Sequence record: MZ234026.1
DNA length: 45,144 nt
Reading direction: 5' to 3' (one strand)
Source of the DNA: Escherichia phage vB_EcoS-CHD2B1
Part shown: positions 1-45,144 of the stretch, in pieces
How the letters are laid out: every line of letters begins with the position of its first letter
Numbering within the stretch: the stretch's first letter is position 1
Position numbers and translations under genes: made by a program
The notes under the pieces: generated by a model
Database searches by the model: none
Told to the model about the DNA's origin: nothing
The model's input: the letters and a program-made list of their open reading frames with translations, nothing else

Positions 1-137
1 GCGCACTCATGATGTGTTGGTGTGCCCGTGCCGCAAACTGGCGCGCATAGTCTACGTTGCCGTTTGTGTTTTTTGCTTCGTCCAGCTTCGCTATGGCCCG
101 TGAGTATTTCCAGATTAATGCTTTCATTGTTCGGTCC
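1..137. repeat. Terminal overlap: 1..137 is identical to 45008..45144 (circular-assembly overlap or short terminal redundancy); contains the 5' end of the minus-strand gene 44839..45144
   Basis: Direct comparison of the first and last 137 nt of the window; both read gcgcactcatgatgtgttggtgtgcccgtgccgcaaactggcgcgc...ttaatgctttcat. Confidence 0.9.
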
Positions 138-149
138 TCATGTTGGTGT

Positions 150-180
150 GCAACCAATTTAGCAGGGTGCCAGGCTGAAT
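150..180. promoter_or_regulatory. Pair of TGCAACCAA motifs upstream (minus orientation) of gene 44839..45144
   Basis: gtgcaaccaattt...gaatgcaaccaatatt; same 9-mer recurs in many intergenic regions of this genome. Confidence 0.4.
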
Positions 181-339
181 GCAACCAATATTAATCATGC
201 GTATGAAAAAGCCGATCCCTATCTGCTGTAACTGCAAACTGCATTTTTCACTCACCATAATACAACTCGCATTGGTTGCCTAGTTCATCAACGACCGCAA
301 TTCACATCATGTTGCCGTGTGTTATGCAATCCCGGATTT

Positions 340-513
340 TATGCAGTCTCAGACGAGGGGGGCCAACTGACCCCCGTCTAGTCTGAAAGACTGGGGTTTG
401 TCCCGCCTGTCCCGCTCCCCTGCAAGCCGCGTAATCCGGGGCGGGACGGGGGTGCTGTCCCGCTTTGTCCCGCCCCCTGGCTGTCCCGCTTTTTGTCCCG
501 CTTACTTTATGCA
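340..513. repeat. Iteron element copy A: two adjacent hairpins followed by about five GTCCCGC direct repeats and GCGGGAC inverted copies, flanked by TTATGCA motifs
   Basis: About 170 bp near-identical to 28536..28704; non-coding by position (between primase stop at 608 and gene start at 137). Confidence 0.8.
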
Positions 514-607
514 ATAAAACTGCATAACTATTCACTATATTTACACTACACGGCAACCAATGCGACCAGCTAAAAACACTCAATTTGGCAACCAATGCGC
601 GCAAAAT

Positions 608-2872
608 TTAATCTTTCAGGTCATCATCGGTCGCTGAAAGCGTGATGGGTATATCCGATTTTATGACCAGATTCGACGACCCATAGATGGCCCCGGTGTG
701 TGGATCTGTATAAAATCCGAGCACGCCGCGCTCCACCATATCGTCAATTGCCTTCGTCGATGTGCCACCTTTCGCAAGTCCAGCCTGGCGGACGATTGCC
801 GATTTACTGAATCCAGTATGGTCCGGGTTATCTTCCATCAGTTTTTCCAGTGCCGCATAAAGCACCTTCTCTTTCTCGTTGCGCGGTCCGGCGGTGTTCT
901 CTTCCTTAACTGCTGCCTTGCCTGCTGCCTTAGCCTGTTCGATAGCGAACGGCGCCAGGGCGACCGGTACGAGGTAAAGAGTCTCGTCGCGTGGCGTGGA
1001 GGCAATTGGCTTGACGTCCCAACCGGCAACCACATCGCCGAAGTCTGGCCCGGTGCTGGTGGACTGGTGGGCTTCGAACGCATCAGACTTACGGAGATCC
1101 ACCTTAACTTTGCACTTGAGCAGGACGAAGCCACGCGGCGCTTGCTTGATGCCGTTACGTGACTTTTCGTGATACAGGTTAAGCTGGCCTGGCTGATTAT
1201 CGTCCGGCTGTTCCAGGAAGAACGCAGAATCTACAGCACCATGAAGCGCGCCGGACCCGCGTGGTGACCTGCTGCCGTTTGCACCCTTAGCCGGGTGATG
1301 GATGACACCCGCACTGCCACCTGTATTTTCCGCAATGGACTTCAGCGCCTTGACCACTTCGCCCATATCGCTTGCGTTGTTCTCGTCGAACGGTTTGGCA
1401 TCAGCGGACCGCAGCGCTACAGTCTGGTTGAGTGAGTCGAAGGCCACCAGGCCAACCGGCTCCCCGTTAGCGGTGCGGTTGATAAAGCTGATAACCTCGC
1501 GCAAGCCTGACTTGCTGGTAATATCCCAGCCGCGTGATTGCAGGTCGATAATGTGCAGCTTGTCGAGGTCGTGCTCGTATTTAATCTGCAATGCTTCCTT
1601 ACGCTGGTTGGAGGCTTCGCCACCTTCCGCATCGAAATAGAAGCAATGCGACTGGACGACCTTCGCGCCACCGAACGGAATCCCCGCGGCAACAGCGCCC
1701 ATCTGGCCCAGCACGTAGAACGACTTACCAATGTTCGACTCACCCGCCATATACCAGGTAGATTTGAAGTTGACCAGGCCTTCGATAATCGGGTCGTGCT
1801 TACTGAACAGAGCGACCGGCTCGTTGTCCAGGTCAGCGTCGGTGCATTCGCCGTACTCGTCGCCGTCTCCGACCGCATCAACAATATGTTCATAGCACGA
1901 TTCCACTTCCTCGTCGTCCAGTCCGGGAAGGATGGCGGCGATTTGCTTGCGTGACATGTTGTGTGGCTCGACGTTCAAGTGGTCCGGGATGCCGATCAGA
2001 CGCAGCGCCAGGTGCTGGTGTTTATTCAGTTCGGAACAGAATTCGTTGCCGGTGTGCATACACTTGAAACGGATCTCGCCATCCTTAACCATGATAGCCG
2101 TCGACCCGCCGCCGCTATGCAGGTGCTCGTTCGGGCAAGGCACTTCATAACCGCGACCGGATGACAGTGGTTCAAAGCCAGCCTGGAAGCACCAATCCAG
2201 AATGCCGTCCGCCACGCCATCGGCGCCCTGGGTCAGTTCGCGGCGCACTTCCTCTTTCTCCACTCCCAGCTTGTCAGCCAGGCGAAGCAGACGACGGACA
2301 CGGGCGCGCTTTCCGTAGTGGCACTTTATGACAGACTGCTGGTGAGGCAGGTACATAAGGCGGTTGGTGTCTTTCGTACAATCGTCGAAGTCCACATCTG
2401 ACAGGCCCAGTTGGTCTAATAGCGCATACTGGACGCGGCCCAGGTCTTCAGCCGGTACAGGCTTGTCAGTGAGCACCAGGAAACGGGCGCAACGTGTGCC
2501 GCCTTTCAGTGGGTGACGGTCGCCGGTTGTGGTGTGGAATACGTGCTCCAGGCCAGCGTCGGTGAACGCCTTACGGCAGCGGCGTAAGGTGCGGGTGTCA
2601 GTGCGGTCAATATCGAAGAACAGGATCGAGCGGTCGACCGCACTGGTCTTGCGGCGTAAGCCATCATTGGTATAGGCCACGATGCCATCAGCCTTACGCT
2701 TGCGGCGCGCATACTCGGCTTTATCTTCAGTCTTGTTGATGTGCACCGAGGAGATTTCTTTCGCATCGTTGATAAATTCGAAAAATTCATCAGTGGTCAT
2801 CTCGAAGTTTTCCGCCCTGGCTTTTTCGCCTTTTTTAGCGGGTCTTGTTACTGCGAATTTAATTAAGCTCAT
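608..2872 (-). CDS. DNA primase/helicase (N-terminal primase-polymerase-like domain, Cys/His zinc-binding motif, C-terminal RecA-like helicase with Walker A GESNIGKS)
   Basis: 754-aa ORF; motifs CPNEHLHSGGGS...KCMHTGNE and GESNIGKS...AFDSLN; ATG at 2872. Confidence 0.8.
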   Translation of the reverse strand: MSLIKFAVTRPAKKGEKARAENFEMTTDEFFEFINDAKEISSVHINKTEDKAEYARRKRKADGIVAYTNDGLRRKTSAVDRSILFFDIDRTDTRTLRRCRKAFTDAGLEHVFHTTTGDRHPLKGGTRCARFLVLTDKPVPAEDLGRVQYALLDQLGLSDVDFDDCTKDTNRLMYLPHQQSVIKCHYGKRARVRRLLRLADKLGVEKEEVRRELTQGADGVADGILDWCFQAGFEPLSSGRGYEVPCPNEHLHSGGGSTAIMVKDGEIRFKCMHTGNEFCSELNKHQHLALRLIGIPDHLNVEPHNMSRKQIAAILPGLDDEEVESCYEHIVDAVGDGDEYGECTDADLDNEPVALFSKHDPIIEGLVNFKSTWYMAGESNIGKSFYVLGQMGAVAAGIPFGGAKVVQSHCFYFDAEGGEASNQRKEALQIKYEHDLDKLHIIDLQSRGWDITSKSGLREVISFINRTANGEPVGLVAFDSLNQTVALRSADAKPFDENNASDMGEVVKALKSIAENTGGSAGVIHHPAKGANGSRSPRGSGALHGAVDSAFFLEQPDDNQPGQLNLYHEKSRNGIKQAPRGFVLLKCKVKVDLRKSDAFEAHQSTSTGPDFGDVVAGWDVKPIASTPRDETLYLVPVALAPFAIEQAKAAGKAAVKEENTAGPRNEKEKVLYAALEKLMEDNPDHTGFSKSAIVRQAGLAKGGTSTKAIDDMVERGVLGFYTDPHTGAIYGSSNLVIKSDIPITLSATDDDLKD

Positions 2873-2882
2873 TGCCGTTGCC

Positions 2883-3212
2883 TTACTTAGAAGTTTTATT
2901 ATTGCGTACCCAGGAGCGCACGGTGCTCTGATTAATTCCAGTTAACTCGGCAATCATCGCCCAGGACTTGCCCTCGTCGCGCAAACGGATAACCTGCTTT
3001 TTGTATTCTTCCATTTCTTCATTGTGTTTTTGCAGCTTGCTTGCTGCCGTACCGTTGAGTAATTCCAGCTTGGCGCGCAATTCTTTTTCGACACTGCGCA
3101 GGCGTTCGATTTCAAATAACGCCGCACCAACGGCATCGGTATAAGCCCAGGACCGGCTTGTCTCACCACTAACGGTCTTAGTTAACATTTCGATTGCGTC
3201 GTTGATATGCAT
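2883..3212 (-). CDS. Small DNA-binding protein with C-terminal helix-turn-helix (candidate transcriptional regulator)
   Basis: 109-aa ORF, coiled-coil middle, C-terminal WAMIAELTGINQSTVRSWV HTH-like segment; RBS AGGAGA 6 nt upstream of ATG. Confidence 0.55.
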   Translation of the reverse strand: MHINDAIEMLTKTVSGETSRSWAYTDAVGAALFEIERLRSVEKELRAKLELLNGTAASKLQKHNEEMEEYKKQVIRLRDEGKSWAMIAELTGINQSTVRSWVRNNKTSK

Positions 3213-3258
3213 TGTTCTGTCTCCTATTGGTTAATGACCAACGAAACTACACCTAAAA

Positions 3259-3287
3259 TTGCAGGGTGTCAACTCCTTTTGTATATT
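3259..3287 (+). promoter_or_regulatory. Sigma70-like promoter TTGCAG-N17-TATATT
   Basis: -35 at 3259..3264, 17-nt spacer, -10 at 3282..3287; lies in the divergent intergenic region. Confidence 0.4.
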
Positions 3288-3342
3288 GAAACGGGCGCGC
3301 ACGCGTGTAATAATAATCACGTCTCATTGTCTCTTATTGGTT

Positions 3343-3378
3343 AGCGCCGTCGCATTTTGCCTCGGCGCTTTTTTTTTG
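3343..3378 (+). terminator. Rho-independent terminator (AGCGCCG ... CGGCGCT followed by 9 T)
   Basis: GC-rich inverted repeat 3343..3369 followed by T-run 3369..3377, about 80 nt downstream of the promoter at 3259..3287. Confidence 0.5.
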
Positions 3379-3388
3379 AAATTAGTTG

Positions 3389-3418
3389 TTGACACCCCAC
3401 CTGCAACCAATCTATTAT
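3389..3418 (+). promoter_or_regulatory. Strong sigma70-like early promoter TTGACA-N18-TATTAT; TGCAACCAA motif sits in the spacer
   Basis: Consensus -35 TTGACA at 3389..3394, -10 TATTAT at 3413..3418; upstream of the plus-strand operon starting at 3615. Confidence 0.55.
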
Positions 3419-3614
3419 TCACTCCGTCGACAGGATGCAGGACGCAAACTGGAGAGGGGCAACGCAGGGGCCGGATCGAAGTGTCAGGATTCCCAACCGT
3501 GATTATATAACCAGGTCCACTACCCGAAAGGGAGAACGCGTAACCTGGCACTATGTTAAGGCCACCGACGAAGTTGACTGCCGACACCTAAACTTAACCA
3601 ATCGGAGATATACC

Positions 3615-4133
3615 ATGTTTGAGCAAATCGTAAACCTGATCACACGCGGCGTAGTAGCACTGGAAACCATCGCTAAGCATTATGAAACTGCTGGCGCTGC
3701 CGTTGGTAAACAGGAAGCGAAGAAAGCCCCGGCTAAGGGCAAGGCAAAAGAAGAAGTAGTCGAAGATGACGACGCTGAAGACGAAGCACCGGCTAAGACC
3801 AAAAAAGCGCCAGCAAAGGGCATGGCTAAGAAAGAAGCCGTAGAAGAAGACGACGCGGACGACGAAGAAGAAGCCCCGGCGAAATCTAAGAAAGCACCGG
3901 CGAAAGGTAAAGGCAAGAAAGATGCCGATCCGCTGAAAGAGATGCGCGACGAAATCAAGCAGTATGCCGCTATTATTGCTGGCGGTGATGACGACGACGC
4001 AAACGACGAATTTGACGACCTGCTGGAAGAATTCGAAATTAAATCCGTTGCCAAGCTGGAAGATGACGACGTGGAAGAGTTCCACCAGGAATTAAAAGCA
4101 ATCGTCGAAACTTATTTCGAATTAGAAGATTAA
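3615..4133 (+). CDS. Highly acidic repeat protein (alternating Lys-rich KKAPAKGK and Asp/Glu-rich blocks); candidate DNA-mimic or host-takeover protein
   Basis: ATG at 3615 with GGAG RBS; in-frame upstream ATG at 3435 has no RBS; repeats EDEAPAKTKKAPAKG / EEEAPAKSKKAPAKG; first gene after the early promoter. Confidence 0.6.
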   Translation: MFEQIVNLITRGVVALETIAKHYETAGAAVGKQEAKKAPAKGKAKEEVVEDDDAEDEAPAKTKKAPAKGMAKKEAVEEDDADDEEEAPAKSKKAPAKGKGKKDADPLKEMRDEIKQYAAIIAGGDDDDANDEFDDLLEEFEIKSVAKLEDDDVEEFHQELKAIVETYFELED

Positions 4134-4137
4134 TATA

Positions 4138-4263
4138 ATGGACTATGAAATGAGAATCACGCTCGATTTCATAGCAGAAAATTGGGCGGCATTCACCGCC
4201 TTCTGCGAAGAAAGAGGCGACGACCCGGACGAGGTTTATAGACAACTCGGCGGTGAAGATTAA
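4138..4263 (+). CDS. Small acidic hypothetical protein (41 aa)
   Basis: ATG at 4138 two nt after the upstream stop; ends just before terminator 4270..4298; below the ORF-track size cutoff. Confidence 0.3.
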   Translation: MDYEMRITLDFIAENWAAFTAFCEERGDDPDEVYRQLGGED

Positions 4264-4269
4264 TATTAT

Positions 4270-4298
4270 CCGGCCCGCTAATCTGCGGGCCTATTTTT
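4270..4298 (+). terminator. Rho-independent terminator (GGCCCGC taatct GCGGGCC tattttt)
   Basis: Perfect 7-bp GC stem followed by T-run. Confidence 0.6.
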
Positions 4299-4311
4299 AG
4301 AGGACGAGACA

Positions 4312-4563
4312 ATGGCACGCTTCACGCTATTCGAGGCGGTGGATTCACGCGACCAGCGCCCTTATTATTGGCTATTCGAACGCATCGGCAACTTTAAGTC
4401 CCGCGTTGCCGTAATAGATAAACGCCGCGATAATCCCGCGCAAATTAAGCGCACCACATTTACTAACCCCGACTTTTATATTTGGGCGGACTCCAATCTG
4501 GAATATGTTCGCTTTGCCGTATCGTCGGAGGAAAAAGTAATTGACCGTTGGGAGACAAAATAA
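4312..4563 (+). CDS. Hypothetical protein (83 aa)
   Basis: ORF with ATG start; stop overlaps next start (TAATG). Confidence 0.5.
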   Translation: MARFTLFEAVDSRDQRPYYWLFERIGNFKSRVAVIDKRRDNPAQIKRTTFTNPDFYIWADSNLEYVRFAVSSEEKVIDRWETK

Positions 4564-4748
4564 TGACTAAATTCTTCGTGCTGGCAACTTGCCACAAAAC
4601 AAACGACCACTTCTCTTTTATGGTCGTTAACCATGACGCCTCGATGTGCTGGGTAGATGCGCAGCGTGAAGTGCACCGCCGTGTCGAACAGGCGGGAATG
4701 GCTAATATCTGTAAATATGTAATTGTCCAGTTTACAAGGGTGGAATAA
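4563..4748 (+). CDS. Hypothetical protein (61 aa)
   Basis: ATG at 4563 overlapping the upstream stop; stop overlaps next start. Confidence 0.45.
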   Translation: MTKFFVLATCHKTNDHFSFMVVNHDASMCWVDAQREVHRRVEQAGMANICKYVIVQFTRVE

Positions 4749-6178
4749 TGGCTATTAAACCAAAGCGCAAAACGCAATCCGGTAGCAATACGGAACACTC
4801 ATTACTCGGACCATCGGGATCTAAAAAATGGATGGGGTGTCCTGCCGCCCTGGTAGTCGAAAAAGGTATCCCGAACGAATCCGGGCAAGCTGCGATTAAC
4901 GGTACGAGTATGCACACCGTATCAGAGGTCGTGTTAAACCGCATCATTGCCGGTGAGAAGAAGCTATCCGCGAAGACGTACAAAGGGTGCTACGTCGAGA
5001 ACGAAGGTAAGGGACCGGTAAAGGCCCACCCGAAAGCACCGAAAGGCGGCGTACTGGTCAACGACGATATGGTGAAACAGTGCGATGCATACATCGACCA
5101 CTGGCGACCGCTCCTTGAAGTGGCGGAGTTTGTTCAGCTTGAAATGCGCGCCGATCTCACCCGCATCTTGCACCCTGGCTTCGAGATAGACGGCAACAAG
5201 GTGAAGACGTTCGGAACTGCCGATATGGTCATGGTCATGAAGAAGACCGACGGCACGCACATGCTTATTGTTGGCGACCTGAAGACCGGGCGACATAAGG
5301 TCGAGGCGAAAGAAAACAAACAGCTTATGTTGTACGCGCTGGGCCTGCTGCGCAAGCTGCAAACCATGTACGACATTACGACCGTTCGCCTGGTAATCTT
5401 CCAGCCGTATTGCGGCGGGGCGTCAGAGTGGGATATTACAGTTGAAGCGCTGGAGATATTCGCTAAGTTTGCATCCAAGCGGGCTACCGCCGCACTGGAA
5501 GCGTACGCCCGCGGCAAGAAGGGACTTACCCGTGCCGACTTCCGACCGAGCGTTGACGCCTGTCAGTGGTGCCGATTTGCGGATCAGTGTAGTGCCCGTG
5601 CTAAGGCCGCCATCGCCACGATGACCCCACCAACGGCAACAGACGAAGACCTGGGCGACGACGTGAGCGTGGCGACAGAGGAAGAATGCGCCAACCACGA
5701 CCGCAATATGGCCCGCGAAGCCCGGAAAGCGGCACGACGTGCGAAGCGTGGCAAGAAAGAAAAAGCACCAGGCGCTATGAGCGCGGCGGAACTGCGCAAG
5801 GCATACGAAGGTCTCGACGCAATGCGCCAGCACATCAAGGCTATCGAGTCCGCGGTATTCAAGGCCGTAATGGCGGGAGATGGCGAATCGCTGGGCCTCA
5901 AGATGGTTGCCGGTAAGGAAGGTAATCGCAAGTGGGCGGATGAGAGCGAAGTGATTGAGGTCTTCACGAAGGCCCGGATCAAGCGCGATGTGATGTACAA
6001 AGAAACATTGCTCAGTCCTACCGATGCTGAGAAGGTATTGAAGGACGAGAAACCGAAAGTGTGGGCGAAATTGTGTGATAAAATCACGCGCGCACCGGCT
6101 AAACCGGTATTGGCACCAATCGACGACCCGCGCCCTGCGTGGTCTGAAGCTACTGATGAGGACTTAAGTAATGAATAA
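4748..6178 (+). CDS. PD-(D/E)XK nuclease, Cas4/RecB-like with C-terminal Cys cluster (DUF2800-type phage exonuclease)
   Basis: 476 aa; motifs GTADMV...GDLKTG...LYALG and CQWCRFADQC; typical neighbour of DUF2815 SSB and family A polymerase. Confidence 0.7.
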   Translation: MAIKPKRKTQSGSNTEHSLLGPSGSKKWMGCPAALVVEKGIPNESGQAAINGTSMHTVSEVVLNRIIAGEKKLSAKTYKGCYVENEGKGPVKAHPKAPKGGVLVNDDMVKQCDAYIDHWRPLLEVAEFVQLEMRADLTRILHPGFEIDGNKVKTFGTADMVMVMKKTDGTHMLIVGDLKTGRHKVEAKENKQLMLYALGLLRKLQTMYDITTVRLVIFQPYCGGASEWDITVEALEIFAKFASKRATAALEAYARGKKGLTRADFRPSVDACQWCRFADQCSARAKAAIATMTPPTATDEDLGDDVSVATEEECANHDRNMAREARKAARRAKRGKKEKAPGAMSAAELRKAYEGLDAMRQHIKAIESAVFKAVMAGDGESLGLKMVAGKEGNRKWADESEVIEVFTKARIKRDVMYKETLLSPTDAEKVLKDEKPKVWAKLCDKITRAPAKPVLAPIDDPRPAWSEATDEDLSNE

Positions 6179-6413
6179 GGTGTTTGCATTCGTATTGATG
6201 ATTATGCTCGGCGCGCTGGGCTTTATCCTGCATTGCGTGCAAGGCGTGTTAATGGTGGCCTGGATGATTCGCCATCCGTCCCGCTGGCTGGACGATGGCT
6301 ACAGCGACGTTGCCGTCGATTGGGTCGAGAAGCACATCGACCGACCGCCGTTAAGCTGGATCGAGAACGCCACCAACTACGTGACGCGAAATCTTTTTAA
6401 TAAAAGTGCTTGA
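6171..6413 (+). CDS. Small membrane protein (80 aa)
   Basis: ATG with GAGGA RBS; hydrophobic N-terminal half VFAFVLMIMLGALGFIL. Confidence 0.5.
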   Translation: MNKVFAFVLMIMLGALGFILHCVQGVLMVAWMIRHPSRWLDDGYSDVAVDWVEKHIDRPPLSWIENATNYVTRNLFNKSA

Positions 6414-6438
6414 CCGCTTAGGCGCAACCAAGTAAATT
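6410..6438 (+). promoter_or_regulatory. Sigma70-like promoter TTGACC-N17-TAAATT with GCAACCAA motif in spacer
   Basis: -35 at 6410..6415, -10 at 6433..6438; upstream of the SSB gene. Confidence 0.45.
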
Positions 6439-6502
6439 AGCAACCAAGCCGAACGGGGTGGCTCACAATAACCCCGATACATGCGAAATGAGGAATTGAG
6501 AA

Positions 6503-7294
6503 ATGGCTAAAGTCAACCTGAAAAATGTACGAGTATGCTTCCTGAAAATTTGGGAACGTGATACCCCTAAACAGGATGGACAAAAACCGGCATACCGTGC
6601 CGTGATTCTTCTTGATAAAGAAGATCCGCAGGTGGACAAAGTGGAAGCGGCAGCGCGCGCAGTGCTTACCGACAAGCTGAAATCCGAGAAGAACGCCGAT
6701 AAGTGGATGGACCGCCACTACGCCCAGGATTCTAAGGAATGCGCAGTTCGTGACGGCGACGAGCGCGACGAAGTAACCGAAGAATTCGAAGGCATGTTGT
6801 ACATCAACGCCAAATCGTTCAAACAGCCTAACATTCAAACGTCACTGGGCGAGAAGCAGACCGAACAGGGTCTGACCATCGACGGCGACGAGATCGAAGG
6901 CCAGGAAATCTATTCCGGTTGTTATTGCAACGTGTCCCTGGATATTTGGGCGTGGAACAACACCAACGGTAAAGGTCTCGGTGCTGGCTTGATGGGTCTT
7001 CGCTTCCGTGACGATGGTGACTCCTTCGGTGGCGGCGGGTCTTCTTGTTCCGATGACGACCTGGGCGACGATGACGAAGATGAAGCACCGCGCAAGGCTA
7101 AGAAGTCCAAACGTCGTGATGACGATGACGAAGATGATAAGCCGCGCAAGTCCAAGAAATCCAAGCGTCGTGATGACGATGACGAAGACGAGGAAGACGA
7201 AAAACCTCGCAAGCGTCGCAAGTCCCGCGATGACGAAGATGAGGACGACGACGACGACGAAGACGAAGCACCACGTAAACGTCGCCGCCGTTAA
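6503..7294 (+). CDS. Single-stranded DNA-binding protein (DUF2815-type phage SSB) with a ~90-aa low-complexity acidic/basic repeat C-terminal tail
   Basis: N-terminus MAKVNLKNVRVCFLKIWE typical of this SSB family; C-terminus repeats DDDEDEAPRKAKKSKRRDDDDEDD... Confidence 0.7.
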   Translation: MAKVNLKNVRVCFLKIWERDTPKQDGQKPAYRAVILLDKEDPQVDKVEAAARAVLTDKLKSEKNADKWMDRHYAQDSKECAVRDGDERDEVTEEFEGMLYINAKSFKQPNIQTSLGEKQTEQGLTIDGDEIEGQEIYSGCYCNVSLDIWAWNNTNGKGLGAGLMGLRFRDDGDSFGGGGSSCSDDDLGDDDEDEAPRKAKKSKRRDDDDEDDKPRKSKKSKRRDDDDEDEEDEKPRKRRKSRDDEDEDDDDDEDEAPRKRRRR

Positions 7295-7313
7295 GGGCAA
7301 AGCCCACTATTCA

Positions 7314-7340
7314 AGCCCGCTTATTGCGGGCTTTTTATTA
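7314..7340 (+). terminator. Rho-independent terminator (AAGCCCGC ttatt GCGGGCTT tttatt)
   Basis: 8-bp stem followed by T-run directly after the SSB stop. Confidence 0.65.
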
Positions 7341-7352
7341 GGACAATGAAAA

Positions 7353-7523
7353 ATGCGTATTAAAGCCAGTGAAGTAAAAGTCGGAATGCGTGTATGGTCC
7401 AAATTGCTGGGCGAGTATTTTACCGTTGCCGAGATTCGCAACAACGGCGAAGAGATTGCCTTGTCGGATGGTATCTTCTCCATGATCGGCAGCGCTGACG
7501 CAGTAGTGAGGATAAAGCAATGA
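7353..7523 (+). CDS. Small hypothetical protein (56 aa)
   Basis: ATG at 7353 with AGGA 9 nt upstream; stop overlaps polymerase start (ATGA); below ORF-track cutoff. Confidence 0.4.
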   Translation: MRIKASEVKVGMRVWSKLLGEYFTVAEIRNNGEEIALSDGIFSMIGSADAVVRIKQ

Positions 7524-9811
7524 AAGACTTCGAACGCCTGTTTCTTGACACCGAGACATATAGCGGGGTGGACCTGAAGAAAGCAGGTGCGTATGCCTAT
7601 GCAGAACACCCATCCACCGAGATTATGATTTGCACCTACGCCATCGACGAGGGCCGCGTGCAGACATGGGACGCCACTGAATCCCCCACGATGCCGCGTG
7701 AACTGCGCAAGGCGCTACGCCAGGTAACCCGCAAGAAAGCAAAAATAGTGATGGCTAACGGCCTCCTGTTTGACCGCCTGGTTATCCGTGAAAAGTGGGG
7801 CATCGACCTGCCGGTAAGCCAGATCGAAGATACGATGATTATGGCCTTTCGTCACGCGCTGCCGGGTGGCCTCGATATGCAATGCCAGGTGCTGGGCGTT
7901 GACGCAGAGCACGCGAAGGATAAGGCAGGCAAGGCGCTGATTAAGCGATTTTGTAAGCCGACCCCTAAGACCTACAAAATCCGCCGCTACACGCGCGAGA
8001 CTCACCCTGAAGAATGGGCTAAATTCCTGCGCTATGCCGCGCTGGATATTATCGCAATGCGTGAAGTCTACTGGCGAATACCGGACTGGGGCAACTCACC
8101 GAAGGAAGATGAAATCCTGCGTATCGACCAGTTGATTAACGACCGTGGCTTCTATGTGGACGTTGACCTGGCGAACGCCGCGATCAAGGCGGTGCAGGTG
8201 CACAAAGAAGAATTGAAGGAAGAAGCCTGGGAACTGTTCGGCGGTAAACTGACCGGTAATGACTTCCTGCCAATCCTGCGTGATATTGCCCCGGCGTTCA
8301 CCATTCACAACGCGCAGAAATCCACGCTGAATGACTTGCTGGAAGATCCAGACTTCCCCGACGAGGGCAAAGTGCTTATTGAAATGCGCCTCGGCGCGTC
8401 ATCAACGGCATCGACTAAATACAATCCGCTCGTCAATGGTCTTTCTGCCGATGGTCGCCGCCGTGGTTGTCTTCAGTATGGTGGGGCAAAGCGCACACTA
8501 CGCTGGGCCGGTAAAGGCTTTCAGCCTCAAAACCTGGCACGTGGCGAGTACAGTGATGACCACGAAGGGAAGATTAAGCGCCGCGAAGGTGAGAGCGACG
8601 TCTCGTTTTGGGTACGGTCGCACATGCTCACCAACGGCATCAACTCCCTGTTACGCGGGACCGCGCACTGGGCGTATGACATATCGAAGCTAACCGCCTC
8701 GACCGTTCGCGGGTGCATTATCCCGGCTAAGGGCAAGAAGTTTGTTGTAGCGGACTACTCCAACGTGGAAGGGCGTGGCCTTGCCTGGATCGCTGGCGAG
8801 AAAACCGCGCTTATGGTGTTTAAGGCCGGACGCGATATCTATTGTGAAACTGCCGGTAAGATGTTTGGCCTTGACCCGGACTACATCAAAGCCAACCGCA
8901 AAGACCTACGCCAGATTGGTAAGGCGTGTGAATTGGGACTGGGCTATGGTGGCGGCGTCGCGGCGTTCTTGCAGTTTGCTAAAAACCTGGGCCTCGACCT
9001 GTACGCAATGGCTGACGTCATGAAGGGAACATTCCCCGATCATATTTGGGCGGCGGCTAAACGCGGTTATGAGTTTGCCCGCATCAACGAAGCGAAGCGC
9101 CCGCCGAAGCCCGGCAAGAAAGACGAGCGCCCGACTTACATACTGCCTAAAAACGTGTGGTTGACCTGCGACGCGATCAAACGTATGTGGCGTGAATCTC
9201 ACCCGAAGACCGTAGCCTTTTGGGCCGAGCTTGAGGAGGCGGTGTTATGTGCGATACGCAATCCAGGTAAGGCATACTGGGCTGGCGCGAACGTTCGCCC
9301 GGATGGCAAGAAAGCGCTCAAGATTGTGCGCACGAAGGCGAAGCACGACCCCACCTTTGACGAGGAACGCGACGACCCGAACGCCGCGGGCTGGTGGCTG
9401 AAGGTTGAGTTGCCGTCAGGGCGAATCATGAGCTACCCCGGAATCGCGCTGTCTGTCACTACCGAGATTGACGAAGACACCGGCAAGAAGCGCACCAGTA
9501 CCCGCATCAAATACCAGGGCGAGAATCAGACGACGCGCCAGTGGGGATTCCAGTACACCTACGGCGGCAAACTTACGGAGAACATCGTACAGGCGTTGTG
9601 CCGCGATATTCTCGCATGGTCCATGCCTGGTGTTGAAGCTGCGGGCTATGAAATCGTCCTGTCAGTGCACGATGAATTGATCACCGAAGTGCCGGACACC
9701 GACGATTACACGACCGAGGAGCTTTGCGCGCTGATGTGTGACCTGCCTATATGGGCGAAAGGTTTCCCACTTGCCGCCGAAGGCGACATCATGTATCGGT
9801 ATAGGAAGTAA
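7520..9811 (+). CDS. DNA polymerase, family A, with N-terminal 3'-5' proofreading exonuclease domain
   Basis: 763 aa; Exo I motif FLDTETYS; polymerase motifs RQIGKACELGLGYGGG and LSVHDELITEV. Confidence 0.9.
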   Translation: MKDFERLFLDTETYSGVDLKKAGAYAYAEHPSTEIMICTYAIDEGRVQTWDATESPTMPRELRKALRQVTRKKAKIVMANGLLFDRLVIREKWGIDLPVSQIEDTMIMAFRHALPGGLDMQCQVLGVDAEHAKDKAGKALIKRFCKPTPKTYKIRRYTRETHPEEWAKFLRYAALDIIAMREVYWRIPDWGNSPKEDEILRIDQLINDRGFYVDVDLANAAIKAVQVHKEELKEEAWELFGGKLTGNDFLPILRDIAPAFTIHNAQKSTLNDLLEDPDFPDEGKVLIEMRLGASSTASTKYNPLVNGLSADGRRRGCLQYGGAKRTLRWAGKGFQPQNLARGEYSDDHEGKIKRREGESDVSFWVRSHMLTNGINSLLRGTAHWAYDISKLTASTVRGCIIPAKGKKFVVADYSNVEGRGLAWIAGEKTALMVFKAGRDIYCETAGKMFGLDPDYIKANRKDLRQIGKACELGLGYGGGVAAFLQFAKNLGLDLYAMADVMKGTFPDHIWAAAKRGYEFARINEAKRPPKPGKKDERPTYILPKNVWLTCDAIKRMWRESHPKTVAFWAELEEAVLCAIRNPGKAYWAGANVRPDGKKALKIVRTKAKHDPTFDEERDDPNAAGWWLKVELPSGRIMSYPGIALSVTTEIDEDTGKKRTSTRIKYQGENQTTRQWGFQYTYGGKLTENIVQALCRDILAWSMPGVEAAGYEIVLSVHDELITEVPDTDDYTTEELCALMCDLPIWAKGFPLAAEGDIMYRYRK

Positions 9812-9851
9812 GATTATGAAAGCAGAATTAAGCATAATGCGCGCTGGCGCT

Positions 9852-9880
9852 AACCGGTAGATCTGACATACCGGTAGATC
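9852..9880. repeat. Two direct copies of ACCGGTAGATCT (period 17 bp)
   Basis: aaccggtagatctgacataccggtagatct in the 100-bp gap between polymerase and VRR-NUC genes. Confidence 0.6.
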
Positions 9881-9911
9881 TACGTCTGCGTAACGTGGAG
9901 TTGCAAACCAA

Positions 9912-10190
9912 ATGACACCAGAAGGCAAGATTCAAAGTCACCTGATGCGACGGGTGAAAGAGGTTGGCGGATTCTGCCGCAAGCTGGCATGGGAGGGGCG
10001 CGCAGGTGCGCCCGACCTGATTATTATCATCAACGGCATCATAGTATTCGTCGAAGTGAAGCGCCCCGGAGGAAAACCGAAGCCGCACCAGGTGCGAGAA
10101 CATGAGCGAATGGCCCGCCGCGGTGCTGACGTTCGCGTTATTGACAACATAGCCGACTGCGATTTATTGGTTGCTGAATTGGTCGCGTAG
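9912..10190 (+). CDS. VRR-NUC domain nuclease (PD-(D/E)XK superfamily)
   Basis: 92 aa; GAPDLIII...VFVEVKRPGGKPKPHQ pattern. Confidence 0.65.
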   Translation: MTPEGKIQSHLMRRVKEVGGFCRKLAWEGRAGAPDLIIIINGIIVFVEVKRPGGKPKPHQVREHERMARRGADVRVIDNIADCDLLVAELVA

Positions 10191-10230
10191 CGGTATAGTG
10201 TGCCGGTTAGCCCTATCGAGGATTTTAGAA

Positions 10231-10404
10231 ATGATTGAAGAAAAACGTTGTAGTAATTGCGGATGCATCAAGCCGCTATCCCAGTTCCACAAATACACCG
10301 GAAAGACTGCGCGCAGTCCAGACGGGCATCGGGCCGAGTGCAAATCGTGCCGCAATAAGAAAGAACGTGAACGGCAGCGCCGCTATCGCGCAGAACAAGA
10401 ATAA
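10231..10404 (+). CDS. Small zinc-ribbon protein (CxxC...CxxC), basic C-terminus
   Basis: ATG at 10231 with GAGGA RBS; CSNCGC...CKSCRNKKERERQRR. Confidence 0.45.
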   Translation: MIEEKRCSNCGCIKPLSQFHKYTGKTARSPDGHRAECKSCRNKKERERQRRYRAEQE

Positions 10405-10440
10405 TCAATACGGCGGGCTTGTCCCGCCATTTTTGGAGGC

Positions 10441-10665
10441 ATGACGATGAAAGAACATTACCGACTCACCAAGCTGGGCGAGTGCAAACCTGGCGATCGC
10501 GTATGGTTTATCGCAGGCATGAATTACCCGCTGCCGTTGACAGTGTGCTGGCAGAAGTTTAAGAGCTTCCGCGCGACCGGTGTGCACATTGGACACGCCA
10601 CCAACTACGACGCCACAAAGAGGAATTGGAACAGTGAAACCGAAGTCTGGAAAAAGGCGGAATAA
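10441..10665 (+). CDS. Hypothetical protein (72-74 aa)
   Basis: ATG at 10441 or 10447 after GGAGG. Confidence 0.5.
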   Translation: MTMKEHYRLTKLGECKPGDRVWFIAGMNYPLPLTVCWQKFKSFRATGVHIGHATNYDATKRNWNSETEVWKKAE

Positions 10666-10669
10666 AGAT

Positions 10670-12094
10670 ATGGCACGATTCCGACGTCGCGAATATCAGA
10701 AATTGATAACCGCGTTTATTCTCAAGCATGAGCGCTGCAATATTTGGGCGACAATGGGGTCCGGTAAAACCGGCGCGACTATGTGGGCGCTAAACAAAAT
10801 GTTCCAGACTGGCATCCTGTCCAACCAGGAGGACCGCGTACTGGTGCTGGCCCCGCTGCGCGTTGCGTCCGGTACGTGGCCTCCGGAACAAGAAAAATGG
10901 AGATTCCCCGCCCTGCTGGTAGTAGACGGCACCGGGCCAGAGAAGGACCGCATTGCGGCGCTTGAGAGCAACGCTAACGTGGTTTGTGTCAACTACGATG
11001 TTGTTGAGTGGCTTGTCGAGTATTGCGGCGACGAGTGGCCTTTTACGGTCGTTGTTGCCGATGAATCTACTAAGCTGAAAGGATATCGCAGCAAGCAAGG
11101 CAGTAAGCGCGCACGCGCACTGGCGGCGATCGCACATAAGCACGTCAGGCGCTGGATTAACCTGACCGGCACACCAGCACCAAACGGACTGAAAGACCTA
11201 TGGGGCCAGACGTGGTTTGTCGACGGTGGCGAACGACTCGGCAGTAGCTATAAGGCATTCACCGATCGCTGGTTTATTAGCAAGCCTGTTAAGCCTGGCA
11301 GCTTCACTATGCAGCACGCCCCGCTAAAGAACTCCGAGAAGGAGATCCAACAGCGCCTGTCCGATGTATCCCTTACCGTGGACGCGGCTGAATACTTCGG
11401 ATGTGACAAGCCAATCTACACGCCGGTTGTCGTGGACCTGCCGAAGAAAGCCCGCAAGATTTATGACCAGTTTGAGAGTGAGCTATTTGCCGAACTGGAA
11501 AGCGGAACAGTGGAAGCGGCGAACGCTGCGGCTAAGACCATCAAGTGCCTTCAGCTTGCATCCGGTGCCGTGTATAAGGTGGACGAAGACGGAGAGCGGA
11601 CCGACGAGTGGGAGAAGATTCACGACGCCAAGCTGGACGCGCTGGAAAGTATCGTAGAGGAGTTGAACGGAGCGCCGTTGCTCGTTGCGTACCAGTACAA
11701 GCACGACCTGGCACGTCTGAAGAAGAAGTTTCCCCACGGCGTTGCGATGGGTAAGGGTAAGCAGGGCAATAAGGATATGGAAGCGTGGAACAGGGGCGAG
11801 ATTCCCATCATGTTCGCACACCCGGCATCGGCTGGTCACGGCCTTAACTTGCAGGACGGCGGTCATCACCTGGCTATCTTCTCGGATACGTGGAACTATG
11901 AGCACTTTGCGCAGATCGTGGAGCGTATCGGGCCAGTTCGCCAGATGCAAGCCGGGCACCCTCGACCGGTATTCGTCTATATTATCCAGGCACGCGGGAC
12001 ACTGGACGAACTGGTGGCGGACCGCCGCGATGGTAAGCGCGACATCCAGGACGACTTGATGGAATACATGAAAGCTAAGAAGGTGCGCAAGTGA
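10670..12094 (+). CDS. SNF2/DEAD-like superfamily 2 helicase
   Basis: ATG at 10670 preferred over the GTG at 10580 listed in the ORF track; motif I ATMGSGKTGAT, motif II VVADESTKL, LTGTPAPN. Confidence 0.75.
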   Translation: MARFRRREYQKLITAFILKHERCNIWATMGSGKTGATMWALNKMFQTGILSNQEDRVLVLAPLRVASGTWPPEQEKWRFPALLVVDGTGPEKDRIAALESNANVVCVNYDVVEWLVEYCGDEWPFTVVVADESTKLKGYRSKQGSKRARALAAIAHKHVRRWINLTGTPAPNGLKDLWGQTWFVDGGERLGSSYKAFTDRWFISKPVKPGSFTMQHAPLKNSEKEIQQRLSDVSLTVDAAEYFGCDKPIYTPVVVDLPKKARKIYDQFESELFAELESGTVEAANAAAKTIKCLQLASGAVYKVDEDGERTDEWEKIHDAKLDALESIVEELNGAPLLVAYQYKHDLARLKKKFPHGVAMGKGKQGNKDMEAWNRGEIPIMFAHPASAGHGLNLQDGGHHLAIFSDTWNYEHFAQIVERIGPVRQMQAGHPRPVFVYIIQARGTLDELVADRRDGKRDIQDDLMEYMKAKKVRK

Positions 12095-12786
12095 TTATCT
12101 GGTCATTATTTGACGGCAGCGGCTTGATGATAGAGCGCGCTGCCGAGATGGGGCATAAATGCTACTGTTTCAACTACTCGGAAGCCGATCACGGGTCTTA
12201 CCTTGACTACCGGATTTATGGTCGCGGTATCCGCTATCGTAACGAGTTTATCGATCTGGACTTCGTGGACCGCGCGATGAATGGCGATTTCGGCACGCCG
12301 GATATTATCTACGCGTTTCCGCCGTGTACGGATCTGGCGGTGAGCGGTGCGACAGCTTTCCCGTGCAAGCGTGCGAAAGACCCCGCCTTTCAGCTTAAGG
12401 CAGTGCGCACCGCGAAGATTGCCGCTTACCTGGGTGACTTCTTTGAAGTGCCATATATGATTGAGAATCCGCGCAGTGTGCTATCCACCCAGTGGCGCAA
12501 GCCAGACCACTCGTTTGATCCGTGGGAGTATGGCGGCTATCTGCCGGAGGATGACGTACATCCGTTGTTCCCGGAATACATCAACGACCGCGATTCATAT
12601 CCAAAGCTGACCTGTTTATGGACCGGCAATGGCTTTCGTATGCCGGAGAAAAAGCCGGTATTCGTTGAAAAAGGGTACTCGAAGCAGTATAGTCGCCTCG
12701 GTGGCAAATCTGCCCGCACCAAATTAATCCGGTCGCTCACTCCGCGCGGCTTCGCAATTGCAGTCAATGAGGAAAATTTAAAATGA
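12091..12786 (+). CDS. DNA (cytosine-5)-methyltransferase-like protein, short form
   Basis: GTG start overlapping helicase stop; motif I SLFDGSG, motif IV FPPC, ENV-like MIENP. Confidence 0.55.
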   Translation: MIIWSLFDGSGLMIERAAEMGHKCYCFNYSEADHGSYLDYRIYGRGIRYRNEFIDLDFVDRAMNGDFGTPDIIYAFPPCTDLAVSGATAFPCKRAKDPAFQLKAVRTAKIAAYLGDFFEVPYMIENPRSVLSTQWRKPDHSFDPWEYGGYLPEDDVHPLFPEYINDRDSYPKLTCLWTGNGFRMPEKKPVFVEKGYSKQYSRLGGKSARTKLIRSLTPRGFAIAVNEENLK

Positions 12787-13106
12787 ATACTACATTCGAA
12801 GCCATCGACTTCTCGGTAGCAATGACTAACCAACTATTCACCTACGACAGTAAGACCGGCGTCATCCGTCTGAAGTCTACCGGCTGCAAGATTGGCAACC
12901 TTAACACTGCCGATGGCGGTACGCGTATCGAATGCAACGGCAAGACGCTGTCTGGCGCGCGCGTGGCGTGGATTATCGAGACGGGCAATACAATCCCTCC
13001 AGGTTTCGCCGTTGTGTGCCGCCAGCGCACGCCAGGGCACTACGGCAACCGCATGAGCAACTTGTATCTGGTAGACGTAGCGCGCGACCCAAATTTTTAT
13101 GAATAA
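12783..13106 (+). CDS. HNH_3-like endonuclease family protein, possibly degenerate
   Basis: 107 aa; pattern YDSKTGVI...NGKTLSGARVAWIIETGNTIPPG...GNRMSNL resembles AP2/HNH_3 phage endonucleases but catalytic His positions are not all evident. Confidence 0.4.
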   Translation: MNTTFEAIDFSVAMTNQLFTYDSKTGVIRLKSTGCKIGNLNTADGGTRIECNGKTLSGARVAWIIETGNTIPPGFAVVCRQRTPGHYGNRMSNLYLVDVARDPNFYE

Positions 13107-13111
13107 ATTGG

Positions 13112-13140
13112 TTGCGTAATTAGATTGGTTGCATTATCTT
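13112..13140 (+). promoter_or_regulatory. Putative promoter TTGCGT-N17-TATCTT overlapping two TTGGTTGC motifs
   Basis: Motifs at 13108..13115 and 13125..13132 upstream of gene at 13187. Confidence 0.3.
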
Positions 13141-13186
13141 AAGGGTGTCCGGTTGGACGCCCTTTTTAATACCTGGAGACATTACG

Positions 13187-13429
13187 ATGAAATCATTGTT
13201 TTTCGACTACGATGGCGACCTTCGATTTTGGGTAATACTAACCCTCATGTTTGCCGGTTGTATTGGTATCCCTTCTACGGCTATTTACTACGTCGACCGC
13301 TACGAATGCCAGACCGTGTACGCCGAGCAAACAGGCCGTAATACCCAATGGCGCTACGGTGTTTGCTGGGTAGAGATGGACGGCAAATTTATCCCACGCG
13401 ATGAAATCCGCACTACGGAGCTTAAATAA
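13187..13429 (+). CDS. Small membrane protein (80 aa)
   Basis: ATG with GGAGA RBS; hydrophobic segment FWVILTLMFAGCIGIPSTAIYYV. Confidence 0.5.
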   Translation: MKSLFFDYDGDLRFWVILTLMFAGCIGIPSTAIYYVDRYECQTVYAEQTGRNTQWRYGVCWVEMDGKFIPRDEIRTTELK

Positions 13430-13894
13430 ATGAAAATTTTACAAGAAGAGAAAAATTACTGGGCCGCGCAGTGCCTCGAAGCCCGCGAACAGGCCGAACG
13501 CGCGAACGCGCTGGCAGACACCTACCTTGCGAGCTATGAAGGTGAGGAGAAGGTGCGCAAGGAGTTAGAGGAGCGCTTCGAACTGCTGTTCGAACTGATG
13601 GGGATTATGCAGCGCACCGGATACACAACCACCGCGGTGCTTAATCGCATGACGGCTGAAGGTCTGCGTGAGCATTGCAAACGTGCCGAGGCGTACGTGC
13701 GTCCGAAGGGCCGCCAGTCCGCGGTCGCCCGTAAAGACCTGGTGCTTATGGCGTGGCGACACCCAACAAACGGCAACTTCTACCCGGACGCGCGCCCTTT
13801 GGGGGTGTCGGAGACGCAGCGATTGCAGCGAATCCTGAAGAAAGGGGAAAAGATTGCCCTTTACGCGATAGACACCGACCATGCAGAAGAGTGA
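13430..13894 (+). CDS. Hypothetical protein (154 aa)
   Basis: ORF with ATG start immediately after the upstream stop. Confidence 0.5.
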   Translation: MKILQEEKNYWAAQCLEAREQAERANALADTYLASYEGEEKVRKELEERFELLFELMGIMQRTGYTTTAVLNRMTAEGLREHCKRAEAYVRPKGRQSAVARKDLVLMAWRHPTNGNFYPDARPLGVSETQRLQRILKKGEKIALYAIDTDHAEE

Positions 13895-14366
13895 GCAAAA
13901 GGATAGCTGGCGCACTCCGCCAGCTTTATTTAAACCGCTGCGCCGTAAGTACCGATTTCGTTACGATATGGCTGCAAGCGACGCCAATCACCTGCTACCG
14001 CGCTACTTCACGGCAGAGCATAGCGCGCTTGATGCGGACTGGTCAGAGTTGAAAGGGTGGAAGTGGTGCAACCCGCCGTACTCCGATCCGCTGCCGTGGG
14101 TCGAGTGCGCTGCGCACGGACGCCGTACTGTCATGCTACTGAATCAGGACACGTCAACGAAGTGGGCGAAGCTGGCCCGGAAGACTGCCAATATGATAAT
14201 TCTTCTGGACTGGCGTGTGCGATTTATCCATGCTGTGACCGGCGAAGTTGGGCCGAGCAATAACAAGTGCCAGCAATTGATAATATTTGACGAAGCGCCG
14301 CCCATCGGCAGCGCACAAATTGAAATAATGAGCGAGAGAGAACTACATGAATATCTTAATCGTTGA
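13881..14366 (+). CDS. Phage-type DNA N6-adenine methyltransferase (Dam-like)
   Basis: 161 aa; DSWRTPPALF...DMAASDANHL...WCNPPYS (NPPY catalytic motif). Confidence 0.75.
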   Translation: MQKSEQKDSWRTPPALFKPLRRKYRFRYDMAASDANHLLPRYFTAEHSALDADWSELKGWKWCNPPYSDPLPWVECAAHGRRTVMLLNQDTSTKWAKLARKTANMIILLDWRVRFIHAVTGEVGPSNNKCQQLIIFDEAPPIGSAQIEIMSERELHEYLNR

Positions 14367-14571
14367 CCGCGACCCCGCGGTAGTGGACCAAATGCAAAGG
14401 GACTTCATCATTGACCCGCGCCGCGACCGAGTGATGCGCGCCAGCCGCCCGGAATACATCCTGGGCCTGGACCTCACCGGCTGGCTTGTCATAACCAAGC
14501 GTTGCCATTTTGTATGCAACTCCGTTACTGCGCGAAGCGCCCGCTACACCCTTATTGAGAGCTTAAAATGA
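14347..14571 (+). CDS. Hypothetical protein (74 aa)
   Basis: ORF overlapping neighbours at both ends. Confidence 0.45.
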   Translation: MNILIVDRDPAVVDQMQRDFIIDPRRDRVMRASRPEYILGLDLTGWLVITKRCHFVCNSVTARSARYTLIESLK

Positions 14572-15038
14572 AACTACTGATTTGTGATCTGGATGGCGTT
14601 ATTAATGGTTCAAGTGATGCGCGTGCTGACCTGGTGCCCGGCATAAAAACCAAATCAACCTTTTGGGCGAAGTGGCACAAAGCACACGTACGCGAAGACC
14701 TTAACATGGATATGCTGCCGCTGCTGCGCATGTACAAAGAGCAAGGCTTCGAGATAGCGTATCTGACTAACCGGCAGCGCGAATGCTGGGACACGACCGC
14801 CAAGCAATTGGAAGTATTCCCGACGGGCCGGTTGTTCATGCGCCACATGCTGGACGACACCCCTCCGCCAGAGTTTAAGGCGTGCGCTGTGTTCAAAATG
14901 GTGTGCTATGCGGACGTGTCGGAACTGGTCATCATTGAAGACTGCCCGAAGAATATCGAAGCCATCCGTCGGGCGTGCAGCGATCTGGTCCCTAAAATTT
15001 ATTCTATAAACGTAGCAAAATTTACTTGCAACCAATAG
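14568..15038 (+). CDS. HAD-superfamily phosphatase (possible nucleotidase)
   Basis: N-terminal ICDLDGVI (DxDG motif I of HAD hydrolases). Confidence 0.55.
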   Translation: MKLLICDLDGVINGSSDARADLVPGIKTKSTFWAKWHKAHVREDLNMDMLPLLRMYKEQGFEIAYLTNRQRECWDTTAKQLEVFPTGRLFMRHMLDDTPPPEFKACAVFKMVCYADVSELVIIEDCPKNIEAIRRACSDLVPKIYSINVAKFTCNQ

Positions 15039-15055
15039 GTTGGTTGCACTATAGT
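15026..15055 (+). promoter_or_regulatory. Sigma70-like promoter TTGCAA-N18-TATAGT containing palindromic operator-like site GCAACCAA-tagg-TTGGTTGC
   Basis: Perfect inverted repeat of the recurrent motif between -35 and -10. Confidence 0.5.
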
Positions 15056-15099
15056 TATCTCGTCGGGGGCAATCCGGCCCCACTAAAAAGGAAAACATC

Positions 15100-15621
15100 A
15101 TGAAAGCATTTGAATACTGCAAGAACGCCGCCACCACTATGGAACAGCGCGGGAAAGAGAACGGCTATGATAACGCGAAAGAAGAACGCAGCGCGAAGCA
15201 AATCGCTGCCGTGTTTAACGCGCTTACCGGTCGCGACCTTACAGAGCAAGAAGCCTGGACCTTCCTGATCTGCCTGAAGCTGGTGCGCCAGCACCGTAAG
15301 CACCAGGAAGACAATATTGTTGACCTGGTTGCGTATGCCGCACTACTGGGTGAGTCGCACATGACCGTGCATGATGAGATTCAGATCGATACAACGGCAG
15401 CGCAATTCGACAGCCTCAAGGGTTGGCCCCTTGACATTGCCGGTGCGTGGCATCCTTCGTCATCTGCTGGCAAGATGGTTAACGCCGCCAATTTCGGTGT
15501 GGTAGATCAAGAAGTCCAGCCTATGGTCGTGCTCACTGGCGAGGATGGGTCCAAAATTCTCATGACGCCGGAAGACTTCCGCAACATGGAAAAAACACTG
15601 GTGACTAGCGCACTTAAATAA
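15100..15621 (+). CDS. Hypothetical protein with DUF6378-like helical N-terminal domain
   Basis: 173 aa; SAKQIAAVFNALTGRDLTEQEAWTFLICLKLVRQH...DNIVDLVAYAALLGE. Confidence 0.45.
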   Translation: MKAFEYCKNAATTMEQRGKENGYDNAKEERSAKQIAAVFNALTGRDLTEQEAWTFLICLKLVRQHRKHQEDNIVDLVAYAALLGESHMTVHDEIQIDTTAAQFDSLKGWPLDIAGAWHPSSSAGKMVNAANFGVVDQEVQPMVVLTGEDGSKILMTPEDFRNMEKTLVTSALK

Positions 15622-15663
15622 TTCTAATAGCGGGCTTCGGCCCGCAGCAATGAGGACTTCACA

Positions 15664-16239
15664 ATGTACGGCGAATACGAAATAACCGGTAAACAATTCC
15701 ACATCGCGGCAATGTTAGCAAGCGTCGAGTTTGACCAGTGGCGCTTAAAGTCTGACGCGTGCAAGCAAAGCCGTCTGGTCGGTGTGCTGGGCGAGATGTT
15801 TGCGGGCATGTACCTTGAAGGGCAGGCGGGCGGGCGTAGTTGTATCCCGCAAGGCTTGCTCATGCGTACCGGCCTGTTTAGCGCCAACACCATCGACCGC
15901 GGCGATATTATCATGGTCGGTAAACGCAAGGTTAAGTCTGGCCCCGACTTCCGTGAGCACATGATTGATGCCGTCTGGACCTACGAGGTTAAAGCCACCA
16001 GCGGCATCCGTCGCGGACTGGTAGAAGCCCGTTGCGCTCGCGAATATCTAACCCGTCGAGTTGCCGGTGTTATCCTGGTGGGCGTATCGTTCGGACAACA
16101 TAGCGCGCACGGTGTAATTGAGGATATTGCGGAGCCATACGTGATTGTGAACGATTGGCCCCTGGTGGAAGTAGAAGGCAAGGAATATTATGAGAGTCCG
16201 CTGGTGCGGCGAAAAATGGATTGGGAAAACTCAAACTAA
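15664..16239 (+). CDS. Hypothetical protein (191 aa)
   Basis: ATG with GAGGA RBS; last gene of plus-strand block. Confidence 0.5.
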   Translation: MYGEYEITGKQFHIAAMLASVEFDQWRLKSDACKQSRLVGVLGEMFAGMYLEGQAGGRSCIPQGLLMRTGLFSANTIDRGDIIMVGKRKVKSGPDFREHMIDAVWTYEVKATSGIRRGLVEARCAREYLTRRVAGVILVGVSFGQHSAHGVIEDIAEPYVIVNDWPLVEVEGKEYYESPLVRRKMDWENSN

Positions 16240-16264
16240 AAAAGGGGCCGTATGGCCCCTTCTA
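16238..16264. terminator. Bidirectional hairpin terminator AAAAAAGGGGCC gtat GGCCCCTTCT between convergent genes
   Basis: 6-bp G/C stem flanked by A-run and T-rich tract; convergent gene ends at 16239 and 16266. Confidence 0.65.
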
Positions 16265-16265
16265 A

Positions 16266-18308
16266 TTATGCTTTGGTCAGTGCCGCTACGGCAGCTTTCA
16301 ATTCCTCCAGTTCTTTCTGCATATCTTCCACTTTACGCCCCATAAAGACCATCGCGCACGCCATATCTGTTAACATGACGTTGCTGTCAAGTGCCAGCGT
16401 GTCGTCGTAGTAGTCGCCGTCTTCGGCTTTGAATCCTTCAGTCCCTACGAGGTCCGGGTTTTTAAGTGCGCCGGGGATAATCTTCACGTATTGCGGATCG
16501 ATTTTCACCAGGTCCTGCGCGATAAGGCCATAGCGCTGGATTTCCGACCCTTTATACTTAAACATTGTGGGAAGCCACTGCATCACTCGATCGTAGCTTT
16601 CTTTCCCTTCCGTGTACTTAATATCGTGCTTCAGGTCACGGTCGGACGTAGGCGCTTTGGAAAATGTGTACGCGCCGAATGTACCGCTGACCTGGATATC
16701 GCAACTGTTAACGACGAACTCGAAGTTGGTCCAGTTTTCGCCATCCCCTCGGCAGCGCAATGCCGCACGGGGCCAGTTCGCCGTGCCCTGAGAGATAAGC
16801 CCCCACGTGGCGCGGATAGGGTATCCGCCGGTTGATTGGGACCGCCAGGAGATTGCAGGAACCCAGCCGCCGTCGTTATTTCCGACGTCAGATAGCCACA
16901 CACCGCTGTCCCCGTAGTTGTTAGGCTGGTCCCAGCCGGTCTGGAAACCTTCGGCGATAAGTCGTCTGGCGGACATCTTTCCATCGGGTCTAAACCGGTA
17001 GCGCCATTCCGCCACGCCAGCATTCAGGACGTAGACCTCATAGGCTTCAAGCCCCGTCCCTCCCTGACGAATCGGCCCGGTAAACACCGCGCTATTTTGC
17101 CAGTTATACCGCGTGAATCCGGTATAGTCGTTCGGCTTTGGTGGGTTAAGCGACAGTAGCTGCACGGTGTTACTATCGACGCCGTTCAGAAGTAATTCGC
17201 CACCCTGCGCAGACGACAGGCGCTTGAATCCGTTAAAGTTACCTTCGACGTCGAGTTGATAGTAATGTGACCCCGAAGGCGTGATTACGCCGATCGTGTG
17301 CTTTCCGGTCCCTAGTTGTGTTTCTGCGTAGCTTTGCGTCGTTACCACGTCCTCACCGTTGCTATTCTTTAGCTTAGACTGGAACATTCCGCCCTGCGCC
17401 GATACGGTGTCGGGGGCTGATTTAACAGCGAGAGCACCCTTAAAAATAGGCTCGTTACCCTCCCCCAGTTCGAGGTTGGTGCGCGACGTCTGCACATCGG
17501 CAACGCCTGCAAGGTTGCCGGATTTAGTTAGCAGATTATCCGCGTTTACGCTTTGCGCCCATTCTTCGGCCTGATCGCGAAATCCCTGCGCGGCAGTGCT
17601 GGCGGCTTGCGCGTCAGTCTTCGCAGTATTGGCTTCATCGCGAATAACGCCAGTATCCGTCTTAATCTGGTCGGTCTGGTCCTTGATAGACTGCGTATCA
17701 GTCTTAATCTGGTCGGTCTGCGTCTTGATCGTATTGGTGGCGTCGTGGATTGCCTGCGTGTCAGTCTTGATTTGGTCGGTCTGCGTCTTGATGGCATTGG
17801 CATCGTTCTTGAAGCCTTCGGCCTCATTGCGCGACACCAGCGCGGCGGCTTCCGATGCGGCGGCTTGTTGTTGCAGGTCGCGCATTTCGACGGGGTCTAC
17901 TTCCTTCAACAAGGATGACAGGTAGCCCCATGACATTCCCTGCATAACTTGCCCGTTTGGCAGCGTTACCGTGACTTCTTCAGCGTCGCCGAAGATTGCA
18001 CGCCAGTTGTTTTCATCCGCGATCATCAAGCGTAGTGCTTTCTGCGCCTGGACGGTTACGCCCATCGTTGCAAGGGACATGGTATCGCGCGCCACGCTAT
18101 CCCATGCGAGGCCGGTTGCCGTTGGGCCATCGAATGGCAGCGCCAGTGTAAGCGCGGTGTCGCTCTCAATGGATGCAATAGCAATAGTGTAAGGGACTTG
18201 CCCTACTACCAGCGACAGGAAGTCGCCCGCCTTCAGCGCGGTAAGCGTTGTGCCGTCTCCAGTCACCGCGGTGCTGTTATTCGTTACGGATAGTGTACCC
18301 GCTGCCAT
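16266..18308 (-). CDS. Tail fiber protein with internal tandem repeats and C-terminal intramolecular chaperone (peptidase S74-like) domain
   Basis: ATG at 18308 with GAGGA RBS (ORF track starts at upstream TTG 18335); repeats TQTDQIKTDTQ; C-terminal SDRDLKHDI...YGLIAQDL. Confidence 0.7.
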   Translation of the reverse strand: MAAGTLSVTNNSTAVTGDGTTLTALKAGDFLSLVVGQVPYTIAIASIESDTALTLALPFDGPTATGLAWDSVARDTMSLATMGVTVQAQKALRLMIADENNWRAIFGDAEEVTVTLPNGQVMQGMSWGYLSSLLKEVDPVEMRDLQQQAAASEAAALVSRNEAEGFKNDANAIKTQTDQIKTDTQAIHDATNTIKTQTDQIKTDTQSIKDQTDQIKTDTGVIRDEANTAKTDAQAASTAAQGFRDQAEEWAQSVNADNLLTKSGNLAGVADVQTSRTNLELGEGNEPIFKGALAVKSAPDTVSAQGGMFQSKLKNSNGEDVVTTQSYAETQLGTGKHTIGVITPSGSHYYQLDVEGNFNGFKRLSSAQGGELLLNGVDSNTVQLLSLNPPKPNDYTGFTRYNWQNSAVFTGPIRQGGTGLEAYEVYVLNAGVAEWRYRFRPDGKMSARRLIAEGFQTGWDQPNNYGDSGVWLSDVGNNDGGWVPAISWRSQSTGGYPIRATWGLISQGTANWPRAALRCRGDGENWTNFEFVVNSCDIQVSGTFGAYTFSKAPTSDRDLKHDIKYTEGKESYDRVMQWLPTMFKYKGSEIQRYGLIAQDLVKIDPQYVKIIPGALKNPDLVGTEGFKAEDGDYYDDTLALDSNVMLTDMACAMVFMGRKVEDMQKELEELKAAVAALTKA
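17570..17830. repeat. Tandem ~33-bp coding repeats inside tail fiber gene
   Basis: Repeated gtcttaatctggtcggtctg / gtcttgatttggtcggtctgcgtcttgat units encoding KTDTQ-type repeats. Confidence 0.6.
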
Positions 18309-18329
18309 AGCTAAATCCTCATAAATTGG

Positions 18330-18358
18330 TTGCATTCTTGATCGAGCGGTGTAATACT
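18330..18358 (+). promoter_or_regulatory. Putative promoter TTGCAT-N17-AATACT overlapping TTGGTTGCAT motif, driving the plus-strand island
   Basis: Motif at 18326..18335; upstream of lipoprotein gene. Confidence 0.4.
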
Positions 18359-18388
18359 AAAACTCAACCAAATATAGGAGATGATAAC

Positions 18389-18610
18389 ATGAAAACTTTA
18401 ATTATGATTTGTGCTGTTCTTTTGTCCGGTTGTGCCGTAGAACGCAACAACGGTGATTGCATTACGGTGGCTTACGGAAGCTGCATGTTGCGTTATGTTG
18501 ACGGGCAAAAAGTCCCTGCCGGAGACGTGGACATGCGCTTCACTGGCCTATCTGCCGATAGCGACGGCAATTTCTCAGGTACTGTATCAGTTAAATCACG
18601 GGAGTGGTAA
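18389..18610 (+). CDS. Small lipoprotein (candidate Llp/Cor-like superinfection-exclusion protein)
   Basis: 73 aa; signal peptide with lipobox MKTLIMICAVLLSGC; AGGAGA RBS; located among tail genes on the opposite strand. Confidence 0.6.
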   Translation: MKTLIMICAVLLSGCAVERNNGDCITVAYGSCMLRYVDGQKVPAGDVDMRFTGLSADSDGNFSGTVSVKSREW

Positions 18611-18612
18611 TA

Positions 18613-19578
18613 ATGGGTGCTGGAATACTTATCGACTACAACGACGGTAGACCTGTCATGGAGATAACCGCGGGCCTTCGCGCTCCGTCGTTCTGCACTA
18701 CCTTTAATCAGCGCTGTCAGTCTGACAAGACGCTGACCATTAACACACCGCTGACACCGGGGTCCGAACTGGTCGTTGCCCTAACTAATCCGGTAGAAGT
18801 GATGGAAGTATTCGACCAGACCCTGGTCTTGCCAGACCCGTTTTATGTGACGTCGATACAACGTAACGGGGATGGCGGAATCACCTTGCGCGGTGAGGAT
18901 GCCTATAACGCATACAGCGGGCTTCCAACATGGGGCGGGGTGATTATGGAAGTGCTGCCGGTTGGGTCACGCAATGCGGGCTTACTGGTAGCTAACTCAA
19001 CGGACTTCACCGCAATATCCAACGTCGCACGGCTAATGACCTGCCGATATGCGCAGCGCGTGCATGTAAACGGAAGTATGCCGCTACCCGTCGGCGGTGT
19101 CCCGTTCGCTCGCTGGGACGACGGCAACGTATCGGTTGGCTTCGATGGCGGAAGTATTATCGTCCGTAATGCGTCCTATGGCGGGATTGACGACGTAGGC
19201 GCTGCCGTCGACATGGACCTGGTTATATTCAACAATACGCCGCCATCACCGGGGACCGGTATCACCATGACTAACAACCAGGGGCAGGTCACGTTCTCGA
19301 CGGTAAACAAGCCGTTTGTCTACGACCGCACGATTAATATCGGTGGCGGCGACCAGCACATCGGTAATAGTCTGATCCAGCTTTCATATACCGGTGCGCT
19401 CATTGAGAACAACAGCGGCTATAACCATGTGCGCATGAACGGGATACGAATGGCGGGTAATAATGTGCGCATCGCCAAAAACCGCGTTATTGGCAACTAC
19501 TCACGGCAGCAATTCCAAATGCCGGGCAAAAATATTGCCGTACCCACCCCGCTACTAGTCATCCCTAACATCTATTAA
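18613..19578 (+). CDS. Hypothetical 321-aa protein co-transcribed with the lipoprotein (candidate receptor-binding or tail-associated protein)
   Basis: ATG at 18613 right after the lipoprotein stop; Gly/Asn/Thr-rich; function not recognisable from sequence. Confidence 0.5.
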   Translation: MGAGILIDYNDGRPVMEITAGLRAPSFCTTFNQRCQSDKTLTINTPLTPGSELVVALTNPVEVMEVFDQTLVLPDPFYVTSIQRNGDGGITLRGEDAYNAYSGLPTWGGVIMEVLPVGSRNAGLLVANSTDFTAISNVARLMTCRYAQRVHVNGSMPLPVGGVPFARWDDGNVSVGFDGGSIIVRNASYGGIDDVGAAVDMDLVIFNNTPPSPGTGITMTNNQGQVTFSTVNKPFVYDRTINIGGGDQHIGNSLIQLSYTGALIENNSGYNHVRMNGIRMAGNNVRIAKNRVIGNYSRQQFQMPGKNIAVPTPLLVIPNIY

Positions 19579-19603
19579 AAAAGGGGCCGGATGGCCCCTT
19601 CTC
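19576..19603. terminator. Bidirectional hairpin terminator AAAAAAGGGGCC ggat GGCCCCTTCT (near-identical to 16238..16264)
   Basis: Between convergent gene ends at 19578 and 19606. Confidence 0.65.
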
Positions 19604-19605
19604 AT

Positions 19606-22600
19606 TTACCACGTCCCAACTTTCACCCTGCCCCCGCCAGGTAATGGCACGTTAACGCCCGTTGCGTCGATCTGTACCGACCCGCCGGAGAATCCAAAGT
19701 TACCCGTAGTTGCGAACAGATTGCCGCGTACCGTAACGTTGTTGAACTCCGCCCCGCCATCCTTCGCGATACGCCAGCCGCTGTTACCCGGATTCCAGTT
19801 ATTGGATTGCAGCGTGTCCGTGATCTGCGCGAAGTTAATGGACGCGTTCTTGATGCGTGCTGTGTCGATGTACACCTGACCGCCGTCAACGATAAACGCG
19901 GAGGTGAGCGTACCATTCGACGGGTGCATGATGTAGAACTGGTCCGCCTTGAACGCGATGCGTGATTTAACCGCGCCACCTTCCGCCACGACGGAAAGCT
20001 GCATACCGGCATCATAGTAAGTCCCGTTATACGTCACGCCAGCCTTAAGGCTGTATGTGGCGCTACCGCCAGCATGGTTAAACGAGGACGTCATCTTCTG
20101 CTCGATAGCTGCGGACTGCTGACCGAACTGTGCCGCGACCTGGGTCTTATACTCCGCCAGCGCGCCCGCTACGTCTGCCGTTGCCGTTTGTACCTGCTGG
20201 ATGGCAGCTTCCTGCTCCCCGAACTTAGCGGCAACAGTTTGTTGGTACTGGGCGAACGCCTGTTCATGCGTGCTTTGCGCGGTCTGCAACGTGTGGATTG
20301 ACGCTTCGGCGTCGTCAAGGCGCGTGCCGATTAACGTTTCCAGTTGCGCTACGGCTTCGTGAGCGTCCGCCGCCACGTTATACGCCACCGTAATTTCTGC
20401 ATAAATCCCTTTATACTCGGCGCGGGCGTTGAATAACTGCTGGGCGTCCGTAAGCATTGACTCATAGATGCCTTGCGGAATGGTGTCGATTGCTTCCTGG
20501 AAGTGTTTACCGTCCTCGGAAGTCAAGAACTCGTCATCAAGCCCCTGCATGTACTCGTCAACTTTGTCACTCACCTGCCCGTCGAACGGATCGGACCAGT
20601 CTGACAGGTTGCCGATTTTATCCGCTACACGTGCGCGCAACTGCTGGTAGATCCCGAACTCCAGCGACGTTTGCGCATAGTCCGACCCCGGATATGGGAC
20701 GTTGGTTAGGAATTTCCATTCCGTTTCGCCCAGCTTGCGTACTTCAAGCTCTGTATACGAAATATCCGTTGCGGCGTTGTTGTGATTCCACTTCCACAAA
20801 ATTTGATGAAGGCCCGAAATCGCGTTGGTGATGATAGGCGCGTTAAGCCCACCAAGACGACCTTCCACCGGCGTGATGGCGGATGACACCCACGGGGATG
20901 AAATCTCGCCCATACCGATAGCACGGACGCGTGCCTGGTAGTTACCCGAAAACACGTTCGGGATGTGCGCGCCGTTCGACGCCGTGCGGGGAATGTTCAC
21001 CCAGTCGTTTCCCCACTGGATTTCCAGATTCTGCAAGCTGGTACGTCGCCACTGGATTTCGTACACAACGGCATCCTTCACCGGCGGAAAAACAATATCC
21101 ACGTTAGTGATTAGCTGGCCTTGTGATGAAATCTGCGACGGGGTGATGGTAACGGATTCTGGCCCCTTCATTACGCCGTCCGGCACTTGCGTGAAGATGC
21201 CCGGATCAAGACGCGCGCCATTATCAACGGCATCATATTTGCTATCGTTATATTCAATCCCGCGCACCGAGAAAGTGCTGGTAGCGTCGTCATATTCCAG
21301 GTCGGTGATGCGGAACTTCTGCAACTGGATATCATCGCCATCAACGCAAAACGGCTGATCAGGAATCGGGTCGGCGTCCAGTGCGGTTTTTAGCGTGACC
21401 TGGTTGCCGTTGACGCTGGCAATCTCGCGAGTCTCCACATTACCGCTATCGGTGCGCACCAGGAATTTATCGCCAGGGCGGAACGTGATTTCGCTGTCCG
21501 TGTTCAGCACGGTGCGCGTGCCCGGATCTGACAACAGACGTCCGCCGCGTGTCTCGAAGCCGCCAGAAATGTTAGTATCTGCGATCGCGACTACGCTCCC
21601 CGGAATAAAGAATAACCCCTCCATGCCAACCTTAAAGCTAACTTGCTGATCAAGCTGGTTGGAGATTAGCGCCCAGTGTCCGCGGCGTTGCGCTTCAGAT
21701 TCACGCGTACAGCCGATCGCCGTAATATCAAGGCGGTTAATCTTATGGCGGCGCACCAGTTCGACACGCTGGCCAGTTGCGATGGCGTCCTCGTAATGGT
21801 TTTTCGGGTTGCCGTAGGCTACCGAGAACGTGGAATACCGAGTTTTCTGGCTTCCCGATGCGTAGTCGAATCGACCATCAATAACCGAGGCGTTGGTGAT
21901 AGTATGCGATACCGCTGCGACCGGCTGGTCACTGACAATATTCAGCATCTGGTTGCCCCACCAGGTCATCCCAGCAAAGATAGCCGCTAAATCCTTCAGC
22001 ACGGTCCAGGCGTCGGTCTGCGATTGAATGTACATATCATTCTTAAATCGGATTTCCTGACCGCCGTTGCCGTCACTGACCATCTGGTCGCAGCGCTGCG
22101 CAATCTGGTAGAGTGCGTAACGGTTTAGCATTTGTGGCTTGACACGACGACCGAGGCCGAAGCGCTCAGTAATACAAATATCGTACCAGTGCCACGCAGG
22201 ATTATCCGTCCAGGCGCGTTTAAATGTACCGTCCCAGTTACCAGAATAGGTATGATTCACGGGGTCATAGTTGTTCGGGACCAGCACTTTGCGGCCTTTG
22301 CACTTGATTGACACGCGCGGGATGTTCTGGAAAGCCTTAGCGTCGAACTCCACGAACAACAGCGCGGTTAGCGGGTAACGCAGGCGGGCGTCGATAATCT
22401 CAGTAATGGATTGTACCTGGATATCGTTGACCACTTTCGCCGATGTGGAGTCTGCCGTTGTGCGGATCACCTCCACGCGCCAGCCGGTGTTAACGTTCGA
22501 CGGTAGTTCGATGCGGTGGTCGCGCTCATACAGCGACATTGTTTTACCAACGGCAGCGAATGTAAACTCGCGCGGATCAGCATTATCGGTATACACAACG

Positions 22601-23052
22601 ATTTTATAGTCGATGCGCCCGCCCACCAGGTCGCCATTATCTTCGTTAGTGTACAGGGCCGGAATACCGATTCGAATGCGCACCGCGTCAAGACTGGTGT
22701 CCGAAATCTGGCGGACCCACGGCTGTCCCTGTTCCAGTTTTACACCTACGGACTGCTCGCTTTCCACCGCGGAAAATCCGTGGATTACATCCTGGTGCTG
22801 CGTGCCGGGGCGGAACTCCACGCGCGCGCCGGGGAAGTTATCCGACAGGTCGGCGTTCTGGATCGGTGTGCCGTCCAGGTAGACACGCTGCCGTAATTCG
22901 TTAGGGTCGGGAATGCCTTCAAATTCGCCCTCGCCCAGTGCGAGCAAGATGCGGATTTTAGCCAGCGAATGCAGGCTATCAGGCGTCTCCTGTGGGGTGT
23001 GCTGTTTGCCACCGCCGCCTTTATGGCCCGTGACGTCGTATACAATCGTCAT
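19606..23052 (-). CDS. Tail tip / host specificity protein (lambda J-like central tail fiber)
   Basis: 1148 aa; NYDPVNHTYSGNWDGTFKRAWTDNPAWHWYDI matches the conserved lambda J region NYNPQTRQYSGIWDGTFKPAYSNNMAWCLWDM. Confidence 0.85.
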   Translation of the reverse strand: MTIVYDVTGHKGGGGKQHTPQETPDSLHSLAKIRILLALGEGEFEGIPDPNELRQRVYLDGTPIQNADLSDNFPGARVEFRPGTQHQDVIHGFSAVESEQSVGVKLEQGQPWVRQISDTSLDAVRIRIGIPALYTNEDNGDLVGGRIDYKIVVYTDNADPREFTFAAVGKTMSLYERDHRIELPSNVNTGWRVEVIRTTADSTSAKVVNDIQVQSITEIIDARLRYPLTALLFVEFDAKAFQNIPRVSIKCKGRKVLVPNNYDPVNHTYSGNWDGTFKRAWTDNPAWHWYDICITERFGLGRRVKPQMLNRYALYQIAQRCDQMVSDGNGGQEIRFKNDMYIQSQTDAWTVLKDLAAIFAGMTWWGNQMLNIVSDQPVAAVSHTITNASVIDGRFDYASGSQKTRYSTFSVAYGNPKNHYEDAIATGQRVELVRRHKINRLDITAIGCTRESEAQRRGHWALISNQLDQQVSFKVGMEGLFFIPGSVVAIADTNISGGFETRGGRLLSDPGTRTVLNTDSEITFRPGDKFLVRTDSGNVETREIASVNGNQVTLKTALDADPIPDQPFCVDGDDIQLQKFRITDLEYDDATSTFSVRGIEYNDSKYDAVDNGARLDPGIFTQVPDGVMKGPESVTITPSQISSQGQLITNVDIVFPPVKDAVVYEIQWRRTSLQNLEIQWGNDWVNIPRTASNGAHIPNVFSGNYQARVRAIGMGEISSPWVSSAITPVEGRLGGLNAPIITNAISGLHQILWKWNHNNAATDISYTELEVRKLGETEWKFLTNVPYPGSDYAQTSLEFGIYQQLRARVADKIGNLSDWSDPFDGQVSDKVDEYMQGLDDEFLTSEDGKHFQEAIDTIPQGIYESMLTDAQQLFNARAEYKGIYAEITVAYNVAADAHEAVAQLETLIGTRLDDAEASIHTLQTAQSTHEQAFAQYQQTVAAKFGEQEAAIQQVQTATADVAGALAEYKTQVAAQFGQQSAAIEQKMTSSFNHAGGSATYSLKAGVTYNGTYYDAGMQLSVVAEGGAVKSRIAFKADQFYIMHPSNGTLTSAFIVDGGQVYIDTARIKNASINFAQITDTLQSNNWNPGNSGWRIAKDGGAEFNNVTVRGNLFATTGNFGFSGGSVQIDATGVNVPLPGGGRVKVGTW

Positions 23053-23666
23053 TCGTTCAAATCCTCGGTTACGATTCCGGCTGAAATAATAGCGCCGCCG
23101 ATCTCACGCTCGCCCCATAATACACCAAGTGCTGTACCTTGCGCGGTAGTGTTTACCGGTCCACCGAACGCATACGACGCCTTGTTATCCACGTCCTGCC
23201 GAGTCTGCAATCCTTTCGGTTGCGGTGACAGCAATTGCATAGCGCCGCCCAGCGCAAGCGACATACCGAACGAAAACGTCGCCGTTCCGATAGCGGCAGC
23301 GGTCGCAGCGGAAGCACCGAAAGCGGCAGCGGCAAGCCCGCCAGTGTAGAACGACGCCACCACGATAGCTACGCCAGCCAGCAATTGGCCCAGTCCGCTT
23401 TTAGCACCAGTCATAACCGGAGCGATGGTTACTACGCGGTCGCCGTGGAACTCGCCCAACTCGTCGTAGCTGGTCATTGTGTGATTACCCTTGCGCACCT
23501 TGAACATCATGCTGTTAAGGTGGGCCGACATTAGAAAGTCCTGTAAGCCTGGTAACTTCACGCATAGGCCGGTGATACCCTCGCCAGGTGTAAAACAGTC
23601 CAGCTTATGCACTTTACCAAAACGACGTCCTAAGACGCCGTACAATTTAAATGTGGTCATTGCCAT
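23049..23666 (-). CDS. Tail assembly protein (lambda I-like)
   Basis: 205 aa, Gly/Ala-rich hydrophobic middle; position between K-like and J-like genes; ATGA overlap. Confidence 0.65.
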   Translation of the reverse strand: MAMTTFKLYGVLGRRFGKVHKLDCFTPGEGITGLCVKLPGLQDFLMSAHLNSMMFKVRKGNHTMTSYDELGEFHGDRVVTIAPVMTGAKSGLGQLLAGVAIVVASFYTGGLAAAAFGASAATAAAIGTATFSFGMSLALGGAMQLLSPQPKGLQTRQDVDNKASYAFGGPVNTTAQGTALGVLWGEREIGGAIISAGIVTEDLNE

Positions 23667-24397
23667 TCTGTGATTTCCCCAGGTAAGTCTTTATGACGTA
23701 CCCATTTAACCACATTGTCGCGGAAAAATCCTGCCCGGAAGGGGACCACGCTCGACAAGCTGCCGTAGATATGGTGTAGTAGTTGGTTGCCCGGAAGGAA
23801 GATTCCCGCGTGGTTAGGCACTGGCGCGCTAATCTGCATGATGACCATTGCCCCCGGTGTATTCTCCTCGCACTCCCTGAATCCCGCATCATACCAGTTA
23901 TCCATATACAGGCTTTCGCCCATTTCCCACCAGTTGTACGGCACGCGGAAGTCAGGCAGATTCACTCCCTGCTTTTTGTGCCAGTCCATGACGAGGCCAT
24001 AGCAATCCGTAATTCCGAGAACAAATCGGCGACCTACCAGCGGCGGGTCTTCCGGGTCGATCTCGATAAAGTCGCCATACTCATTGGTGATGGTCCACAC
24101 AATGCCGCTGCCGTTACATCCGCTAACGTCGCCCAATGATGGGGTTAGCTCGCGCTGGCCTGGGTGTGAGTGGACTACGCGCACGACGTCGCCCATATCC
24201 TCGGCATCCATCCAGGCCATATCACTAATCGTGAACGCGTCCTTACGCGAGCGCGCGCCGGTCGGGTCTTCGAACACGTTCAGGCATGGTACAAATACTT
24301 GTTTGCGGCCCACCATGACGACCAGGCCGCAGGCTTCTTCAGGCAGACATGCCGCAACGTGCGCAGCGATATCGCTTTTTACCTTTTTCGTTAACAT
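23657..24397 (-). CDS. Tail assembly protein (lambda K-like; MPN/JAB plus NlpC/P60 domains)
   Basis: 246 aa; HSHP metalloprotease-like motif and Cys/His motif ...CYGLV...H. Confidence 0.75.
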   Translation of the reverse strand: MLTKKVKSDIAAHVAACLPEEACGLVVMVGRKQVFVPCLNVFEDPTGARSRKDAFTISDMAWMDAEDMGDVVRVVHSHPGQRELTPSLGDVSGCNGSGIVWTITNEYGDFIEIDPEDPPLVGRRFVLGITDCYGLVMDWHKKQGVNLPDFRVPYNWWEMGESLYMDNWYDAGFRECEENTPGAMVIMQISAPVPNHAGIFLPGNQLLHHIYGSLSSVVPFRAGFFRDNVVKWVRHKDLPGEITEWQ

Positions 24398-24399
24398 GA

Positions 24400-25188
24400 C
24401 TACCCCTTAATTAATCTTGACCCTGGAAAGCCGCCGTAGTCCAGTACCGCCGCTTTCGGGTCCGCAAGCCCTTGTCCGAATCGAAGATAACAGTCGGACA
24501 AACATCCGCCGCACCGGTCCATATCCATCGCTATTACTTCATTGCCTCGCTCGTCATAATACTTGATGCCTGGTTGTGCAAGGTTCCACGTGCACCCATC
24601 CCCGCTGGCGTACTTCCCATTGAGCGCCCATTCGCACATATTCATGATTTGGCGGCGCGGGACTACTTGCCCCTCCATATCCGCGGGTGAGGATAATGCG
24701 AAGGTGATTTGTTTGCCCGGATTGCGACCGACCTGTGAGTCGATGTAAAACTCCTGTACACGTTTTTGCGTTGGGTCTGGATCAGGCCCGTTGTCCAGGA
24801 ACTTCGCAAACGTGTCGATGATTTCCACCTTCGCGCCAAGTAGCTGGTCGTGATTCAGTGACAGCCTGGTGATAATCCCGCCAATATCGACGATAGTTAG
24901 CTGCGGTTCTGCTGCCGTTGATGTGGAGAAGTTGAGGCCGGATAAATCGAAGGGCCAAAATTCGAACTCCTGCCCGCCGAAGAAGATAGATTTTGGCTTT
25001 AGCTTGTCCTCGTCACCGCCAGCGGCAGCAATATCTTCGGCAGTGTGCGGAATAAAGCAATAATGAAAATAGTGGTGGCCCGCGCCGATCGCGCCGTCGC
25101 CCGGCTCCACGTCCTGCGCATCAATGTGAATCAGGCGAACGCGACCCGATGGGTCAAAGCGCGTCGCCTCACGATATAGTTTATTCAT
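24400..25188 (-). CDS. Minor tail protein (lambda L-like)
   Basis: 262 aa; C-terminal Cys cluster CGGCLSDC; synteny M-L-K-I-J. Confidence 0.7.
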   Translation of the reverse strand: MNKLYREATRFDPSGRVRLIHIDAQDVEPGDGAIGAGHHYFHYCFIPHTAEDIAAAGGDEDKLKPKSIFFGGQEFEFWPFDLSGLNFSTSTAAEPQLTIVDIGGIITRLSLNHDQLLGAKVEIIDTFAKFLDNGPDPDPTQKRVQEFYIDSQVGRNPGKQITFALSSPADMEGQVVPRRQIMNMCEWALNGKYASGDGCTWNLAQPGIKYYDERGNEVIAMDMDRCGGCLSDCYLRFGQGLADPKAAVLDYGGFPGSRLIKG

Positions 25189-25784
25189 CTTACGAATCCA
25201 ATAGCAGTCTTAAGGGTGGCTGATACAGTTGCCGTGTAGTGTCCGTTGTCAGTGTACGACAAGCTCGAACGCTCGACCACGAATAAACCTGTTTCGCCAT
25301 CCGGCGCGGTGACGACAAACGGCTTGACGAAGTGCCCGCGAAGGAAGTTGTACACCAGTTTAGGGTCACACCACTTGTCCGTAGTCAGTCCGATGAATTG
25401 CACGGGGAACTGTTTCGTCTCGGCGTTCGGGCCGTCTGCGATGTTCTGACCATAGCCGTTACCGAATTGCAATTCCTCCGACCGGAAAGCCAATTGCACG
25501 TCGCCGCCGCCCTGCAATTGCATGTGCCAGTAATAGGGCCATTCGTTTGATCGCGGGTCGTGCGCTTCGATTAGCTCGTAGGCTGCACCGGCTTTTGTCG
25601 GACCGGCCCAGTTATCCACCAGGGTGATGACGGTGTCAGAGTTGAATGCAGCGATTTTACCGGTGTAGTCGTTGCCGTCGATGCGGGCAAATACGCGGAC
25701 CTTCCCGATCTCGCTCAGGAACGCCGTCCCCGCGCCCGTGACGGTCTTACTTCCGTTCGTTAGTGTGATTGTACCTTGCGCCAT
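25185..25784 (-). CDS. Minor tail protein (lambda M-like)
   Basis: 199 aa; synteny downstream of tape measure gene. Confidence 0.65.
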   Translation of the reverse strand: MAQGTITLTNGSKTVTGAGTAFLSEIGKVRVFARIDGNDYTGKIAAFNSDTVITLVDNWAGPTKAGAAYELIEAHDPRSNEWPYYWHMQLQGGGDVQLAFRSEELQFGNGYGQNIADGPNAETKQFPVQFIGLTTDKWCDPKLVYNFLRGHFVKPFVVTAPDGETGLFVVERSSLSYTDNGHYTATVSATLKTAIGFVR

Positions 25785-25820
25785 AAAAAAGCCCCCACGT
25801 TGTATGTGAGGGCCATTTTA

Positions 25821-28466
25821 TCATCGTTTGTAAAGTACTCCACCCGGTTTCGTCGCTTTCACGATCTCAGCCTTGACCGACTCGGTGATTTGCTTTCCGA
25901 ACGCCTGCGCGGTGCGTGGGTCCGGTCCGCTCACACTGGTGTCCGTTTTACCGGTCCCCATGTTCACGTTGGTCGTTACAATCATCCCACCCCCACCAGC
26001 ACCGGCAGCGGCAACGCCCAGTTTCCCGTCCGGCCCGCGCTTCAGTGGCATGATGGCCTCGGGTCCGGCCTCACCCATCAATCCAGCGCCCTTAGCGAAC
26101 GCCTGAACGCCATAACTGAAAAAGGTAGGCTGGCTTACCACTTGCCCGGAATAGGCCGCTAGATTGCCTCCTGCGTACGCTCCGCCGTCTGCGTTCTTAG
26201 TGAGGCCCGAGAAGATAGCGCCGAACAATCCGTTTTTGCCGCCGTCACCGCCGAAAGCGCTAACGATGGATTTGAACGCCTGCGAGGTAGCCAGCTTGAT
26301 TAATTCGCTCAGGATGGACTTAACCATATCCTTCGCGCTCAGCTTGCCCGTCTCGAAAAACTTGTTCATCGTGTCCTGCATAGCGCCGAACGTGAATTTT
26401 GTGAGTGACGTCATCTGCGTGTAGCCGTTACCCATTTCATCCACGCTATCCTTAAGCCCGCGGCCGAAGCCATCCCACAACGAGGCGTTAGCACCGGTCT
26501 GTGCTTCCTGCACTTCGCGCAGCTTAGACACCGCGTTGTCAATATCAGTATCGTTAGCGCCGACACGCTGAAGGCGGTCAATTAGCTGTAATTCTTCGCG
26601 CAGGTTAGCCGCTTCGCGAGTGGAAAGCGCATAGCCCGCAGCGGTGGCCCTTAGCTCAGCGTTCTGGTTCTTGATGAATGCCTCGACCTGGGCGTGTGCC
26701 TTGATCTGCTTCTCTTTCGCGTCCAGCAATTTGGCTTCTTCGACGATCTGCTCGCGTACCGCTTTAACCGCCTCGAACTCCGCCATTTGCTGCTTTTCTG
26801 CTGCCGTTAGAGTGCGCTCCTTGCTTGCGGCGACCATCTGCTCATTATCCGCCACCAGCTTATTCAACGCGGCCTGTGCGCGCTGCGTGCGGGTCTGCGT
26901 TGTTGCATTGGCCTCGATCTGCTTGCCGGACTCCTTAAGCTGTGCCAGTTCGCTCCGTGCGACCTCCAGCATTTTGACACCGGCATCCACGCGAATAGCC
27001 GCCGCCTTCTTCGGTGCGGGGTCTTTGTAGCGCTCGTTGACCTGCTTCACCGCCTCGGCTAGTTCTTTCTCGTTAATCACACCGCGCTTATTCAGCAAAT
27101 TGAGGCGGGCGATCTCGTCGGCGCGCTTCTGCGCGTTGGTGGCAAATTCCTTCTCGAACGCGGCGCGGTCGCGGGCGGTGCGGTTGGCCTCCTCGTTCGC
27201 CTTCGCTGATTTGTCCGCGGCGCTGGCGTTGTCGCGCTCAGCACGGTTGCGCAGGGTGAGTGACGCTACGACCTTCTCCTGGGCGACCAGTTCGCTATAA
27301 AGCATGTTAATTCGTGCTTTCTGCGCCTCGGTCATTACCCCACCGGCAGCGTTTACCGCTTTCATCTCGGCATAGTAAGCCGTTGTCATGCGCTGCAAGG
27401 ACTCACGCGCTTTCATCTCGGACTCATTCGAGGACTGCGCGCGGCCCACATCCAGGATGGCATCCCACATAGATTTAGCTGCCGATGTGACGACGTTCAT
27501 CGATCGCTCAAGCGTACCCATGTTGGACTTGATCTCGTTGGTCATGCTGGTGAACGACGCCGCGGCTGTTTTGTTAGCCAACGCCACCGCTTCAGTTTCG
27601 CGACCCGTCGTAACCAGTGACTGCACCTGCTGGATCTGCGCCTCGGTAACGACGTGATACTTGTCTGCCAGTGCGCGCAAGCCGCCCACCGGGTCGTTGG
27701 ACAATTTGGAGATGGACTCCACCACGTCAGCGATCGGCTGATTAGACACCTTCGCGAAGTCGTTCACCACTTTCGCCAGCGCGCCAAAGTCAGCACCGGC
27801 TTTCACACCTGCCGCCGCCAGCGCCTGAATTGTGTCACGCGTCTTGCTGAATGATCCGCCCATGCGTTCGGCGTTCTCCGACAGCACCAGGATCTGGTTA
27901 GCGGTGAGGCCAGAGATATTACCGGATAGCGCCAGCGTCTTATTCAGCGCCGCTACCTGGTTTTCGGCACGGGACGTAATCGCCACGCCTACGCCTAACG
28001 TCGCCGTTACCGCAGCAAGGCCGATCCCTACCGGACCGAGAAAGCCAGCAACATAACGCAGCGTATTACCCAGCCCACCGAATGCCCCGGTTAACTGCGG
28101 TAACTGCTGAATCATGACGCGGTGCACCGGCATACCCATCTCTAGCGTGACCGCAATATCCTGTAACTGAAATGCGGCGTTACGTGAGGCAAAGCCCAGG
28201 TTTTTAGTCGACATGCCTAAGCGGTTGGCAAGTCGCTCCTGCTTCGTCATGCCATCTGCGGCGCGCTGCGATTCAGTTGCCAGCTTCCCCATTCCGCCCG
28301 CGGCGTCACCCGTCACCTTTTTCGTGTTGCCGAGTGTGTCGTTTAATTTCTTAACCTTGTTTTCGGTGTTCTCGGACTTCTGCGCGAATGAGTCCAGCAC
28401 CGTATTCGCCGTTCTGATTTGTGCAACATCCGCCTTTAGCGTGATGCCTGCTGCTTGATCTGCCAT
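25821..28466 (-). CDS. Tail tape measure protein
   Basis: 881 aa from ATG 28466 (AAGGGG RBS); long Ala/Gln-rich coiled-coil; position. Confidence 0.85.
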   Translation of the reverse strand: MADQAAGITLKADVAQIRTANTVLDSFAQKSENTENKVKKLNDTLGNTKKVTGDAAGGMGKLATESQRAADGMTKQERLANRLGMSTKNLGFASRNAAFQLQDIAVTLEMGMPVHRVMIQQLPQLTGAFGGLGNTLRYVAGFLGPVGIGLAAVTATLGVGVAITSRAENQVAALNKTLALSGNISGLTANQILVLSENAERMGGSFSKTRDTIQALAAAGVKAGADFGALAKVVNDFAKVSNQPIADVVESISKLSNDPVGGLRALADKYHVVTEAQIQQVQSLVTTGRETEAVALANKTAAASFTSMTNEIKSNMGTLERSMNVVTSAAKSMWDAILDVGRAQSSNESEMKARESLQRMTTAYYAEMKAVNAAGGVMTEAQKARINMLYSELVAQEKVVASLTLRNRAERDNASAADKSAKANEEANRTARDRAAFEKEFATNAQKRADEIARLNLLNKRGVINEKELAEAVKQVNERYKDPAPKKAAAIRVDAGVKMLEVARSELAQLKESGKQIEANATTQTRTQRAQAALNKLVADNEQMVAASKERTLTAAEKQQMAEFEAVKAVREQIVEEAKLLDAKEKQIKAHAQVEAFIKNQNAELRATAAGYALSTREAANLREELQLIDRLQRVGANDTDIDNAVSKLREVQEAQTGANASLWDGFGRGLKDSVDEMGNGYTQMTSLTKFTFGAMQDTMNKFFETGKLSAKDMVKSILSELIKLATSQAFKSIVSAFGGDGGKNGLFGAIFSGLTKNADGGAYAGGNLAAYSGQVVSQPTFFSYGVQAFAKGAGLMGEAGPEAIMPLKRGPDGKLGVAAAGAGGGGMIVTTNVNMGTGKTDTSVSGPDPRTAQAFGKQITESVKAEIVKATKPGGVLYKR

Positions 28467-28535
28467 TATGCAGTCCCCTTTTTTTATGCAGTTGCCGATT
28501 GACATTGTATCAGCGAATTTCAAACAAACCTTATT

Positions 28536-28850
28536 CAGTCTCAGACGAGGGGGGCCATTGACCCCCGTCTAGTCTGAAAGACTGGGAGTTGTCCCGCCTG
28601 TCCCGATCGGCTGAAACCCGCGGCAGCACTGACGGGGACGGGGTGCTGTCCCGCTTTGTCCCGCCCCATGTTTGTCCCGCTTTCTGTCCCGTTTGTTTTA
28701 TGCACGAAATCTGAATAGGTATGCACATTTAGGGGCTGGACGGATCGGGACGTCCCGCTCGTCCCGCTTTGAGTTTATGCAATGAAAGTGAGTAAGTATG
28801 CAGTTTTGCAAAACGGGACAAAGCGGGACGTCCCGTTTTGTCCCGCTTCA
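28536..28850. repeat. Iteron element copy B (extended): same hairpins and GTCCCGC repeats as copy A, plus extra CGGGACGTCCCG palindromes and TATGCACA motifs
   Basis: 28536..28704 aligns with 344..513; extra iterons 28740..28850; lies between the GT chaperone stop (28851) and tape measure start (28466). Confidence 0.8.
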
Positions 28851-29527
28851 TTATGCGGGGTTTTGTTGCGCCATTTCGTCAAGCGCGATTCGCTCCATTA
28901 GCTTTATATCTTTAAATGCACGTTGCTCGTTTTCGATGCCGTGCATCTTAAATAGCCATTCCAGCACGCCGTAGTCGATGCCGTATGCGCCACCGAATCC
29001 GGTGCGCCATTGCGTGGAGCAATCTGTGAAGACTGCGACTATCTTCGCGTTGTCGGGCCATAGCGCAACAGGTGGACAAACATCCTCGGGGGCCGCGCCC
29101 CATAAACTAGCGGCTAAATCTTCGGAGGGTGGCGGCGGGCCATAAAAGCGTCGCGCCGCCTCAATCAGTTTTTTTCACGCAATCCCATCAATTCGAGATA
29201 GTACGAGGTGTGGAACACGCCGAACGCGCGCGGGTAGTTGACCACCAGGCGGCGGACGTTCTCAGCGTTAAATTGGTCTGGCAGATTCCAGCCTTCAGCG
29301 ACGTGCATGATGGCCGCAACCATAACGTTAAAGCCGTCCGGGTCATTGTCGTCATATTCCGACAGCTTGCGCTCGGTGTCCTGCATGGTCTGCGAAAACT
29401 CGTCGATCGGGCGGTGGCGGACGGTAAAGGTCATCTTGCCCGGCTCGTTCTCACCAGGGCGCGGGATCTCAATCGGCAGCTTAAAGGTCGGCTTAGGGTC
29501 AAGTGTAAAGAGTGGTGCTTTAGCCAT
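28851..29527 (-). CDS. Tail assembly chaperone G/GT fusion made by programmed -1 ribosomal frameshift (slippery A AAA AAC at 29168..29174)
   Basis: -1 frame is open for ~105 codons from the slippery site to TAA at 28851..28853, checked codon by codon. Confidence 0.7.
29165..29527 (-). CDS. Tail assembly chaperone (lambda G-like), zero-frame product
   Basis: 120 aa; ATG 29527 with GGAGAA RBS; ends GLREKN-stop with slippery GAAAAAAAC. Confidence 0.75.
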   Translation of the reverse strand: MAKAPLFTLDPKPTFKLPIEIPRPGENEPGKMTFTVRHRPIDEFSQTMQDTERKLSEYDDNDPDGFNVMVAAIMHVAEGWNLPDQFNAENVRRLVVNYPRAFGVFHTSYYLELMGLREKN

Positions 29528-29541
29528 TGTAATATTCTCCA

Positions 29542-29568
29542 ATAAAAAAGGGGCCGTGCTGGCCCCAT
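29542..29568 (-). terminator. Hairpin terminator after major tail gene (GGGGCC ... GGCCCC plus T-run on minus strand)
   Basis: aaaaaaggggccgtgctggcccc; same hairpin family as 16238 and 19576. Confidence 0.55.
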
Positions 29569-29596
29569 ATTAACACTCGCTATTTAAGCGACCAAA

Positions 29597-30322
29597 TCAG
29601 GCAAGTGCCTCGACCAGTTGCTTGTTGTAGATAACCATATCTGATTGCATGGTCAGAGTGGATTGTACCGTTTCCACGTTGTTTACTTCAGCGGACGGAA
29701 TCTTCTGGAAAGATACCTTAGCCGGGTAAATACGAATTTCACCTTTCCCGCTTGCTGCCGCTGGGTTAGTGAACTTAATCACTGTGGTTTTCTGTGTGTC
29801 GTCCAGGTCTTCCAGGATTGGGCGGATCGGGTCTTCTTCGTCGTGGGTGAAGGTGTAAGTCTGGACCAACGGGTTTTTCGTGGTGTTCAGGCTGATCGCG
29901 GTGTTAACCTGCAACGGCTGGAAGGTAGTCGTCTGCTGGTCGCCACCCGACACGGCAACGTTGGTGATAAACGGGAAGTCGATAAAGCTCGACACCTTCA
30001 CCACTTCACCCGGAGTGCCTACTGCAAAAGCACCGGTAGGATATTTGGTGACGTCCGAGGAGTCGAAGCGCGCCAGCGTCACATCGTTGGTAGACACTGC
30101 GCCAACGATAAACGCGCGGTTTAGCGCACGGACCCACGGGGTTTTAGTGAACATAACCACATCACCAACAACCAGACCATGAGATTCCGCGCAGGTAATA
30201 ACGCAACCGGTAGCGAGGTCAGAGATCGACGCGGTGGCGTTGGTAGCTGCCGTAACAGCGATGCCGTCGCCCAGTACGGACCCAATCTGGACGCTAGACC
30301 CGTTAGGAAGTTGATAACCCAT
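29597..30322 (-). CDS. Major tail (tube) protein
   Basis: 241 aa; strong AGGAG RBS; immediately upstream of G/GT; followed by terminator. Confidence 0.65.
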   Translation of the reverse strand: MGYQLPNGSSVQIGSVLGDGIAVTAATNATASISDLATGCVITCAESHGLVVGDVVMFTKTPWVRALNRAFIVGAVSTNDVTLARFDSSDVTKYPTGAFAVGTPGEVVKVSSFIDFPFITNVAVSGGDQQTTTFQPLQVNTAISLNTTKNPLVQTYTFTHDEEDPIRPILEDLDDTQKTTVIKFTNPAAASGKGEIRIYPAKVSFQKIPSAEVNNVETVQSTLTMQSDMVIYNKQLVEALA

Positions 30323-30383
30323 AATGAAAGCTCCTGTTTAGATATACGGATTAATGATACAGCACGCGCAGAATTGCGCCAAA

Positions 30384-30806
30384 TCAGGCGCAACAGTTAT
30401 ACAGGACCGATACCACGATGCGGGCGCGGTCGATATCTTCAATCACCGAACTGGTGTAGGGCGCGTCCTGAAGCTGGAAGGTAGCGCCGGTAATCTTGAC
30501 GCCCTGCCATTTGTCTGACGTCGCGATGGCGTCCGCCAGTTCGCTCGCATACTGTGTGCCAGTGCCCGCGGGGAACACTACGGCAACCTGATACACGCCT
30601 GCGTAGATCCGGCCCTTCTGCTGAATGCCAACAAACTGGGTCGGTGCCGGAAGCAAGTACGGCTCCAGGTACACGCCATTGCCGATAGCGTGGTCGCCCT
30701 TCACGTTCTCCCAGTTAACCTTGATCGGGCGCTGGTTAGTGCTCAGGCTTACCGATAATTCTTCAACTACGCTGTTAAGCGCCTTGCGGATTAGAGTATT
30801 GCTCAT
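30384..30806 (-). CDS. Tail terminator / tail completion protein (U-like position)
   Basis: 140 aa; position between neck proteins and major tail. Confidence 0.5.
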   Translation of the reverse strand: MSNTLIRKALNSVVEELSVSLSTNQRPIKVNWENVKGDHAIGNGVYLEPYLLPAPTQFVGIQQKGRIYAGVYQVAVVFPAGTGTQYASELADAIATSDKWQGVKITGATFQLQDAPYTSSVIEDIDRARIVVSVLYNCCA

Positions 30807-31399
30807 TATTTCACCTTCGAATTGATTTCTGCCGCTACGACGCGAACAATCCCCGCGGGCGCTTGTTTACTCCAGCCATACTCAAGCCGCTGCGCATACG
30901 GCACATTGTTAGTAAACCAGATCGACCCATATTCGCCAGAATCATAATGCGCCAGCACATCACGCCCTGCGGCTAATGTTGCCGTTCCGGCCTTGTCCAC
31001 TCGGTCAACAGCGCCAACAGCCGGACGGTCGAAAGACACCTGCCAGTTTCCCCGGAAGCGCCCGCCGGTGTAATTCTTCGCGGCCCAGCCACGCTGGCGG
31101 AACGTGACGTTGCCGTTTTTAGTCTTGAACGATACGAGCACACTGGCGTGCTTCTTCTGCCCGCGCTTCAGTTTGCCGCCATTCTTGCGCCGCTGTGCGG
31201 CGTTCACCTTGTTCGCGTGCTGGCGGGCCATCGCGTAAGCCTTGTTAATCTTCCACCGGCGGGGGTCGCCCACCGGGGAGATCTCAATCAGGCGTCCGAG
31301 TATTTGCATACCGGTCGCCCGCACCGCCTTGTCGTTGTTCTCCTTCGTCTTATCTACCCATGTTGCAATGGTAGCGGCGAACGAGTAGACCTCAGCCAC
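30806..31399 (-). CDS. Head-tail joining / tail completion protein (Z-like / HK97 gp10-like position)
   Basis: 197 aa; GTG start overlapping upstream stop, AAGGGG RBS. Confidence 0.5.
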   Translation of the reverse strand: MAEVYSFAATIATWVDKTKENNDKAVRATGMQILGRLIEISPVGDPRRWKINKAYAMARQHANKVNAAQRRKNGGKLKRGQKKHASVLVSFKTKNGNVTFRQRGWAAKNYTGGRFRGNWQVSFDRPAVGAVDRVDKAGTATLAAGRDVLAHYDSGEYGSIWFTNNVPYAQRLEYGWSKQAPAGIVRVVAAEINSKVK

Positions 31400-31400
31400 G

Positions 31401-31754
31401 TTAGCCCCTTAGCTGTAATTGAAACAGCATGGTCGTGCCCGCCGGTTGCAGGGGGTTAGTATTAACGACCCGGTAGTCTGTGTTATTCAGGTTAACCAGA
31501 TCGCCTACCTGCAATTGCTCCACCGCCTGGCATAAGAATTTAACATCACCGGCAATGACCCGGGTACCGTCGATCTCGCGTGGCTTGTACTCCTCACGCA
31601 GTCCGATGATATCAAACGAGGTCGGCGGGATTACCACTTCGTCGCCGTTAACGCGGTCAACAGATCCGGGACGCGTCACGGTAACTGTCATGCCGAATTT
31701 TTTAATCAGCGGATTAACTTTCCGCTTTAAGCCCGCGTAGTCAAAGCCCGCCAT
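31401..31754 (-). CDS. Head closure / head-tail adaptor protein
   Basis: 117 aa from ATG 31754 with GGAGGAAG RBS; ORF track extends to an upstream TTG. Confidence 0.5.
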   Translation of the reverse strand: MAGFDYAGLKRKVNPLIKKFGMTVTVTRPGSVDRVNGDEVVIPPTSFDIIGLREEYKPREIDGTRVIAGDVKFLCQAVEQLQVGDLVNLNNTDYRVVNTNPLQPAGTTMLFQLQLRG

Positions 31755-31855
31755 CGTCTTCCTCCCGCGCCGGTGCTTCCGGCGGTACTGGTTCTTCCTC
31801 TTTCTCTTTCGTCGCCAGCGCTGCCAGCAACGCTGCAATAACAGCCGGATTCATA

Positions 31856-32356
31856 TTAGCCCCTGTATACGTCAAAGTTACCTGAAGCGTTGCCGTCTAC
31901 GTTCACCCAGTAGCCCAGCAAGCCATCCCACCACGGGAACGCCACGTATCCGCCGATTGTAGCGGGGTCATACTCCATCGTGATTGGGCCAACCGTTTCG
32001 CGGATAGTCTCTTTGCCACCGCCGATCGGAGAAATATCAATATCGTCCGCCACCAACAGCGCCAGCCGGTAAACGGCTTGCTCAACGGCAACAGGGATTG
32101 ATGCGAAGTCTACGATTTGCCCGGCAGGCACTACCGCCACAACTTCAGTGAGCGTGTCTCGCACCGGCTTACCGTCTGACGGGTAATTAATGCGGGGCCA
32201 TGCGTCGATTCCGGTCTGGTCGGCTTGTTCGCCGATCCAGTTGAGGCCGTTGAGGAAGTCATTAACGATGGTAAGGTGTCGCGTTGCATCGCCCAGCGTA
32301 ATTTCAACGCCACGCGCTGCGGCATAATCAGTAAAGGTTTGCGGGTCGCCATACAT
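31856..32356 (-). CDS. Head-tail connector protein (gp6-like position)
   Basis: 167 aa from ATG 32356 with AGGAG RBS; first gene after capsid terminator. Confidence 0.5.
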   Translation of the reverse strand: MYGDPQTFTDYAAARGVEITLGDATRHLTIVNDFLNGLNWIGEQADQTGIDAWPRINYPSDGKPVRDTLTEVVAVVPAGQIVDFASIPVAVEQAVYRLALLVADDIDISPIGGGKETIRETVGPITMEYDPATIGGYVAFPWWDGLLGYWVNVDGNASGNFDVYRG

Positions 32357-32371
32357 TTTATTCGCTCCTAT

Positions 32372-32397
32372 AAAAAAGGCGGGCATAAGCCCGCCCC
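32372..32397 (-). terminator. Rho-independent terminator downstream of major capsid gene (GGCGGGC ataa GCCCGCC plus T-run)
   Basis: Typical attenuating terminator after a highly expressed capsid gene. Confidence 0.65.
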
Positions 32398-32414
32398 TTT
32401 GGGATGTGCGCCGA

Positions 32415-33509
32415 TTAAGACGCGCTGGTCGCGGTCAGCGTAACCAGTACGCCAGCCGTTTCCTTGATGTTACGGGTCGGCACGGCCTGTGCGGTCTGCG
32501 CCTTACGACGGCCTTTAGTATCGCTTTCGCCGCCAACGTCCTGGACGGTTGCCGGAGCGTTGTCTACCTGGCCCTGATCCAGTTCCCAGTTGTCCTTAGT
32601 GGTGATATCACCCAGGGCAAAAGAGCGGACGCCTTCGATCGGGGTACGAGCGGACGCCTTCAGACGGTAGCCTTTAACAGCCACGTTGAAGTCGAACTCA
32701 CCCTGCCACCAGCGCTCGATGTTCTCGTTACCGCCTTTTTCCTGCGCCAGCATATCGAGGCCGTTGGTGGTAACTGCAACCGCGCCAGGGACCAGACCCA
32801 GCATTTTGCCAGCGCCCATAGCATCGGCAGCGGCATCGGAGATAATGAAACGACGGCCCAGGCCATCACCCATTACTTGCAGATCGCCGATAGCGAATAC
32901 CTGCTCCGCAGAAGGCAGTGCCTGATAGGCAATGAAGTTAGCCCAGGTAACGCCGTCCATAAACCAGGACTTAATCAAAGACGCCTGATCGCCGAACTTA
33001 GAAGCCGCCAGCGGGAAGTCTGCCAGGGTCGGGAAGGTACGACCGCCAACGCCATCAACGCGCGCCGGTTGGGTGTATGCTGCCGCTGCGTTGCTCTCGA
33101 TCGCCGCTTTACTTGCGCCGATACCTGCTTTCAGGTAATGCAGCATAATCGCTTGAGTAGCCTGTGCCGCAATCTCAGCCGCAACGCTGTTAACGTTGGT
33201 TTCGATCTTAGCCATCATAGCCTTGGTGATTGCTACCGGACCCACTTTCGCGGAGAGGTTAACCGAGTTGGTCAGCATACGCGCCAGCACTTTAGCGGTC
33301 GCCGGAGTACCGACAGGGGCGTAGGCGTTACGGTCAGTAACGAGGTTGGCGATCAAGCCTACGGACATTTTTTCTACAACGTCCTTCAGCACTTCACCTG
33401 TACCGAGAACAACAGCGCCGTTAGCGGCAGCGTTGAACACGTTCAGGTTGTCGGGGATCATTTGCGTAACCGCGGTAACGAGTTTACGCTGGAACACTGT
33501 TAAAGACAT
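32415..33509 (-). CDS. Major capsid protein
   Basis: 364 aa; Ala/Gly/Val-rich; AAGGA RBS; preceded by scaffold gene and followed by terminator. Confidence 0.7.
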   Translation of the reverse strand: MSLTVFQRKLVTAVTQMIPDNLNVFNAAANGAVVLGTGEVLKDVVEKMSVGLIANLVTDRNAYAPVGTPATAKVLARMLTNSVNLSAKVGPVAITKAMMAKIETNVNSVAAEIAAQATQAIMLHYLKAGIGASKAAIESNAAAAYTQPARVDGVGGRTFPTLADFPLAASKFGDQASLIKSWFMDGVTWANFIAYQALPSAEQVFAIGDLQVMGDGLGRRFIISDAAADAMGAGKMLGLVPGAVAVTTNGLDMLAQEKGGNENIERWWQGEFDFNVAVKGYRLKASARTPIEGVRSFALGDITTKDNWELDQGQVDNAPATVQDVGGESDTKGRRKAQTAQAVPTRNIKETAGVLVTLTATSAS

Positions 33510-33606
33510 ATCGAAATCCTTTGAGTTGTGAGCATTCGCCCAGTGACGTTAATGTTACCTTAGATTTACGCGCTCGCAAAATCGCCCGCTTTCGCGGGCG
33601 ATCTGC

Positions 33607-34311
33607 TTACTCGTCGTCGCCCATCTTAGCGATGATATCCCCTGCCTGTTTCGTCAGGTCGGTGATACCGAAGCTATGGCCCATCGTGATTTTAGACTTC
33701 GCATCTTCGATAACCTGTGTCGGTTTGCTCGGTGCGCCACCGGCTGGCGTGCCAGCCAGGACGGATGCAAAATCGGCGTTATTACGGAACTCTTTTTCAA
33801 GCTCGTCCATAGTCAGAGCGGACGGTTTGCCATCCTGCAAGACGCGCACTTTCAAGCTGCCGTCTTCGCCGTCTTCCAGCGCGAGGCGCTCCATTACGTG
33901 GCGTTGCATGATGCCAGCATTCTTACCGAACAGCTTCGAGGCCAGGTCTTTGGCAGCGCTGCCGATTGTAAGGTCATGGATCTGTTTGCGATAGGATTCG
34001 ATTTTCCCCGATGTGTCTGCTTCGTGTTTTGCAAACTTATCCTTCCAGGACTTATCGATCGCTTCGAGGTCGCCATTTTTGCGCGCGGCGGCTTCCTCTT
34101 TCTCTTTCGCAAGGCGCTCGGCTTCGGCGCGGCGTTCAGCTTCTGCTTTCTTCTCGCTCACCAGCTTTGCGTTGTTGTCTTTCAGACCCTTGATTTCCGC
34201 CTGTACTTCGTCAGCGGACATAAATGTTGATTTATACCCGTCGCCATCGGCAACAAAGAGCGCCTTCATACTTTCCGGCAACGCGTCATATTCTGCTTTA
34301 GTAAGTTTCAT
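33607..34311 (-). CDS. Scaffolding protein
   Basis: 234 aa from ATG 34311 (GGGGGA RBS); charged coiled-coil KKAEAERRAEAERLAKEKEE; directly upstream of capsid gene. Confidence 0.6.
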   Translation of the reverse strand: MKLTKAEYDALPESMKALFVADGDGYKSTFMSADEVQAEIKGLKDNNAKLVSEKKAEAERRAEAERLAKEKEEAAARKNGDLEAIDKSWKDKFAKHEADTSGKIESYRKQIHDLTIGSAAKDLASKLFGKNAGIMQRHVMERLALEDGEDGSLKVRVLQDGKPSALTMDELEKEFRNNADFASVLAGTPAGGAPSKPTQVIEDAKSKITMGHSFGITDLTKQAGDIIAKMGDDE

Positions 34312-34401
34312 GCTATCCCCCTGGGATTGTGGCAGAGCGGGCCACCCGCTCGACTTCACGCCTCTAATATTATCAGCGATAAAAATAATCGCAAAATTCG
34401 C

Positions 34402-34431
34402 TTGCAATTCAGGTATTGGTTGCACTATATT
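34402..34431 (+). promoter_or_regulatory. Sigma70-like promoter TTGCAA-N18-TATATT with two TTGGTTGCAC motifs
   Basis: Motifs at 34417..34426 and 34431..34440; upstream of plus-strand gene 34461. Confidence 0.5.
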
Positions 34432-34460
34432 GGTTGCACACCAACAATGAGGACACACAA

Positions 34461-35225
34461 ATGAGACTGACAAAAGACATTAAAAACCAGATTCTGGCTA
34501 ACATTCTGCGCGACCACGAAATCGCGACTGAAGCCAAAAAAATCATGATGGACTCTCGCGACCTGGCGTATGACATTACGTTGCACTGTATGCCAAAAGG
34601 CATTCACACGTTCGCCGAGCTACGCGCATATATCGCAGAAATCCGCGATAACCAGTCGCAGATGTACGGCGTCAGCGTTTACACCGATAAAGCGTCGTAC
34701 AGCTATAACAAGGACCGGACGAAAGGCATTGGACGCGTTTACTGCTCCACTTTCGAAATCAACGCAGGCGGTAACATCCGTACCCTGCATATGAGCGGCG
34801 ACGGATACCGCTACCGCCAGCACCGCGGATACTGGGAAGAGAAATATATGAATACGCTCGCGCCGGATCTCAGCGATATAGTACCGGGGTACGAGGAAGT
34901 TATGCTCGCGTCAGTGTGTGAAGTGGACGAGAACGGGGCCGCGCTGCCGATATATCTCCCGCGCGGTCGCGTAGACTACCCGGCAGATCATGATTTCTGC
35001 AAGCGCCTGGACCGCAACGACAAGGCCCGCCGTGAATTGCGTGCGAAGTATGACGCGTTCAAACTAACTGTTACCGGCGTGCTGGATATGCACAATACTG
35101 ACAAGAAGCTGATCGCGGCGTGGCCTGAAGTTGAACAGTTCATTCCATACCCGGACAAGCCGAAGTCAACGGCAGTAGCGCTGGACGTGAAGACGTTAAA
35201 CGAGATTTGCGGTATTCCGCGCTAA
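34461..35225 (+). CDS. Hypothetical 254-aa protein encoded as a plus-strand moron inside the structural module
   Basis: ATG with GAGGA RBS; own promoter and terminator; no recognisable domain by eye. Confidence 0.6.
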   Translation: MRLTKDIKNQILANILRDHEIATEAKKIMMDSRDLAYDITLHCMPKGIHTFAELRAYIAEIRDNQSQMYGVSVYTDKASYSYNKDRTKGIGRVYCSTFEINAGGNIRTLHMSGDGYRYRQHRGYWEEKYMNTLAPDLSDIVPGYEEVMLASVCEVDENGAALPIYLPRGRVDYPADHDFCKRLDRNDKARRELRAKYDAFKLTVTGVLDMHNTDKKLIAAWPEVEQFIPYPDKPKSTAVALDVKTLNEICGIPR

Positions 35226-35258
35226 CAAAAAGGGGGCCATTACGGCCCCCGAATTATT
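35226..35258. terminator. Bidirectional hairpin terminator (GGGGGCC attac GGCCCCC)
   Basis: Between convergent genes; the o-spanin stop codon lies in the loop. Confidence 0.6.
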
Positions 35259-35470
35259 TTCTGCAACTCCAGCACTTGCGCCCTCAGCTTAGCCCCGCAT
35301 TCCATATTTTTAACATCAACAAGCAAGTCCTCGTCTGGATCTGCCGAGGCATTCTCAAAGGTGCAAGGCGGTCTATAGACCGACTCGGTTAGCGGCGTCG
35401 ATGGCGCTTTGCTTGATCCGCACGCGCTCAGCATCAAAACTACAATCAGGACGGTTAGGACGCGTAACAT
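35240..35470 (-). CDS. Outer-membrane spanin (Rz1-like lipoprotein), overlapping the i-spanin gene out of frame
   Basis: 76 aa; lipobox LMLSAC; Pro-rich mature part; GAGG RBS; overlaps 35373..35470. Confidence 0.65.
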   Translation of the reverse strand: MLRVLTVLIVVLMLSACGSSKAPSTPLTESVYRPPCTFENASADPDEDLLVDVKNMECGAKLRAQVLELQKIIRGP

Positions 35471-35681
35471 ATTTTACAACCTCTTTCGTGATAGTCCGGT
35501 ATTCCACGTCGCGGGCTTGCTCAGCCTTCACCGACCCCTCAACAACCTTAGTTTGCTGCCGTTGGGCTTCGGCTTGCGCTTCTTGCGCCGCTTTCGCCAC
35601 AACGCCAGTGCGGTAGGAATCACCCTGCCAGAATCCAACCGCCAGACCGATAACCAGTCCAATCGCTGCATATTTAATCAC
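35373..35681 (-). CDS. Inner-membrane spanin (Rz-like): N-terminal TM helix plus periplasmic coiled coil
   Basis: TM segment VIKYAAIGLVIGLAVGFW; probable GTG start at 35681 (GGGGG RBS); ORF track gives TTG at 35711. Confidence 0.6.
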   Translation of the reverse strand: MIKYAAIGLVIGLAVGFWQGDSYRTGVVAKAAQEAQAEAQRQQTKVVEGSVKAEQARDVEYRTITKEVVKYVTRPNRPDCSFDAERVRIKQSAIDAANRVGL

Positions 35682-36777
35682 GCCATAACCCCCGGTTTTT
35701 AAGCTGTGCAATAGTCATTAGTTCGCCAGTATCTGTGAACATCCTCGGCACTTTCACGCCGCGCATAATCTGGTCTGCGCGCTGCACCCCATATAATTCC
35801 TCCAGAATATGGCGCGGCTGGCGCTGCACCCATGAGAAGAAATCAGTCTGCGCGTCGACCTGCTCACTCAGCAATCGACCCGCGTCAGCCTTCAGTGCCG
35901 GACGCTTACCACTGGGCCAATCTTCCATGCCTTTGACTTTCCACGTCTCCGTAGACCGGCAGCAATAATGCAGCTTGCCCGGACCAGCGCCATATTGTGA
36001 CCCAGCCACCACTTTCCCGCCGCGCTTTCCTTTGGTGTCGGGAGTAACATCAACTGGATAAAACAGGCGATCGCGTAGCTGGCACATGGGAGAAGTATGC
36101 GTATCCAATGTAGCCAACCATTGGCGACCTTCGAGAATATCGTCATTAGCTTTTACCATTAATTCGCGGGCGGTCGCCGCATAGTGGTTTACTGCGGACT
36201 TAACAACGCTTGAGATTGCCTGCGCACTACGACCGCCGAGAGCGCGCCTTACGTCCGCGATAATTTCCATAGTCGGCTTGCCCTGGATGAATCCAGCGCG
36301 CACCTGATTACCGATCTGCGTCCTGGTCCACTCCGAAAGTGAATCGGGCCATTGCATCATGGTGTTACCCTGGAATGGGTTTTTCATAGCCGTCGCTGCG
36401 ATCTGCGCGCCAGTCACTACGCCAACAACCTCAACAGCCGGTACGGCGACCGCTGGCTGGATCGCTGCCGTTAATGTATCGGCAAGATAATCAGCCTCCG
36501 TGTCGGCGAACTCCTGAAGGCTTTCAGCCAGCGCCTTAAACTCGGTGCGCAGTTCCGTTTTGACGGTCTTGTCGATTTGCGTTAACAGTGTGGTCAGTGC
36601 CTTGTTATTCATGGACTTTTTGCCATCAAGTAACTCGGTCAGCTTACCAAGTAACGTGGGCCGGAACTTCTCCCACATAGTCAGCACCCTTCGCGCCTGG
36701 TCATTGCTCAGGCGCTGGGTGAAGATGTGACGGCGAATCATACGATCCGCCATATGTTGATTAATTGTTCTCGCCAT
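35674..36777 (-). CDS. Head morphogenesis protein (Mu F / SPP1 gp7-like minor head protein)
   Basis: 367 aa; position immediately downstream of portal. Confidence 0.6.
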   Translation of the reverse strand: MARTINQHMADRMIRRHIFTQRLSNDQARRVLTMWEKFRPTLLGKLTELLDGKKSMNNKALTTLLTQIDKTVKTELRTEFKALAESLQEFADTEADYLADTLTAAIQPAVAVPAVEVVGVVTGAQIAATAMKNPFQGNTMMQWPDSLSEWTRTQIGNQVRAGFIQGKPTMEIIADVRRALGGRSAQAISSVVKSAVNHYAATARELMVKANDDILEGRQWLATLDTHTSPMCQLRDRLFYPVDVTPDTKGKRGGKVVAGSQYGAGPGKLHYCCRSTETWKVKGMEDWPSGKRPALKADAGRLLSEQVDAQTDFFSWVQRQPRHILEELYGVQRADQIMRGVKVPRMFTDTGELMTIAQLKNRGLWRD

Positions 36778-38281
36778 TGTCCGTTACCTTGTCCGGGTCT
36801 TCTTCGGTAGATTCTACCGCATCAGGGGACATTTGAGGCAATGGATTCTGATTTCGCAATTCGTCTTCCACCTGCTCGACGGTTTGCGAGTCGTCGATAA
36901 CGCCCTGCGCCATCATCCACTTGATAAAGTCAGCCAGTCGGACCGTGCCAGTCTGCACACCTGACATCATTGCGGTCATAAGCTGCGCGTCAACCGTGAT
37001 TTCGGTGTAGAACTTGTTCAACGTGACTTGCTGCACTGCGGTGTCACCGGTGAATAGCTGGACGATTTGCAGCGCACGGTTGAAAGCCTTCTCAACGTTA
37101 CCGGCAATGAGCGACAAGATACTGTTATCAGTCTGCGCATCGTAGGCCGCTTCGGTTGCCGTCTTCGGTGCGGTCCCCTTCTCAACCAGGGCCGCGCCCA
37201 GTTTAGCCATCTGCAATTCGCGGCGCTCACAAAGTGCAACAGACAAGTTGCGCTCCTCGGCCTGAATCAGTTTAGCGTCCATGTTCTGGCCCAGGATAAC
37301 GCCCTTAGTCGCACCGAGAGCGATGCCACCCTTCAGGTTTTTGTCGGCCCATGATTGAGTCAAGCCCGTGGCAACCAGGGTAGGCTGGCCCACGATGTGC
37401 GCAATCTCGGCGACGTCCGCCTCAGCGTTGTAGTGCTTAATGTTGATGGATGCAATATCCGCCAGCGGCGCGGCGTCCGGCGTGGCGTTGTTGTCCACTG
37501 CACCACACCAGCAAAATGGCAGTTGAGTAAGCGCCCGACCGGCAGCATCTACCAAAGGTACAAGGTCGGTGCGGGTGAATCCGCGCGGCAAGTCCATTTG
37601 CACCTCGGACGTGTCCGCGTTGTAAAACCAGCGGCGGGCGTGCGCCTTGCCGTCAACCATGCGAAGCTCGGTCCAGATCGTTACTTCGTGGTTTGCGAAG
37701 TCGTCCGGGTCTTCGGTGCTGATTTCGTCCGTTTCCTTCAGCACGATTAGCGTATCGACGCCGTGAGTCTGCCGCCAGTTGATGATCTGTTCTGCCGTAT
37801 ACAGGCGGATAAGCGGGCGGTGTGTCGCCATCTCGGCGGCGGTCTGCGGCACTACGTTACCCAGTTCATCAAAGTTAGCCTGGCGGTCGTAGTCCACCAT
37901 AAAGCCAGCGCGGCCCGATTGCAGCACTTCCGACATAGCACCGCGCAGGAGTTGCGCGAGCGGCATTCCGCTGCCGTCTACGTCATCAATCAGGTCAGCC
38001 ATCGCCCCGGTAAGGTCCACACTAACAGGTTTAGCGAAAGCAACGCCTAACAGCGCGTTAAGAGTACGTGCGGTGGCGTTCAGGAATACAGCACGTTGCT
38101 TATACGCCTTATATCGCGCCCGTGCTTTCGGGTCGGTATTGTCGCCACTGGCTGGGTGGGGCAGGTACAAAGGACCGCACGCCTTCACGGCGCGCTCCCC
38201 TGCTACGCAATCCCGAATCATTTTCCACTCTTGCGCGATGCGCGCATAGAGTGGGTGTTGGTTGTCAACGTTAACGGTCAT
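36761..38281 (-). CDS. Portal protein
   Basis: 506 aa from ATG 38281 (AAGGAA RBS); position downstream of terminase large subunit. Confidence 0.7.
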   Translation of the reverse strand: MTVNVDNQHPLYARIAQEWKMIRDCVAGERAVKACGPLYLPHPASGDNTDPKARARYKAYKQRAVFLNATARTLNALLGVAFAKPVSVDLTGAMADLIDDVDGSGMPLAQLLRGAMSEVLQSGRAGFMVDYDRQANFDELGNVVPQTAAEMATHRPLIRLYTAEQIINWRQTHGVDTLIVLKETDEISTEDPDDFANHEVTIWTELRMVDGKAHARRWFYNADTSEVQMDLPRGFTRTDLVPLVDAAGRALTQLPFCWCGAVDNNATPDAAPLADIASINIKHYNAEADVAEIAHIVGQPTLVATGLTQSWADKNLKGGIALGATKGVILGQNMDAKLIQAEERNLSVALCERRELQMAKLGAALVEKGTAPKTATEAAYDAQTDNSILSLIAGNVEKAFNRALQIVQLFTGDTAVQQVTLNKFYTEITVDAQLMTAMMSGVQTGTVRLADFIKWMMAQGVIDDSQTVEQVEDELRNQNPLPQMSPDAVESTEEDPDKVTDNGENN

Positions 38282-38291
38282 GGTCGTTTCC

Positions 38292-39677
38292 TTAGTAGAA
38301 GTCAACAGTTGGAACAACGGCGATAGGACGAATCACTGGGAACAGGTGCGCAATTGGATAGCCCGCGGCATCGTTCATGTGGTCCACACCGGCGGTTTTA
38401 TCCGGCTCGCCTTTCTTCAGGTCATAAACCTGCTGTTCCAGACATTTCGCTAGTGTAGGGCATTTATCCATGTTGACAAAATACTGGCGCACGCCCTTCG
38501 AGTTGCACATCATCGTATTCATCGCGATCAATCTGTCTTTTACAGGCGGGTTGACGCTGTCATACTCCACCTCGAAGCCAGCGTCTTCCAGTTGCGCGAT
38601 ATCGGACGACGATGCGTTAACAGTCTTACGAGACTTGCCACTGCTATCCGGGTAAACGACGACCCGACCGGCAGCACAATGATCGGGGTAGCGCTCCTCG
38701 ATCGCCTCAATCATAGCCGGGGTATCAAACAGGTCCACGAATTCATCCACTGCGTGAATCTCGTCGCGGAACTCCTTGTTCTCGGTAGTGTGCTGCCGTC
38801 TGACGTACACAACCGCCGCCATTTTCGTTACGTTAAAGTCCATACCGATAATCAGCGTATCATCCGGTTGCACTTCCTCGGTGCTGGCGTTCTCTTCGCG
38901 GTTAAACATCTTGTAGACCGCGCCAGACGTAAGGTTGACAAACAGGCCGTTCAGGTATGCATCAATCAGGTTTGCCGGGTACTGGCTCCGCAGCGTGTCG
39001 ATAAAGTCTGCCGGTAAGTGGTGATTATCGGTAGTCTTCGCCCTGATCAAACGTTTCTGGCTATCCTTCTCCACTTCGAAAATCTGGTACATCGCCCGGA
39101 AGCCTTCAGGCGTGGATACGATGACGAACTGGCGCACCAGGCCCGCACGCAGACGACCAAGCAATTTGTGATATGCCGCCATAGCGACGTCTTGCTTAGT
39201 GGTGTCGAACTCATCGGCAACAATCCACGCGGCGTTAACCCCGATCAGGCGGGTGTAGTTCTCCATTGACTCACAAATAACGCGGGTCCATTTGCCTTTC
39301 ACCAGCACGCTATAAATCTTGTCTTGCTTGTTGAACTTCCACCGGAATCCAGCCTCGTCGAATGCCTTCTCAAGCTCCGGGTACATGATTTTAACCAGGA
39401 GTGGAATAGTCGGTTCTGTAACGATGCCATCATGACCGGGGTTAAGTGTGAGAAGCTGGATGACCTTACGCGCCGCTACCCACGACTTTCCGCCACCGAA
39501 GCCGGAGCAAAGGCCGAGGATTTTAGTCTTCGTGTCGCGCAGCAGTTCTACCTGGTGCGGAAGGCAATCAGGCTGATACAGGCGGACGGCCTGCGCAACG
39601 CGCGTAGGGCGTGGCGGTCGGTTGCGCTTTGCGATCGCGCGTTCAAGTGCGCGGTGTTCTGCCGCATAGTTACGCAT
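38292..39677 (-). CDS. Terminase large subunit
   Basis: 461 aa; Walker A GLCSGFGGGKS, Walker B WIVADEFD; C-terminal nuclease region. Confidence 0.85.
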   Translation of the reverse strand: MRNYAAEHRALERAIAKRNRPPRPTRVAQAVRLYQPDCLPHQVELLRDTKTKILGLCSGFGGGKSWVAARKVIQLLTLNPGHDGIVTEPTIPLLVKIMYPELEKAFDEAGFRWKFNKQDKIYSVLVKGKWTRVICESMENYTRLIGVNAAWIVADEFDTTKQDVAMAAYHKLLGRLRAGLVRQFVIVSTPEGFRAMYQIFEVEKDSQKRLIRAKTTDNHHLPADFIDTLRSQYPANLIDAYLNGLFVNLTSGAVYKMFNREENASTEEVQPDDTLIIGMDFNVTKMAAVVYVRRQHTTENKEFRDEIHAVDEFVDLFDTPAMIEAIEERYPDHCAAGRVVVYPDSSGKSRKTVNASSSDIAQLEDAGFEVEYDSVNPPVKDRLIAMNTMMCNSKGVRQYFVNMDKCPTLAKCLEQQVYDLKKGEPDKTAGVDHMNDAAGYPIAHLFPVIRPIAVVPTVDFY

Positions 39678-40228
39678 TACTCACCCTGGCCTTTGCCGGT
39701 AGGTTCCACAACGACGTCGCCGTTATCATCTTCGTCGTCATCCAGCGGCGCATCGTCACGAATGCCGTGGTTGGCTTTAAGCAGGAACGTAGCGAAGCCC
39801 GCCGCGATGGTCACGCCGCCAGCTTCCATCAGGAAAGTTTTCTGCAACTCCATAGCGTCCGCCATCGCTTCGGCGAACTCCTCATGTGCGCGCGCCCAGC
39901 GATACAGGCAGGCGATGCCTACACCAATATTTGCAGCGAATCGACCGAGAGTCGGCATCATGTTTCGAGGGATGACTTGCGCAGCGCCCTTGTCGGAGTA
40001 GTTGATCTGCCAGGCTACGGCATCGGCGAAATAGCGACGAAGCTGGTCACAATACACGGTGCGGTAGTCGGTCGGGCGTCCGCATTTGCCGCCTTTACGA
40101 CGCTTGCCGTATTCGATCTCTGGTCCAAGATTGGTGTGTTCTGTTTGCTCGCCTGGTTTACGGCGCGGGGTAACTGCTACTCGTCCGTCCAGTTTGGCAC
40201 GACGGCCCTTAACTTTGATTTCTGCCAT
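39677..40228 (-). CDS. Terminase small subunit
   Basis: 183 aa from ATG 40228; HTH-like PTLGRFAANIGVGIACLYRWARAHEEF; acidic C-terminus; TAATG coupling with large subunit. Confidence 0.65.
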   Translation of the reverse strand: MAEIKVKGRRAKLDGRVAVTPRRKPGEQTEHTNLGPEIEYGKRRKGGKCGRPTDYRTVYCDQLRRYFADAVAWQINYSDKGAAQVIPRNMMPTLGRFAANIGVGIACLYRWARAHEEFAEAMADAMELQKTFLMEAGGVTIAAGFATFLLKANHGIRDDAPLDDDEDDNGDVVVEPTGKGQGE

Positions 40229-40311
40229 GATATAAGCCCTTTTATGCATATGCGCCGACCATCGGCAACATAGGAGACGGCCCAGCCATCTAAGGGGGAT
40301 TATAACAGGCA

Positions 40312-40338
40312 CAAAAAAGCCCACCAAATCGGCGGGCT
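40312..40338 (-). terminator. Rho-independent terminator on minus strand (GCCCGCC gattt GGTGGGC plus 6 T)
   Basis: Located between gene 40346..40558 and terminase small subunit gene. Confidence 0.55.
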
Positions 40339-40345
40339 GGGAGGG

Positions 40346-40558
40346 TTAAACGGCGCGACCGTAGTATCTGGTCAACATGCTTTCTACTTCGCTTATAGCG
40401 CCTTCTGTGTAGCGTATCTGCGATAGTATCTCGATCCGCTCACTGATAGACATGCCTATTGCCGCTGCCGTTCGTTCGAATCGGCGCAAGCCTTCAAGCT
40501 GTTTGCGAAGCTCTTTCAGGCGGGTGGCCTGCGTGCTCATGAATACTTGTCTAATCAT
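40346..40558 (-). CDS. Small coiled-coil hypothetical protein (70 aa)
   Basis: ORF overlapping the upstream gene stop. Confidence 0.45.
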   Translation of the reverse strand: MIRQVFMSTQATRLKELRKQLEGLRRFERTAAAIGMSISERIEILSQIRYTEGAISEVESMLTRYYGRAV

Positions 40559-41697
40559 TTCAACATTTCCGGGCTAATGGTTAAGCGCGCTACTTCGCCG
40601 TAGTTGGCGCTATAGGTGATGACGTTAGCACTACGACCAGACATCCAACCGCCGCGGCTCGCATATGCGTCTTTCGCGGCAAGGGTCCGGTGCTGTTCAA
40701 CAATCATGTTGCGGGATTCAACAATCTTCTGGTGGTGCAAGTGGCCCACGTGCGCGTAGCTGTACTCACTGGACCCGAAAGCCTGTCTGAATTTAGAAAT
40801 CATGACCGGTTCGATGGCGTCAAAGCGTGCTTTGTGTCCGTGGTGGAAGAACAGCGTTGTTTTACCGTGCTGCACCATTTTGTAAACGTCCGGGGACGTG
40901 TCCACATCAACGCGCGGCTCGTTCTCGTACAGGGTATTGAACATCTCAGCCAGCCAAATCATACCGGACTCATCATGATTACCCTGGACGATTAACAGTT
41001 TGACCTTATGGTGTTTTTGCAGCGCCAGTTCAACCACGTTGCGCACCATGCAAATCATGTAGCGGACCAGTTTCTGGTAGCGGGTATCTGCGTCCAGTAC
41101 GTGACCACTGGCTGGCGTGACGGCGTCGAGGCTGTCAAAGTGGGCCATATCACCGAGGATATTGATTACAGCAGTGCCAGCGTCCGGCGCGCGGGCGAAG
41201 GCTTCGACAAACCAGCGGTAAAAAAGGTCTTCGGCGATTGCCATATCCCAGTCCTCGCCAGTCTCCTCGCCCCACGCCAACATTCCCAGGTGGAAGTCTG
41301 ACACGGTATACAGGTTAAGCAGGTCAAGCGCCTGGATCGGGACTGGCGGAGCGCTCACTGGTGCTGCCGGTGTGATTTCGCTATTCATGCCCTCGACAAC
41401 GGCGCGCATTGCTTCGAGTTGGCGCTCCTTGTCCTGCTCGGTGATAACCCAGGACATGACCTCTTCGCCATTGCCACGCACAAGGGCGGAGACACGCTTA
41501 ACGCCGAAGCCATCGGCAACGCGCTTACGGATTACAGCATCGTTGCCGTGTCCAATGCCTTTCTTCGACAGGCGAGCTTTGCGCATATAGACATTTCGAA
41601 GGGCAATGCCGTATTTCTTCGCAATATCTTTCGAGGTAGTGCCAGATTGCAATTCAGCGATCAATTGCTCGTCGGTAATTTTAGTTTGCGGGTGCAT
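40555..41697 (-). CDS. Calcineurin-like metallophosphoesterase (SbcD/Mre11-like motifs) with N-terminal helix-turn-helix domain
   Basis: 380 aa; N-terminal TSKDIAKKYGIALRNVYMRK; motifs YTVSDFHLG, ILGDMAHFD, VQGNHDE, GHLHH. Confidence 0.65.
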   Translation of the reverse strand: MHPQTKITDEQLIAELQSGTTSKDIAKKYGIALRNVYMRKARLSKKGIGHGNDAVIRKRVADGFGVKRVSALVRGNGEEVMSWVITEQDKERQLEAMRAVVEGMNSEITPAAPVSAPPVPIQALDLLNLYTVSDFHLGMLAWGEETGEDWDMAIAEDLFYRWFVEAFARAPDAGTAVINILGDMAHFDSLDAVTPASGHVLDADTRYQKLVRYMICMVRNVVELALQKHHKVKLLIVQGNHDESGMIWLAEMFNTLYENEPRVDVDTSPDVYKMVQHGKTTLFFHHGHKARFDAIEPVMISKFRQAFGSSEYSYAHVGHLHHQKIVESRNMIVEQHRTLAAKDAYASRGGWMSGRSANVITYSANYGEVARLTISPEMLK

Positions 41698-41759
41698 ATT
41701 AATTTACTTCCTGATTGAGAGGACCGAGGACAATATACCACGGTCCCTATGGCGGCGGG

Positions 41760-41840
41760 CTATAGCAATTCGCAAATAGCCATACCGATGAATGCGGCGG
41801 CGGACCAGATTGCCAGTACATAAATATCATTGCGTGTCAT
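41760..41840 (-). CDS. 26-aa hydrophobic peptide
   Basis: ATG 41840 preceded by strong RBS GAAGGAG; sequence MTRNDIYVLAIWSAAAFIGMAICELL. Confidence 0.3.
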   Translation of the reverse strand: MTRNDIYVLAIWSAAAFIGMAICELL

Positions 41841-41863
41841 AGTGTATTACTCCTTCTCGTTGA

Positions 41864-41895
41864 TTGGTTGCAGTATGGCCCTTATGTTGGTTGCA
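41864..41895. promoter_or_regulatory. Pair of TTGGTTGCA motifs (spacing 23 bp)
   Basis: gattggttgcagtatggcccttatgttggttgcaag between terminator 41905..41932 and the small peptide gene. Confidence 0.4.
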
Positions 41896-41904
41896 AGTCA
41901 AGCA

Positions 41905-41932
41905 ATAAAAAGCCCGGAATTAACCGGGCTTC
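41905..41932 (-). terminator. Rho-independent terminator on minus strand (AGCCCGG ttaatt CCGGGCT plus TTTTTATT)
   Basis: Immediately after the lysis cassette. Confidence 0.6.
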
Positions 41933-41936
41933 GTGT

Positions 41937-42107
41937 TTATGCCGCGGGGCCTGGTTCTTCCGGCGGTGGCGGGCTTGGCAGCTTCGCGTCAAAGACACCC
42001 GCATGACTGATAGTGTCCGCGATAATGGCGCGCGCGCCTGGGTCTTCCGTTTTAGCCAGTGCGGCAAGCGCGTCCGCGTTATGATCAAGAATACTTTTTA
42101 ACATACT
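41937..42107 (-). CDS. Small protein with Pro-rich C-terminus (56 aa), last gene of lysis cassette
   Basis: ATG 42107 with AAGAGGAA RBS; ...KLPSPPPPEEPGPAA. Confidence 0.5.
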   Translation of the reverse strand, partial: SMLKSILDHNADALAALAKTEDPGARAIIADTISHAGVFDAKLPSPPPPEEPGPAA

Positions 42108-42120
42108 GTGTTTCCTCTTA

Positions 42121-42612
42121 TTATGCCGCGTTACGACCGATTTTCTCGGCAACGTCCCACTGCTTACCATCGAATAGCGCCTGTCTGCCGATTGCACGAC
42201 GTACCAGGCCCTTGAGCACTTCACCGCCTTGCTTGCGGAACTGCGGCAGCGTAGCACGGACTTTGGCCCAATCACCCAGGCGCACCGCGTCATCGAAGTC
42301 ATTGGCAATGTTATCCGGTACGATCGGACCTTGACCGGCATTGATTACCAGATCCACCAGCGCGTCGAATTGCGCCTGATTGATGCTCGGGTGTGCGTAC
42401 TTGTTCACCCAGTTCTCGGCATACGCCACATCACGCTTGAGTAGCTCCAGCGCTTCCGCGCGGGTAATGCTCTGTGGCGGATTAGTGCCAGTATGACCGT
42501 AGCCCCAGGTGTACAAGCCGCGGGCCTGCTCCTTCTTAGTCGCGAAATACGGCACTGGGCTGAACGACTCCCACGCTGCCGTAAATCTTAGACCGTTGTC
42601 ACTAAATCGCAT
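42121..42612 (-). CDS. Endolysin, phage lysozyme (glycoside hydrolase family 24-like)
   Basis: 163 aa; GLYTWGYGHTG and NQAQFDALVDLVINAGQ resemble the P22/T4-type lysozyme core. Confidence 0.8.
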   Translation of the reverse strand: MRFSDNGLRFTAAWESFSPVPYFATKKEQARGLYTWGYGHTGTNPPQSITRAEALELLKRDVAYAENWVNKYAHPSINQAQFDALVDLVINAGQGPIVPDNIANDFDDAVRLGDWAKVRATLPQFRKQGGEVLKGLVRRAIGRQALFDGKQWDVAEKIGRNAA

Positions 42613-42841
42613 GTTTTACCCCATTTAAAACAGCATTACGCAGTGTGCGTAATGCGAATAGCCAGATTAGCACGGACCAGACTGTATTCGATACGTCCCC
42701 CGTTTGCATCAGGCCAATAATACAGGTCATTGCTGTAAGCAGGTAGAGCACCCGTCCGCAAATGCCATCCTGGACGGATGGCGCGTATACGTTATACAGC
42801 GACGAAGCCCCGATCACTAATAACAGGATGGCGATAATCAT
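42602..42841 (-). CDS. Holin or antiholin (small membrane protein)
   Basis: 79 aa with 2-3 predicted TM helices; directly upstream of endolysin. Confidence 0.55.
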   Translation of the reverse strand: MIIAILLLVIGASSLYNVYAPSVQDGICGRVLYLLTAMTCIIGLMQTGDVSNTVWSVLIWLFALRTLRNAVLNGVKHAI

Positions 42842-43128
42842 TTTGCATTCCCCGGCAGACGGAACGAGGAAATTGCTTCACGGATTCTGGCGGCGACCGG
42901 CATCCAGAAGATTGCCGTTACGAAGCCAAGACCGGCGACAGTTCTCGGTCCGGTTAGATTAAACCACTCGGCAATAGCTGGTGCCCCAAACACGGCGCAC
43001 AAGAAGCCGACCACGATAAACAACACAAAATTTAGCGGCCCTTTCGTTGCCTCACCGTGAATGCGAGCGCCAACGAAGCCACCTGCAAGACACGCGAGGG
43101 CGAATAACCACTCGTTTAGCTTATCCAT
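42838..43128 (-). CDS. Holin (small membrane protein)
   Basis: 96 aa; TM helices WLFALACLAGGFVGA and FVLFIVVGFLCAVFGA; charged C-terminus. Confidence 0.6.
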   Translation of the reverse strand: MDKLNEWLFALACLAGGFVGARIHGEATKGPLNFVLFIVVGFLCAVFGAPAIAEWFNLTGPRTVAGLGFVTAIFWMPVAARIREAISSFRLPGNAK

Positions 43129-43162
43129 AAAAAAGTCCCAGTAAGTTTTAGCTCACTGGGAC
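43129..43162 (-). terminator. Hairpin plus U-run immediately upstream of holin start codon (terminator or translational control structure)
   Basis: GTCCCAGT ... ACTGGGAC 8-bp stem followed on the minus strand by TTTTTT and then ATG. Confidence 0.4.
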
Positions 43163-43180
43163 TATATCACGACTGCATAT

Positions 43181-43468
43181 TTAATCGAAAATGGACCACT
43201 TGCCGACGCCTTTCCATTCCCACCCGGATGACCGGATGGCCTCAAACCTTCGACCGCCAATCATATCCAGATACCAAAGCCACCACATGCGCAACCTGGT
43301 CGGGTGTTCCGATATGCCGCGGCGCTTGTATATCTTGAACGTCATGCGGGTAATGCTGGCTGCTTCCACCGCGGGCCATACCAGGAATAGCCATACCAAC
43401 AGCGCCAGCACCACAACAAAGAGTGACGCACACCCCAAACCAAACCAAAATATCAAATCGTATAGCAT
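43181..43468 (-). CDS. Membrane protein (95 aa)
   Basis: From ATG 43468; hydrophobic LIFWFGLGCASLFVVVLALLVWLFLVW. Confidence 0.45.
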   Translation of the reverse strand: MLYDLIFWFGLGCASLFVVVLALLVWLFLVWPAVEAASITRMTFKIYKRRGISEHPTRLRMWWLWYLDMIGGRRFEAIRSSGWEWKGVGKWSIFD

Positions 43469-43589
43469 CGTATTGCCCCTACTGGTTTTCCGATATGGCG
43501 CGCCCAAGCACGCGCCACGAAGTAATTGCAGAATACTCGCCCGCCTATCTCAAAGCGGTTATGCATAAGCATATCACGGATAGTCGCGC

Positions 43590-44222
43590 TCATTTCAGTA
43601 TTACCGAGCGCGGGTCTATAGCGGACATGCTGCCGTCTCGCTCGACACGGATGAATCCTACGCCGTATTCGCGGGCCATGCGCTGCGCATTCGTCACGGC
43701 ATCAACGTGATTAATTATCTCATGCGTGGCCTTGTTAAGTCTGGCCTGCACCTGGCGGGCGTCGTAGGTCGCATACGCTGGCTGGGATTTGCGGAACTCA
43801 ACGCTCATCTTCTGCGCCACCTCACGCGTTACGCGGTTGACGACGTCAGCTATGGCGTTCGCTCGCTCATGTGGCTGGCGGTCACGCTTGCTGTACTTGC
43901 GGCCCACTCGTTCGTAGTGGATTAGCCCGAAGTACGTCATGCCCGTGACCATGTTGCCCGCTACGACATCCTTGCGGGACTTCATACGCAGGCCGTGCCG
44001 ACCCACGTATTCCACGACCCACAATTGCCCGTCGCGAATATCCCGCAGCACATCGCCGCGCTCGATATCGTGTGTGAGGATTTCGTAGTACTCCGGCAGC
44101 TTTGCCTTAGTCGCCCACCAGACTTTATCGCTTGCAACGTGGCGGAGGCGTACCCAGTTCGATAAGGTCTGGATCGGCTTCAGGATATAGCCATCTGATT
44201 TACGGCGGAATAGTAATTTCAT
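43590..44222 (-). CDS. Hypothetical protein (210 aa), paralog of 44219..44563
   Basis: Shares GDVLRD...LW.V and GLIHYERVGRKYSKR-like segments and an identical RBS context (GGAGACTGAG) with the upstream gene. Confidence 0.55.
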   Translation of the reverse strand: MKLLFRRKSDGYILKPIQTLSNWVRLRHVASDKVWWATKAKLPEYYEILTHDIERGDVLRDIRDGQLWVVEYVGRHGLRMKSRKDVVAGNMVTGMTYFGLIHYERVGRKYSKRDRQPHERANAIADVVNRVTREVAQKMSVEFRKSQPAYATYDARQVQARLNKATHEIINHVDAVTNAQRMAREYGVGFIRVERDGSMSAIDPRSVILK

Positions 44223-44563
44223 TTTCTCAGTCTCCAGGTAGCGTTACGGCCTACGCGGGTGTAGTCCACCAGGCCAATAGTGTTAATAGTTTGCTGTTTG
44301 CAATCCGGGCGGGCGAGCAATAACGTGTGCTGCCGTTTATCTTTCACCCAAATACTCGCCACCGTCCATAGCTCACCGGTGTGCTTATCGCGCAGCACAT
44401 CACCACACCGGACGTTATGCTTGAAATAGTCGTATGTGCTCAGCATACCGATCGGCAGCGCCAGCCGGGCGTCACCCCGTCCGAAGATGACGAACGCGCC
44501 GCGAACGTCGATTACATCGTAAGTGGCCCCCGATTGTTCGCGGCGTGCGGTTACTCGAATCAT
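44219..44563 (-). CDS. Hypothetical protein (114 aa), paralog of the N-terminal half of 43590..44222
   Basis: GDVLRDKHTGELWTV / GLVDYTRVGRNATWR aligned with downstream gene. Confidence 0.55.
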   Translation of the reverse strand: MIRVTARREQSGATYDVIDVRGAFVIFGRGDARLALPIGMLSTYDYFKHNVRCGDVLRDKHTGELWTVASIWVKDKRQHTLLLARPDCKQQTINTIGLVDYTRVGRNATWRLRK

Positions 44564-44829
44564 TTGCTCAGTCTCCAGTGTTTGCCTACCCGCTCAACGG
44601 CGGGCTTCCGGCGTAATGTAATACGTATTCCCATTTGTTGCAAGGAAGTCCGCACATAGAATCCATGTTGTGCTGCGAACTGGTGCAAGTAGCGAGTCTG
44701 CGTAAGTGGCTTCACATCGTCGCGATAGCACCAGTACACGGAATCGCCCTCAATCGCGTTCTTAGCCCATATTCGTATGCAATGCAGGGGAATATGCCAA
44801 GAAAGCTGATTAGCTCGTCTACGGCCCAT
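44560..44829 (-). CDS. Hypothetical protein (89 aa)
   Basis: ATG with AAGGGG RBS; ATGA overlap with next gene. Confidence 0.5.
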   Translation of the reverse strand: MGRRRANQLSWHIPLHCIRIWAKNAIEGDSVYWCYRDDVKPLTQTRYLHQFAAQHGFYVRTSLQQMGIRITLRRKPAVERVGKHWRLSK

Positions 44830-44838
44830 TTTGGCCCC

Positions 44839-45144
44839 TTATTTCGCAAGCTGGGCGAATAGTTCGCGCTGTGCTTTAATCCGGGCGACGTTTGTCACTG
44901 CCTTATCGCCAATACCGAAGCGATAGGCCAGGCGCTCACGGGAGAATGCCAGCGCGTATTCATGGATAGCCTTACGCAGCGGACCCAGGTCATCCATGCT
45001 GGCGTCCATATCGTCGAGCGCACTCATGATGTGTTGGTGTGCCCGTGCCGCAAACTGGCGCGCATAGTCTACGTTGCCGTTTGTGTTTTTTGCTTCGTCC
45101 AGCTTCGCTATGGCCCGTGAGTATTTCCAGATTAATGCTTTCAT
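44839..45144 (-). CDS. Hypothetical protein (101 aa); its start codon is the last 3 nt of the window and is duplicated at 135..137
   Basis: ORF with GAGGA RBS visible at 138..160 when the overlap is circularised. Confidence 0.5.
   Translation of the reverse strand: MKALIWKYSRAIAKLDEAKNTNGNVDYARQFAARAHQHIMSALDDMDASMDDLGPLRKAIHEYALAFSRERLAYRFGIGDKAVTNVARIKAQRELFAQLAK

Follow-up and report, generated by a model that had tools for sequence, protein, structure and literature searches.

The window, by which we mean the whole 45,144-nt stretch analyzed here (MZ234026.1), is the complete genome of a Dhillonvirus, an HK578-like siphophage of E. coli. A recurrent motif of 9–10 bases, ATTGGTTGC(A), with the 8-nt core TTGGTTGC, is scattered through its non-coding DNA. 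We counted 19 matches to the core versus 1.87 ± 1.32 expected from dinucleotide-preserving shuffles of the window (shuffle maximum 6), and 11 matches to TTGGTTGCA versus 0.49 expected, an enrichment of ∼10- to 20-fold. Across the whole window, ATTGGTT had 17 non-coding and no coding matches, and TTGGTTGC had 18 and one, respectively, where the ends of two genes (last 10–25 nt) and a doubtful ORF of 40 aa enter the latter non-coding count. The non-coding share of the genome is ∼6%, and these two are by far the strongest-enriched k-mers within it. An earlier note on this DNA had claimed an intergenic preference, to be judged against coding sequence and a shuffled control, and both comparisons agree with it. 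The ten places it listed are all present, with coordinates off by 1–5 nt, and the perfect palindrome it reported near 15029..15049 was found at 15028–15047 (GCAACCAA-tagg-TTGGTTGC, 20 bp).

The TTGGTTGC cores lie at the following positions:

150–157, 181–188, 553–560, 588–595, 3403–3410, 6424–6431, 6440–6447, 15028–15035, minus strand
272–279, 10167–10174, 13108–13115, 13125–13132, 15040–15047, plus strand, left part
18326–18333, 34416–34423, 34430–34437, 41864–41871, 41887–41894, plus strand, right part

The copy at 10167–10174 was absent from the earlier list; it has a conserved degenerate partner, TTGGTCGC, at 10179–10186. One extra copy, deep inside a tail gene (23783–23790), is probably a chance match. 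The core is preceded by A in 14 of the 19 copies and by T in none, and is followed by A in 11. Three sites are extended to a palindrome of the form TTGGT-N5-ACCAA. The literature library we searched yielded no description of the motif.

We then placed the copies relative to promoters predicted with position weight matrices (PWMs) for the −35 and −10 hexamers. At nine predicted sigma70-type promoters, denoted P1–P9 and serving replication, accessory or left-arm operons, every copy fell between −39 and +2. These promoters and the remaining motif sites are, in genome order:

150..188, minus strand: P1, toward gene 45144..44842; predicted −35 TTGCAT (184..179), derived from the copy at 188..181, and −10 TAAATT (161..156); the second copy (157..150) begins in the last TT of the −10 and forms the palindrome TTGGT-N5-ACCAA at 157..143; motif site conserved in L002 and L003
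272..279, plus strand: single copy between the iteron region and P1, invariant in four genomes with varying flanks; PWM placement gave no convincing promoter
595..588 and 560..553, minus strand: two direct copies 35 bp apart, just past the primase-helicase stop codon, with the iteron array downstream; PWM placement gave weak candidates only and no convincing promoter
3389..3418, plus strand: P8, the first rightward promoter, preceding the acidic protein gene 3615..4133 and replication genes; TTGACA (3389–3394), N18, TATTAT (3413–3418), 11 of 12 consensus matches; reverse copy GCAACCAA in the spacer (3403–3410)
6410..6447, plus strand: P7, preceding the SSB/DNA polymerase operon; TTGACC (6410–6415), N17, TAAATT (6433–6438); reverse copies in the spacer (6424–6431) and over +1 (6440–6447)
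10167..10199, plus strand: P5, preceding a Lar-like gene and overlapping the last codons of the VRR-NUC gene; −35 TTGCTG (10171–10176), supplied by the forward copy, and −10 TATAGT (10194–10199), with the degenerate partner in the spacer
13108..13140, plus strand: P4; −35 TTGCGT (13112–13117), supplied by the forward copy 13108–13115, and −10 TATCTT (13135–13140), abutted by a second forward copy (13125–13132)
15026..15055, plus strand: P3; TTGCAA (15026–15031), N18, TATAGT (15050–15055), containing the 20-bp palindrome
18326..18358, plus strand: P6, preceding lipoprotein and membrane-protein genes; −35 TTGCAT (18330–18335), supplied by a lone forward copy (18326–18333) that is also close upstream of 18308, where the divergent tail-fibre gene starts, and −10 AATACT (18353–18358)
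34402..34444, plus strand: P2, preceding nmad5; TTGCAA (34402–34407), N18, TATATT (34426–34431); forward copies in the spacer (34416–34423) and over −10/+1 (34430–34437), the latter part of the palindrome TTGGTTGCACACCAA (34430–34444)
41864..41901, minus strand: P9, directly 3′ of a terminator and preceding a 26-codon ORF and a metallophosphoesterase (SbcD-like) gene; TTGACT (41901..41896), N18, CATACT (41877..41872); reverse copies in the spacer (41894..41887) and over +1 (41871..41864)

Promoters carry one or two copies in either orientation, over the −35, in the spacer, or over −10/+1. Forward copies at −39..−32 supply the −35 hexamer (TTGCnn) of four window promoters, a placement conserved in three lineages, and a fifth promoter, that at 15026, takes its −35 TTGCAA from a reverse copy. 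Copies in either orientation lie at about −22..−14 at five promoters and at about −8..+2 at four, with further reverse copies at −34..−27 and −29..−22. Reverse copies are not −35 elements, since no −10 of their own was found 19 nt downstream. The association with the −35 or spacer of sigma70-like promoters, also claimed earlier, was borne out by the PWM and consensus scans; in the stringent consensus scan only three window promoters reached threshold, and promoter-like sites overall were no commoner than in shuffles. A further suggestion, that the motif is a phage-specific promoter element, holds in part: copies provide the −35 at five promoters, but those in the spacer or at +1 cannot act in this way.

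A phylogenetic footprint of 18 Dhillonvirus loci showed that the motif is under purifying selection. Only eight of 152 motif columns varied, versus 226 of 944 other non-coding columns (Fisher p = 8e-9), and all eight belong to a single genome, where a copy had given way to one of opposite orientation. Spacer and +1 copies were as invariant as −35 copies. The lone copy at P6 was invariant in 18 distinct sequences, and at P4 both copies were invariant while the 8 nt between them were hypervariable. Because the motif is frozen while its surroundings drift, it is most likely a docking site for a regulator. Part of the conservation could reflect promoter function, since at four promoters the −35 hexamer falls on the forward copy, and part of the recurrence is due to duplication, since some promoters are paralogs (P2 and P3 share 77% identity over 39 nt).

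Copy number, position and orientation shift between lineages. At P3 in L016, a copy of opposite orientation takes the place of the second copy; L156 has 12 copies in 13 kb with the same architecture, and there the two copies matching 553..595 are turned round relative to those in the window. The Klebsiella phage VLCpiS11a group has 13 copies, 10 of them non-coding, at the promoter positions seen in Dhillonvirus, and includes metagenomic relatives with the motif (L042, L151–L155, L158 and L159). Orthologs of the SSB promoter occur in three states (reverse copies at −21..−14 and −5..+2; at −21..−14 alone; or at −26..−19), and those of the first rightward promoter have one copy, two abutting copies, or one at +8..+15. 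Equally distant relatives are motif-poor: The Salmonella Cornellvirus VSiA has no copies, L157 and L018–L021 have zero to two, and these relatives have plain promoters of the TTGACA-N17-TATCTT type. The other coliphages compared do not use the motif. This pattern of conservation with turnover fits a protein-binding operator and not a fixed promoter hexamer.

We therefore regard ATTGGTTGC(A) as probably, although far from certainly, a short asymmetric operator in the core of nearly every predicted sigma70-type promoter of the non-structural units. The units in question would be both divergent replication operons (in the rightward one, also through internal promoters), nmad5 and lipoprotein as accessory genes, and the operon of small genes in the left arm, with one or two operator copies per promoter between about −40 and +2. 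A putative trans-acting, sequence-specific factor, most likely encoded by the phage, would bind the copies and compete with RNA polymerase. Its action is most likely repressive; copies in the spacer and at +1 occupy positions where bound proteins normally block the polymerase. Motif promoters would thus be throttled or shut off as infection proceeds, with a timing that we infer from gene content only. The two predicted promoters of late structural genes have no motif copy:

40299..40307, minus strand: predicted late promoter with extended −10 TGTTATAAT, right after a terminator, preceding the small terminase gene
34367..34394, minus strand: predicted late promoter, back to back with P2 and preceding the scaffold and capsid genes; TTGCGA (34394..34389), N16, TG-a-TAATAT (34375..34367, extended −10)

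Such motif-free structural-operon promoters of the extended −10 type would escape the factor, and the putative regulator most likely controls the early-to-late switch of the phage.

The earlier note had also proposed an operator for a phage regulator and named a candidate; the cis element, tied to sigma70-like promoters, conserved and used in both orientations, stands up better than the proposed binder. The candidate and its promoter are:

2886..3212, minus strand: protein of 109 aa that combines a variable N-terminus with a long helix and, at the C-terminus, an invariant helix-turn-helix (HTH)
3227..3272, minus strand: predicted promoter of the HTH gene, TTGACA (3272..3267), N17, TAGTTT (3249..3244); behind it, at 3241..3227, comes TTGGTCATTAACCAA, a conserved palindrome related to the motif (TTGGT-N5-ACCAA type)

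We think it unlikely that this protein, the only recognizable HTH regulator of the phage, reads the operator. It would do so as a coiled-coil dimer whose sigma-region-4/LuxR-like HTH recognizes the −35-like core TTGCAA plus CCAA; it would bind ATTGGTTGCA-containing DNA, repress or reprogram other promoters, and regulate itself through the palindrome just downstream of its own promoter. Residues 65–106 match Pfam HTH_23, HTH_28 and Sigma70_r4_2 just above cut-offs, with weak matches to ECF-sigma region 4, and in the structure model a single long helix leads into a tri-helical HTH; the model locally matches HTH domains of resolvase, IstA and LuxR/GerE. Across 24 protein clusters the last 60 residues do not vary, as would suit an invariant DNA target, and Dhillonvirus and L156 carry both the protein and the motif. 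The candidate is weakened because the VLCpiS11a group keeps the motif and promoter architecture without a homolog (by tblastn and a family HMM on six-frame translations); at the syntenic place VLCpiS11a and its relatives L042, L151–L155, L158 and L159 have an unrelated XRE-type HTH protein of 78 aa instead. Moreover, in CHD5UKE2 the protein is divergent (47% identity; recognition helix STIRQW vs. STVRSW), but the motif set, at 20 copies, is unchanged.

It is just as doubtful that the motif is an intrinsic promoter module that host RNA polymerase reads with no separate factor. Such a module would be a variant −35 hexamer, TTGCAA/TTGCAT, lengthened by 4 nt, multiplied through promoter duplication and retained as a setter of promoter strength. 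Forward copies do serve as −35 with a 17-nt spacer at four Dhillonvirus and three VLCpiS11a promoters, a reverse copy gives TTGCAA at P3 and at VLCpiS11a 4793, and VLCpiS11a 19001 and 34812 are paralogous promoters, as are P2 and P3. However, roughly one copy in two is found in the spacer or over −10/+1, in either orientation and, at P7, P8 and P9, beside a canonical TTGAC −35; these copies are as invariant as −35 copies, and the hexamer does not include the invariant ATTGG part. Copies also change position at orthologous promoters, and in sister lineages ordinary, motif-free promoters drive the same operons.

A little less plausible still is an activator site marking a "middle" promoter class, at which a factor bound at −39..−32 would compensate a poor −35 (3/6 matches), acting like a class II activator or T4 MotA. 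The −35s of P1, P4, P5 and P6 (TTGCAT, TTGCGT, TTGCTG) fail a 4-of-6 consensus scan, and their copies share this identical position, conserved in three lineages. Against activation, the spacer and +1 are unusual activator positions, the good TTGAC −35s of P7, P8 and P9 need no activator, and the Pfam matches of the 27 scanned window proteins included neither MotA nor AsiA. The factor may be a dual activator/repressor.

We know of no E. coli regulator with the motif's consensus, and we consider it improbable that a host protein found in both E. coli and Klebsiella, such as a FadR-type GntR regulator like PdhR, binds the motif and couples early promoters to host physiology. The motif does occur in phages of two host genera, and genome comparisons found neither a small regulator common to them nor any small protein that motif-bearing lineages specifically share; ATTGGT is moreover the PdhR half-site, the PdhR box being AATTGGTnnnACCAATT (PMC7660256). 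Yet TTGGT-N3-ACCAA is absent from the window, the three palindromes having N5; each remaining copy is a lone half-site whose conserved TGC has no counterpart in PdhR boxes, and related Salmonella phages and the other coliphages compared do without the motif.

Least credible is a DNA transaction without a transcription factor, in its leading version site-specific base modification by a Dam-like methyltransferase or Nmad5 that alters promoter use. In whole-genome comparisons, two methyltransferases and Nmad5 were the only non-structural proteins common to Dhillonvirus and VLCpiS11a and absent from VSiA (the capsid protein has the same profile), Nmad5 has a predicted DNA-modification role (PMC11846954), and nmad5 lies behind P2, the most heavily decorated promoter. 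But deletion mutants of nmad5 are viable (PMC11846954), the Nmad5 structure model is poor and matches no solved fold, the first methyltransferase (MTase1) is missing from L152, where the motif is kept, the co-occurrence comprises three lineages and may reflect shared module ancestry, and confinement of a modification target to promoter cores would go unexplained.

The proposed dispersed operator has parallels in known systems. The C1 repressor of phage P1 has a 17-bp asymmetric consensus with more than 12 sites across the genome, most overlapping promoters. As there, our site is non-palindromic, with many scattered copies, single or paired and in either orientation, over the promoters of many operons. 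P1, however, is temperate and C1 is its immunity repressor, whereas here the site is only 9–10 bp, the repressor is putative, and the phage has no integrase or annotated immunity genes. The stoperators of mycobacteriophage L5, 13-bp asymmetric sites at ∼30 per genome bound by the repressor gp71, are likewise short, recurrent in short intergenic regions and strongly conserved in relatives, but they lie within transcribed regions, in one orientation with respect to transcription, and block elongation, whereas our copies lie in core promoters (−39 to +2) in both orientations. The T4 MotA box is a 9-bp element centered near −30 that replaces the −35 and is read by MotA with AsiA. It resembles our motif as a phage-specific 9-mer marking a temporal promoter class of host polymerase in a virulent phage, and four window promoters have the motif at −35 at a fixed distance from the −10. 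Unlike MotA boxes, the motif varies in position and orientation, with many spacer or +1 copies beside a good TTGAC −35, and the MotA and AsiA families were missing from the Pfam matches of the 27 scanned proteins. Finally, although the phage palindromes have N5 versus N3 and most copies are single half-sites followed by a conserved TGC(A), the half-site ATTGGT is identical to that of the PdhR box (PMC7660256), and three phage sites form TTGGT...ACCAA palindromes.

The 8-nt core TTGGTTGC occurs 19 times on the two strands of the window, against 1.87 ± 1.32 in dinucleotide-preserving shuffles, and the longer form TTGGTTGCA occurs 11 times (0.49 in shuffles). All ten motif places listed in the earlier note were recovered, along with a promoter-associated copy absent from it (10167, with a degenerate partner at 10179). 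Aligned copies gave the consensus A-TTGGTTGC-A; flanks beyond this 10-mer were not conserved. A k-mer comparison of non-coding and coding sequence placed the motif words by far at the top of the non-coding words: ATTGGTT was found 17 times outside genes and never within them, and TTGGTTGC 18 times versus once, in a genome with ~6% non-coding DNA. The earlier note had held that equal frequencies in genes and in intergenic regions would speak against its reading; the motif words lead the non-coding list and are nearly absent from genes, so this test did not refute it. The 18 non-coding copies are non-palindromic, overlap promoters and are spread over 11 regions, and a copy at 23783, deep in a tail gene, looks like a chance occurrence. 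The analysis confirms the observation of a recurrent intergenic motif, which is robust.

The whole genome of a Dhillonvirus (an HK578-like E. coli siphophage) makes up the window; its identity is 97.6% with phage vB_EcoS_WFI and 95.8% with Haito_Bas83. Positions 1-126 recur at 45019-45144 (126 bases, with which gene 45144..44842 begins), so the record is either circularly closed or terminally redundant, with a circular map of ~45,018 bp. The gene map was taken over from the annotated relative Bas83 and corrected by eye where annotation conflicts with sequence.

To locate promoters, we took the best sigma70-type -35/-10 pair per region by a simple weight matrix and checked it against a stringent consensus scan. 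Nine motif regions had, as the best weight-matrix solution, a -35/-10-like pair 16-18 nt apart upstream of a gene on the same strand, which bears out the earlier placement of copies in the -35 or spacer region of sigma70-like promoters. Three of these nine predicted promoters pass the stringent 9-of-12 scan, and the hexamers of the predicted motif promoters are conserved in relatives. All copies in the nine regions lie between -39 and +2, in recurrent slots.

Placement of motif copies relative to predicted promoters
-39..-32: forward copy forming the -35 TTGCnn, with a 17-nt spacer; 188-156(-), 10167, 13108, 18326
Spacer, abutting the -10: copies in either orientation; 3403, 6424, 13125, 15040, 34416
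Over -10/+1: 157-150, 6440, 34430, 41871-41864
-34..-27: reverse copy; 15028
-29..-22: reverse copy; 41894-41887

The promoters at 3389, 6410 and 41901 have canonical TTGAC -35 hexamers and carry reverse copies only. Reverse copies are not -35 elements of antisense promoters, since no acceptable -10 is found at 19 nt, the forward-copy distance. Paired copies are separated by 12, 14, 16, 17, 23, 31 or 35 bp, with no helical phasing, and in three places the site is extended.

Sites extended to TTGGT-N5-ACCAA
157: over -10/+1 of the promoter
34430: over -10/+1 of the promoter
Third site: just downstream of the promoter of the HTH gene

An RNA-level reading, in which TTGGT and ACCAA pair in a 5' hairpin, was rejected: at the promoters at 188..156(-) and 34402 the TTGGT arm precedes the predicted +1, and most copies are not transcribed by the predicted promoters. 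A scan of the window against Rfam gave no match.

Behind the motif promoters lie genes for replication and nucleotide metabolism, the left-arm small-gene operon, a metallophosphoesterase gene and small accessory genes (Lar-like, lipoprotein and nmad5). The structural blocks at 19.6-34.3 kb and 35.2-40.2 kb hold no non-coding copy. Both predicted structural-gene promoters lack the motif, and both are of the extended -10 type (TGnTATAAT-like).

Predicted late promoters
40299-40307 (-): extended -10 TGTTATAAT, before the small terminase gene
34367-34375 (-): TG-a-TAATAT, before the scaffold gene

The motif promoters, in contrast, are -35-dependent. This difference may reflect a switch by which recognition of the -35 is disabled late in infection, and it suggests how the early-to-late transition might work.

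We aligned twelve motif regions across up to 18 Dhillonvirus loci. Motif columns were variable in 8 out of 152 cases versus 226 out of 944 for other non-coding columns (Fisher p = 8e-9), and all eight came from a single genome that has an oppositely oriented copy in place of the second one at 15040. At 13108-13132 both copies are fixed, and six versions of the intervening 8 bases occur; at 6410-6447 the copies are again constant, and the -10 is variable at its fourth base. In phage Gluttony an additional degenerate copy has arisen next to 588. Searching with 55 bases of the promoter at 34400 gave 157 phage records, every one of them Dhillonvirus-like and most lacking an annotation at that place.

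Scans of IMG/VR led to two more motif-bearing lineages: locus L156 (12 copies in 13 kb; DNA polymerase 81% identical) and the group of Klebsiella phage VLCpiS11a (13 copies, 10 of them non-coding; DNA polymerase 66% identical), whose promoter architecture is the same as in the window. Most matches of a paired-copy scan of IMG/VR were discarded as coding tandem repeats or chance, and only the Dhillonvirus and VLCpiS11a lineages emerged. Orthologous promoters keep their copies across lineages at shifted positions.

Motif copies at orthologous promoters
SSB promoter, reverse copies: window, -21..-14 and -5..+2; L156, one at -21..-14; VLCpiS11a, one at -26..-19
First rightward promoter: window, one spacer copy; L156, two abutting copies; VLCpiS11a, one at +8..+15

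Equally distant phages run the same operons from ordinary predicted promoters without copies: Salmonella Cornellvirus VSiA has none, and L157 and L018-L021 have zero to two. A search for another dispersed motif in L018-L029 and VSiA returned only isolated hairpins or palindromes and terminators. Purifying selection combined with free position, number and orientation within the core is, as read from these alignments, the signature of a protein-binding site and not of a hexamer read by polymerase. Conservation, turnover and promoter-core placement all support the earlier proposal that the motif is a regulatory operator or marks a promoter class.

In our proposal, single sites of 9-10 bp within the cores of the predicted non-late promoters would be recognised by a putative sequence-specific factor. 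Once bound, it would interfere with RNA polymerase and shut off or throttle early/middle transcription. Repression is the most economical reading because most copies sit in the spacer or over -10/+1. Copies at -39..-32 may additionally, or instead, aid polymerase where the -35 is poor, and late expression would be carried by the motif-free extended -10 promoters. Beyond the placement and conservation of the copies, this mechanism is what we infer from them.

The earlier note had named the HTH protein (product of 2886..3212(-)) as a candidate regulator. Judged by its domain matches and structural model, it is a real DNA-binding candidate: Pfam HTH_23, HTH_28 and Sigma70_r4_2 match just above cut-offs, and the model shows one long helix and then a tri-helical HTH, locally similar to resolvase, IstA and LuxR/GerE domains. 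Throughout the family (P0001-P0024, 24 protein clusters) the C-terminal 60 residues are invariant (LELLNGTAA...GKSWAMIAE.TGIN.STVRSWVRN), and the N-terminal 45 residues come in several unrelated versions; the relative in CHD5UKE2 is a 149-aa form. The operator part of the proposal is supported, but the HTH protein lost ground as the binder, because the VLCpiS11a lineage keeps the motif though neither tblastn nor the family HMM found a homolog there. The syntenic place there is occupied by an XRE-type protein of 78 aa, which is unrelated and occurs in motif-less L157 too. Likewise, the divergent HTH protein of CHD5UKE2 has an altered recognition helix, but the motif set of that phage is unchanged. 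Judged by eye, the product of 44842..45144 also has a C-terminus resembling an HTH.

A host factor possibly reads the motif, since the E. coli PdhR box AATTGGTnnnACCAATT has ATTGGT as its half-site (PMC7660256). The operator consensus of PdhR/FadR-type GntR proteins is the palindrome ATTGGT-N3-ACCAAT (PMC7660256), however, which is absent from the window: there are zero N3 palindromes and three N5 ones instead, and the majority of copies are single half-sites with a conserved TGC after them.

Genome profiling found four proteins common to the motif-bearing Dhillonvirus and VLCpiS11a genomes and absent from VSiA, namely two methyltransferases (one of them missing from L152), Nmad5 and a capsid protein; no small DNA-binding protein showed this profile. 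A scan of small early proteins in these two lineages gave phrog_4965 (the 0051 family) as the only shared PHROG family; the other shared small protein is the acidic protein, and tblastn found both also in motif-less VSiA. Among non-structural genes, only those for Nmad5/Dam-like modification follow the motif across lineages. It seems to us very improbable that the sites are targets of such modification and not read by a classical transcription factor. In a second novel reading, the sigma-region-4-like HTH protein would replace sigma70 region 4 at TTGCAA(CCAA). Modelling of Nmad5 gave a poor structure (pLDDT 67) without any match among PDB folds, and nmad5 is dispensable (PMC11846954). If the modification reading were true, the phage would base-mark its own early promoters as replication proceeds, either to switch them off or to conceal them from a host sensor. 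The case would gain considerably in interest if the binder were a DNA-modification enzyme or a protein of the host.

Two further site types were discarded: CytR operators consist of the octamer GTTGCATT in pairs, and only 3 of the 19 copies continue as GTTGCATT, with the invariant ATTGG outside the octamer; sigma54 promoters (TGGCAC-N5-TTGCA) have GG and GC 12 nt apart, compared with 4 nt in the motif, and the 12-35 nt between paired copies do not fit.

The window also carries two iteron-rich elements, 81% identical over 178 nt, each with 6-7 GCGGGACA repeats and a GC-rich hairpin.

Iteron-rich elements
358-535: just downstream of the primase-helicase gene
28549-28726: 28 kb away, among small ORFs between the tape-measure and tail-chaperone genes

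The pair probably comprises a replication origin and a second site acting in cis, an arrangement reminiscent of P4 ori/crr. The iteron words downstream of the primase-helicase gene differ by lineage, being GCGGGACA in the window.

Iterons of other lineages
CTCGCAA: VLCpiS11a (L161), 4743-5297; second array at ~35680-35900
TCCGACA: L157, 3100-3560
GGGGGAGA: Salmonella phage VSiA (L162), 37005-37300

All lie inside a conserved frame, GAATAGTTATGCA..., and iteron specificity seems to co-evolve with the primase-helicase. We also considered the HTH protein as binder of the GCGGGACA iterons; iterons differ in every lineage, and the XRE protein is common to two lineages with different iterons. As the iterons track the primase-helicase, this comparison neither ties the HTH protein to them nor releases it.

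With the motif taken into account, several gene calls are corrected where they run into regulatory DNA. At 302-604(-), the annotated gene for a 100-aa hypothetical protein, a homolog of Bas83_0056, is probably not protein-coding: it has a TTG start in the window, is only 90% identical where its neighbours are 99%, and the iteron array fills it together with a long hairpin and two copies of the motif. The small gene Bas83_0058 is absent from the window. Bas83 annotates a minus-strand gene at 3594-4085, overlapped by a plus-strand ORF (3615-4133) with a good ribosome-binding site downstream of the strong predicted promoter at 3389. The product of this ORF, an acidic, lysine-rich protein of low complexity (phrog_3127), has conserved counterparts in VLCpiS11a and VSiA, and the real gene seems to be the one on the plus strand. 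A leader of ~190 nt (3425-3614(+)) runs from that promoter to the first gene start at 3615; it has an upstream ATG at 3435 in frame with this start and matched no Rfam family. The 40-aa ORF at 41885-42004(-), annotated in Bas83 (0069), overlaps a terminator and the promoter at 41901(-) and is doubtful. A 26-codon hydrophobic ORF (41840..41760) lies directly downstream of the same promoter, and a 55-codon ORF from 42103 is a possible candidate read by eye only; 42103..41937 gave no clean translation.

Two GC-rich hairpins (16237-16267 and 19576-19606; 94% identical, flanked by A and T runs) are placed where convergent operons meet and are probably bidirectional terminators. The word ACCAA recurs shortly 5' of Shine-Dalgarno sequences at 3215-3240(-), 3325-3345(-), 143-126(-) and 34438-34463(+), in the ribosome-binding regions TAACCAATAGGAGACA, TAACCAATAAGAGACA, CACCAACATGAGGAC and CACCAACAATGAGGAC; this recurrence suggests duplicated leader modules. 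The GC-rich 8-mers CGCTGCCG, ACGGCAGC, ACGGCAAC and CAACGGCA, counted in the whole window and all Dhillonvirus loci, occur 20-33 times versus ~2 expected from base composition. They were set aside as dispersed elements and are probably codon or composition effects, because they fall mainly within genes and have no marked strand bias.

Dhillonviruses, of which >150 genomes have been sequenced, belong to the small coliphages that are isolated most frequently, and they are in use for phage-therapy and phage-defence work. We searched the literature for Dhillonvirus/HK578 promoters, transcriptomes and the motif string and found no description of the motif and nothing on a Dhillonvirus transcription programme; all matches to the motif string were primers or unrelated sequence. 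The motif, conserved in >150 genomes, is apparently undescribed. It provides a ready-made map of about ten candidate regulated promoters, and ATTGGTTGCA would be a simple oligonucleotide bait for pulling down the putative regulator.

Phage genomes commonly contain recurrent motifs of promoters or operators. Closest in logic are the dispersed, asymmetric operators to which the P1 C1 repressor binds, with many scattered non-palindromic sites that overlap promoters. In P1 the sites are bound by a cognate, phage-encoded repressor; the one clear HTH candidate of the window is missing from a lineage that keeps the motif. Unlike the P1 system with its immunity role, annotated relatives have no integrase, CI-like repressor or lysogeny module, and Pfam scans of 27 window proteins matched none. 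The stoperators of L5, bound by gp71, lie in one orientation within transcribed regions downstream of promoters; here, copies occur in both orientations relative to the downstream gene, at -39 to +2. MotA boxes of T4 have a fixed position (centred near -30) and orientation, replace the -35 and need MotA and AsiA. Here, a fixed upstream position is seen at only four of the nine promoters, and the remaining copies, forward or reverse, occupy the spacer or cover +1 beside canonical -35 hexamers; no MotA or AsiA family was among the Pfam/PHROG matches of the 27 window proteins scanned, a subset of the ORFs. Each of the three classes fails on at least one defining feature, and we place the motif in the general kind of phage promoter-embedded operator motifs.

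Follow-up and report, generated by a model that had tools for sequence, protein, structure and literature searches.

Organization of the early control region

The DNA analyzed here (the window) is the whole 45,144-nucleotide stretch of Escherichia phage vB_EcoS-CHD2B1 held in record MZ234026.1. The phage is a Dhillonvirus i.e. a virulent siphophage of E. coli of the HK578/EP23/SO-1 type. A total of 175 phage records match positions 2800..4200, where identity to vB_EcoS-22664B1 and vB_EcoS_WFI is 99.4%. The candidate small-RNA (sRNA) locus lies inside a 402-bp gap that separates two divergent genes in this region, which contains the following features (+, rightward; -, leftward):

2883..3212 (-): gene for a 109-aa HTH protein, the first leftward gene, followed by that for a 754-aa primase-helicase
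3244..3272 (-): leftward promoter of the HTH gene as read from the bases (TTGACA 3272..3267, 17-nt spacer, TAGTTT 3249..3244)
3286..3314 (+): candidate sRNA promoter (TTGAAA 3286..3291, 17-nt GC-rich spacer, TG 3306..3307, AATAAT 3309..3314)
3300..3307 (no strand): palindrome CACGCGTG, within the spacer of the candidate sRNA promoter
3315..3320 (+): discriminator, a variable patch between the -10 hexamer and the predicted start (0/6 columns invariant, diversity 0.21, 1-nt indels)
3321..3343 (+): predicted single-stranded 5' segment, or seed, GUCUCAUUGUCUCUUAUUGGUUA, with the predicted start at G3321 (+/- 2)
3343..3369 (+): terminator hairpin (dG -16.7 kcal/mol, z -5.1), with conserved pairing
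3369..3377 (+): U-tract of 9 T; neither strand of the 45-kb window has another T-run of at least 8
3389..3418 (+): main rightward early promoter, TTGACA-18-TATTAT (11/12 match), conserved and annotated in HK578
3615 (+): ATG of the gene for a 172-aa acidic protein, the first rightward gene, with other early genes next

An earlier, sequence-only reading had assigned the interval to a divergent control region that lies immediately before the main early promoter; the leftward and rightward TTGACA promoters listed above bear this out. The predicted start of the leftward promoter is near 3237, which gives the HTH gene a 5' UTR of ~25 nt; its GTGTCAA is invariant in 22 relatives, and the HK578 RefSeq record annotates a promoter at the equivalent place. 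The main rightward early promoter begins 11 nt past the last T of the terminator and has a predicted start near 3425.

The only Pfam match of the 109-aa protein is C-terminal and is HTH_23 / sigma-70 region-4-like. Its label differs between records (transposase, resolvase, 'DNA recombination nuclease inhibitor gamma'), and in the phage collection searched the protein is confined to Dhillonvirus. In HK578 and CHD5UKE2 the leftward allele is a different, longer one (143-149 aa), the mosaic boundary lying immediately left of the leftward promoter. The control region was also found in MG065648.1 and OQ221563.1, which are labeled 'Campylobacter phage A144' and 'Acinetobacter phage NJ01'; the intergenic DNA of MG065648.1 matches at 93.5%, and the 109-aa protein is 92.7% (MG065648.1) and 94.5% (OQ221563.1) identical. 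Host mislabelling or contamination is the likely explanation of these two records. The cumulative GC skew of the window has its minimum near 2-3 kb, but the skew tracks gene orientation and is therefore no firm guide to an origin or to a role of a primer RNA.

A conserved extended -10 promoter sets the predicted start of the RNA

The sequence-only reading had begun its candidate RNA at a sigma70-like promoter, TTGCAG-N17-TATATT, at 3259..3287. These letters are present, but their status as a promoter does not hold up. The hexamer TTGCAG (3259..3264) matches TTGACA at three of six positions and overlaps the spacer of the leftward promoter; the whole site scores 8/12, and 143 sites in the window equal it in quality. 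Among relatives the -35 hexamer reads CTGCAT, CCGCAA or ATAAAC (diversity 0.47, 0 invariant positions), G or A replaces the first T of the -10 hexamer (3282..3287), and a 1-nt indel occurs in the spacer. We therefore rejected this site as a promoter, being at chance level and not conserved among relatives.

The promoter scan found TTGAAA-17-TGtAATAAT, 27 nt downstream of the rejected site, with a 10/12 match and an extended -10 TG. No other site in the window combines a match of 10/12 or better with the TG (0.22 such sites expected in shuffles); the hexamers are spaced within 17 +/- 1 nt and the TG occupies -15/-14. Among relatives 26 of its 29 positions are invariant (diversity 0.016), and the HK578 record NC_019724 annotates a promoter on exactly these bases. 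We therefore predict that 3286..3314 is a sigma-70 promoter of the extended -10 type. Outside the control region, the only other promoter-like site of at least 10/12 in the window is TTGAAA-17-TATAGT at 12665..12693 (+).

As the conserved promoter is the one at 3286..3314, the predicted RNA is ~57 nt long (3321..3377) and not ~80 nt, the length first suggested. The earlier description of a small regulatory RNA unit is otherwise favored by the comparative evidence i.e. a non-coding unit with a strong terminator. The palindrome CACGCGTG, previously noted as part of the non-coding stretch, is indeed present, but it falls in the promoter spacer and is therefore probably outside the RNA. It occurs once in the window versus 1.8 copies expected by chance, so that no over-representation was seen there. 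The palindrome is nearly invariant in relatives, and it is possible that it serves as a regulator-binding site.

The RNA would end at a strong intrinsic terminator

The terminator claimed at 3343..3377 was confirmed and is stronger than had been claimed. The outer helix of the hairpin runs from A3343-U3369 to G3349-C3363 (7 bp) and is followed by a 2x2 internal loop, an apical stem of 3 bp (G3352-C3360, C3353-G3359 and A3354-U3358) and the loop UUU. When the RNA of 3340..3378 was compared with 200 shuffles, none folded as well (z = -5.1). The GC-rich hairpin stands directly before the U-tract, the sole long T-run of the window, and in relatives the T-run remains long although its length varies. 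The consensus scan missed this terminator only because of the internal loop, and terminators predicted independently are annotated here in the records of CS16 and WF5505.

Analysis of 22 distinct relatives revealed that the hairpin has been kept in evolution as a structure: all 198 of the 198 pair cells are paired as standard pairs, while the four internal-loop bases are free to vary. In the clade of Ioannina, L014 and LM40P1 there are G-C to U-A and G-C to C-G double changes together with an A-U to G-U change; since both compensatory changes come from one clade, they may represent one or two events. The element at 3343..3377 is therefore predicted to be an intrinsic (Rho-independent) terminator.

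Neither the promoter scan nor manual reading found a leftward promoter to the right of the hairpin, which makes it unlikely that the hairpin serves a minus-strand RNA; on that strand the hairpin is followed by UAACCAAU, which has no U's. With the leftward genes to its left and the main promoter downstream of it, the terminator can end only rightward transcripts that start within 3273..3340.

The predicted 57-nt RNA has an almost invariant single-stranded 5' segment

With 57 nt enclosed by promoter and terminator, the locus forms, on this evidence from sequence, a discrete non-coding unit. The predicted RNA (3321..3377) consists of a 23-nt unstructured 5' segment, the hairpin and the U-tail. 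Both the MFE and the centroid folds leave the first 22-23 nt unpaired, which makes this segment accessible as a seed. Conservation follows the same division: downstream of the variable discriminator, invariance restarts at G3321, 7 nt past the -10 hexamer, and continues up to the hairpin. In 28 distinct sequences 22 of the 23 seed columns are invariant and diversity is 0.0086. In the same set the HTH coding sequence has a diversity of 0.21, and the remaining intergenic DNA on the left one of 0.19. The sole changes within the seed are a 1-nt deletion (Ioannina clade) and a 5-nt duplication (Opt212).

The 3' part of the unit has the arrangement of an Hfq-type module i.e. UCUUAUUGGUUA, the hairpin and, in the window, U9. 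We consider that a discrete RNA is probably made from the locus. By its layout the candidate would be a phage-encoded trans-acting sRNA of the Hfq type, and the locus is most likely a new phage sRNA gene, a prediction that is well supported on sequence evidence.

A structured leader element in the rightward operon

The 5' leader of the rightward operon, from the predicted start of the early promoter (~3425) up to the ribosome-binding site for the ATG at 3615, contains a further discrete structured RNA element of ~160 nt (3427..3588, +). Its invariant junctions are GGAGAGG, GCAACGCAGGGGC, GAUCGWAGUGUCAGGAUUCCCAACCGUGA, CACU, AGAACGC and AGGCYACCGACGAAG, and several of its helices vary in sequence while the pairing is kept. 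The closing helix occurs as GUCGACAG/CUGCCGAC, GACGGGC/GCCCGUC and GGGCGGCG/CGCCGCCC; the inner helix as CCAGG/CCUGG, CUAUC/GAUAG, CGCAC/GUGCG, CAUAAC/GUUAUG, CAUGAU/AUCAUG and CAUUGG/CCAAUG; and the hairpin as CCC..GGG, GCC..GGC, CCG..CGG and CUC..GAG. The element is optional in Dhillonvirus (it is absent from WF5505, YD-2008.s and Sloth) and also occurs in intergenic gaps of unrelated phages (Warwickvirus tunus, Changchunvirus PHB17, Murrayvirus Lumpael and HeidiAbel_Bas97) and on several IMG/VR contigs. No Rfam family matches it. Its information content is riboswitch- or ribozyme-like, and it is possibly more novel than the candidate sRNA.

The seed is complementary to the ribosome-binding regions of both flanking genes

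The 16-mer 3328..3343 of the seed (TGTCTCTTATTGGTTA) occurs three times in the window at up to 3 mismatches, compared with 0.21 copies expected, and all three copies are confined to this 400-bp control region. One extra copy (3218..3233, a single mismatch) complements the Shine-Dalgarno region of the HTH gene, and the other (3595..3610, -) complements that of the first rightward gene. The orientation of both extra copies makes the respective mRNAs complementary to a plus-strand RNA. The two proposed targets are:

3210..3234 (-): target 1, translation-initiation region of the HTH gene, UUAACCAAUAGGAGACAGAACAAUG (direct repeat D1)
3594..3617 (+): target 2, translation-initiation region of the first rightward gene, UUAACCAAUCGGAGAUAUACCAUG, including the ATG at 3615

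Target 1 forms 16 bp (one G-U) with seed positions 3328..3343 at -23.1 kcal/mol. It is the best non-self site on both strands of the whole window (90 kb scanned), where other sites pair with the seed at -20 to -22 kcal/mol, and the pairing spans most of the predicted ~25-nt 5' UTR. In relatives the same pairing has one or two central mismatches and reaches -16.4 to -19.1 kcal/mol. Where the other leftward allele is present, CHD5UKE2 has 10 contiguous pairs across the start codon through the 5' part of the seed (-16.4 kcal/mol) and HK578 pairs at just -14.4 kcal/mol. Target 2 forms 15 of 16 pairs with the seed at -17.9 kcal/mol, a value that ~1% of windows equal; its site is kept even in relatives without the long leader and is absent in the Ioannina clade. 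Pairing between seed and targets is thus strongest only in the lineage of the present phage, with relatives at -14 to -19 kcal/mol, and no seed-target co-variation was seen among relatives.

Both flanking first genes share the motif UAACCAAU-N-GGAGA, which could be common to the two ribosome-binding sites solely for translation efficiency. The initiation regions at 3213..3234 (-) and 3594..3615 (+) are near-identical, UUAACCAAU(A/C)GGAGA, and form a 22-nt inverted repeat that is 82% complementary. This initiation region resembles the T7 gene 10 leader (UUAACUUUAAGAAGGAGAUAUACAUAUG), and by this analogy UUAACCAAU might act as an epsilon-like translational enhancer.

When the two regions are aligned, CATTG-TTCTG-TCTCCTATTGGTTAA (3210..3234) matches CATTG-TCTCTTATTGGTTAG (3325..3344). 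The seed looks like a duplicated copy of the 5' end of the leftward gene that would be transcribed in antisense, and we infer such an origin for it. Regulation of both flanking genes by the RNA through pairing is a tentative proposal, which on the complementarities above we hold to be possible but somewhat short of an even chance.

Proposed mechanism and alternative explanations

Our preferred reading, to which we give a probability of roughly 60%, is that the interval is an independent small-RNA gene whose ~57-nt RNA pairs with the ribosome-binding sites of both neighbours. In this scheme host sigma-70 RNA polymerase would initiate at the extended -10 promoter 3286..3314, with the RNA starting at about G3321, and transcription would stop within the intrinsic terminator formed by hairpin 3343..3369 and the U-tract that reaches 3377. 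The resulting RNA of ~57 nt would open with an unstructured, U-rich segment of 23 nt and close with a GC hairpin and poly-U tail. In each of the two divergent early operons, the 5' segment would pair with the Shine-Dalgarno sequence of the first gene and the bases upstream of it. These first genes are those for the 109-aa HTH regulator (left) and the 172-aa acidic protein (right), and the pairing would lower or time the translation of both; host mRNAs would be possible additional targets. The analysis shows how the terminator is built and that selection has kept it, that the promoter matches the consensus and is conserved, that nucleotides and not a protein are conserved, and that the seed and the two regions are complementary. 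We infer that the RNA is synthesized, that it has these exact ends, that it depends on Hfq and that it represses the two genes. The most specific version, in which an Hfq-type sRNA derived from a duplicated ribosome-binding region uses one 23-nt seed to co-regulate the first genes of both early operons and possibly host mRNAs, is more doubtful still.

The strongest rival is that the hairpin and T-tract form an insulator, combined with an UP element, that blocks stray rightward transcription from the back-to-back promoter region before the main early promoter is reached; a short RNA would arise but play no part itself. The terminator ends 11 nt ahead of the -35 hexamer of an 11/12 early promoter, and relative to the start near 3425 the T-run falls at about -56..-48 and AAATTAG at about -46..-40. 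Such positions upstream of a promoter are where UP elements are located. The T-run together with GAAATTAG (3369..3388, about -56..-40) has both the position and the composition of an UP element, so the T-tract could be conserved as the UP element of the main early promoter, and terminator and promoter may be coupled at 3369..3388. Promoter-terminator coupling is described as widespread in bacteria in the abstract of a 2026 preprint. However, an insulator leaves unexplained why the 23 nt between start and hairpin are the most conserved stretch of the region (0.0086), why the promoter upstream is invariant and why the seed matches both neighbouring ribosome-binding sites. As a full explanation of the locus we therefore regard it as rather unlikely, although it may well be true in addition to the sRNA.

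Alternatively, the repeats could be DNA operators: the 109-aa HTH protein, or else some factor of the host, would bind TGTCTC(C/T)TATTGGTTA and the GC-rich palindromic spacer (CGGGCGCGCACGCGTG) and so control the three promoters. The motif does occur in three copies confined to the control region, the leftward gene product is an HTH_23 / sigma-70 region-4-like protein, and the spacer of the candidate sRNA promoter is unusually invariant. Against this, the copies lie downstream of the start sites (one ~170 nt from its promoter) and none covers a promoter; of the copies counted from the left, copy 1 has a center that varies among relatives, while copy 2 is invariant; both extra copies fall exactly on Shine-Dalgarno regions in the orientation that RNA pairing needs; and the compensatory changes in the hairpin indicate RNA. 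Operators of this kind are improbable as the explanation.

Less probable again is the RNA of ~84 nt from near 3294 proposed by the sequence-only reading, or an attenuated leader in which GGCGC (3294..3298) competes with the 5' arm GCGCC of the hairpin. Its TTGCAG and TATATT hexamers exist and the GGCGC/GCGCC complementarity is readable in the sequence, but its promoter is at chance level (with 143 equals) and unconserved, and the near-consensus promoter directly downstream would make an attenuated upstream one redundant. The fold of 3294..3378, which had been suggested as a check, went against the longer RNA: the MFE structure retains the terminator with a z of only -2.3, and the extra hairpin uses 3318..3320, within the variable patch 3315..3320. 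Moreover, in an attenuated leader the terminator would stand between a promoter and its genes, but here it precedes the main early promoter (-35 at 3389), and neither fold prediction nor the relatives gave a conserved alternative fold for an attenuator.

The weakest alternative is that the interval encodes a small protein, for which two ORFs can be read:

3327..3253 (-): 24-aa ORF with the RBS-like TAACCAATAAGAGA
3207..3344 (+): 45-aa ORF, present in some GenBank records

These ORFs do exist, and the longer is a hypothetical protein in the annotation of vB_EcoS-101114B2, but a coding role is extremely improbable: relatives use two frames for the 24-aa ORF across one invariant stretch of DNA (DYYYTRARPFQY vs ELLLHACAPVSI), the ORF is truncated in some, and just 2 nt separate its SD-like element from the start codon. 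Most relatives have ATT instead of the ATG that opens the 45-aa ORF, indels shift the frame of this ORF, and Opt212 tolerates a 5-nt duplication within the seed segment. ORFs of 24, 29, 45 and 83 aa were all rejected as coding for lack of coding conservation, in agreement with the earlier judgment that the interval holds no credible ORF.

Significance of the candidate sRNA

Phage-derived sRNAs are a still largely unexplored field (PMC12197685). If the candidate does co-regulate the first genes of both early operons from its one seed, it would act as an RNA 'governor' of the early switch in a strictly virulent coliphage genus, at the place where temperate phages put protein repressors. It would also show how an sRNA may arise out of a duplicated ribosome-binding region. 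The candidate is directly testable: a promoter, a start, a seed and a terminator are clearly delimited in the prediction, which also names two specific targets. Dhillonviruses are common, easily grown and present in standard collections, with records of Bas83, Bas84, Bas85 and SECphi18 among the search matches.

The analysis also corrects database annotation, in which spurious 'hypothetical protein' ORFs are called over the element. Across the promoter, seed and terminator there are the 45-aa ORF (vB_EcoS-101114B2) and an over-extended 245-aa CDS (Ioannina); the coordinates of such annotated ORFs are 3207..3344 (+) in the window, 1219..1953 in L018 and 1195..1332 in L020. They are very likely annotation artefacts.

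Comparison with known RNAs

A search of Rfam 15 at permissive E-values gave best hits for the interval of 15-21 bits (E 0.4-8), compared with gathering scores of 43-72. No match to 3316..3350 was found in 5,426 E. coli genomes, a search for which short seed matches are beyond reach, and the host therefore lacks both a homologue and a long perfect target. When IMG/VR was searched with the seed and metagenomes with the promoter, all contigs recovered were from Dhillonvirus, and no more distant homologues for covariation came to light. One contig, L052 (OQVL01056812.1, 636..690), has the phage sequence joined mid-terminator to an Illumina TruSeq adapter (ACACTCTTTCCCTACACGACGCTCTTCCGATCT); it was rejected as a natural variant, being an assembly chimera. 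Literature searches found no transcriptome or sRNA study of Dhillonvirus. The promoter and the terminator are annotated separately in some records, and we did not find them described jointly as an RNA gene there or in any paper.

In its predicted layout the candidate resembles the Hfq-dependent sRNAs of Enterobacteriaceae, including PreS of lambda (PMC12197685): it has its own sigma-70 promoter, is short, and combines a conserved single-stranded 5' seed with a U-rich stretch, a GC-rich terminator, a long poly-U tail and imperfect complementarity to ribosome-binding regions. It differs from them in lying in the early control region of a strictly virulent siphophage, in having no sequence or Rfam kinship to known sRNAs, and in that its best predicted targets are the two flanking genes of the phage itself and not host genes.

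Among phage RNAs, the closest in function are sar of P22 and OOP of lambda (PMC12197685). The sar RNA is small and, by pairing at the ribosome-binding region of the regulatory gene next to it, blocks the initiation of translation (PMC12197685). The candidate is predicted to have complementarity of this kind to its own regulatory neighbour. However, sar is cis-encoded, opposite its target and fully complementary to it, whereas the candidate would use a 16-nt duplicated copy, possibly against two genes, with no transcript overlap: 3321..3377 overlaps no conserved ORF, and the predicted mRNAs start near 3237 and 3425, so that it is not a cis-encoded antisense RNA. The OOP RNA of lambda overlaps the 3' end of cII and acts via RNase III on a long duplex (PMC12197685). 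Like OOP, the candidate is short, runs from promoter to terminator and lies beside replication and regulation genes; unlike OOP, it has no overlap with a target. In the c4 RNA of P1 and P7, short repeated segments are complementary to the ribosome-binding region of a nearby gene, and the RNA acts in trans on this local target. The c4 RNA is processed out of the operon transcript of its own target, whereas the candidate has a separate promoter and terminator; even so, c4 is closer to the candidate in its logic than either sar or OOP.

Follow-up and report, generated by a model that had tools for sequence, protein, structure and literature searches.

Why does the ssDNA-binding protein (SSB) of Escherichia phage vB_EcoS-CHD2B1 (MZ234026.1) carry a long tail of alternating acidic and basic blocks, and what is to be made of its likeness to an acidic protein (gpA) encoded upstream? 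Both questions arise from a sequence-only reading of the 45,144-nucleotide stretch of DNA analyzed here (the window), which described the SSB as DUF2815-type with an unusually long charge-alternating tail, and suggested that the tail and the upstream protein share an interaction module or have recently exchanged repeats.

The SSB gene and its setting

The SSB matches the PF10991 (Enc34_ssDNA-bd) profile over residues 3–193 with 111.2 bits (cut-off 26), phrog_112 ("Gp2.5-like ssDNA binding and annealing protein"; E = 1e-51) and, by sequence, the PDB chains 4klk, 4jg2 and 5odj. In the AlphaFold2 model, residues 1–170 have block-mean pLDDT values of 84–98 (mostly >90), with the last strand at residues 156–170, and the best Foldseek matches of the model are 4klk (E = 6e-13), Enc34 ORF6 (5odl, E = 3e-12; also 5odj) and T7 gp2.5 (1je5, E = 1e-6). 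These sequence and model-based matches identify the gene product as a T7 gp2.5-like phage SSB of the DUF2815 family, with a predicted preference for ssDNA. Residues W68, Y137, C140 and F168 are near-invariant in a 34-sequence alignment. The gene has 99.6% DNA identity to Dhillonvirus vB_EcoS_WFI, and sits in a phage replication module with genes for a DUF2800 nuclease, a family A polymerase and a primase-helicase, an arrangement that recurs in other phage loci (Table 1). The hairpin 3' of the gene is annotated as a terminator in vB_EcoS_WFI, and a terminator lies at the equivalent place in Jerseyvirus Ent1; Rfam at gathering thresholds gave no match around the SSB gene or in the 190-nt gpA leader.

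Table 1. Positions in the window of the SSB and gpA genes and of the features in and around them
Feature	Position	Strand	Remark
Sigma-70-like promoter candidate upstream of gpA, TTGACA-18-TATTAT, leader ~190 nt	3389..3418	+	11/12 consensus match only
gpA, 172 aa, acidic (net charge -23)	3615..4133	+	First same-strand gene upstream of the exonuclease-SSB-polymerase genes
gpA central charged linker, two EDE/EEE-AP-AK-x-KK units (motif starts 3777, 3858)	3705..3929	+	Motif scan
Terminator-like hairpin after gpA	4272..4300	+	7 GC pairs, then TATTTTT
SSB gene, 263 aa + stop	6503..7294	+	DUF2815 / Enc34-type, T7 gp2.5-like; ORF
Predicted OB-fold ssDNA-binding core, residues 1–174	6503..7024	+	AlphaFold2 + Foldseek
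Gly/Ser hinge FGGGGSSC, residues 175–182	7025..7048	+	Kept in 16/16 Dhillonvirus sequences
Proximal acidic motif SDDDLGDDDEDE, residues 183–194	7049..7084	+	Counterpart of the start of the family's ordinary short acidic tail
DNA tandem repeat, period 54 bp (18 aa), 2.3 copies, 88% matches	7067..7188	+	Tandem Repeats Finder
Basic block 1 APRKAKKSKRR, residues 195–205	7085..7117	+	Kept in all Dhillonvirus relatives examined
Unit 2 DDDDEDD + KPRKSKKSKRR, residues 206–223	7118..7171	+	Inside the 54-bp tandem repeat; missing in L009, L010, L012, L013
Unit 3 DDDDEDEEDE + KPRKRRKSR, residues 224–242	7172..7228	+	Missing in L012; part-deleted in L003
Unit 4 and C-terminus DDEDEDDDDDEDE + APRKRRRR, residues 243–263	7229..7291	+	APRKRRRR identical in 15/15 intact Dhillonvirus tails
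Terminator-like hairpin + T-run just 3' of the SSB stop	7313..7341	+	8-pair stem, 6 GC pairs

Architecture of the SSB tail

From residue 171 on, the ORF translation reads DGDSFGGGGSSCSDDDLGDDDEDEAPRKAKKSKRRDDDDEDDKPRKSKKSKRRDDDDEDEEDEKPRKRRKSRDDEDEDDDDDEDEAPRKRRRR*, identical to the string first transcribed from the window. These last 93 residues include 30 D, 11 E, 15 R and 13 K (net charge -13). Residues 183–263 form four directional units, in each of which an Asp/Glu run of 6–13 residues is followed by x-Pro and then by a Lys/Arg(/Ser) run of 8–11 residues, and the protein terminates in ...EAPRKRRRR. In sequence alignments, SSB residues up to 189–194 are matched by the C-termini of DUF2815 chains with solved structures, and short-tailed family members carry similar acidic-F/L-acidic motifs (e.g., DDF/DEF..D) after the OB core. 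An internal acidic-Leu motif, SDDDLGDDD, is kept at residues 183–191; the canonical acidic tip with hydrophobic or aromatic residues is absent from the C-terminus, where the last residues are APRKRRRR.

The charged fraction of the tail is 0.83, its net charge per residue -0.14, and its kappa 0.60, as against 0.12 ± 0.05 (maximum 0.28) in 300 shuffles. By its sequence, the tail classes as a blocky polyampholyte (charged fraction above ~0.35 and kappa well above that of shuffled controls). AlphaFold2 assigns it pLDDT values of 45–56 (<50 from residue 178) and no secondary structure, and it is predicted to be disordered. Eukaryotic nuclear mixed-charge regions (nucleolin N-terminus, RD/RE and RS-acidic domains) likewise have alternating acidic and Lys/Arg(/Ser) runs, high kappa and predicted disorder. 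Homology to these is not implied: the context here is bacterial/viral, and the units are short and regular, with a Pro-started basic block. We know of no phosphorylation system for the SSB tail.

The four junctions in the window read APRK, KPRK, KPRK and APRK, and thus do not form the S/T-P-[KR]-[KR] repeats of the SPKK type; the Gly-rich part of the tail is confined to the hinge FGGGGSSC, unlike the Gly/Gln/Pro-rich linkers of bacterial SSBs. An ER/K single alpha-helix (SAH) was rejected, as the tail is dominated by Asp over Glu, has Pro at each acidic-to-basic junction, and shows no helix in AlphaFold2. A nuclear-localization-like reading of KPRKSKKSKRR was also discarded, since a 45-kb E. 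coli siphovirus offers no compartment to target.

Distribution of the tail and selection on it

Family frequencies were derived from 149 cluster representatives out of an exhaustive search in which only the OB core served as query; 1,704 members of the family were detected at E <= 0.001. An initial homolog search was word-indexed and hence enriched for similar tails, and was kept out of the frequency counts. The tail after the OB core has a median length of 26 aa (IQR 22–33) among the 149 representatives, and ~86 aa by the same measure in the protein studied here. Together with the PF10991 match, this bears out the original description of a DUF2815-type SSB with an unusually long tail, and within the DUF2815 family phage SSB tails are indeed short as a rule, as had also been stated. 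A basic block is absent from 130/149 (87%) of the core-selected members; the C-terminal residue is hydrophobic in 96 (64%) and basic in only 9. On these sequence comparisons, the charge-striped tail is atypical for the DUF2815 family but not unique.

The acidic-Pro-basic unit is present 1 to ~10 times in several DUF2815 lineages, and reaches homologs at ~25–35% core identity that have several to ~10 or more units in proteins of <=359 aa. Jerseyvirus, Kagunavirus, Cornellvirus and Eiauvirus (35–63% core identity) conserve a Pro-initiated basic block, preceded by an acidic motif, at or close to the C-terminus, and in several distant lineages the repeats come after the OB core and before an acidic/hydrophobic tip that has been retained (DDDVA, DDDDI, DDLPF). 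On a neighbor-joining tree of OB cores, the 16 tail-positive taxa need ~9 state changes (vs 15.3 with shuffled labels), which points to one main tail-bearing clade plus several scattered occurrences. All seven metagenomic loci with an upstream region have a single gene order: primase or helicase (minus strand), gpA-like gene, DUF2800, SSB, PolA. The wide spread of the striped tail type within the family had been missed by the sequence-only reading, and a search of the open-access literature found no description of an alternating acidic/basic tail on such SSBs.

Across 16 Dhillonvirus sequences, the tail has a pS of 0.31, a pN of 0.030 and a pN/pS of 0.095 (OB core, 0.065), the ratios being computed on an alignment of low complexity from pairs that were pooled and are not independent; judged by this ratio, the tail is under purifying selection. 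Dhillonvirus tails have 2–4 units; every indel preserves the reading frame, comprising whole units and triplets, and both tail ends are fixed. Two basic blocks suffice in the natural Dhillonviruses L012 (224 aa) and P0003 (218 aa), so that a high valency can be dispensed with. The SSB tail is frameshifted in two database entries; these, if genuine, would make the tail dispensable, at least in the laboratory. An apparent 2-bp insertion is recorded in the tail-coding region of vB_EcoS-22664B1.

gpA and its likeness to the SSB tail

The full length of gpA matches phrog_3127 (E = 2e-50), and the ORF opposite it has no PHROG family match; neither Pfam nor a profile search of the PDB returned anything for gpA. 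The gene is kept on the + strand in 14 Dhillonvirus loci, with homologs at the equivalent position in Eiauvirus, Jerseyvirus, Kagunavirus and Cornellvirus, those outside Dhillonvirus being identified by position and by eye; tblastn with gpA retrieved Dhillonviruses only. A poor AlphaFold2 model (mean pLDDT 48) has a helix at residues 2–23, no structure at 24–105 and three helices at 106–168. The charged linker has a kappa of 0.46 and a charged fraction of 0.55, and the strings originally quoted from it, EDEAPAKTKKAPAKG from 3777 and EEEAPAKSKKAPAKG from 3858, are confirmed. Its Ala/Pro/Lys blocks (KKAPAKGKAKK) resemble histone H1 and nucleolin tails. Among Dhillonviruses, gpA has 0 to ~3 units and lengths of 115–180 aa; the repeats are wholly absent in the natural Dhillonviruses P0364, P0355 and P0362, an absence in nature that had gone unseen in the sequence-only reading.

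The module of acidic run, x-Pro-x-Lys and basic run does recur in gpA, as had been proposed, in two motif copies. Smith-Waterman alignment of the SSB tail with gpA scored 108, compared with 60 ± 7 for residue shuffles (0/2000 reach this score) and 80 ± 7 for shuffles preserving the acidic/basic/other pattern (2/2000). When the whole window is translated in all six frames, the junction motif [DE]{3,}[AKRST]P[RKAS][KR] turns up at six sites, four of them within the SSB tail and the other two within gpA. Given this score and the confinement of the motif, the likeness exceeds mere compositional bias, on which the proposal could have foundered. Across 15 diverse phage loci, the motif count is 65 for SSB tails and 13 for gpA-like genes (9/15 genomes), as against two in all remaining six-frame codons (~297,000), and SSB–gpA similarity is higher within than between genomes (mean z 2.99 vs 2.12, permutation p = 0.007), a signal that leans on few genomes (4/15 rank first in their row).

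In the locus L027, ~55 aa of the SSB tail closely match the C-terminal tail of the gpA-like protein, with identical codons at 14/37 positions vs 17 expected; such a match despite randomized codons suggests that the similarity is maintained at the protein level. Tips like those of the SSBs occur on gpA-like proteins of other lineages: DDVV in both proteins (L028), DDGLV vs DDDLV (L030), and DDDDDL vs EDDDI (SD-13_S19). Same-genome matching of a Lys or Arg "flavor" was considered and rejected, as gpA-like proteins are Lys-rich in 15/15 genomes and most SSB tails are Arg-rich (GC content 0.46–0.60). On sequence grounds, it is plausible that the SSB tail and gpA share an interaction module, a reading that gains support from its recurrence in other phage lineages and from the same- vs cross-genome test; the SSB–gpA link overall is partly supported.

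Proposed working of the tail

We posit, with a probability of about 0.4, that the SSB tail serves self-association and replisome contacts as a multivalent electrostatic linker or tail. Acidic blocks of one tail would pair electrostatically with basic blocks of neighboring tails. Replisome partners may likewise be contacted through their basic or acidic surfaces, and a further possible contact is gpA, by way of its similarly striped linker and its acidic C-domain. The tail would give a monomer-type SSB the multivalency that tetrameric SSBs gain by oligomerization, helping SSB to coat ssDNA cooperatively, or to cluster once bound to it, and keeping partners at the fork, and its acidic blocks would retain the classical SSB-tail functions of DNA groove occlusion and polymerase or helicase binding. 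Enc34 ORF6 is a monomer or transient dimer whose tails touch neighboring molecules in the crystal (PMC5686142), and both condensation and cooperativity of E. coli SSB are tuned by linker composition and charge (PMC12143593; bioRxiv 10.1101/2022.01.17.476650). Predominantly negative linker charge abolished condensation in an E. coli/Plasmodium SSB chimera (PMC12143593). The net negative charge of the present tail (-13) counts against the multivalent-linker reading, as do the natural Dhillonviruses with two basic blocks and, if genuine, the frameshifted tails.

Enc34 ORF6 of an Enterobacter/Hafnia phage (PDB 5ODJ/5ODK/5ODL), the type member of PF10991, has the Pfam family and OB-fold variant in common with this SSB; both are encoded in a phage replication gene cluster, and both have an unstructured, acidic-starting tail after the core. 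However, the Enc34 ORF6 tail has 29 residues, of which 16 are acidic, and no basic blocks (PMC5686142), compared with the ~80-residue charged tract here with its four acidic/basic alternations and RKRRRR end. T7 gp2.5 belongs to the same fold class (Foldseek E = 1e-6), and both it and Dhillonvirus SSBs trigger Retron-Eco8. The T7 gp2.5 tail is purely acidic over 26 residues and ends in ...EDGDF, whereas the present tail ends in the opposite charge and without a terminal aromatic or hydrophobic residue; the terminal aromatic residue of T7 gp2.5 is functionally critical. T7 gp2.5 is an essential replisome SSB, with an acidic tail that binds the polymerase and the helicase-primase as well as the protein's own DNA groove (PMC5686142, PMC13402713).

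With E. coli SSB, the protein has in common the succession of OB core, variable-length disordered linker and partner-binding element, and in distant DUF2815 lineages the striped repeats occupy the E. coli-type linker position, before the retained acidic/hydrophobic tip. The E. coli linker is Gly/Gln/Pro-rich and almost uncharged (PMC12143593), in contrast to a tail that is 83% charged; moreover, the OB family of E. coli SSB is unrelated in sequence, and the E. coli protein forms tetramers, as against the monomeric state of the solved DUF2815 relative.

In the sister phages SECphi4 and SECphi18, it is the SSB that triggers Retron-Eco8. Escape mutations for these two SSBs are T56P or lie in the promoter, and are uninformative on the tail. 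Defense sensing via the tail was rejected in view of these escapes, and because deletion of the T7 C-tail leaves activation unaffected.

A bolder scheme, which we regard as distinctly unlikely, would combine the striped SSB tail with gpA, through the striped linker and acidic C-domain of the latter, in an electrostatic, coacervate-like scaffold of two components that organizes the replisome of a small siphovirus. In this clade SSB polarity would be reversed, with the basic tip docking on an acidic partner rather than an acidic tip on a basic pocket; the module would have arisen repeatedly in DUF2815 phages, and the gpA-like first genes would be general SSB-tail mimics or competitors.

Alternative explanations

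The basic blocks might instead be auxiliary nucleic-acid-binding arms restrained by the adjacent acidic blocks, with fork dsDNA, RNA primers or a second ssDNA as targets, adding affinity or bridging two SSB-coated strands and thereby favoring the annealing attributed to gp2.5-like proteins; we consider this possible but rather doubtful. Each block is a Lys/Arg/Ser run with Pro at its start (APRKAKKSKRR, KPRKSKKSKRR), the RKRRRR terminus does not vary, and the first junction reads SPRK in 9/16 Dhillonvirus relatives, an S-P-[KR]-[KR] string resembling the histone SPKK motif, which binds the minor groove. Database records name the protein "ssDNA binding and annealing protein," and removal of the acidic tail of Enc34 ORF6 unmasks dsDNA binding, which indicates that tail electrostatics control the DNA specificity of this OB-fold variant (PMC5686142). 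However, the tail is net acidic and every basic block is flanked by an acidic run of equal or greater length that should neutralize it, the great majority of the family (130/149) lacks any basic block, and the AT-hook core RGRP is absent from the SSB tail. Each unit could alternatively be one copy of a short linear docking motif for a single partner (polymerase, primase-helicase, DUF2800 exonuclease or the acidic gpA C-domain), with gpA binding or competing for the same site, which we judge unlikely. Consistent with this are the confinement of the junction motif to SSB and gpA in the window, its near-confinement across the 15 loci, the same-genome similarity, the L027 match, and the SSB-like tips of gpA-like proteins in several lineages. 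Yet the gpA repeats are dispensable in nature, the gpA-like protein is motif-free in 6/15 genomes, gpA is Lys-rich in every genome and most SSB tails Arg-rich, and the permutation signal comes from few genomes; so simple a pattern is also expected in any charge-striped disordered region.

Two further explanations concern the origin of the repeats. Near-neutral replication slippage in GA-rich codons, tolerated by disorder and leaving a tail with no more function than an ordinary acidic one, is improbable: the 54-bp units are 88% identical in DNA, close relatives differ in unit number, and frameshifted variants exist in databases, but pN/pS is low despite considerable synonymous divergence, the first and terminal units are invariant in Dhillonvirus, an acidic motif with a Pro-initiated basic block is kept across four other genera, and the pattern recurs in distant lineages. 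That the likeness of SSB tail and gpA linker reflects recent copying of repeats between the genes, the other proposal of the sequence-only reading, is scarcely credible. The best SSB–gpA DNA local alignment spans 39 bp (33/39) within a GA-rich acidic run, and a DNA local alignment score of 43 exceeds the 26.7 ± 3.9 of codon shuffles (3/1000 reach it), although this null destroys the charge blocks. Tandem Repeats Finder shows no repeat family common to both genes, and identical codons number 196 vs 177 expected from codon usage in 14 Dhillonvirus genomes, with the L027 pair likewise near expectation; with codon identity thus at chance, recent exchange is rejected.

Implications for phage replication

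In the textbook picture of bacterial and phage SSBs, the universal handle for partners is a short, hydrophobic-tipped acidic tail. A well-populated clade of T7-type SSBs appears instead to keep a charge-striped array under selection, one that is arginine-ended in enterobacterial siphoviruses. Among the members of the clade are Dhillonvirus, Jerseyvirus and Kagunavirus, which are in use for phage therapy and defense-system research, and tractable phages with such SSBs are available (BASEL Bas83-85, SECphi4/18); the Retron-Eco8 work showed the predicted SSB structure minus "flexible C-terminal residues." The gpA-like first genes are conserved, uncharacterized members of the replication module. 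Should the array serve in self-association or in capturing partners, it would represent another route to SSB multivalency, and these phages would offer a natural series, from 1 to ~10 units overall and 2–4 within one genus, for how charge patterning tunes replisome assembly.

SSB Identity and C-Terminal Tail

The 263-aa SSB matches PF10991 (Enc34_ssDNA-bd, formerly DUF2815) over residues 3–193 (111 bits), and also phrog_112 (“Gp2.5-like ssDNA binding and annealing protein”). In the AlphaFold2 model, residues 1–170 form an OB-fold core of high confidence (block-mean pLDDT 84–98, mostly >90), and the closest structures to the model are the DUF2815 proteins 4klk and 4jg2, Enc34 ORF6 (5odj/5odl), and T7 gp2.5 (1je5). 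Sequence, fold, and genomic context all establish it as a member of the DUF2815/gp2.5-like SSB family; the sequence-only reading had already called it a DUF2815-type SSB.

From residue 183 the protein reads SDDDLGDDDEDE-APRKAKKSKRR-DDDDEDD-KPRKSKKSKRR-DDDDEDEEDE-KPRKRRKSR-DDEDEDDDDDEDE-APRKRRRR to the stop codon; at the DNA level, units 1–3 form a 54-bp tandem repeat (2.3 copies, 88% matches). The tail has low pLDDT (45–56) with no secondary structure predicted by AlphaFold2, a charged fraction of 0.83, and a net charge per residue of −0.14; its charge segregation (kappa) is 0.60, against 0.12 ± 0.05 in shuffles. The acidic/basic repeat tail is therefore real: a disordered, directional array with strongly segregated charges, attached to a gp2.5-type SSB. 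The acidic/hydrophobic C-terminal tip that defines SSB tails is absent, and the basic C-terminus contradicts this canonical form. The tail alone (residues 184–262, window 7052..7288) matches positions 276–361 of phrog_15004 (E = 5e-6), a separate PHROG family likewise annotated “single strand DNA binding protein”; a further phage SSB family may therefore have a similar charge-striped tail.

Solved DUF2815 chains stop where the SSB reads ...FGGGGSSCSDDDLGDDD, and short-tailed family members have a comparable acidic-Phe/Leu-acidic motif right behind the core; thus, residues 183–194 are the counterpart of the ordinary tail start, and the 69 residues beyond residue 194 are an addition to it. Tail frequencies were derived solely from an exhaustive search with the OB core alone (residues 1–177; 149 cluster representatives); the first, word-indexed homologue search was biased towards similar tails and was left out. 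Among these representatives, median tail length past the core is 26 aa (IQR 22–33), basic blocks number zero in 130, at least one in 19, and at least two in 11, and the C-terminal residue is hydrophobic in 96 and basic in nine. With ~86 aa and four basic blocks, the tail lies at the family extreme, bearing out the earlier view that it is unusually long. The tails of Enc34 ORF6 and T7 gp2.5, by contrast, are described in the literature as short and acidic.

Replication Gene Cluster

The window belongs to Dhillonvirus (HK578-like E. coli siphoviruses); over 6400..7520 it shares 99.6% identity with Escherichia phage vB_EcoS_WFI, and this region has matches in 154 phage records. The SSB and gpA genes both lie within the replication gene cluster (see table). 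Terminator-like hairpins stand directly 3' of both genes, and gpA also has its own promoter-like site, which suggests that the two proteins would be expressed above the level of downstream genes. SECphi18 has a counterpart of the 56-aa ORF, listed as “protein of unknown function (56aa)”, in which one escape mutant has a frameshift at E21 (Table S2, bioRxiv 10.1101/2022.08.27.505566).

Features of the window and of related loci (L handles)
Sequence	Feature	Coordinates	Strand	Remark
Window	Helicase-primase	608..2872	minus	divergent from plus-strand genes
Window	HTH protein	2883..3212	minus	divergent from plus-strand genes
Window	Strong promoter-like site	3389..3418		upstream of gpA leader
Window	Putative gpA leader	3435..3614	plus	~190 nt
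Window	ORF opposite gpA	3594..4085	minus
Window	gpA, small acidic protein	3615..4133	plus
Window	Strong terminator-like hairpin	4272..4300	plus	after gpA
Window	DUF2800/PD-(D/E)XK nuclease	4748..6178	plus	downstream of gpA
Window	SSB	6503..7294	plus	downstream of DUF2800 nuclease
Window	54-bp tandem repeat	7067..7188
Window	Strong terminator-like hairpin	7313..7341	plus	after SSB
Window	56-aa ORF (phrog_10102)	7353..7523	plus	between SSB and polymerase
Window	Family A DNA polymerase	7520..9811	plus
L025	gpA-like gene	2941..3381
L026	gpA-like gene	1517..1954
L026	Tad2-like domain gene	4721..4984		between DUF2800 nuclease and SSB
L028	gpA-like gene	3080..3514
L029	gpA-like gene	2311..2721
L030	gpA-like gene	1..309
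L033	gpA-like gene	3023..3505

Conservation and Recurrence of the Tail

Across 16 Dhillonvirus loci plus database clusters, the SSBs are 218–263 aa long and contain between two and four basic blocks. Hinge, proximal acidic motif, first basic block, and terminal ...DEDEAPRKRRRR stay constant, and tails differ by whole-unit or triplet indels. Tail pS is substantial (0.31) and pN low (0.030), and the resulting pN/pS (0.095, close to 0.065 in the core) is indicative only, because values were pooled over non-independent pairs in a low-complexity alignment. Related genera possess a minimal form or a few units (Jerseyvirus Ent1, ending ...DDLEDDEDETPRRERRRNR; Kagunavirus Bas73, ending ...DLEDDEEDEAPRRERRRR; Cornellvirus SP-031, two units; Eiauvirus eiAU-183, three units). 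Distant homologues (~25–35% core identity; proteins of up to 359 aa) have several to about ten or more units (e.g., DDDEDEKPRRRRSR); many retain the canonical tip (DDDVA, DDDDI, DDLPF), and in these the repeats occupy the position of the disordered linker of bacterial SSBs. Gene order is the same in 7/7 metagenomic loci containing the upstream region; two others, L030 (cut short) and L032 (arranged differently), depart from it. On a neighbour-joining tree of cores, rough at such divergence, the 16 basic-block taxa require ~9 state changes vs 15.3 with shuffled labels, which indicates one main clade and several scattered occurrences. The unit pattern recurs in the family, with residues conserved and unit number variable.

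In L018 (MZ234008.1, vB_EcoS-22664B1; protein P0005), a 2-bp insertion (CG) just past the proximal acidic motif (~window 7068) puts the whole tail out of frame; translation then runs beyond the usual stop codon to yield a 269-aa product with the end ...AAVKGKAHYSSPLIAGFLLGQ. P0010, from a Logan assembly, is an independent second case. These are either sequencing errors or natural tail-less phages, and in the latter case the tail can be dispensed with. The SSB frame of L015 (IMGVR_UViG_3300045988_003101) reaches the contig edge as ...RRDDAVSYTHLRAHET, in which we take AVSYTHLRAHET to be a translated Nextera transposase adapter; this end would then stem from adapter left untrimmed in the public contig and be no variant tail. 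In the metagenomic phage L026, a gene whose product has a Tad2-like domain (PF11195, linked to anti-Thoeris activity) is inserted ahead of the long-tailed SSB.

The Acidic Protein gpA

The 172-aa gpA (net charge −23), a plus-strand product, aligns with phrog_3127 from end to end (E = 2e-50). It has conserved counterparts in 14 Dhillonvirus loci and homologues in other genera. No match to PHROG families was found for the opposite ORF, which looks like an antisense reading of a repeat. The Bas85 record (L001, PQ850624.1, Bas85_0051) has a 163-aa opposite-strand ORF annotated in place of gpA, probably a strand misannotation. Several database entries (P0288, P0324, P0330, P0334; 207–239 aa) place the start at the upstream in-frame ATG (3435). 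The MFE/MLE methionine is the start in homologues of other genera, and 3615 follows a GGAGA Shine-Dalgarno sequence; the intervening segment is more likely a 5' leader than coding. No Rfam match was found for this leader.

A low-confidence model divides gpA into a helix at the N-terminus, a charged linker in the centre, and a C-domain that is helical and acidic; within the linker, an acidic run leading into EAPAK-x-KKAPAKG occurs twice. In Eiauvirus, Jerseyvirus, Kagunavirus, Cornellvirus, and the metagenomic phages, the module likewise opens with a gpA homologue or a positional analogue built in the same three parts; a gpA-like protein also occurs in one Chi-like Lavrentievavirus, which has a short SSB tail.

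Likeness Between the SSB Tail and gpA

The Smith-Waterman score between tail and gpA (108) exceeds both residue shuffles (60 ± 7; 0/2000 reach 108) and shuffles keeping the acidic/basic/other pattern (80 ± 7; 2/2000), and six-frame translation of the 45-kb window contains [DE]{3,}[AKRST]P[RKAS][KR] six times, four in SSB and two in gpA. The module noticed from sequence is thus common to these two proteins and, within the window, confined to them. With the junction motif slightly relaxed, 15 loci yield 65 occurrences in SSB tails, 13 in gpA-like proteins (9/15 genomes), and two in the remaining ~297,000 six-frame codons. Shuffle-normalised similarity is higher within genomes (mean z 2.99) than between them (2.12; permutation p = 0.007), a signal carried by few genomes. 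In the clearest case, L027, ~55 aa of the SSB tail match the C-terminal tail of the gpA-like protein (PKSKKSKRSRDDDDDDDEPKSKKKASSKRSRDDDDDD vs PKSKKAKRNDDDDEDEKPAKKKASAKRSRDDDDDE).

In several lineages (gpA-like genes in the table), the tip of the gpA-like protein resembles that of its own SSB (...EEEDDVV vs ...RRDDDDVV; ...DDGLV vs ...DDDLV; ...DDDDDL vs ...EDDDI). In L024, the two proteins share a C-terminus made of an acidic run and then [KR]PRRR.... These resemblances suggest that gpA-like proteins imitate the SSB tail or compete with it.

Proposed Role of the Tail

We tentatively favor a multivalent electrostatic role (probability about 0.4), in which blocks of opposite charge would pair from one SSB tail to the next and with replisome partners. 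An SSB that is itself monomeric would thereby gain the valency it needs to coat cooperatively or to cluster, and to retain partners; the acidic blocks would retain classical tail functions. Enc34 ORF6 is a monomer or transient dimer whose tails touch neighbours in the crystal (PMC5686142), and condensation and cooperativity of E. coli SSB are demonstrably tuned by linker composition and charge (PMC12143593). Three points call for caution: the tail is net negative, variants with two units are viable, and the frameshifted tails may be genuine.

The tails might instead be autoinhibited arms that bind or anneal nucleic acid; the basic blocks are consistent with this possible but less probable account. 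Somewhat less probable again is a repeated docking motif common to the tail and gpA: the shared module fits it, but the unit is missing from gpA of some natural Dhillonviruses (P0355, P0362, P0364), and gpA-like proteins are Lys-rich everywhere whereas SSB tails are mostly Arg-rich, which argues against tight functional coupling. That the array originated by neutral slippage is improbable; the tandem repeat and whole-unit indels are compatible with it, but the low pN and the constant elements speak against it. Recent repeat exchange between the two genes, the other proposal of the sequence-only reading, is very improbable: identical codons at aligned identical residues number 196 vs 177 expected from codon usage (14 genomes), and 14/37 vs 17 expected in the L027 stretch. 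Codon matches are no commoner than codon usage predicts; therefore, the likeness lies at the level of protein pattern and does not reflect recent transfer.

The explanation of the tail is largely electrostatic, and its function is an unproven proposal. Dhillonvirus SSBs are the trigger of Retron-Eco8, and the study that identified them left “flexible C-terminal residues” undisplayed; searches of open-access papers turned up no account of alternating-charge SSB tails. The tail is a real, selected, and unusual feature of experimentally tractable phages.

Follow-up and report, generated by a model that had tools for sequence, protein, structure and literature searches.

What do two plus-strand genes do between two minus-strand tail genes of Escherichia phage vB_EcoS-CHD2B1, and to which host receptor do they relate? 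The window analysed here, the whole stretch of 45,144 nucleotides in sequence record MZ234026.1, is by its ORF map a complete ~45-kb Dhillonvirus genome, in which no tRNA genes were found. An initial annotation, made from the letters alone, had described a two-gene plus-strand unit between a tail-fibre gene and a J-like gene, and the ORF map confirmed it. On one side lies the lateral tail-fibre gene (16266..18335, minus strand), whose product has a C-terminal intramolecular chaperone domain (Pfam Peptidase_S74, PHROG 1980). On the other lies the gene for the J-like protein, a central tail-fibre or tail-tip protein (19606..23052, minus strand), with matches to Pfam FNIII-A_GpJ, Phage-tail_3 and Phage_Tail_Tip and to PHROG 31 (central tail fiber J). 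Antisense to both are the ORFs of a 73-residue lipoprotein (18389..18610, plus strand) and of a 321-residue protein (18613..19578, plus strand). The lipoprotein stop codon is followed after 2 nt by the ATG of the second gene at 18613. The second gene and J are convergent, its end lying 27 nt from the J stop codon, and the same arrangement is found in the phages Oekolampad, vB_EcoS_WFI, Rtp and SA126VB.

The region is common among sequenced dhillonviruses. In a megablast search of GenBank phages, positions 16200..19650 matched vB_EcoS-22664B1 with 99.2% identity over 100% of the query and vB_EcoS_WFI with 97% identity, and about 150 more Dhillonvirus records gave matches. At the locus, Bas83 and Bas85 match with 93% nucleotide identity. 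The part of the lateral tail fibre that varies among dhillonviruses, as seen by megablast, is its C-terminal two thirds.

Immediately downstream of gpJ, Drexlerviridae, Dhillonvirus, Nonagvirus and Seuratvirus share "bona fide RBP loci", and the alleles of these receptor-binding protein (RBP) loci agree with the terminal receptor in every case (Maffei et al. 2021, PMC8594841). The receptor of Oekolampad and TheodorHerzl is LptD (PMC8594841). The evidence set out below makes it very probable that the two genes form the LptD allele of this receptor-specificity locus, one encoding a receptor-binding protein and the other its cognate exclusion lipoprotein. A system of nearly the same sequence has been characterised both structurally and genetically, and in that sense the locus is already known.

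The 321-residue protein and the tip of J

The 321-residue protein had been thought to have no recognisable domain, which proved wrong. The HMM search that the initial annotation had proposed gave a match to Pfam DUF6453 at 8e-119 (396.7 bits; cut-off 25), and PHROG 1265 was matched at 9e-118. Among PDB sequences a single entry group was found, chain C of 9RPT, 9RPW and 9RQI (E 1.8e-192, residues 1-321), which is the receptor-binding protein of Oekolampad (Bas18). Alignment with this protein, RBP_Oeko (bas18_0025), showed identity at 286 of 321 positions (89%) over the full length, and alignment with Rtp44 showed 33% identity over 100% of the query. Both values lie within the published threshold for the family of LptD receptor-binding proteins, >30% identity at >99% coverage (bioRxiv 10.64898/2026.04.02.716166). 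An identical copy of the 321-residue sequence is already in GenBank. A literature search for "DUF6453" returned only one incidental annotation, in a genome paper.

The Oekolampad protein has been seen by cryo-EM on the open LptDE lipopolysaccharide translocon (PDB 9RPT; Dunbar et al., PMC12685063). It sits on the extracellular face with an interface of ~1,700 square angstroms and contacts extracellular loops EL3-5 and EL11, and LptD point mutations that confer resistance abolish its binding (PMC12685063). Gln299, the sole RBP contact residue named in the text of that paper (PMC12685063), is kept in the 321-residue protein, a comparison of one residue. By homology, the protein would be the terminal receptor-binding protein, which binds open LptDE from its place at the C-terminal end of the J-like fibre. 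The earlier suggestion that it could be a receptor-binding protein is thus supported by its 89% identity to the LptDE-bound RBP_Oeko. The companion suggestion of a novel exclusion factor found no support.

The label of PHROG 1265, [quoted passage not shown], would fit a non-structural product, either a membrane protein or moron or an exclusion factor, leaving the C-terminus of J as the true receptor binder. The position of the gene, antisense to the tail operon and behind a promoter common with the exclusion gene, would fit the same reading. Against it stands the 89%-identical homologue, which binds the extracellular face of LptDE and loses that binding in the LptD point mutants that block infection. 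The antisense layout is common to the LptD allele in Oekolampad, vB_EcoS_WFI, Rtp and SA126VB, and SPN3UB, a temperate Salmonella phage, is an exception to it; there the DUF6453 gene lies immediately downstream of J and is co-directional with it, which also argues against a non-structural product. SPN3UB has no annotated lipoprotein at its DUF6453 locus. A non-structural role for the 321-residue protein is judged highly improbable, and it is treated as a receptor-binding protein (RBP) from here on.

The C-terminal end of J agrees with this assignment. Its last 300 residues are 90% identical to those of the J protein of Oekolampad, which has the LptD allele, and the similarity runs to the very end. 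With J of Envy, a phage of the FhuA allele, homology is lost at about residue 1099 of 1148, so that the last ~49 residues fall outside it. By these alignments, J has the C-terminal end typical of the LptD allele. GpJ proteins have receptor-specific C-terminal segments (bioRxiv 10.64898/2026.04.02.716166), and the allele-specific final ~49 codons of J (19606..19755, minus strand) are probably the docking site for the RBP.

The agreement with Oekolampad is not complete, and the differences raise the question of whether the same RBP and exclusion module serves a receptor need that has shifted or been extended, to other LptD loops, to the orthologue of another host, or to a second receptor contacted through the J tip. 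There are 35 amino-acid substitutions relative to RBP_Oeko, concentrated in the N-terminal third (19 of the 35 in residues 1-110), and several of the final ~60 J residues differ from those of Oekolampad. Small siphoviruses with dual receptors exist, for example Bas01 with NupG and LptD (bioRxiv 10.64898/2026.04.02.716166). On the other side, 89% identity far exceeds the >30% threshold that tracks LptD specificity, the lipoprotein, which has to suit one and the same receptor, shares 99% identity with that of Oekolampad, and at the C-terminus of J there is 90% identity to Oekolampad, a phage that uses LptD only. Such a change of receptor need is therefore considered improbable. Comparison of the RBP gene with that of Oekolampad showed 111 synonymous and 35 non-synonymous codon differences, which indicates purifying selection.

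Taken from its homologues, the terminal receptor of vB_EcoS-CHD2B1 is predicted to be LptD. FhuA, BtuB and LamB, the receptors named in the initial annotation, were the wrong candidates, as the homologues point to LptD. The same prediction of LptD has been made for new dhillonviruses with the same allele (Humolli et al. 2025, PMC11990801).

The lipoprotein and the exchange of receptor alleles

The first gene of the island starts with an ATG at 18389, 8 nt downstream of an AGGAG Shine-Dalgarno sequence, and encodes 73 residues beginning MKTLIMICAVLLSGC. As read from the sequence, codons 1-15 (18389..18433) specify a signal peptide and the lipobox LSGC with Cys15. The Sec/SPII signal peptide, MKTLIMICAVLL-SGC15, is followed by Ala16 at position +2, which is compatible with outer-membrane sorting. 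Under the Lol pathway rule, lipoproteins without Asp at +2 are sorted to the outer membrane. The call of a 73-residue lipoprotein with a lipobox is thereby confirmed.

In the Pfam search the lipoprotein was assigned to PF24052 (Phage_lipoprotein) at 3.6e-21 (75.4 bits; cut-off 27). It is identical to SE_Oeko of Oekolampad (bas18_0026) at 72 of 73 positions (99%), and BLASTP gave 36% identity to Rtp45 (E 5e-13). The PDB sequence search returned chain D of 9RPS, which is Rtp45 (E 2.1e-8), and Cys24 and Cys32 of the lipoprotein align with the Rtp45 pair Cys30 and Cys38, which forms a disulfide (PMC12685063). These matches place it in the Rtp45 family (Pfam PF24052). Compared with Oekolampad the gene has 19 synonymous codon differences and 1 non-synonymous difference, again a sign of purifying selection. 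The idea of an exclusion lipoprotein encoded beside a receptor-binding protein gains support from the identity to SE_Oeko, the homology to Rtp45 and the RBP_Oeko-like neighbour.

The function is modelled on Rtp45, which was solved on the periplasmic side of LptDE (PDB 9RPS) and shifts EL4 by up to 20 angstroms, so that docking of the RBP is prevented (PMC12685063). Dunbar et al. did not succeed in expressing SE_Oeko (PMC12685063). At 35-36% identity to Rtp45, the exclusion activity and binding mode of the present lipoprotein are extrapolated by analogy. After export it would receive its lipid at Cys15 and be carried to the outer membrane's inner leaflet. From the periplasm it would bind LptDE and push extracellular loop 4 outwards, and RBP docking would therefore be blocked. 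Such a block would shield the infected cell from superinfection and would spare progeny from loss on debris.

The lipoprotein had been likened in the initial annotation to the Cor and Llp families; it belongs to the Rtp45 family instead. Homology to T5 Llp was rejected, as no Llp family or PDB chain was found among the Pfam, PHROG and PDB matches. The case of Cor is more instructive. There is a weak match to PHROG 1119 (Cor) with E 6.4e-4, and in Envy, a FhuA-dependent dhillonvirus, the same slot holds cor (gp20) on the plus strand together with two smaller genes (gp21 and gp22) on the J strand. These two facts would favour a blocker of the Cor or Llp type, aimed at FhuA or another TonB-dependent transporter. 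The PHROG match is limited to residues 1-30, and the DNA alignment with Envy explains why. The two phages are near-identical from the 5' end of the tail-fibre gene across the putative promoter and 5' UTR to the signal peptide MKTLIMICAVLLSGCA, and directly after the lipobox codon, at ~18436, the DNA diverges completely. The weak Cor match therefore comes from a signal peptide that is common to Envy cor. The mature part diverges from Envy cor, falls in PF24052 and aligns with Rtp45. Membership in the Cor family was rejected on these grounds, and a blocker of the type just described is left with next to no probability. The assignment to the Rtp45 family is retained.

The left breakpoint after the lipobox means that the promoter, the 5' UTR and the signal peptide are common to Cor-type (FhuA) and Rtp45-type (LptD) genes. 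Together with the breakpoint at about residue 1099 of J, it delimits an exchangeable host-range module of roughly 18437..19755. The ~100-bp block on its left may, as a speculation, be kept constant since it also holds the candidate divergent promoter of the tail-fibre gene.

A wider proposal is that the LptD module is a portable cassette exchanged by recombination at fixed joints, its three parts being the ~49-residue end of J, the DUF6453 RBP and the lipoprotein without its signal peptide, and that Kuravirus podoviruses have these parts too, in the form of a tail needle with a tail-tip domain, a DUF6453 protein and an early Rtp45-like lipoprotein, LptD being their unrecognised terminal receptor. 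This proposal is tentative, possible rather than probable. Sequence resemblance suggests that Kuravirus podoviruses may also engage LptD, and a literature search for a link between Kuravirus and LptD found none. If true, LptD targeting would extend to podoviruses whose terminal receptor is now held to be LPS core.

Putative promoters and hairpins around the island

The initial annotation had assigned the island a promoter-like site of its own. A putative promoter is indeed present and conserved, though weak and below the threshold of the consensus scan, which found no plus-strand promoter upstream of the lipoprotein gene. It was recognised by eye at 18330..18358 (plus strand), is supported by conservation, and consists of TTGCAT (18330-18335), a 17-nt spacer, and TG-n followed by AATACT (18353-18358). 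Its -35 element overlaps the start codon of the tail-fibre gene. The elements are kept in Oekolampad, vB_EcoS_WFI and the FhuA-allele phage Envy, and the adjacent spacer bases vary. The operon is probably driven by a weak extended -10 promoter. The lipoprotein and RBP genes probably form a single transcript antisense to the tail genes, and they would constitute one translationally coupled operon.

A candidate promoter for the lateral tail-fibre gene was found on the opposite strand at 18401..18428 (minus strand; CGGACA, 16 nt, CATAAT), where the consensus scan counted 9 of 12 matches. It sits within the signal-peptide codons of the lipoprotein gene, in the block that is conserved across receptor alleles, and it would be a weak promoter.

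The island had also been described as bracketed by near-identical twin hairpins acting as bidirectional terminators. Both hairpins exist. The left stem-loop (AAAAAAGGGGCCGTATGGCCCCTTCT, 16240..16263) was detected by terminator scan, folding and pattern search and is present in vB_EcoS_WFI, Oekolampad and Envy. The right one (AAAAAAGGGGCCGGATGGCCCCTTCT, 19579..19602), which differs by one loop base, was missed by the terminator scan and seen by folding and pattern search; it is present in Oekolampad. Both are annotated as terminators in the vB_EcoS_WFI record. The scan probably missed the right hairpin because A-U and G-U pairs lengthen the stem at the expense of the T-run. Folding energies range from -15.7 to -18.9 kcal/mol (z -3.3 to -5.1), and the pattern search found the motif at these two sites only in the whole window, with 0 expected from 100 shuffles.

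The bracketing was less exact than described. Between the left hairpin and the island stands the whole 2-kb tail-fibre gene, and therefore the twins bracket the tail-fibre gene and the island together, not the island alone. The left hairpin also closes the plus-strand early gene block. The bidirectional character held for one direction. A T-run 3' of the stem is found on the minus strand only (TTTTTTAG and TTTTTTAA), and the tails read in the plus direction (CTAATTATG and CTCATTTAC) are poor in U. Both hairpins are thus canonical terminators for the minus strand only, the left for the tail-fibre transcript and the right for the J transcript. What stands at the end of the plus-strand RBP gene is a U-poor hairpin.

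Relation to known systems

Two genes that would be annotated as "hypothetical" or "membrane protein" can instead be called an LptD-binding RBP and the exclusion lipoprotein that goes with it, and the terminal receptor of vB_EcoS-CHD2B1 becomes predictable as LptD, an essential and conserved protein. The additions to the published biology are mildly useful: the allele breakpoints at the lipobox codon and at residue ~1099 of J, the hairpins as minus-strand terminators, and the Kuravirus lead.

Relatives of both proteins are found outside the siphoviruses. In tblastn searches both also matched phiEco32-like podoviruses (Gordonclarkvirinae). The tail needle of SU10, gp18, has the Phage_Tail_Tip domain that occurs in the C-terminal part of J, and the next gene, gp19, encodes a DUF6453 protein (83.5 bits). 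gp19 is unassigned in the SU10 virion structure and has no mention in the main text or the consulted supplements of the SU10 structure paper; gp20-24 are the ejection proteins. In phiEco32, the product of phi32_106, one of the small early genes, matches PF24052 strongly as a lipoprotein (124 bits); with Rtp45 it shares 43% identity and both cysteines.

The closest known system is that of Oekolampad (Bas18), a member of the same genus, Dhillonvirus. There the locus likewise lies between J and the lateral tail fibre, with the same gene order, orientation and twin hairpins, and the two phages are 89% identical in the RBP, 99% in the lipoprotein and 90% in the J C-terminus. They differ by the 35 RBP substitutions and in the C-terminal part of the lateral tail fibre. 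Because of this difference in the tail fibre, the primary glycan receptor and the host range probably differ.

Rtp belongs to another phage family, Drexlerviridae. Its RBP (rtp44) and lipoprotein (rtp45) share the families DUF6453 and PF24052 and the cysteine pair, and the operon likewise has the lipoprotein gene followed by the RBP gene, antisense to the J homologue rtp43. It differs in the lower identity (33% for the RBP, 36% for the lipoprotein), in ORFs that abut with one shared base, and in a lateral tail fibre that does not adjoin the locus.

The FhuA allele, with Cor (phi80, T1 and N15; Envy among dhillonviruses), has the same position and shares the promoter, 5' UTR and signal peptide. 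Envy differs in its unrelated mature lipoprotein, in the last ~49 J residues, and in its RBP and accessory genes, which are two smaller ORFs on the strand of J instead of the DUF6453 gene that follows the lipoprotein gene in vB_EcoS-CHD2B1.

T5, with pb5 (oad) and Llp, offers the more distant parallel. There too the central fibre carries a monomeric RBP at its tip, and the adjacent gene encodes a small outer-membrane lipoprotein, facing the periplasm, by which extracellular loops of the receptor are remodelled. In T5 the pb5 and Llp genes are divergent and are not co-transcribed. No sequence homology to the T5 proteins was detected, and the T5 receptor, FhuA, is a TonB-dependent transporter. 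The two lipoproteins also reach their end by different means, Llp by long-range allostery and Rtp45 by physical displacement of EL4 (PMC12685063).

Allele boundaries in the lipoprotein and J genes

The promoter region, the 5' UTR and the signal peptide of the lipoprotein gene are common to the LptD allele, which encodes an Rtp45-like protein, and the FhuA allele, which encodes Cor. Comparison of window 18336..18436 with 13002..13112 of Envy (L008), a FhuA-type dhillonvirus, showed that the two part exactly 3' of the lipobox codon, placing the allele breakpoint within the lipoprotein gene. The signal peptide region in common with Envy cor also accounts for the weak, spurious Cor match of the window lipoprotein. 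In the J-like protein, the final ~49 residues (~1100-1148; window 19606..19755) co-vary with the allele of the DUF6453 receptor-binding protein (RBP); they are kept in the LptD-allele phage Oekolampad and are unrelated in Envy. This pattern fits a candidate docking site for the RBP.

The lateral tail-fibre gene

In nucleotide comparison, the match of most related dhillonviruses begins only at about window 17500. The lateral tail fibre therefore appears to hold a second, independently exchanged host-range segment, made up of its C-terminal two thirds (16266..17500), with the left twin hairpin as the far-side boundary of the segment. A candidate sigma-70 promoter for the tail-fibre gene (CGGACA, 16 nt, CATAAT) lies at 18401..18428 on the minus strand, within the signal-peptide codons of the lipoprotein gene. 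The terminator at 19602..19579 should end the J transcript, so that the tail-fibre gene is expected to need its own promoter. Together with the putative lipoprotein promoter, the candidate would form a back-to-back divergent promoter block.

The module in other phages

Seven records labeled as Campylobacter jejuni phages, e.g. "Campylobacter phage A121" (MG065670.1), match the window module, with 61% identity in the RBP and 59% in the lipoprotein. The label is an odd host for an E. coli-type, LptD-loop-specific module.

The window's gene arrangement is not universal. In the temperate Salmonella phage SPN3UB, the DUF6453 gene (L004:4501-5460) lies immediately downstream of J and in the same direction, whereas the window's RBP gene is antisense to J; no lipoprotein is annotated beside it in the record. 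The Seuratvirus SA126VB has an antisense RBP gene (L005:4501-5466) as in the window, but without the upstream lipoprotein gene.

The three parts found in LptD-targeting siphoviruses are also present in Kuravirus/Gordonclarkvirinae podoviruses, where one of the loci noted is Bas93_0018 (L006:5647-6666); a literature search found no paper tying these phages to LptD. In SU10 (L009:11089-13090), the tail needle, gp18, carries the Phage_Tail_Tip domain and its gene is directly followed by the DUF6453 gene, gp19, which has no assignment in the SU10 virion structure paper. The Rtp45-like lipoprotein gene is placed among the early genes, as with phi32_106 of phiEco32 (L007:2968-3249), whose product is 43% identical to Rtp45 with both Cys kept.

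Follow-up and report, generated by a model that had tools for sequence, protein, structure and literature searches.

Bacteriophage SPP1 carries two distant repeat clusters with an AT-rich unwinding element, oriL and oriR, and both are bound by gp38 (PMC6316719). The oriR cluster breaks the order of the morphogenesis genes and adjoins morons (PMC6316719). Because of its place in the late structural region, oriR has been proposed as the trigger of the theta-to-concatemer switch. In phage P4 a second distant repeat cluster, crr, is also required in cis. The P4 alpha protein is a multifunctional primase-helicase in which a C-terminal winged-helix domain recognises short origin repeats (PMC4234260). 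ORF904 of pRN1 joins an AEP prim-pol domain, a helicase and a C-terminal winged helix, and the stem-loop that serves as origin lies just downstream of the ORF904 gene; an origin of this type has also been proposed for the Bordetella phages BIP-1, BPP-1 and BMP-1 (PMC4234260). The oriV of RSF1010 (IncQ) contains iterons, an AT-rich segment and ssi hairpins, and is served by the iteron binder RepC, the helicase RepA and the primase RepB', which recognises stem-loops (PMC4234260).

The window analysed here is the complete 45,144-nt genome of Escherichia phage vB_EcoS-CHD2B1 (MZ234026.1), an HK578/SO-1-like Dhillonvirus. Few E. coli siphophages are isolated as often as Dhillonviruses, whose ~158 genomes take in phages of the BASEL collection as well as therapy candidates, and there is no published description of their replication origin or transcription map. 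The SO-1 record (GQ502199 / NC_013600) already marks two loci as regions 'A' and 'B', in an annotation note only, which says that they resemble each other and are made up of direct, inverted and palindromic repeats. The SO-1 'region A', 384 bp long and located upstream of the tape measure gene, corresponds to what we call copy B, with 91.7% identity; its 'region B' of 480 bp lies 3′ of the helicase/primase gene and corresponds to our copy A. The searchable literature yielded nothing on these SO-1 regions or on Dhillonvirus or Guernseyvirinae origins, and no experimental evidence of binding, origin activity or transcription for any Dhillonvirus.

Copy B lies between the tail chaperone and tape measure genes. 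A preliminary description had reported a non-coding block of ~315 bp at this junction, at 28536-28850, an interval bounded precisely by the GT stop and a stem-loop's 3′ end. The block is real and non-coding, but the gap is longer than was claimed. Since the GT stop codon (TAA) occupies 28851-28853 on the minus strand and the tape measure ATG 28464-28466, the true intergenic gap is 28467-28850, or 384 nt. The features of this region are as follows.

28851..29542, minus strand: tail chaperone genes, G (29165-29542) and the T frame (28851-29168).
28467..28850, minus strand: copy B, the entire non-coding interval from the GT stop to the tape measure ATG, with no conserved ORF, found in all ~158 Dhillonvirus records.
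28811..28848, minus strand: right behind the GT stop, an imperfect palindrome in which two iterons are direct and two inverted (GCGGGACAAAACGGGAC/GTCCCGCTTTGTCCCG), 91% complementary.
28767..28810, minus strand: AT-rich segment 1 (66% AT) with TGCATA...TGCATAA, between 25-nt inverted arms (28735-28759 and 28822-28846).
28735..28766, minus strand: iteron trio that includes the palindrome CGGGACGTCCCG (28746-28757).
28692..28734, minus strand: AT-rich segment 2 (65% AT) with TGCATAC-N15-TGCATAA.
28635..28691, minus strand: four direct GCGGGACA iterons followed by one inverted iteron.
28591..28605, minus strand: proximal iteron pair CGGGACAGGCGGGAC, with the same 9-nt spacing as in copy A.
28536..28584, minus strand: three-tier stem-loop of 49 nt, CAGTCTTTCAGACTAGACGGGGG-TCAATGG-CCCCCCTCGTCTGAGACTG, of a kind also present in copy A.
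28504..28512, minus strand: extended -10-like sequence TGATACAAT, 38 nt upstream of the tape measure ATG.
28491..28497, minus strand: CGGCAAC, an instance of the motif CGGCA[A/G]C that lies 35-45 nt past the stem-loop in the A and B copies of all lineages.
28464..28480, minus strand: ribosome-binding site AAGGGG (28475-28480) and tape measure ATG; the start matches the WFI and SO-1 annotation.

The assignment of the upstream genes as G and GT was borne out by Pfam matches to Phage_TAC_4 in G and DUF1799 in the T frame, and by a −1 slippery site, A_AAA_AAC, at 29168-29174. The CGGGACGTCCCG palindromes, the TATGCAC/TGCATA motifs, TGATACAAT and the AAGGGG ribosome-binding site were all present where they had been described. 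Two readings that would have removed the element from consideration were checked. Translation of the block as part of an extended tape measure or T protein found no consistent frame across relatives: the tape measure ORF is unable to extend past 28523, no small ORF is conserved among genomes, and those ORFs that occur vary in frame, start or length or are missing, with indels of 1 nt or 10-13 nt that are not multiples of three. An assembly artefact was rejected because the same two-copy layout is found in ~158 independent phage records.

The gap is densely packed with repeats. Of the 34 CGGGAC motifs in the whole window, 13 fall in the gap and 7 in copy A, whereas ~0.22 would be expected in 384 nt (Poisson P ~3e-19 for the gap and ~2e-11 for copy A). 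There are 14 GGGAC cores in copy B and 7 in copy A, spaced 9-16 nt apart in a pattern common to both. The palindrome CGGGACGTCCCG occurs at two sites in the gap, one in the iteron trio and the other at 28824-28835, inside the longer imperfect palindrome. Iteron copy number within the latter differs among genomes through indels of 10-13 nt. As RNA, this palindrome resembles a terminator, with a 17-bp stem followed by UUUUG (−27.4 kcal/mol, z −5.2); the fold of the three-tier stem-loop has a predicted energy of −28.4 kcal/mol (z −3.4). Both AT-rich segments of copy B, at 65-66%, stand well above the genome-wide value of 45%, as does that of copy A at 77%, and all are candidate unwinding segments. 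DnaA boxes were rejected as a defining feature, as the window contains no perfect TTATNCACA and matches at 8 of 9 positions number two in copy B and none in copy A. The two imperfect boxes fall inside AT-rich segment 2, which is a weak lead. GC skew across the window tracks the direction of transcription and singles out neither copy.

The second module and its neighbouring gene lie at the other end of the window.

344..545, minus strand: copy A, starting ~60 nt after the helicase-primase stop codon.
503..545, minus strand: AT-rich part of copy A.
400..499, minus strand: six direct iterons and one inverted iteron.
344..393, minus strand: stem-loop of copy A.
608..2872, minus strand: helicase-primase of 754 aa, the proposed iteron binder, with an AEP PrimPol domain, a Cys/His cluster, an AAA_25/RepA-like helicase, a C-terminal winged helix and an acidic tail.

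Thus one cluster lies beside the helicase-primase gene and the other between GT and the tape measure gene, 16.8 kb apart on the circular genome. Copy B had been described as a copy of element A with extra palindromes, and it does prove to be a partial one: a 178-nt core (358-535 in A, 28549-28726 in B) is shared in direct orientation with 81% identity. Start-to-start iteron spacings are 12, 16, 10 and 13 nt in the 28635-28691 array of copy B and 12, 16, 10 and 14 nt in copy A. When genomes were compared, the copies grouped by locus and not by genome (A-A identity 0.87, B-B identity 0.89). Since the A-B identity within a genome (0.81) is about the same as that across genomes (0.79), there is no strong ongoing gene conversion between the two, and we rejected such exchange as unsupported.

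We then consider how widely copy B is conserved. Among 13 genomes its mean pairwise identity was 0.874, compared with 0.78-0.84 at third codon positions of the flanking genes. By part, identity was 0.921 for the iteron sites, 0.986 for the stem, 0.733 for the loop and 0.92 for the segment past the stem-loop. Judged by these values, copy B is under purifying selection. The length of the gap ranges from 383 to 434 nt within Dhillonvirus. The split between GT and the tape measure gene had been called unusual, and rightly so: these genes abut in the Guernseyvirinae phage GRNsp27, a T1-like Serratia phage and 15 IMG/VR relatives, and adjoin in every relative examined outside the Dhillonvirus/Eiauvirus clade, to which copy B is restricted. 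Copy B is ancestral to the genus Dhillonvirus. Insertion in the sense of a recent event is not supported, as the element is ancestral to the genus and its copies cluster by locus. The suggestion of a mobile or recombinogenic repeat fares no better. The element occupies two fixed loci per genome, and searches of 5,426 E. coli genomes and 72,556 plasmids found no match; on these grounds a mobile element (MITE/IS-like) or host-derived DNA was rejected.

A-type modules are far more widespread. Directly 3′ of the helicase-primase stop codon they occur in Dhillonvirus, the Guernseyvirinae and several IMG/VR lineages, among many. They share a fixed layout in which AT-rich GAATAGTTATGCA repeats come first, then direct iterons, an inverted one and another iteron pair, and finally the three-tier stem-loop. 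AT-rich segment 2 of copy B corresponds to the (GT)GAATAGTTATGCA direct repeats that are conserved in these modules. The iteron itself differs by lineage, being GGGACA, CGGACA, CCGACA, GGGATA, GGGAGA, GGGATG, TTGCGAG or CGCCCCG. Another 8 lineages have the same stem-loop architecture, and every tier of it shows compensatory changes. This covariation was read off per-sequence folds, and is not a formal pair count, because the MAFFT cross-lineage alignment of the stem-loop was structurally inconsistent. In a relative with 68% identity, copy B lies upstream of the tape measure gene, its iterons match, and its stem has a compensatory change from A:T to G:C.

In Eiauvirus the A and B copies both carry the phage's own iteron, CGCCCCG, while the stem-loop of its copy B remains of the Dhillonvirus type (AGACGGGGGT...CCCCTCGTC). 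As CGCCCCG is present in both of the distant copies, the B iterons have tracked the resident initiator without physical linkage to its gene.

The replication module of this phage comprises a DUF2800 nuclease, an Enc34-type SSB, PolA, an SNF2 helicase and the AEP/AAA_25 fusion protein that we call the helicase-primase. Its helicase was identified as AAA_25 by Pfam, and its Cys/His cluster is a putative zinc finger by sequence only. The N-terminal model (pLDDT 84) had as its top PDB match the AEP domain of the S-2L PrimPol (6zp9, E 2.4e-5). The C-terminal model shows a winged helix of helix-helix-helix-strand-strand order at residues ~666-737 (coordinates 662-877), with the winged-helix domains of MarR, MepR and ORC2 as top matches; this fold match is generic, with a best E-value of 7.7e-3. 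A specific likeness of the C-terminal domain to the origin-binding domain of P4 alpha was rejected, that domain being absent from the top 50 fold matches. Searching the PDB by sequence found no relative. As a protein query the C-terminal 200 aa alone gave no matches, although the full-length query did. With its AEP PrimPol, AAA_25 helicase and winged helix, the helicase-primase has, as modelled, the predicted domains of a self-sufficient initiator.

The winged helix changes when the iteron changes. Pairs of helicase-primases that are 96-99% identical over residues 1-642 but differ in iteron are just 42-50% identical in the winged helix, compared with 0.99-1.00 for their same-iteron counterparts. 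For 16 same-iteron pairs mean identity was 0.82 in the core and 0.78 in the winged helix, whereas for 120 different-iteron pairs the means were 0.60 and 0.34. In these comparisons the winged-helix domain follows iteron type whatever the remainder of the protein does, so that in silico the predicted winged-helix domain co-varies with the repeats as would that of a cognate initiator. For copy A this co-variation could be due to linkage alone, as neighbours would move as one cassette; beyond linkage, it is argued only by the B copies. The only other local DNA-binding candidate is a 109-aa HTH protein (2883-3212). It is disfavoured as the iteron binder because it has no homologue in the module-bearing Eiauvirus or GRNsp27. 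An ORF in the Eiauvirus gap is unrelated to it, and small HTH regulators are not conserved among the lineages that have the module.

The preliminary description had offered three functions for the element, an internal regulated promoter, a second origin or a mobile repeat. On comparative grounds the second origin is the best supported of these, because the module lies beside the helicase-primase gene, iterons co-vary with the winged helix and the iterons of both Eiauvirus copies match. We consider it somewhat better than an even chance that copy B provides a second origin, or a site for initiator binding, in the manner of SPP1 oriL/oriR, possibly also serving as a terminator-promoter boundary. 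From the observed anatomy, conservation, co-variation, fold predictions and phylogenetic distribution we infer the following sequence of events. The C-terminal winged helix of the 754-aa PrimPol-helicase would bind the GCGGGACA iterons at copies A and B. Oligomers on the phased iterons would then open the adjacent AT-rich TGCATA segment and/or extrude the conserved stem-loop, after which the helicase would load and the AEP primase begin DNA synthesis. Copy B would serve as another origin, or else as a site where tightly bound initiator stalls forks from copy A, and would be the counterpart of SPP1 oriR. Because copy B interrupts the GT/tape measure operon, its 5′ palindrome probably attenuates read-through, and the conserved TGATACAAT probably re-initiates transcription of the tape measure and distal tail genes. 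Since the Guernseyvirinae manage with a single module, copy B is not required by the replication system as such.

A different account would make copy B purely a transcriptional boundary without a replication role, with a terminator or attenuator after GT, TGATACAAT as a promoter for the distal tail genes, and iterons that serve as operators for a phage regulator timing or dosing tail-gene expression. We regard this as unlikely, though with a real chance of being correct. The terminator-like hairpin directly after the GT stop coincides with a putative terminator in the vB_EcoS_WFI annotation; our terminator scan called the hairpin on the plus strand only, and its U run is just UUUUG. Among 15 B copies there is no variation in TGATACAAT, in the 31-nt leader or in the ribosome-binding site, and the segment past the stem-loop has an identity of 0.92, but TGATACAAT is not kept in the 68%-identity relative. 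Two more extended -10 motifs lie 30-40 nt upstream of other minus-strand gene starts, and strong sigma-70-like promoters come after the A-type modules of other lineages. In this phage, however, a promoter scan returned no site in 28000-29400, and the pattern TGNTANAAT is not enriched (4 occurrences vs 4.07 expected). In Eiauvirus and the 68%-identity relative, reverse-strand genes lie between T and copy B, so the tape measure gene there must have its own promoter. An internal promoter at copy B is plausible. What a boundary role leaves unexplained is the co-variation of iteron and winged helix and the attachment of the module to the 3′ end of the helicase-primase gene in many lineages; moreover, the small HTH regulators are not conserved among lineages with the module. 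The boundary and origin roles do not exclude each other.

The two roles might also be joined. Copy B would then couple replication to morphogenesis, with bound helicase-primase both stalling forks from copy A and gating transcription of the tape measure and distal tail operon; the fork stall would trigger concatemer synthesis, and tail-protein dosage would be tied to replication state via copy B, located right at the GT/tape measure junction. In a related version, the conserved three-tier stem-loop, whose loop contains an inverted iteron, would be a novel type of priming or loading signal on single strands, used by AEP-primase/RepA-helicase fusions. We think it quite unlikely that either version holds.

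It is improbable that the conserved part works instead as RNA, as a structured leader or processing site formed by the stem-loop and, in copy B, by the long palindromic hairpins too. Such an element could be an RNase III site, an mRNA stabiliser or a put-like antitermination element, and the two copies would lie in front of the two long late operons. Predicted RNA folding is strong, with a z-score of −6.9 for the gap as a whole and of between −3.4 and −5.2 for the hairpins, and the X1/X1'/X1'' arrangement permits alternative, attenuator-like pairings. The stem-loop is held by compensatory changes across lineages while the loop drifts, and an RNA-level role fits this covariation because the stem-loop and palindromes would form in RNA too. 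The same stems form in single-stranded or cruciform DNA, so covariation cannot separate RNA from DNA. Phased double-stranded iterons in both orientations that co-vary with a protein domain are, however, unexpected for an RNA element, and transcription of the stem-loop hinges on unmapped promoters. Searching Rfam gave nothing above noise, with sub-threshold matches to miRNA hairpins only (19-25 bits against gathering thresholds of 49-180).

Copy B could also be a functionless relic of an illegitimate duplication of copy A into a permissive site, kept A-like by occasional gene conversion. The gap does tolerate cargo, as seen from its reverse-strand ORFs in Eiauvirus and contig 050407 and from its variable length, and loop variants are common to the A and B copies of different genomes. 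Retention of copy B in every Dhillonvirus record, conservation beyond that of synonymous sites with constraint that is motif-specific, and clustering of the copies by locus all make this very improbable. Between genera, moreover, the B iterons changed along with the A iterons as the B stem-loop retained its Dhillonvirus-type sequence.

Finally, a packaging signal (pac or cos) or other terminase-binding site at copy B is extremely unlikely: some records and contigs are linearised in or beside it (eiAU-183, MZ234029, OX460974 and IMG/VR contig 3300045988_009799), but assembly breaks commonly occur at two-copy repeats, the terminase genes are 11 kb away, the module is associated with the helicase-primase gene and not with the terminase genes, and, as indirect evidence, the 5′ cos sequence ATCTTAAGGG that PhageTerm identified in Dhillonvirus EE09 (PMC10673088) has its exact match at 13136-13145 of the window, 15 kb from copy B.

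The origin model names cis sites (copies A and B), a candidate binder (the winged-helix tail of the PrimPol-helicase) and a putative specificity code, in which lineage-specific iterons appear to be exchanged jointly with the winged-helix domain. It extends to the Guernseyvirinae (Jersey-like Salmonella phages) and to Eiauvirus. If correct, it would add to SPP1 a second clearly defined example of a virulent siphophage whose two initiator-binding origins lie far apart, one being within the late operon, and would help to test oriR-type fork stalling as a general route to concatemer formation. The A/B repeat also accounts for assembly breaks and spurious 'hypothetical protein' calls around copy B, and phage engineering could use the 384-nt gap as an insertion site that is tolerated in nature.

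Each of the described systems shares some of these properties. P4 alpha has a Toprim primase and an SF3 helicase, whereas the protein here has an AEP fold and an AAA_25/RepA-like helicase; the two origin-binding domains have only the generic winged-helix fold in common, and the P4 iterons are unrelated in sequence. Thus the Toprim, SF3 and alpha-type winged-helix combination of the P4 alpha/ori-crr system is not that of this phage. In pRN1, as here, a small DNA-binding regulator gene precedes the replication gene (PMC4234260), but the helicase is of the SF3 type and the origin is a single copy without iterons or a second site in a structural operon. RSF1010 has the same parts list, including the RepA-like AAA_25 domain found here, divided among three separate proteins of a one-origin plasmid instead of being fused in one. 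The initiator of SPP1 is unrelated: gp38, the loader gp39 and the DnaB-type helicase gp40 act where this phage has one AEP-PrimPol/RepA-like helicase/winged-helix polypeptide. A gp38-type binder with a separate loader and DnaB-type helicase is absent from its replication module, so the analogy is functional and does not imply family membership. SPP1 oriL lies inside gene 38 and copy A just downstream of the helicase-primase gene, oriR lies among head genes and copy B splits GT from the tape measure gene, and the three-tier stem-loop conserved in the modules here differs from SPP1. The SPP1 origins are an experimental precedent, while the modules here are known from sequence comparison. Nevertheless, both are virulent siphophages of ~44-45 kb with direct repeats along with an AT-rich segment in two distant clusters of similar organisation, one in or beside the initiator gene and the other in the late region, in a gap that collects morons, and the clusters are separated on the circle by about 13 kb in SPP1 (PMC6316719) and by 16.8 kb in this phage.

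Copy B interrupts an operon between the gene for the G/GT tail chaperone (G, Phage_TAC_4; T, DUF1799) and the tape-measure gene. Because the T frame stops at 28851-28853 and the tape-measure ATG is at 28464-28466, the gap between them is 384 nt. The features involved are:

29168-29174, minus strand: -1 slip site A_AAA_AAC of the G/GT chaperone
28851-28853, minus strand: TAA stop of the T frame
28467-28850, minus strand: non-coding gap, copy B, with the stem-loop at 28536-28584
28464-28466, minus strand: tape-measure ATG, with AAGGGG ahead of the start
608-2872, minus strand: helicase-primase, 754 aa
344-545, minus strand: copy A, just downstream of the helicase-primase gene

The gap and positions 358-535 have in common a 178-nt core of 81% identity in direct orientation. 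CGGGAC occurs 34 times in the window, with 7 occurrences in copy A and 13 in the gap (~0.22 expected, P ~3e-19). The core iterons follow one another in the same order and at equal spacing in both copies: intervals of 12, 16 and 10 nt lead to an inverted iteron, which is followed by a spacer of ~34 nt and an iteron pair 9 nt apart, and both copies terminate in the same 49-50-nt stem-loop. Copy B alone has a second AT-rich segment with TGCATA, as well as two more iteron groups in which the palindrome CGGGACGTCCCG occurs. No conserved ORF was found in the gap when ORFs were compared between Dhillonvirus genomes. In several records (MZ234008, MZ234014, PQ850604 and others), between two and five 'hypothetical proteins' are annotated within the equivalent gap; these are probably over-annotation, as the ORFs vary between genomes. 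The common core, the iteron clustering and the lack of a conserved ORF uphold the preliminary description of copy B, whose interval of 28536-28850 runs from the GT stop to the final base of the stem-loop.

It had also been claimed that the G/GT and tape-measure genes are normally contiguous, and this was borne out: the T frame reaches the tape-measure ATG in a T1-like Serratia phage, in 15 relatives from IMG/VR with G proteins 28-41% identical, and in GRNsp27, a syntenic Salmonella phage of the Guernseyvirinae whose helicase-primase shares 44% identity. Among the relatives examined, the gap was found only in Dhillonvirus, in Edwardsiella phage eiAU-183 (an Eiauvirus) and in IMG/VR contig 3300045988_050407 (locus L143), whose helicase-primase is 68% identical. 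The latter two gaps additionally contain reverse-strand genes. In eiAU-183 (5152-5720 of the fetched locus, L008) there are two ORFs: the product of one, 117 aa long, weakly matches HTH_7, and that of the other, 70 aa long, matches DUF7301 weakly and below threshold. L143 encodes at ~2856-3245 a small protein whose N-terminus resembles a signal peptide. With these genes, the junction is an insertion hot spot.

The window of 45,144 nt is a complete circularly assembled genome of the Dhillonvirus group of E. coli siphophages (HK578/SO-1/SSL-2009a), 98.5% identical to vB_EcoS_WFI around copy B. The 127-nt duplication at its ends (1-127 and 45018-45144, 100% identical) is an overlap from circular assembly, not a biological terminal repeat. 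Minus-strand genes run from ~3.2 kb leftwards, across the wrap-around point, down to ~16.3 kb, in the order 109-aa HTH protein, helicase-primase, small genes, lysis, terminase, head, tail, G/GT, tape-measure and tail tip. Two terminator-like hairpins, 94% alike (TAAAAAAGGGGCC-GNATGG-CCCCTTCT; 16237-16267 and 19576-19606), bracket the tail-fibre region. Two early plus-strand proteins, one of them an Enc34-type ssDNA-binding protein, have long D/E-rich acidic stretches encoded by runs of GAAGA/GACGA repeats at 3744-4021 and 7046-7272.

The gap sequence was present in all ~158 Dhillonvirus records of the phage collection, and each complete genome matched it in two or more places. Its length ranged from 383 to 434 nt, iteron units being gained or lost at the 5' end. 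Among 13 distinct genomes, mean pairwise identity was 0.874 for the gap, 0.921 for iteron positions, 0.986 for the stem of the stem-loop and 0.733 for its loop; the T and tape-measure genes on either side gave 0.78-0.84 at their third codon positions. The copies grouped by locus (A-A identity 0.87, B-B 0.89), A-B identity being 0.81 within a genome versus 0.79 across genomes. This grouping indicates that the duplication is older than the genus and that selection, rather than ongoing conversion, maintains the motifs common to A and B. The GenBank record of Sodalis phage SO-1 already annotates the two loci as mutually similar repeat regions, and we found no analysis of these in the literature. 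We conclude that copy B is a genuine element, ancient and under constraint, which a single GenBank record mentions and which is so far uncharacterised.

In loci fetched by helicase-primase alignment, the DNA directly 3' of the helicase-primase stop had one constant order of parts in many lineages:

two AT-rich direct repeats, (GT)GAATAGTTATGCA, with sequence kept across lineages
two to four direct iterons
one or two inverted iterons
a spacer
another iteron pair
a three-tier stem-loop
a CGGCA(A/G)C motif
a sigma-70-like promoter

The iteron sequence of these modules is lineage-specific: GCGGGACA in Dhillonvirus (83% and 68% relatives included), GGGGAGA in GRNsp27 and CGCCCCG in Eiauvirus, with CGGACAA, CCGACA, AGGGATAA, GGGGATGA and TTGCGAGT also represented. 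All three stem-loop tiers are retained via compensatory changes, both in the outer stems (CAGTC/GACTG, ATCATC/GATGAT, ATCCTC/GAGGAT, GGTCTCC/GGAGATT, CTTCGT/ACGAAG) and in the inner stems (GGGGG/CCCCC, GGTGGTGG/CCCACCATCC, GGGGTG/CACCCC). Every tested example folded better than shuffled controls (z -2.7 to -4.1), and in several lineages an inverted iteron lies within the loop. From these sequence comparisons we regard copy A as the ancestral module, belonging to the helicase-primase gene.

The helicase-primase, a four-part fusion with an acidic tail, is the candidate iteron binder. Its N-terminal model (pLDDT 84) had the AEP domain of cyanophage S-2L PrimPol as best solved match (E 2.4e-5), a Cys/His cluster possibly forms a zinc finger, and an AAA_25 (RepA-like) helicase domain is the sole part recognised by Pfam. 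The C-terminal domain models as helix-helix-helix-strand-strand (core pLDDT 82-87) and matched exclusively winged-helix DNA-binding domains (MarR, MepR, ORC2-WH, histone H1), a generic match with a best E of 7.7e-3. The acidic tail, DDDL(K/E)D, also written (A)TDDDL(K/A)D, closes the protein in all lineages. It is the winged helix that diverges between lineages, following iteron type.

Identity between helicase-primases from fetched loci of relatives (L numbers), given for residues 1-642 and then for the winged helix.
L074 and L076, different iterons: 0.99; 0.50
L072 and L079, different iterons: 0.98; 0.43
Closely related same-iteron pairs: 0.97-0.99; 0.99-1.00
L068 and L080, same iteron: 0.78; 0.83
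All same-iteron pairs, mean (n=16): 0.82; 0.78
All different-iteron pairs, mean (n=120): 0.60; 0.34

At copy A this co-variation could be mere linkage, because the winged-helix coding end adjoins the iterons and the two would move as one cassette. In Guernseyvirinae-like lineages they were indeed swapped as one, and the lambdoid O/ori region is a comparable linked cassette. Copy B argues beyond linkage, since in Dhillonvirus, the 68% relative and Eiauvirus it carries the resident iteron 17 kb from the helicase-primase gene. Copy B of Eiauvirus has Eiauvirus-type iterons, yet a Dhillonvirus-type stem-loop (AGACGGGGGT...CCCCTCGTC). For the alternative binder, the 109-aa HTH protein encoded upstream of the helicase-primase gene, no homologue was detectable in Eiauvirus or GRNsp27.

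The 5' palindrome of copy B folds at -27 kcal/mol, and an invariant TGATACAAT lies 38 nt upstream of the tape-measure ATG. Together they probably constitute an attenuator and a predicted internal promoter, the weaker part of our interpretation. A promoter scan called no promoter at TGATACAAT or copy B, the extended -10 motif class of TGATACAAT was not enriched in the window, and TGATACAAT is absent from the 68% relative. A purely transcriptional boundary would account for the 5' hairpin of copy B and for its 3'-most 70 nt. It would explain neither the winged-helix/iteron co-variation nor why the module is attached to the helicase-primase gene, and we consider it unlikely. Extended -10-like motifs (TGATAAAAT and TGTTATAAT) also occur on the minus strand at 25815-25823, preceding the gene after the tape-measure gene, and at 40299-40307, preceding the small terminase region, each ~30 nt upstream of a gene start and thus placed like TGATACAAT.

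Another motif, TTGGTTGC/GCAACCAA, occurred 19 times (1.9 expected), mainly as intergenic pairs. Its sites include:

150-157, 181-188, 272-279, 553-560, 588-595, 6424-6447
13108-13132, 15028-15047, 34416-34437, 41864-41894

It is found on both flanks of copy A, as an inverted pair within promoter-like sites (15015-15053 and 34391-34429; TTGCAA-N18-TATA), and it fills both Eiauvirus gaps. Judged by sequence, it is probably the operator of a phage regulator, distinct from the GGGAC iterons.

That the conserved part of copy B acts as an RNA-level element agrees with the structure statistics and stem covariation. This reading is at odds with iterons that are double-stranded and in phase and that change along with a protein domain. 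Rfam gave no match above noise, and we find the RNA reading rather improbable. A functionless relic is still harder to credit, being contradicted by conservation in 13 genomes and by the fact that the iterons of the two copies changed together between genera. Least credible is a packaging site, hinted at solely by records linearised near copy B: the sequence ATCTTAAGGG, which PhageTerm predicted as the 5' cos end of Dhillonvirus EE09 (PMC10673088), matches exactly at 13136-13145, not at copy B. That site is in the early region, a long way from the terminase genes, and directly after the TTGGTTGC pair at 13108-13132. The start of MZ234029.1, the end of OX460974.1 and the ends of NC_023555 and of IMG/VR contig 3300045988_009799 lie inside or within ~100 nt of copy B, and one of these sequences begins at the position equivalent to the loop of the stem-loop; the assemblies may have broken at the A/B repeat, or the starts may be arbitrary. 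A mobile element, one option in the preliminary description, was excluded as far as testable: the copies group by locus, and copy B had no match in E. coli genomes or plasmids.

Comparative and structural inference inclines us modestly towards copy B being a second origin or initiator-binding site; a second origin had been among the options raised before and is the best supported of them, given the parts list and the winged-helix co-variation. The parts are those of an iteron origin, namely repeats in phase, an AT-rich stretch, a hairpin and, encoded next to the module, a multifunctional protein as the candidate cognate initiator. On this basis and that of published precedents, A would be the primary origin and B a second origin or a roadblock at which the initiator might bind, with firing or stalling there. 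SPP1 has two origins of the same organisation, with repeats and an unwinding element: oriL is within the initiator gene, and oriR lies between late genes, in a segment that breaks up the order of the morphogenesis genes and carries morons. There, bound gp38 is proposed to stall the fork and so switch replication from theta to concatemer (PMC6316719). Plasmid pRN1 encodes a protein with AEP-primase, helicase and winged-helix parts, and the stem-loop that serves as the plasmid's origin comes directly after that gene. The alpha protein of P4 recognises repeats at the origin via a winged helix, and RSF1010 has iterons together with hairpin priming signals (PMC4234260). Copies A and B are alike in kind to these dual-origin and iteron systems, whereas the initiator here is unrelated.

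Follow-up and report, generated by a model that had tools for sequence, protein, structure and literature searches.

In the Dhillonvirus-like coliphage studied here, one start codon very likely serves two tail assembly chaperones, G and GT, by way of a programmed −1 ribosomal frameshift at positions 29174..29168 that is predicted to yield a GT chaperone of 225 aa. The gene lies on the minus strand of the window, i.e. the whole 45,144-nt stretch of DNA that was analysed (Escherichia phage vB_EcoS-CHD2B1, MZ234026.1). According to the mechanism that we propose, the majority of ribosomes would produce G (120 aa) and terminate at the TGA at 29167..29165, while in a minority the P-site tRNA-Lys (on AAA) and the A-site tRNA-Asn (on AAC) would slip one base back and re-pair with AAA AAA. 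Shifted ribosomes would then read CTG ATT GAG ... and append a 105-residue T domain (DUF1799), with ...LREKN/LIEAARR... as the junction. If the proteins behave as in phage lambda, the G parts would form a coat on the tape measure protein, recruitment of the tail tube protein (a partner suggested by gene position only) would fall to the T domain of the rare GT molecules, and neither G nor GT would end up in the virion. We infer that the slip occurs, how efficient it is, what the neighbouring hairpin and stop codon contribute and which partners are bound from the features presented below.

Gene neighbourhood

The order of the genes, all on the minus strand, is tube, G, T and tape measure (Table 1). 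The window is a Dhillonvirus-like coliphage, with 97.9% DNA identity to phage vB_EcoS_WFI and 93% to Sodalis phage SO-1 over positions 28400-29700. The match of G to Phage_TAC_4 (PF08748) passes the gathering cutoff with ease (81.1 bits versus 21.1), and residues 1-120 of G align to positions 1-124 of the 124 in the profile. Among 20 Dhillonvirus sequences, the variable sites of G fall on codon positions 1/2/3 in the numbers 10/7/75. The terminator-like hairpin upstream of G sits where the WFI record also marks a terminator, and the tape measure gene likely starts at ATG 28463, matching the annotation of relatives. A 390-nt repeat region is located between T and the tape measure gene. The earlier note had recognized in this locus the conserved G/GT arrangement of long-tailed phages, and the gene order, the Phage_TAC_4 and DUF1799 matches and the phase of the heptamer all agree with that view.

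Table 1. Features of the G-T region and its neighbours, with coordinates in the window.
Feature	Position	Strand	Description and evidence
Tape measure protein gene	25821..28463	(-)	Downstream neighbour; Pfam TMP_2 E=6e-44; Tape_meas_lam_C E=6e-13
T extension	28851..29168	(-)	105 codons in the -1 frame + TAA
DUF1799 domain	28872..29102	(-)	T residues 23-99; Pfam PF08809 E=6e-21; phrog_680 E=1.5e-30
Candidate stimulatory hairpin GGCGGCG-N16-CGCCGCC	29131..29160	(-)	Starts 7 nt after the heptamer; folding
G, tail assembly chaperone ORF	29165..29527	(-)	ATG 29527; 120 codons + TGA; Pfam Phage_TAC_4 E=1e-22
G stop TGA	29165..29167	(-)	Directly abuts the heptamer; read from sequence and locus comparison
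Slippery heptamer A_AAA_AAC	29168..29174	(-)	X_XXY_YYZ phase in the G frame; read from sequence
-1-frame TGA (cgT GAa)	29175..29177	(-)	Adjoins the heptamer on its 5' side; upstream limit of the T frame; all Dhillonvirus relatives keep the TGA
Shine-Dalgarno GGAG	29537..29540	(-)	9 nt upstream of the G ATG; read from sequence
Hairpin GGGGCCAGCACGGCCCC with a T run after it, resembling an intrinsic terminator	29544..29566	(-)	Between tube gene and G; terminator scan
Major tail tube gene	29597..30322	(-)	Upstream neighbour; Pfam Phage_tail_3 E=4e-32; phrog_584 major tail protein E=2e-73

Anatomy of the shift site

The 3' end of G reads ATG GGA TTG CGT GAA AAA AAC TGA on the minus strand (...MGLREKN-stop). 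The claim that the G-like ORF ends in GLREKN and a stop on A AAA AAC (29168..29174) was thus correct to the base. Beyond the TGA at 29177..29175, the −1 frame continues as AAA AAA CTG ATT GAG GCG ... and remains free of stops until the TAA at 28853..28851; the translation confirms the ~105 open codons reported by the earlier note down to the TAA at 28851, with zero stops between. As the −1-frame TGA lies upstream and the G stop downstream, with ~9 nt between the two TGA triplets, a −1 shift can join the frames only at the heptamer. The C at 29168 would be read twice in a tandem slip, giving the 225-aa GT fusion with the predicted junction ...LREKN/LIEAARRFYGPPPP.... The T frame had been described as absent from the list of ORFs and this is the case, since its first ATG, GTG or TTG occurs only at codon 68.

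The heptamer and the open frame are both unremarkable when considered on their own. AAAAAAC is found 4 times in the window versus 7.2 expected, so the heptamer by itself is without enrichment, and a 105-codon open frame appeared in 303 of 20,000 dinucleotide shuffles of the T stretch (~1.5%). Because these two measures are weak alone, the significance of the site rests on phase, position, homology and conservation, and each of the four was borne out. The same two measures are what speaks for regarding T as an unexpressed remnant, left behind when a frameshift mutation split a formerly continuous gene, or as an accidental open frame; the comparative data given in the next section effectively refute this reading, to which we assign a negligible probability.

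The T extension as a protein

The frame in which T has diverged was examined in 20 distinct Dhillonvirus sequences with 84-98% DNA identity, comprising the window, GenBank records and IMG/VR loci. The earlier note had tied its reading in part to conservation of the −1 frame in relatives, and the frame is indeed conserved: variable sites are distributed over −1-frame codon positions 1/2/3 as 23/9/69 (chi-square p=2e-13), and none of the 20 sequences contains a −1-frame stop in T. This pattern points to purifying selection on T as a protein in the −1 frame. The third-position bias argues against an unexpressed remnant or chance frame, as do the DUF1799 match, the occurrence of the T domain in 1151 phage records by tblastn (including T1-like coliphages and Klebsiella Webervirus phages) and a two-frame layout that is kept across clades even though T identity is down to 30-46%. 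The DUF1799 match covers positions 1-80 of the 80 in the profile and scores 74.9 bits versus a gathering cutoff of 26. In addition, the single 213-position profile phrog_17368 spans both proteins, matching G over its positions 1-107 and T over 150-212.

Protein similarity of T extends to relatives at 36-46% identity, with alignments that begin at the junction residue. When conceptual GT fusions of three clades are aligned, N120, L121 and A125 show no variation across the junction. With 83 homologues as input, AlphaFold2 gave a model of T that reached a pLDDT of 95.1 and is confident from the first residues, with a helix at residues 2-9. No structural relatives of the model were found in the PDB, and searches with GT against NCBIfam and PDB sequences gave no matches. 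A homologue search with the 225-aa fusion returned 3 matches only, two of them to G alone and one to T alone. When T was used as the query for phmmer against the full library, 1081 clusters were obtained, and the best 150 of these all measure 38-150 aa, with no long in-frame G-T fusion among them; the two-frame arrangement is thus maintained.

T could alternatively be an independent gene that initiates at its own non-canonical ATT codon, in which case the heptamer would be incidental and no frameshift would occur. This is how the records of SO-1 and HK578 present it, with a separate 315-nt CDS (gp16) starting from an ATT whose first base is also the final one of the G stop. Elsewhere, gene callers have likewise produced stand-alone T ORFs (the 38-150 aa proteins among the best 150 of the 1081 clusters), and the T frame of one clade (clade 3 below) carries an in-frame ATG at codon 7. 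However, the ATT lacks a Shine-Dalgarno sequence upstream (GCGTGAAAAAAACTG) and is not conserved, being replaced by ATA in clade 2 and by AGA or AGG in clade 3. No conserved canonical start codon belonging to T was found; in the Dhillonviruses the first ATG, GTG or TTG occurs at codon 29, 42, 67 or 74, always within the domain. Conservation and confident folding both begin at the junction residues. An independent T would furthermore leave unexplained why, in 113 of 121 loci, the G stop comes directly after a canonical heptamer and why synonymous variation is lost there. We consider independent initiation highly improbable. The existence of gp16 also qualifies the emphasis of the earlier note on a frame found de novo and missing from the ORF list, as databases do contain T in the form of this separate CDS of SO-1 and HK578.

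Conservation of the heptamer and the adjacent stop codon

Scanning IMG/VR with T identified 45 loci in three clades, and in all three the heptamer occupies the same position with T in the −1 frame. The Dhillonviruses (15/15 loci, T identity of 90-99% to the window) carry GAA AAA AAC TAA, clade 2 (12/12 loci, 43-46%) carries A_AAA_AAC TRA and clade 3 (17/17 loci, 36-39%) carries G_GGA_AAC TRA. The G stop is TGA in the window as opposed to TAA in the other Dhillonviruses, and the resulting CTR encodes Leu in the T frame either way. Another 77 loci came from three more scans, for which distant T proteins served as queries. Loci were scored as positive when the upstream ORF counted at least 70 codons, its stop came right after the heptamer and T lay in the −1 frame. 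By this measure, 113 of the 121 viral loci with a T domain have the G stop right behind the heptamer, which is A_AAA_AAC in 68 and G_GGA_AAC in 45. By comparison, the other 678 kb of the surveyed loci, both strands included, contain the heptamer-plus-stop 10-mer only 4 times. The exceptions are near-variants, with one or two codons between heptamer and stop, with A_AAA_ACC, or on a truncated contig. The T1-like phage tiwna, which has both Phage_TAC_4 and DUF1799, carries A_AAA_AAC TAA. The two-frame layout persists across the clades despite T identities of 30-46%.

The distribution of the two motifs also bears on the possibility that the frames are joined at the level of the transcript, i.e. 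that RNA polymerase adds an extra A in the seven-A run at 29175..29169 and that some mRNAs thereby fuse G and T. The A7 run is present, within GAAAAAAAC, although to our knowledge seven A's is shorter than the runs known for efficient transcriptional slippage in bacteria. Slippage on A/T runs is described as an established route of frame change in a passage of PMC5009743. The 45 loci of the 113 that use G_GGA_AAC, however, have three A's and three G's, which are unable to support slippage by the polymerase, and each of the two motifs is a correctly phased heptamer of the canonical tandem-slippage type. The lineages with G_GGA_AAC hence argue against transcriptional slippage as the conserved mechanism, and we judge it very unlikely to account for the fusion.

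Candidate stimulatory elements

The hairpin downstream of the heptamer combines a 7-bp GC stem with inner pairs and has a minimum free energy of −17.1 kcal/mol. Its stability is marginal relative to shuffled sequences (z = −1.8), of which 12 in 200 folded equally well or better. Of the four-fold degenerate sites, 0/6 vary within the hairpin versus 62/80 elsewhere (Fisher p=2.9e-4, for 20 fairly similar sequences), and synonymous variation along G and T is lowest exactly over the shift site and the hairpin. Since no overlapping ORF is present at the hairpin, the constraint in this region acts on the nucleotide sequence. The Dhillonvirus hairpin is not common to clades 2 and 3, where the consensus structures differ and begin further downstream, and no covarying pairs supporting a downstream structure were detected in any of the three clades. 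In a set of 78 distinct loci, the 50 nt that follow the heptamer fold more stably than control 50-mers from the same genes (−18.4 vs −13.5 kcal/mol, Wilcoxon p=5.5e-9, mean z = −1.16). Upstream of the heptamer, no convincing Shine-Dalgarno-like stimulator was seen; a weak GGGA is present 8 nt upstream, with a last base that varies (GGA/GGG/GGC).

Codons that are slow to decode in the A site, stop codons included ('shifty stops'), promote shifting according to a section of PMC5009743. The adjacent stop and the GC hairpin probably retain the ribosome at the slippery site and thereby keep the GT:G ratio at a low, fixed value. In the same source, a passage on E. coli gives A_AAA_AAC as much less shift-prone than A_AAA_AAG; the efficiency may therefore be low, in keeping with a low GT:G ratio.

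As the heptamer abuts the stop in 113/121 loci although T identity falls to ~30%, it is conceivable that in the Phage_TAC_4/DUF1799 class [A_AAA or G_GGA]_AAC and the stop form a fixed 10-nt 'shift-or-stop' module that is coupled to termination. We put this forward tentatively. If true, the stop and the competition with release factor would act as a built-in stimulator that sets the G:GT ratio, and the process would be a termination-coupled −1 frameshift, distinct from lambda and HK97 where the site precedes the stop by 5-6 codons. The adjacency of heptamer and stop may alternatively reflect constraint on the C-terminus of G or on the Asn-Leu junction.

Comparison with known frameshift systems

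The G/GT-type arrangement is said to have been defined by Xu, Hendrix & Duda in 2004, and the lambda system was reportedly studied by Levin, Hendrix & Casjens in 1993 and by Xu, Hendrix & Duda in 2004, 2013 and 2014. The features by which the arrangement is recognized from sequence, i.e. the position, the −1 frame, a phased and conserved heptamer and a conserved T without a start codon, were all found here. Like lambda, the phage has two ORFs between the major tail and tape measure genes, the second of which is in the −1 frame, has no start codon of its own and is joined to the first by a canonical heptamer. The presumed role, chaperoning of the tape measure protein together with recruitment of the tube protein, would by analogy be the same. 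The ratio of gpG to gpGT in lambda is ~30:1 according to part of PMC5009743, which gives the tape measure protein as the binding partner of G and the major tail protein as that of T. An extract of PMC5313236 lists lambda, P2, L5, TM4, phiC31, HK022 and HK97 as phages in which the tail frameshift has been confirmed experimentally. In the literature that we searched, experimental proof of the fusion protein was not found for any Phage_TAC_4/DUF1799 phage.

The differences from lambda concern both the site and the proteins. The lambda heptamer is G_GGA_AAG and lies five codons (15 nt) before the G stop, whereas A_AAA_AAC abuts the stop in the window, and lambda has Phage_TAC_2 and Phage_tail_T in place of Phage_TAC_4 and DUF1799. 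The earlier note had proposed comparing the T part with profiles of known T domains, and this comparison recovered a conserved domain (DUF1799) but no similarity to T of lambda or HK97: T gave no Pfam match to Phage_tail_T (PF06223), to which lambda and HK97 T do match, and an hhalign probability of 0.4%. For G, only Phage_TAC_4 was matched, and neither Phage_TAC_2 (lambda) nor Phage_TAC_1 (HK97); hhalign of GT against lambda GT was without a match in the G region. To judge from these profile comparisons, T belongs to a family different from that of lambda gpT, and the likeness is one of arrangement and mechanism.

HK97 gp13/gp14, for which a −1 frameshift is annotated in NC_002167, shows the same arrangement as the window. 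The resemblance extends to a putative terminator that separates the tube gene from G, as at 29544..29566 here, and to an insertion between GT and the tape measure gene ('moron' gp15 and a terminator) that parallels the 390-nt repeat region. HK97 differs in having G_GGA_AAG six codons (18 nt) before the stop and in encoding Phage_TAC_1 and Phage_tail_T. The architecture of the site itself is the same as in Acinetobacter phage Loki gp12/gp13, where part of PMC5313236 (2017) reports AAAAAAC adjacent to the stop; phage and host are different, and Loki is likened by its site only. Outside phages, E. coli dnaX (gamma/tau) provides a parallel in its A_AAA_AAN heptamer, the single E. coli tRNA-Lys and a stem-loop a few nt downstream. 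The dnaX site has AAG in the A site and a Shine-Dalgarno-like stimulator upstream, in contrast to AAC and no convincing element of this kind here, and the high-efficiency shift in dnaX truncates the protein, whereas the shift proposed here would extend it.

Annotation and significance

The direct orthologues or homologues of the pair are gp15/gp16 of SO-1, gp15/gp16 of HK578 and ORF23/ORF22 of Edwardsiella phage eiAU. The heptamer of SO-1 is identical to that of the window. A passage of PMC3025963 (2011) states that eiAU ORF22 and ORF23, homologues of SO-1 gp16 and gp15, hold the conserved tail frameshift. For the genus Dhillonvirus, our literature search turned up no account of the heptamer, of the stop next to it or of the hairpin. 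Eight Dhillonvirus-like GenBank records were inspected (WFI, SO-1, Haito_Bas83, Opt212, EE09, HK578 and RefSeq copies), and 0/8 contain a joined G-T CDS. The T stretch is without annotation in WFI, Opt212 has only a 117-nt ORF at the 3' end of T, and the Bas83 and EE09 records place short spurious ORFs over T. Product names derived from PHROG label both G and T as 'tail length tape measure protein', wrongly. The missing joins reflect annotation practice rather than biology.

The mechanism is the textbook one of lambda G/GT, and the idea of a frameshift has already been stated for this lineage. Nothing biologically unexpected is added to the established G/GT paradigm, and the value of the finding lies chiefly in annotation, where recognizing the join gives the correct 225-aa GT product. 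Even the type species HK578 is among the records that omit T, split it or call it separately. The Pfam family DUF1799 gains a likely role as the frameshift-added 'T' domain of Phage_TAC_4 chaperones, and the regular signature of heptamer plus stop could serve as a simple rule for the automatic annotation of the Phage_TAC_4/DUF1799 class.

Repeat clusters and hairpins around the tail chaperone genes

The stretch that separates the stop codon of T, the -1-frame extension of the G chaperone, from the tape measure gene is densely packed with repeats. It holds eight exact copies of the heptamer GCGGGAC/GTCCCGC and 13 CGGGAC hexamers, along with two palindromes GGGACGTCCC, at 28747 and 28825. A direct repeat of 34 nt, TTTATGCA...GTATGCA, is also present there, with copies at 28697-28730 and 28774-28807. 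A further heptamer cluster lies at 400..501, and over the whole window the heptamer occurs 23 times against 8.5 expected, a number reached in none of 100 shuffles. Both clusters have counterparts in Sodalis phage SO-1, where they are annotated as 'region A' and 'region B'. Of the 22 Dhillonvirus loci examined, 20 have repeat regions with 11-15 hexamers (one of the 20, L010, being scanned over a fixed 480-nt window); of the remaining two, the truncated locus L017 has 5 hexamers, and the part of L050 that was covered does not reach the region. The clusters in the window look like putative protein-binding-site arrays, serving a regulator or an origin.

Non-coding features of the window, with position and basis
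Feature	Coordinates	Strand	Location	Basis
Repeat-rich non-coding stretch, ~390 nt	28464..28850		T stop to tape measure start, within the tail operon	GCGGGAC/GTCCCGC heptamers
Second heptamer cluster, 7 copies	400..501		Downstream of the 754-aa ORF 608..2872	GCGGGAC/GTCCCGC heptamers
Palindrome CGGGACAAAGCGGGACGTCCCGTTTTGTCCCG	28811..28848		Directly past the T stop, separating GT from the tape measure gene	Terminator-like hairpin score
Intrinsic-terminator-like hairpin GGGGCCAGCACGGCCCC, then TTTTTT	29544..29566	minus	Past the tail tube gene, ahead of G	Terminator scan

Two hairpins flank the G/GT genes. The records of the relatives HK578 and WFI mark the palindrome past the T stop as a rho-independent terminator, and the equivalent position in HK97 is occupied by a 'moron' and a terminator. 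The hairpin upstream of G matches a terminator annotated in the WFI record, and HK97 has a putative terminator in the same place. With this upstream hairpin, G, GT and the tape measure gene would be less strongly transcribed than the tube gene.

Annotation of G, T and the tape measure gene

Product names are inconsistent and partly wrong in the GenBank/RefSeq records of relatives (loci L001-L004, L050 and L053). HK578 RefSeq and Bas83 name G 'tail length tape measure protein', a name that stems from the phrog_569 and phrog_680 labels. Spurious ORFs of 31-51 aa in other frames are annotated over the T stretch in Bas83 and EE09, and even the lambda RefSeq record has no join for lambda T, which it enters as a CDS of its own. 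The tape measure ORF itself, when called mechanically (25821..28523), begins at TTG 28523; the start annotated in relatives is ATG 28463 (MADQAAG...), 60 nt downstream.

A possible divergent shift site in Klebsiella phage Trimon

In the Webervirus Trimon (locus L052), G ends in GCA AAA GTT TAA and is followed by a DUF1799-type T. Positions 540..570 of this locus lack a canonical heptamer and have just A_AAA_G, one codon ahead of the stop; a single-tRNA (P-site) slip on A_AAA may therefore be used in some members of this T family.
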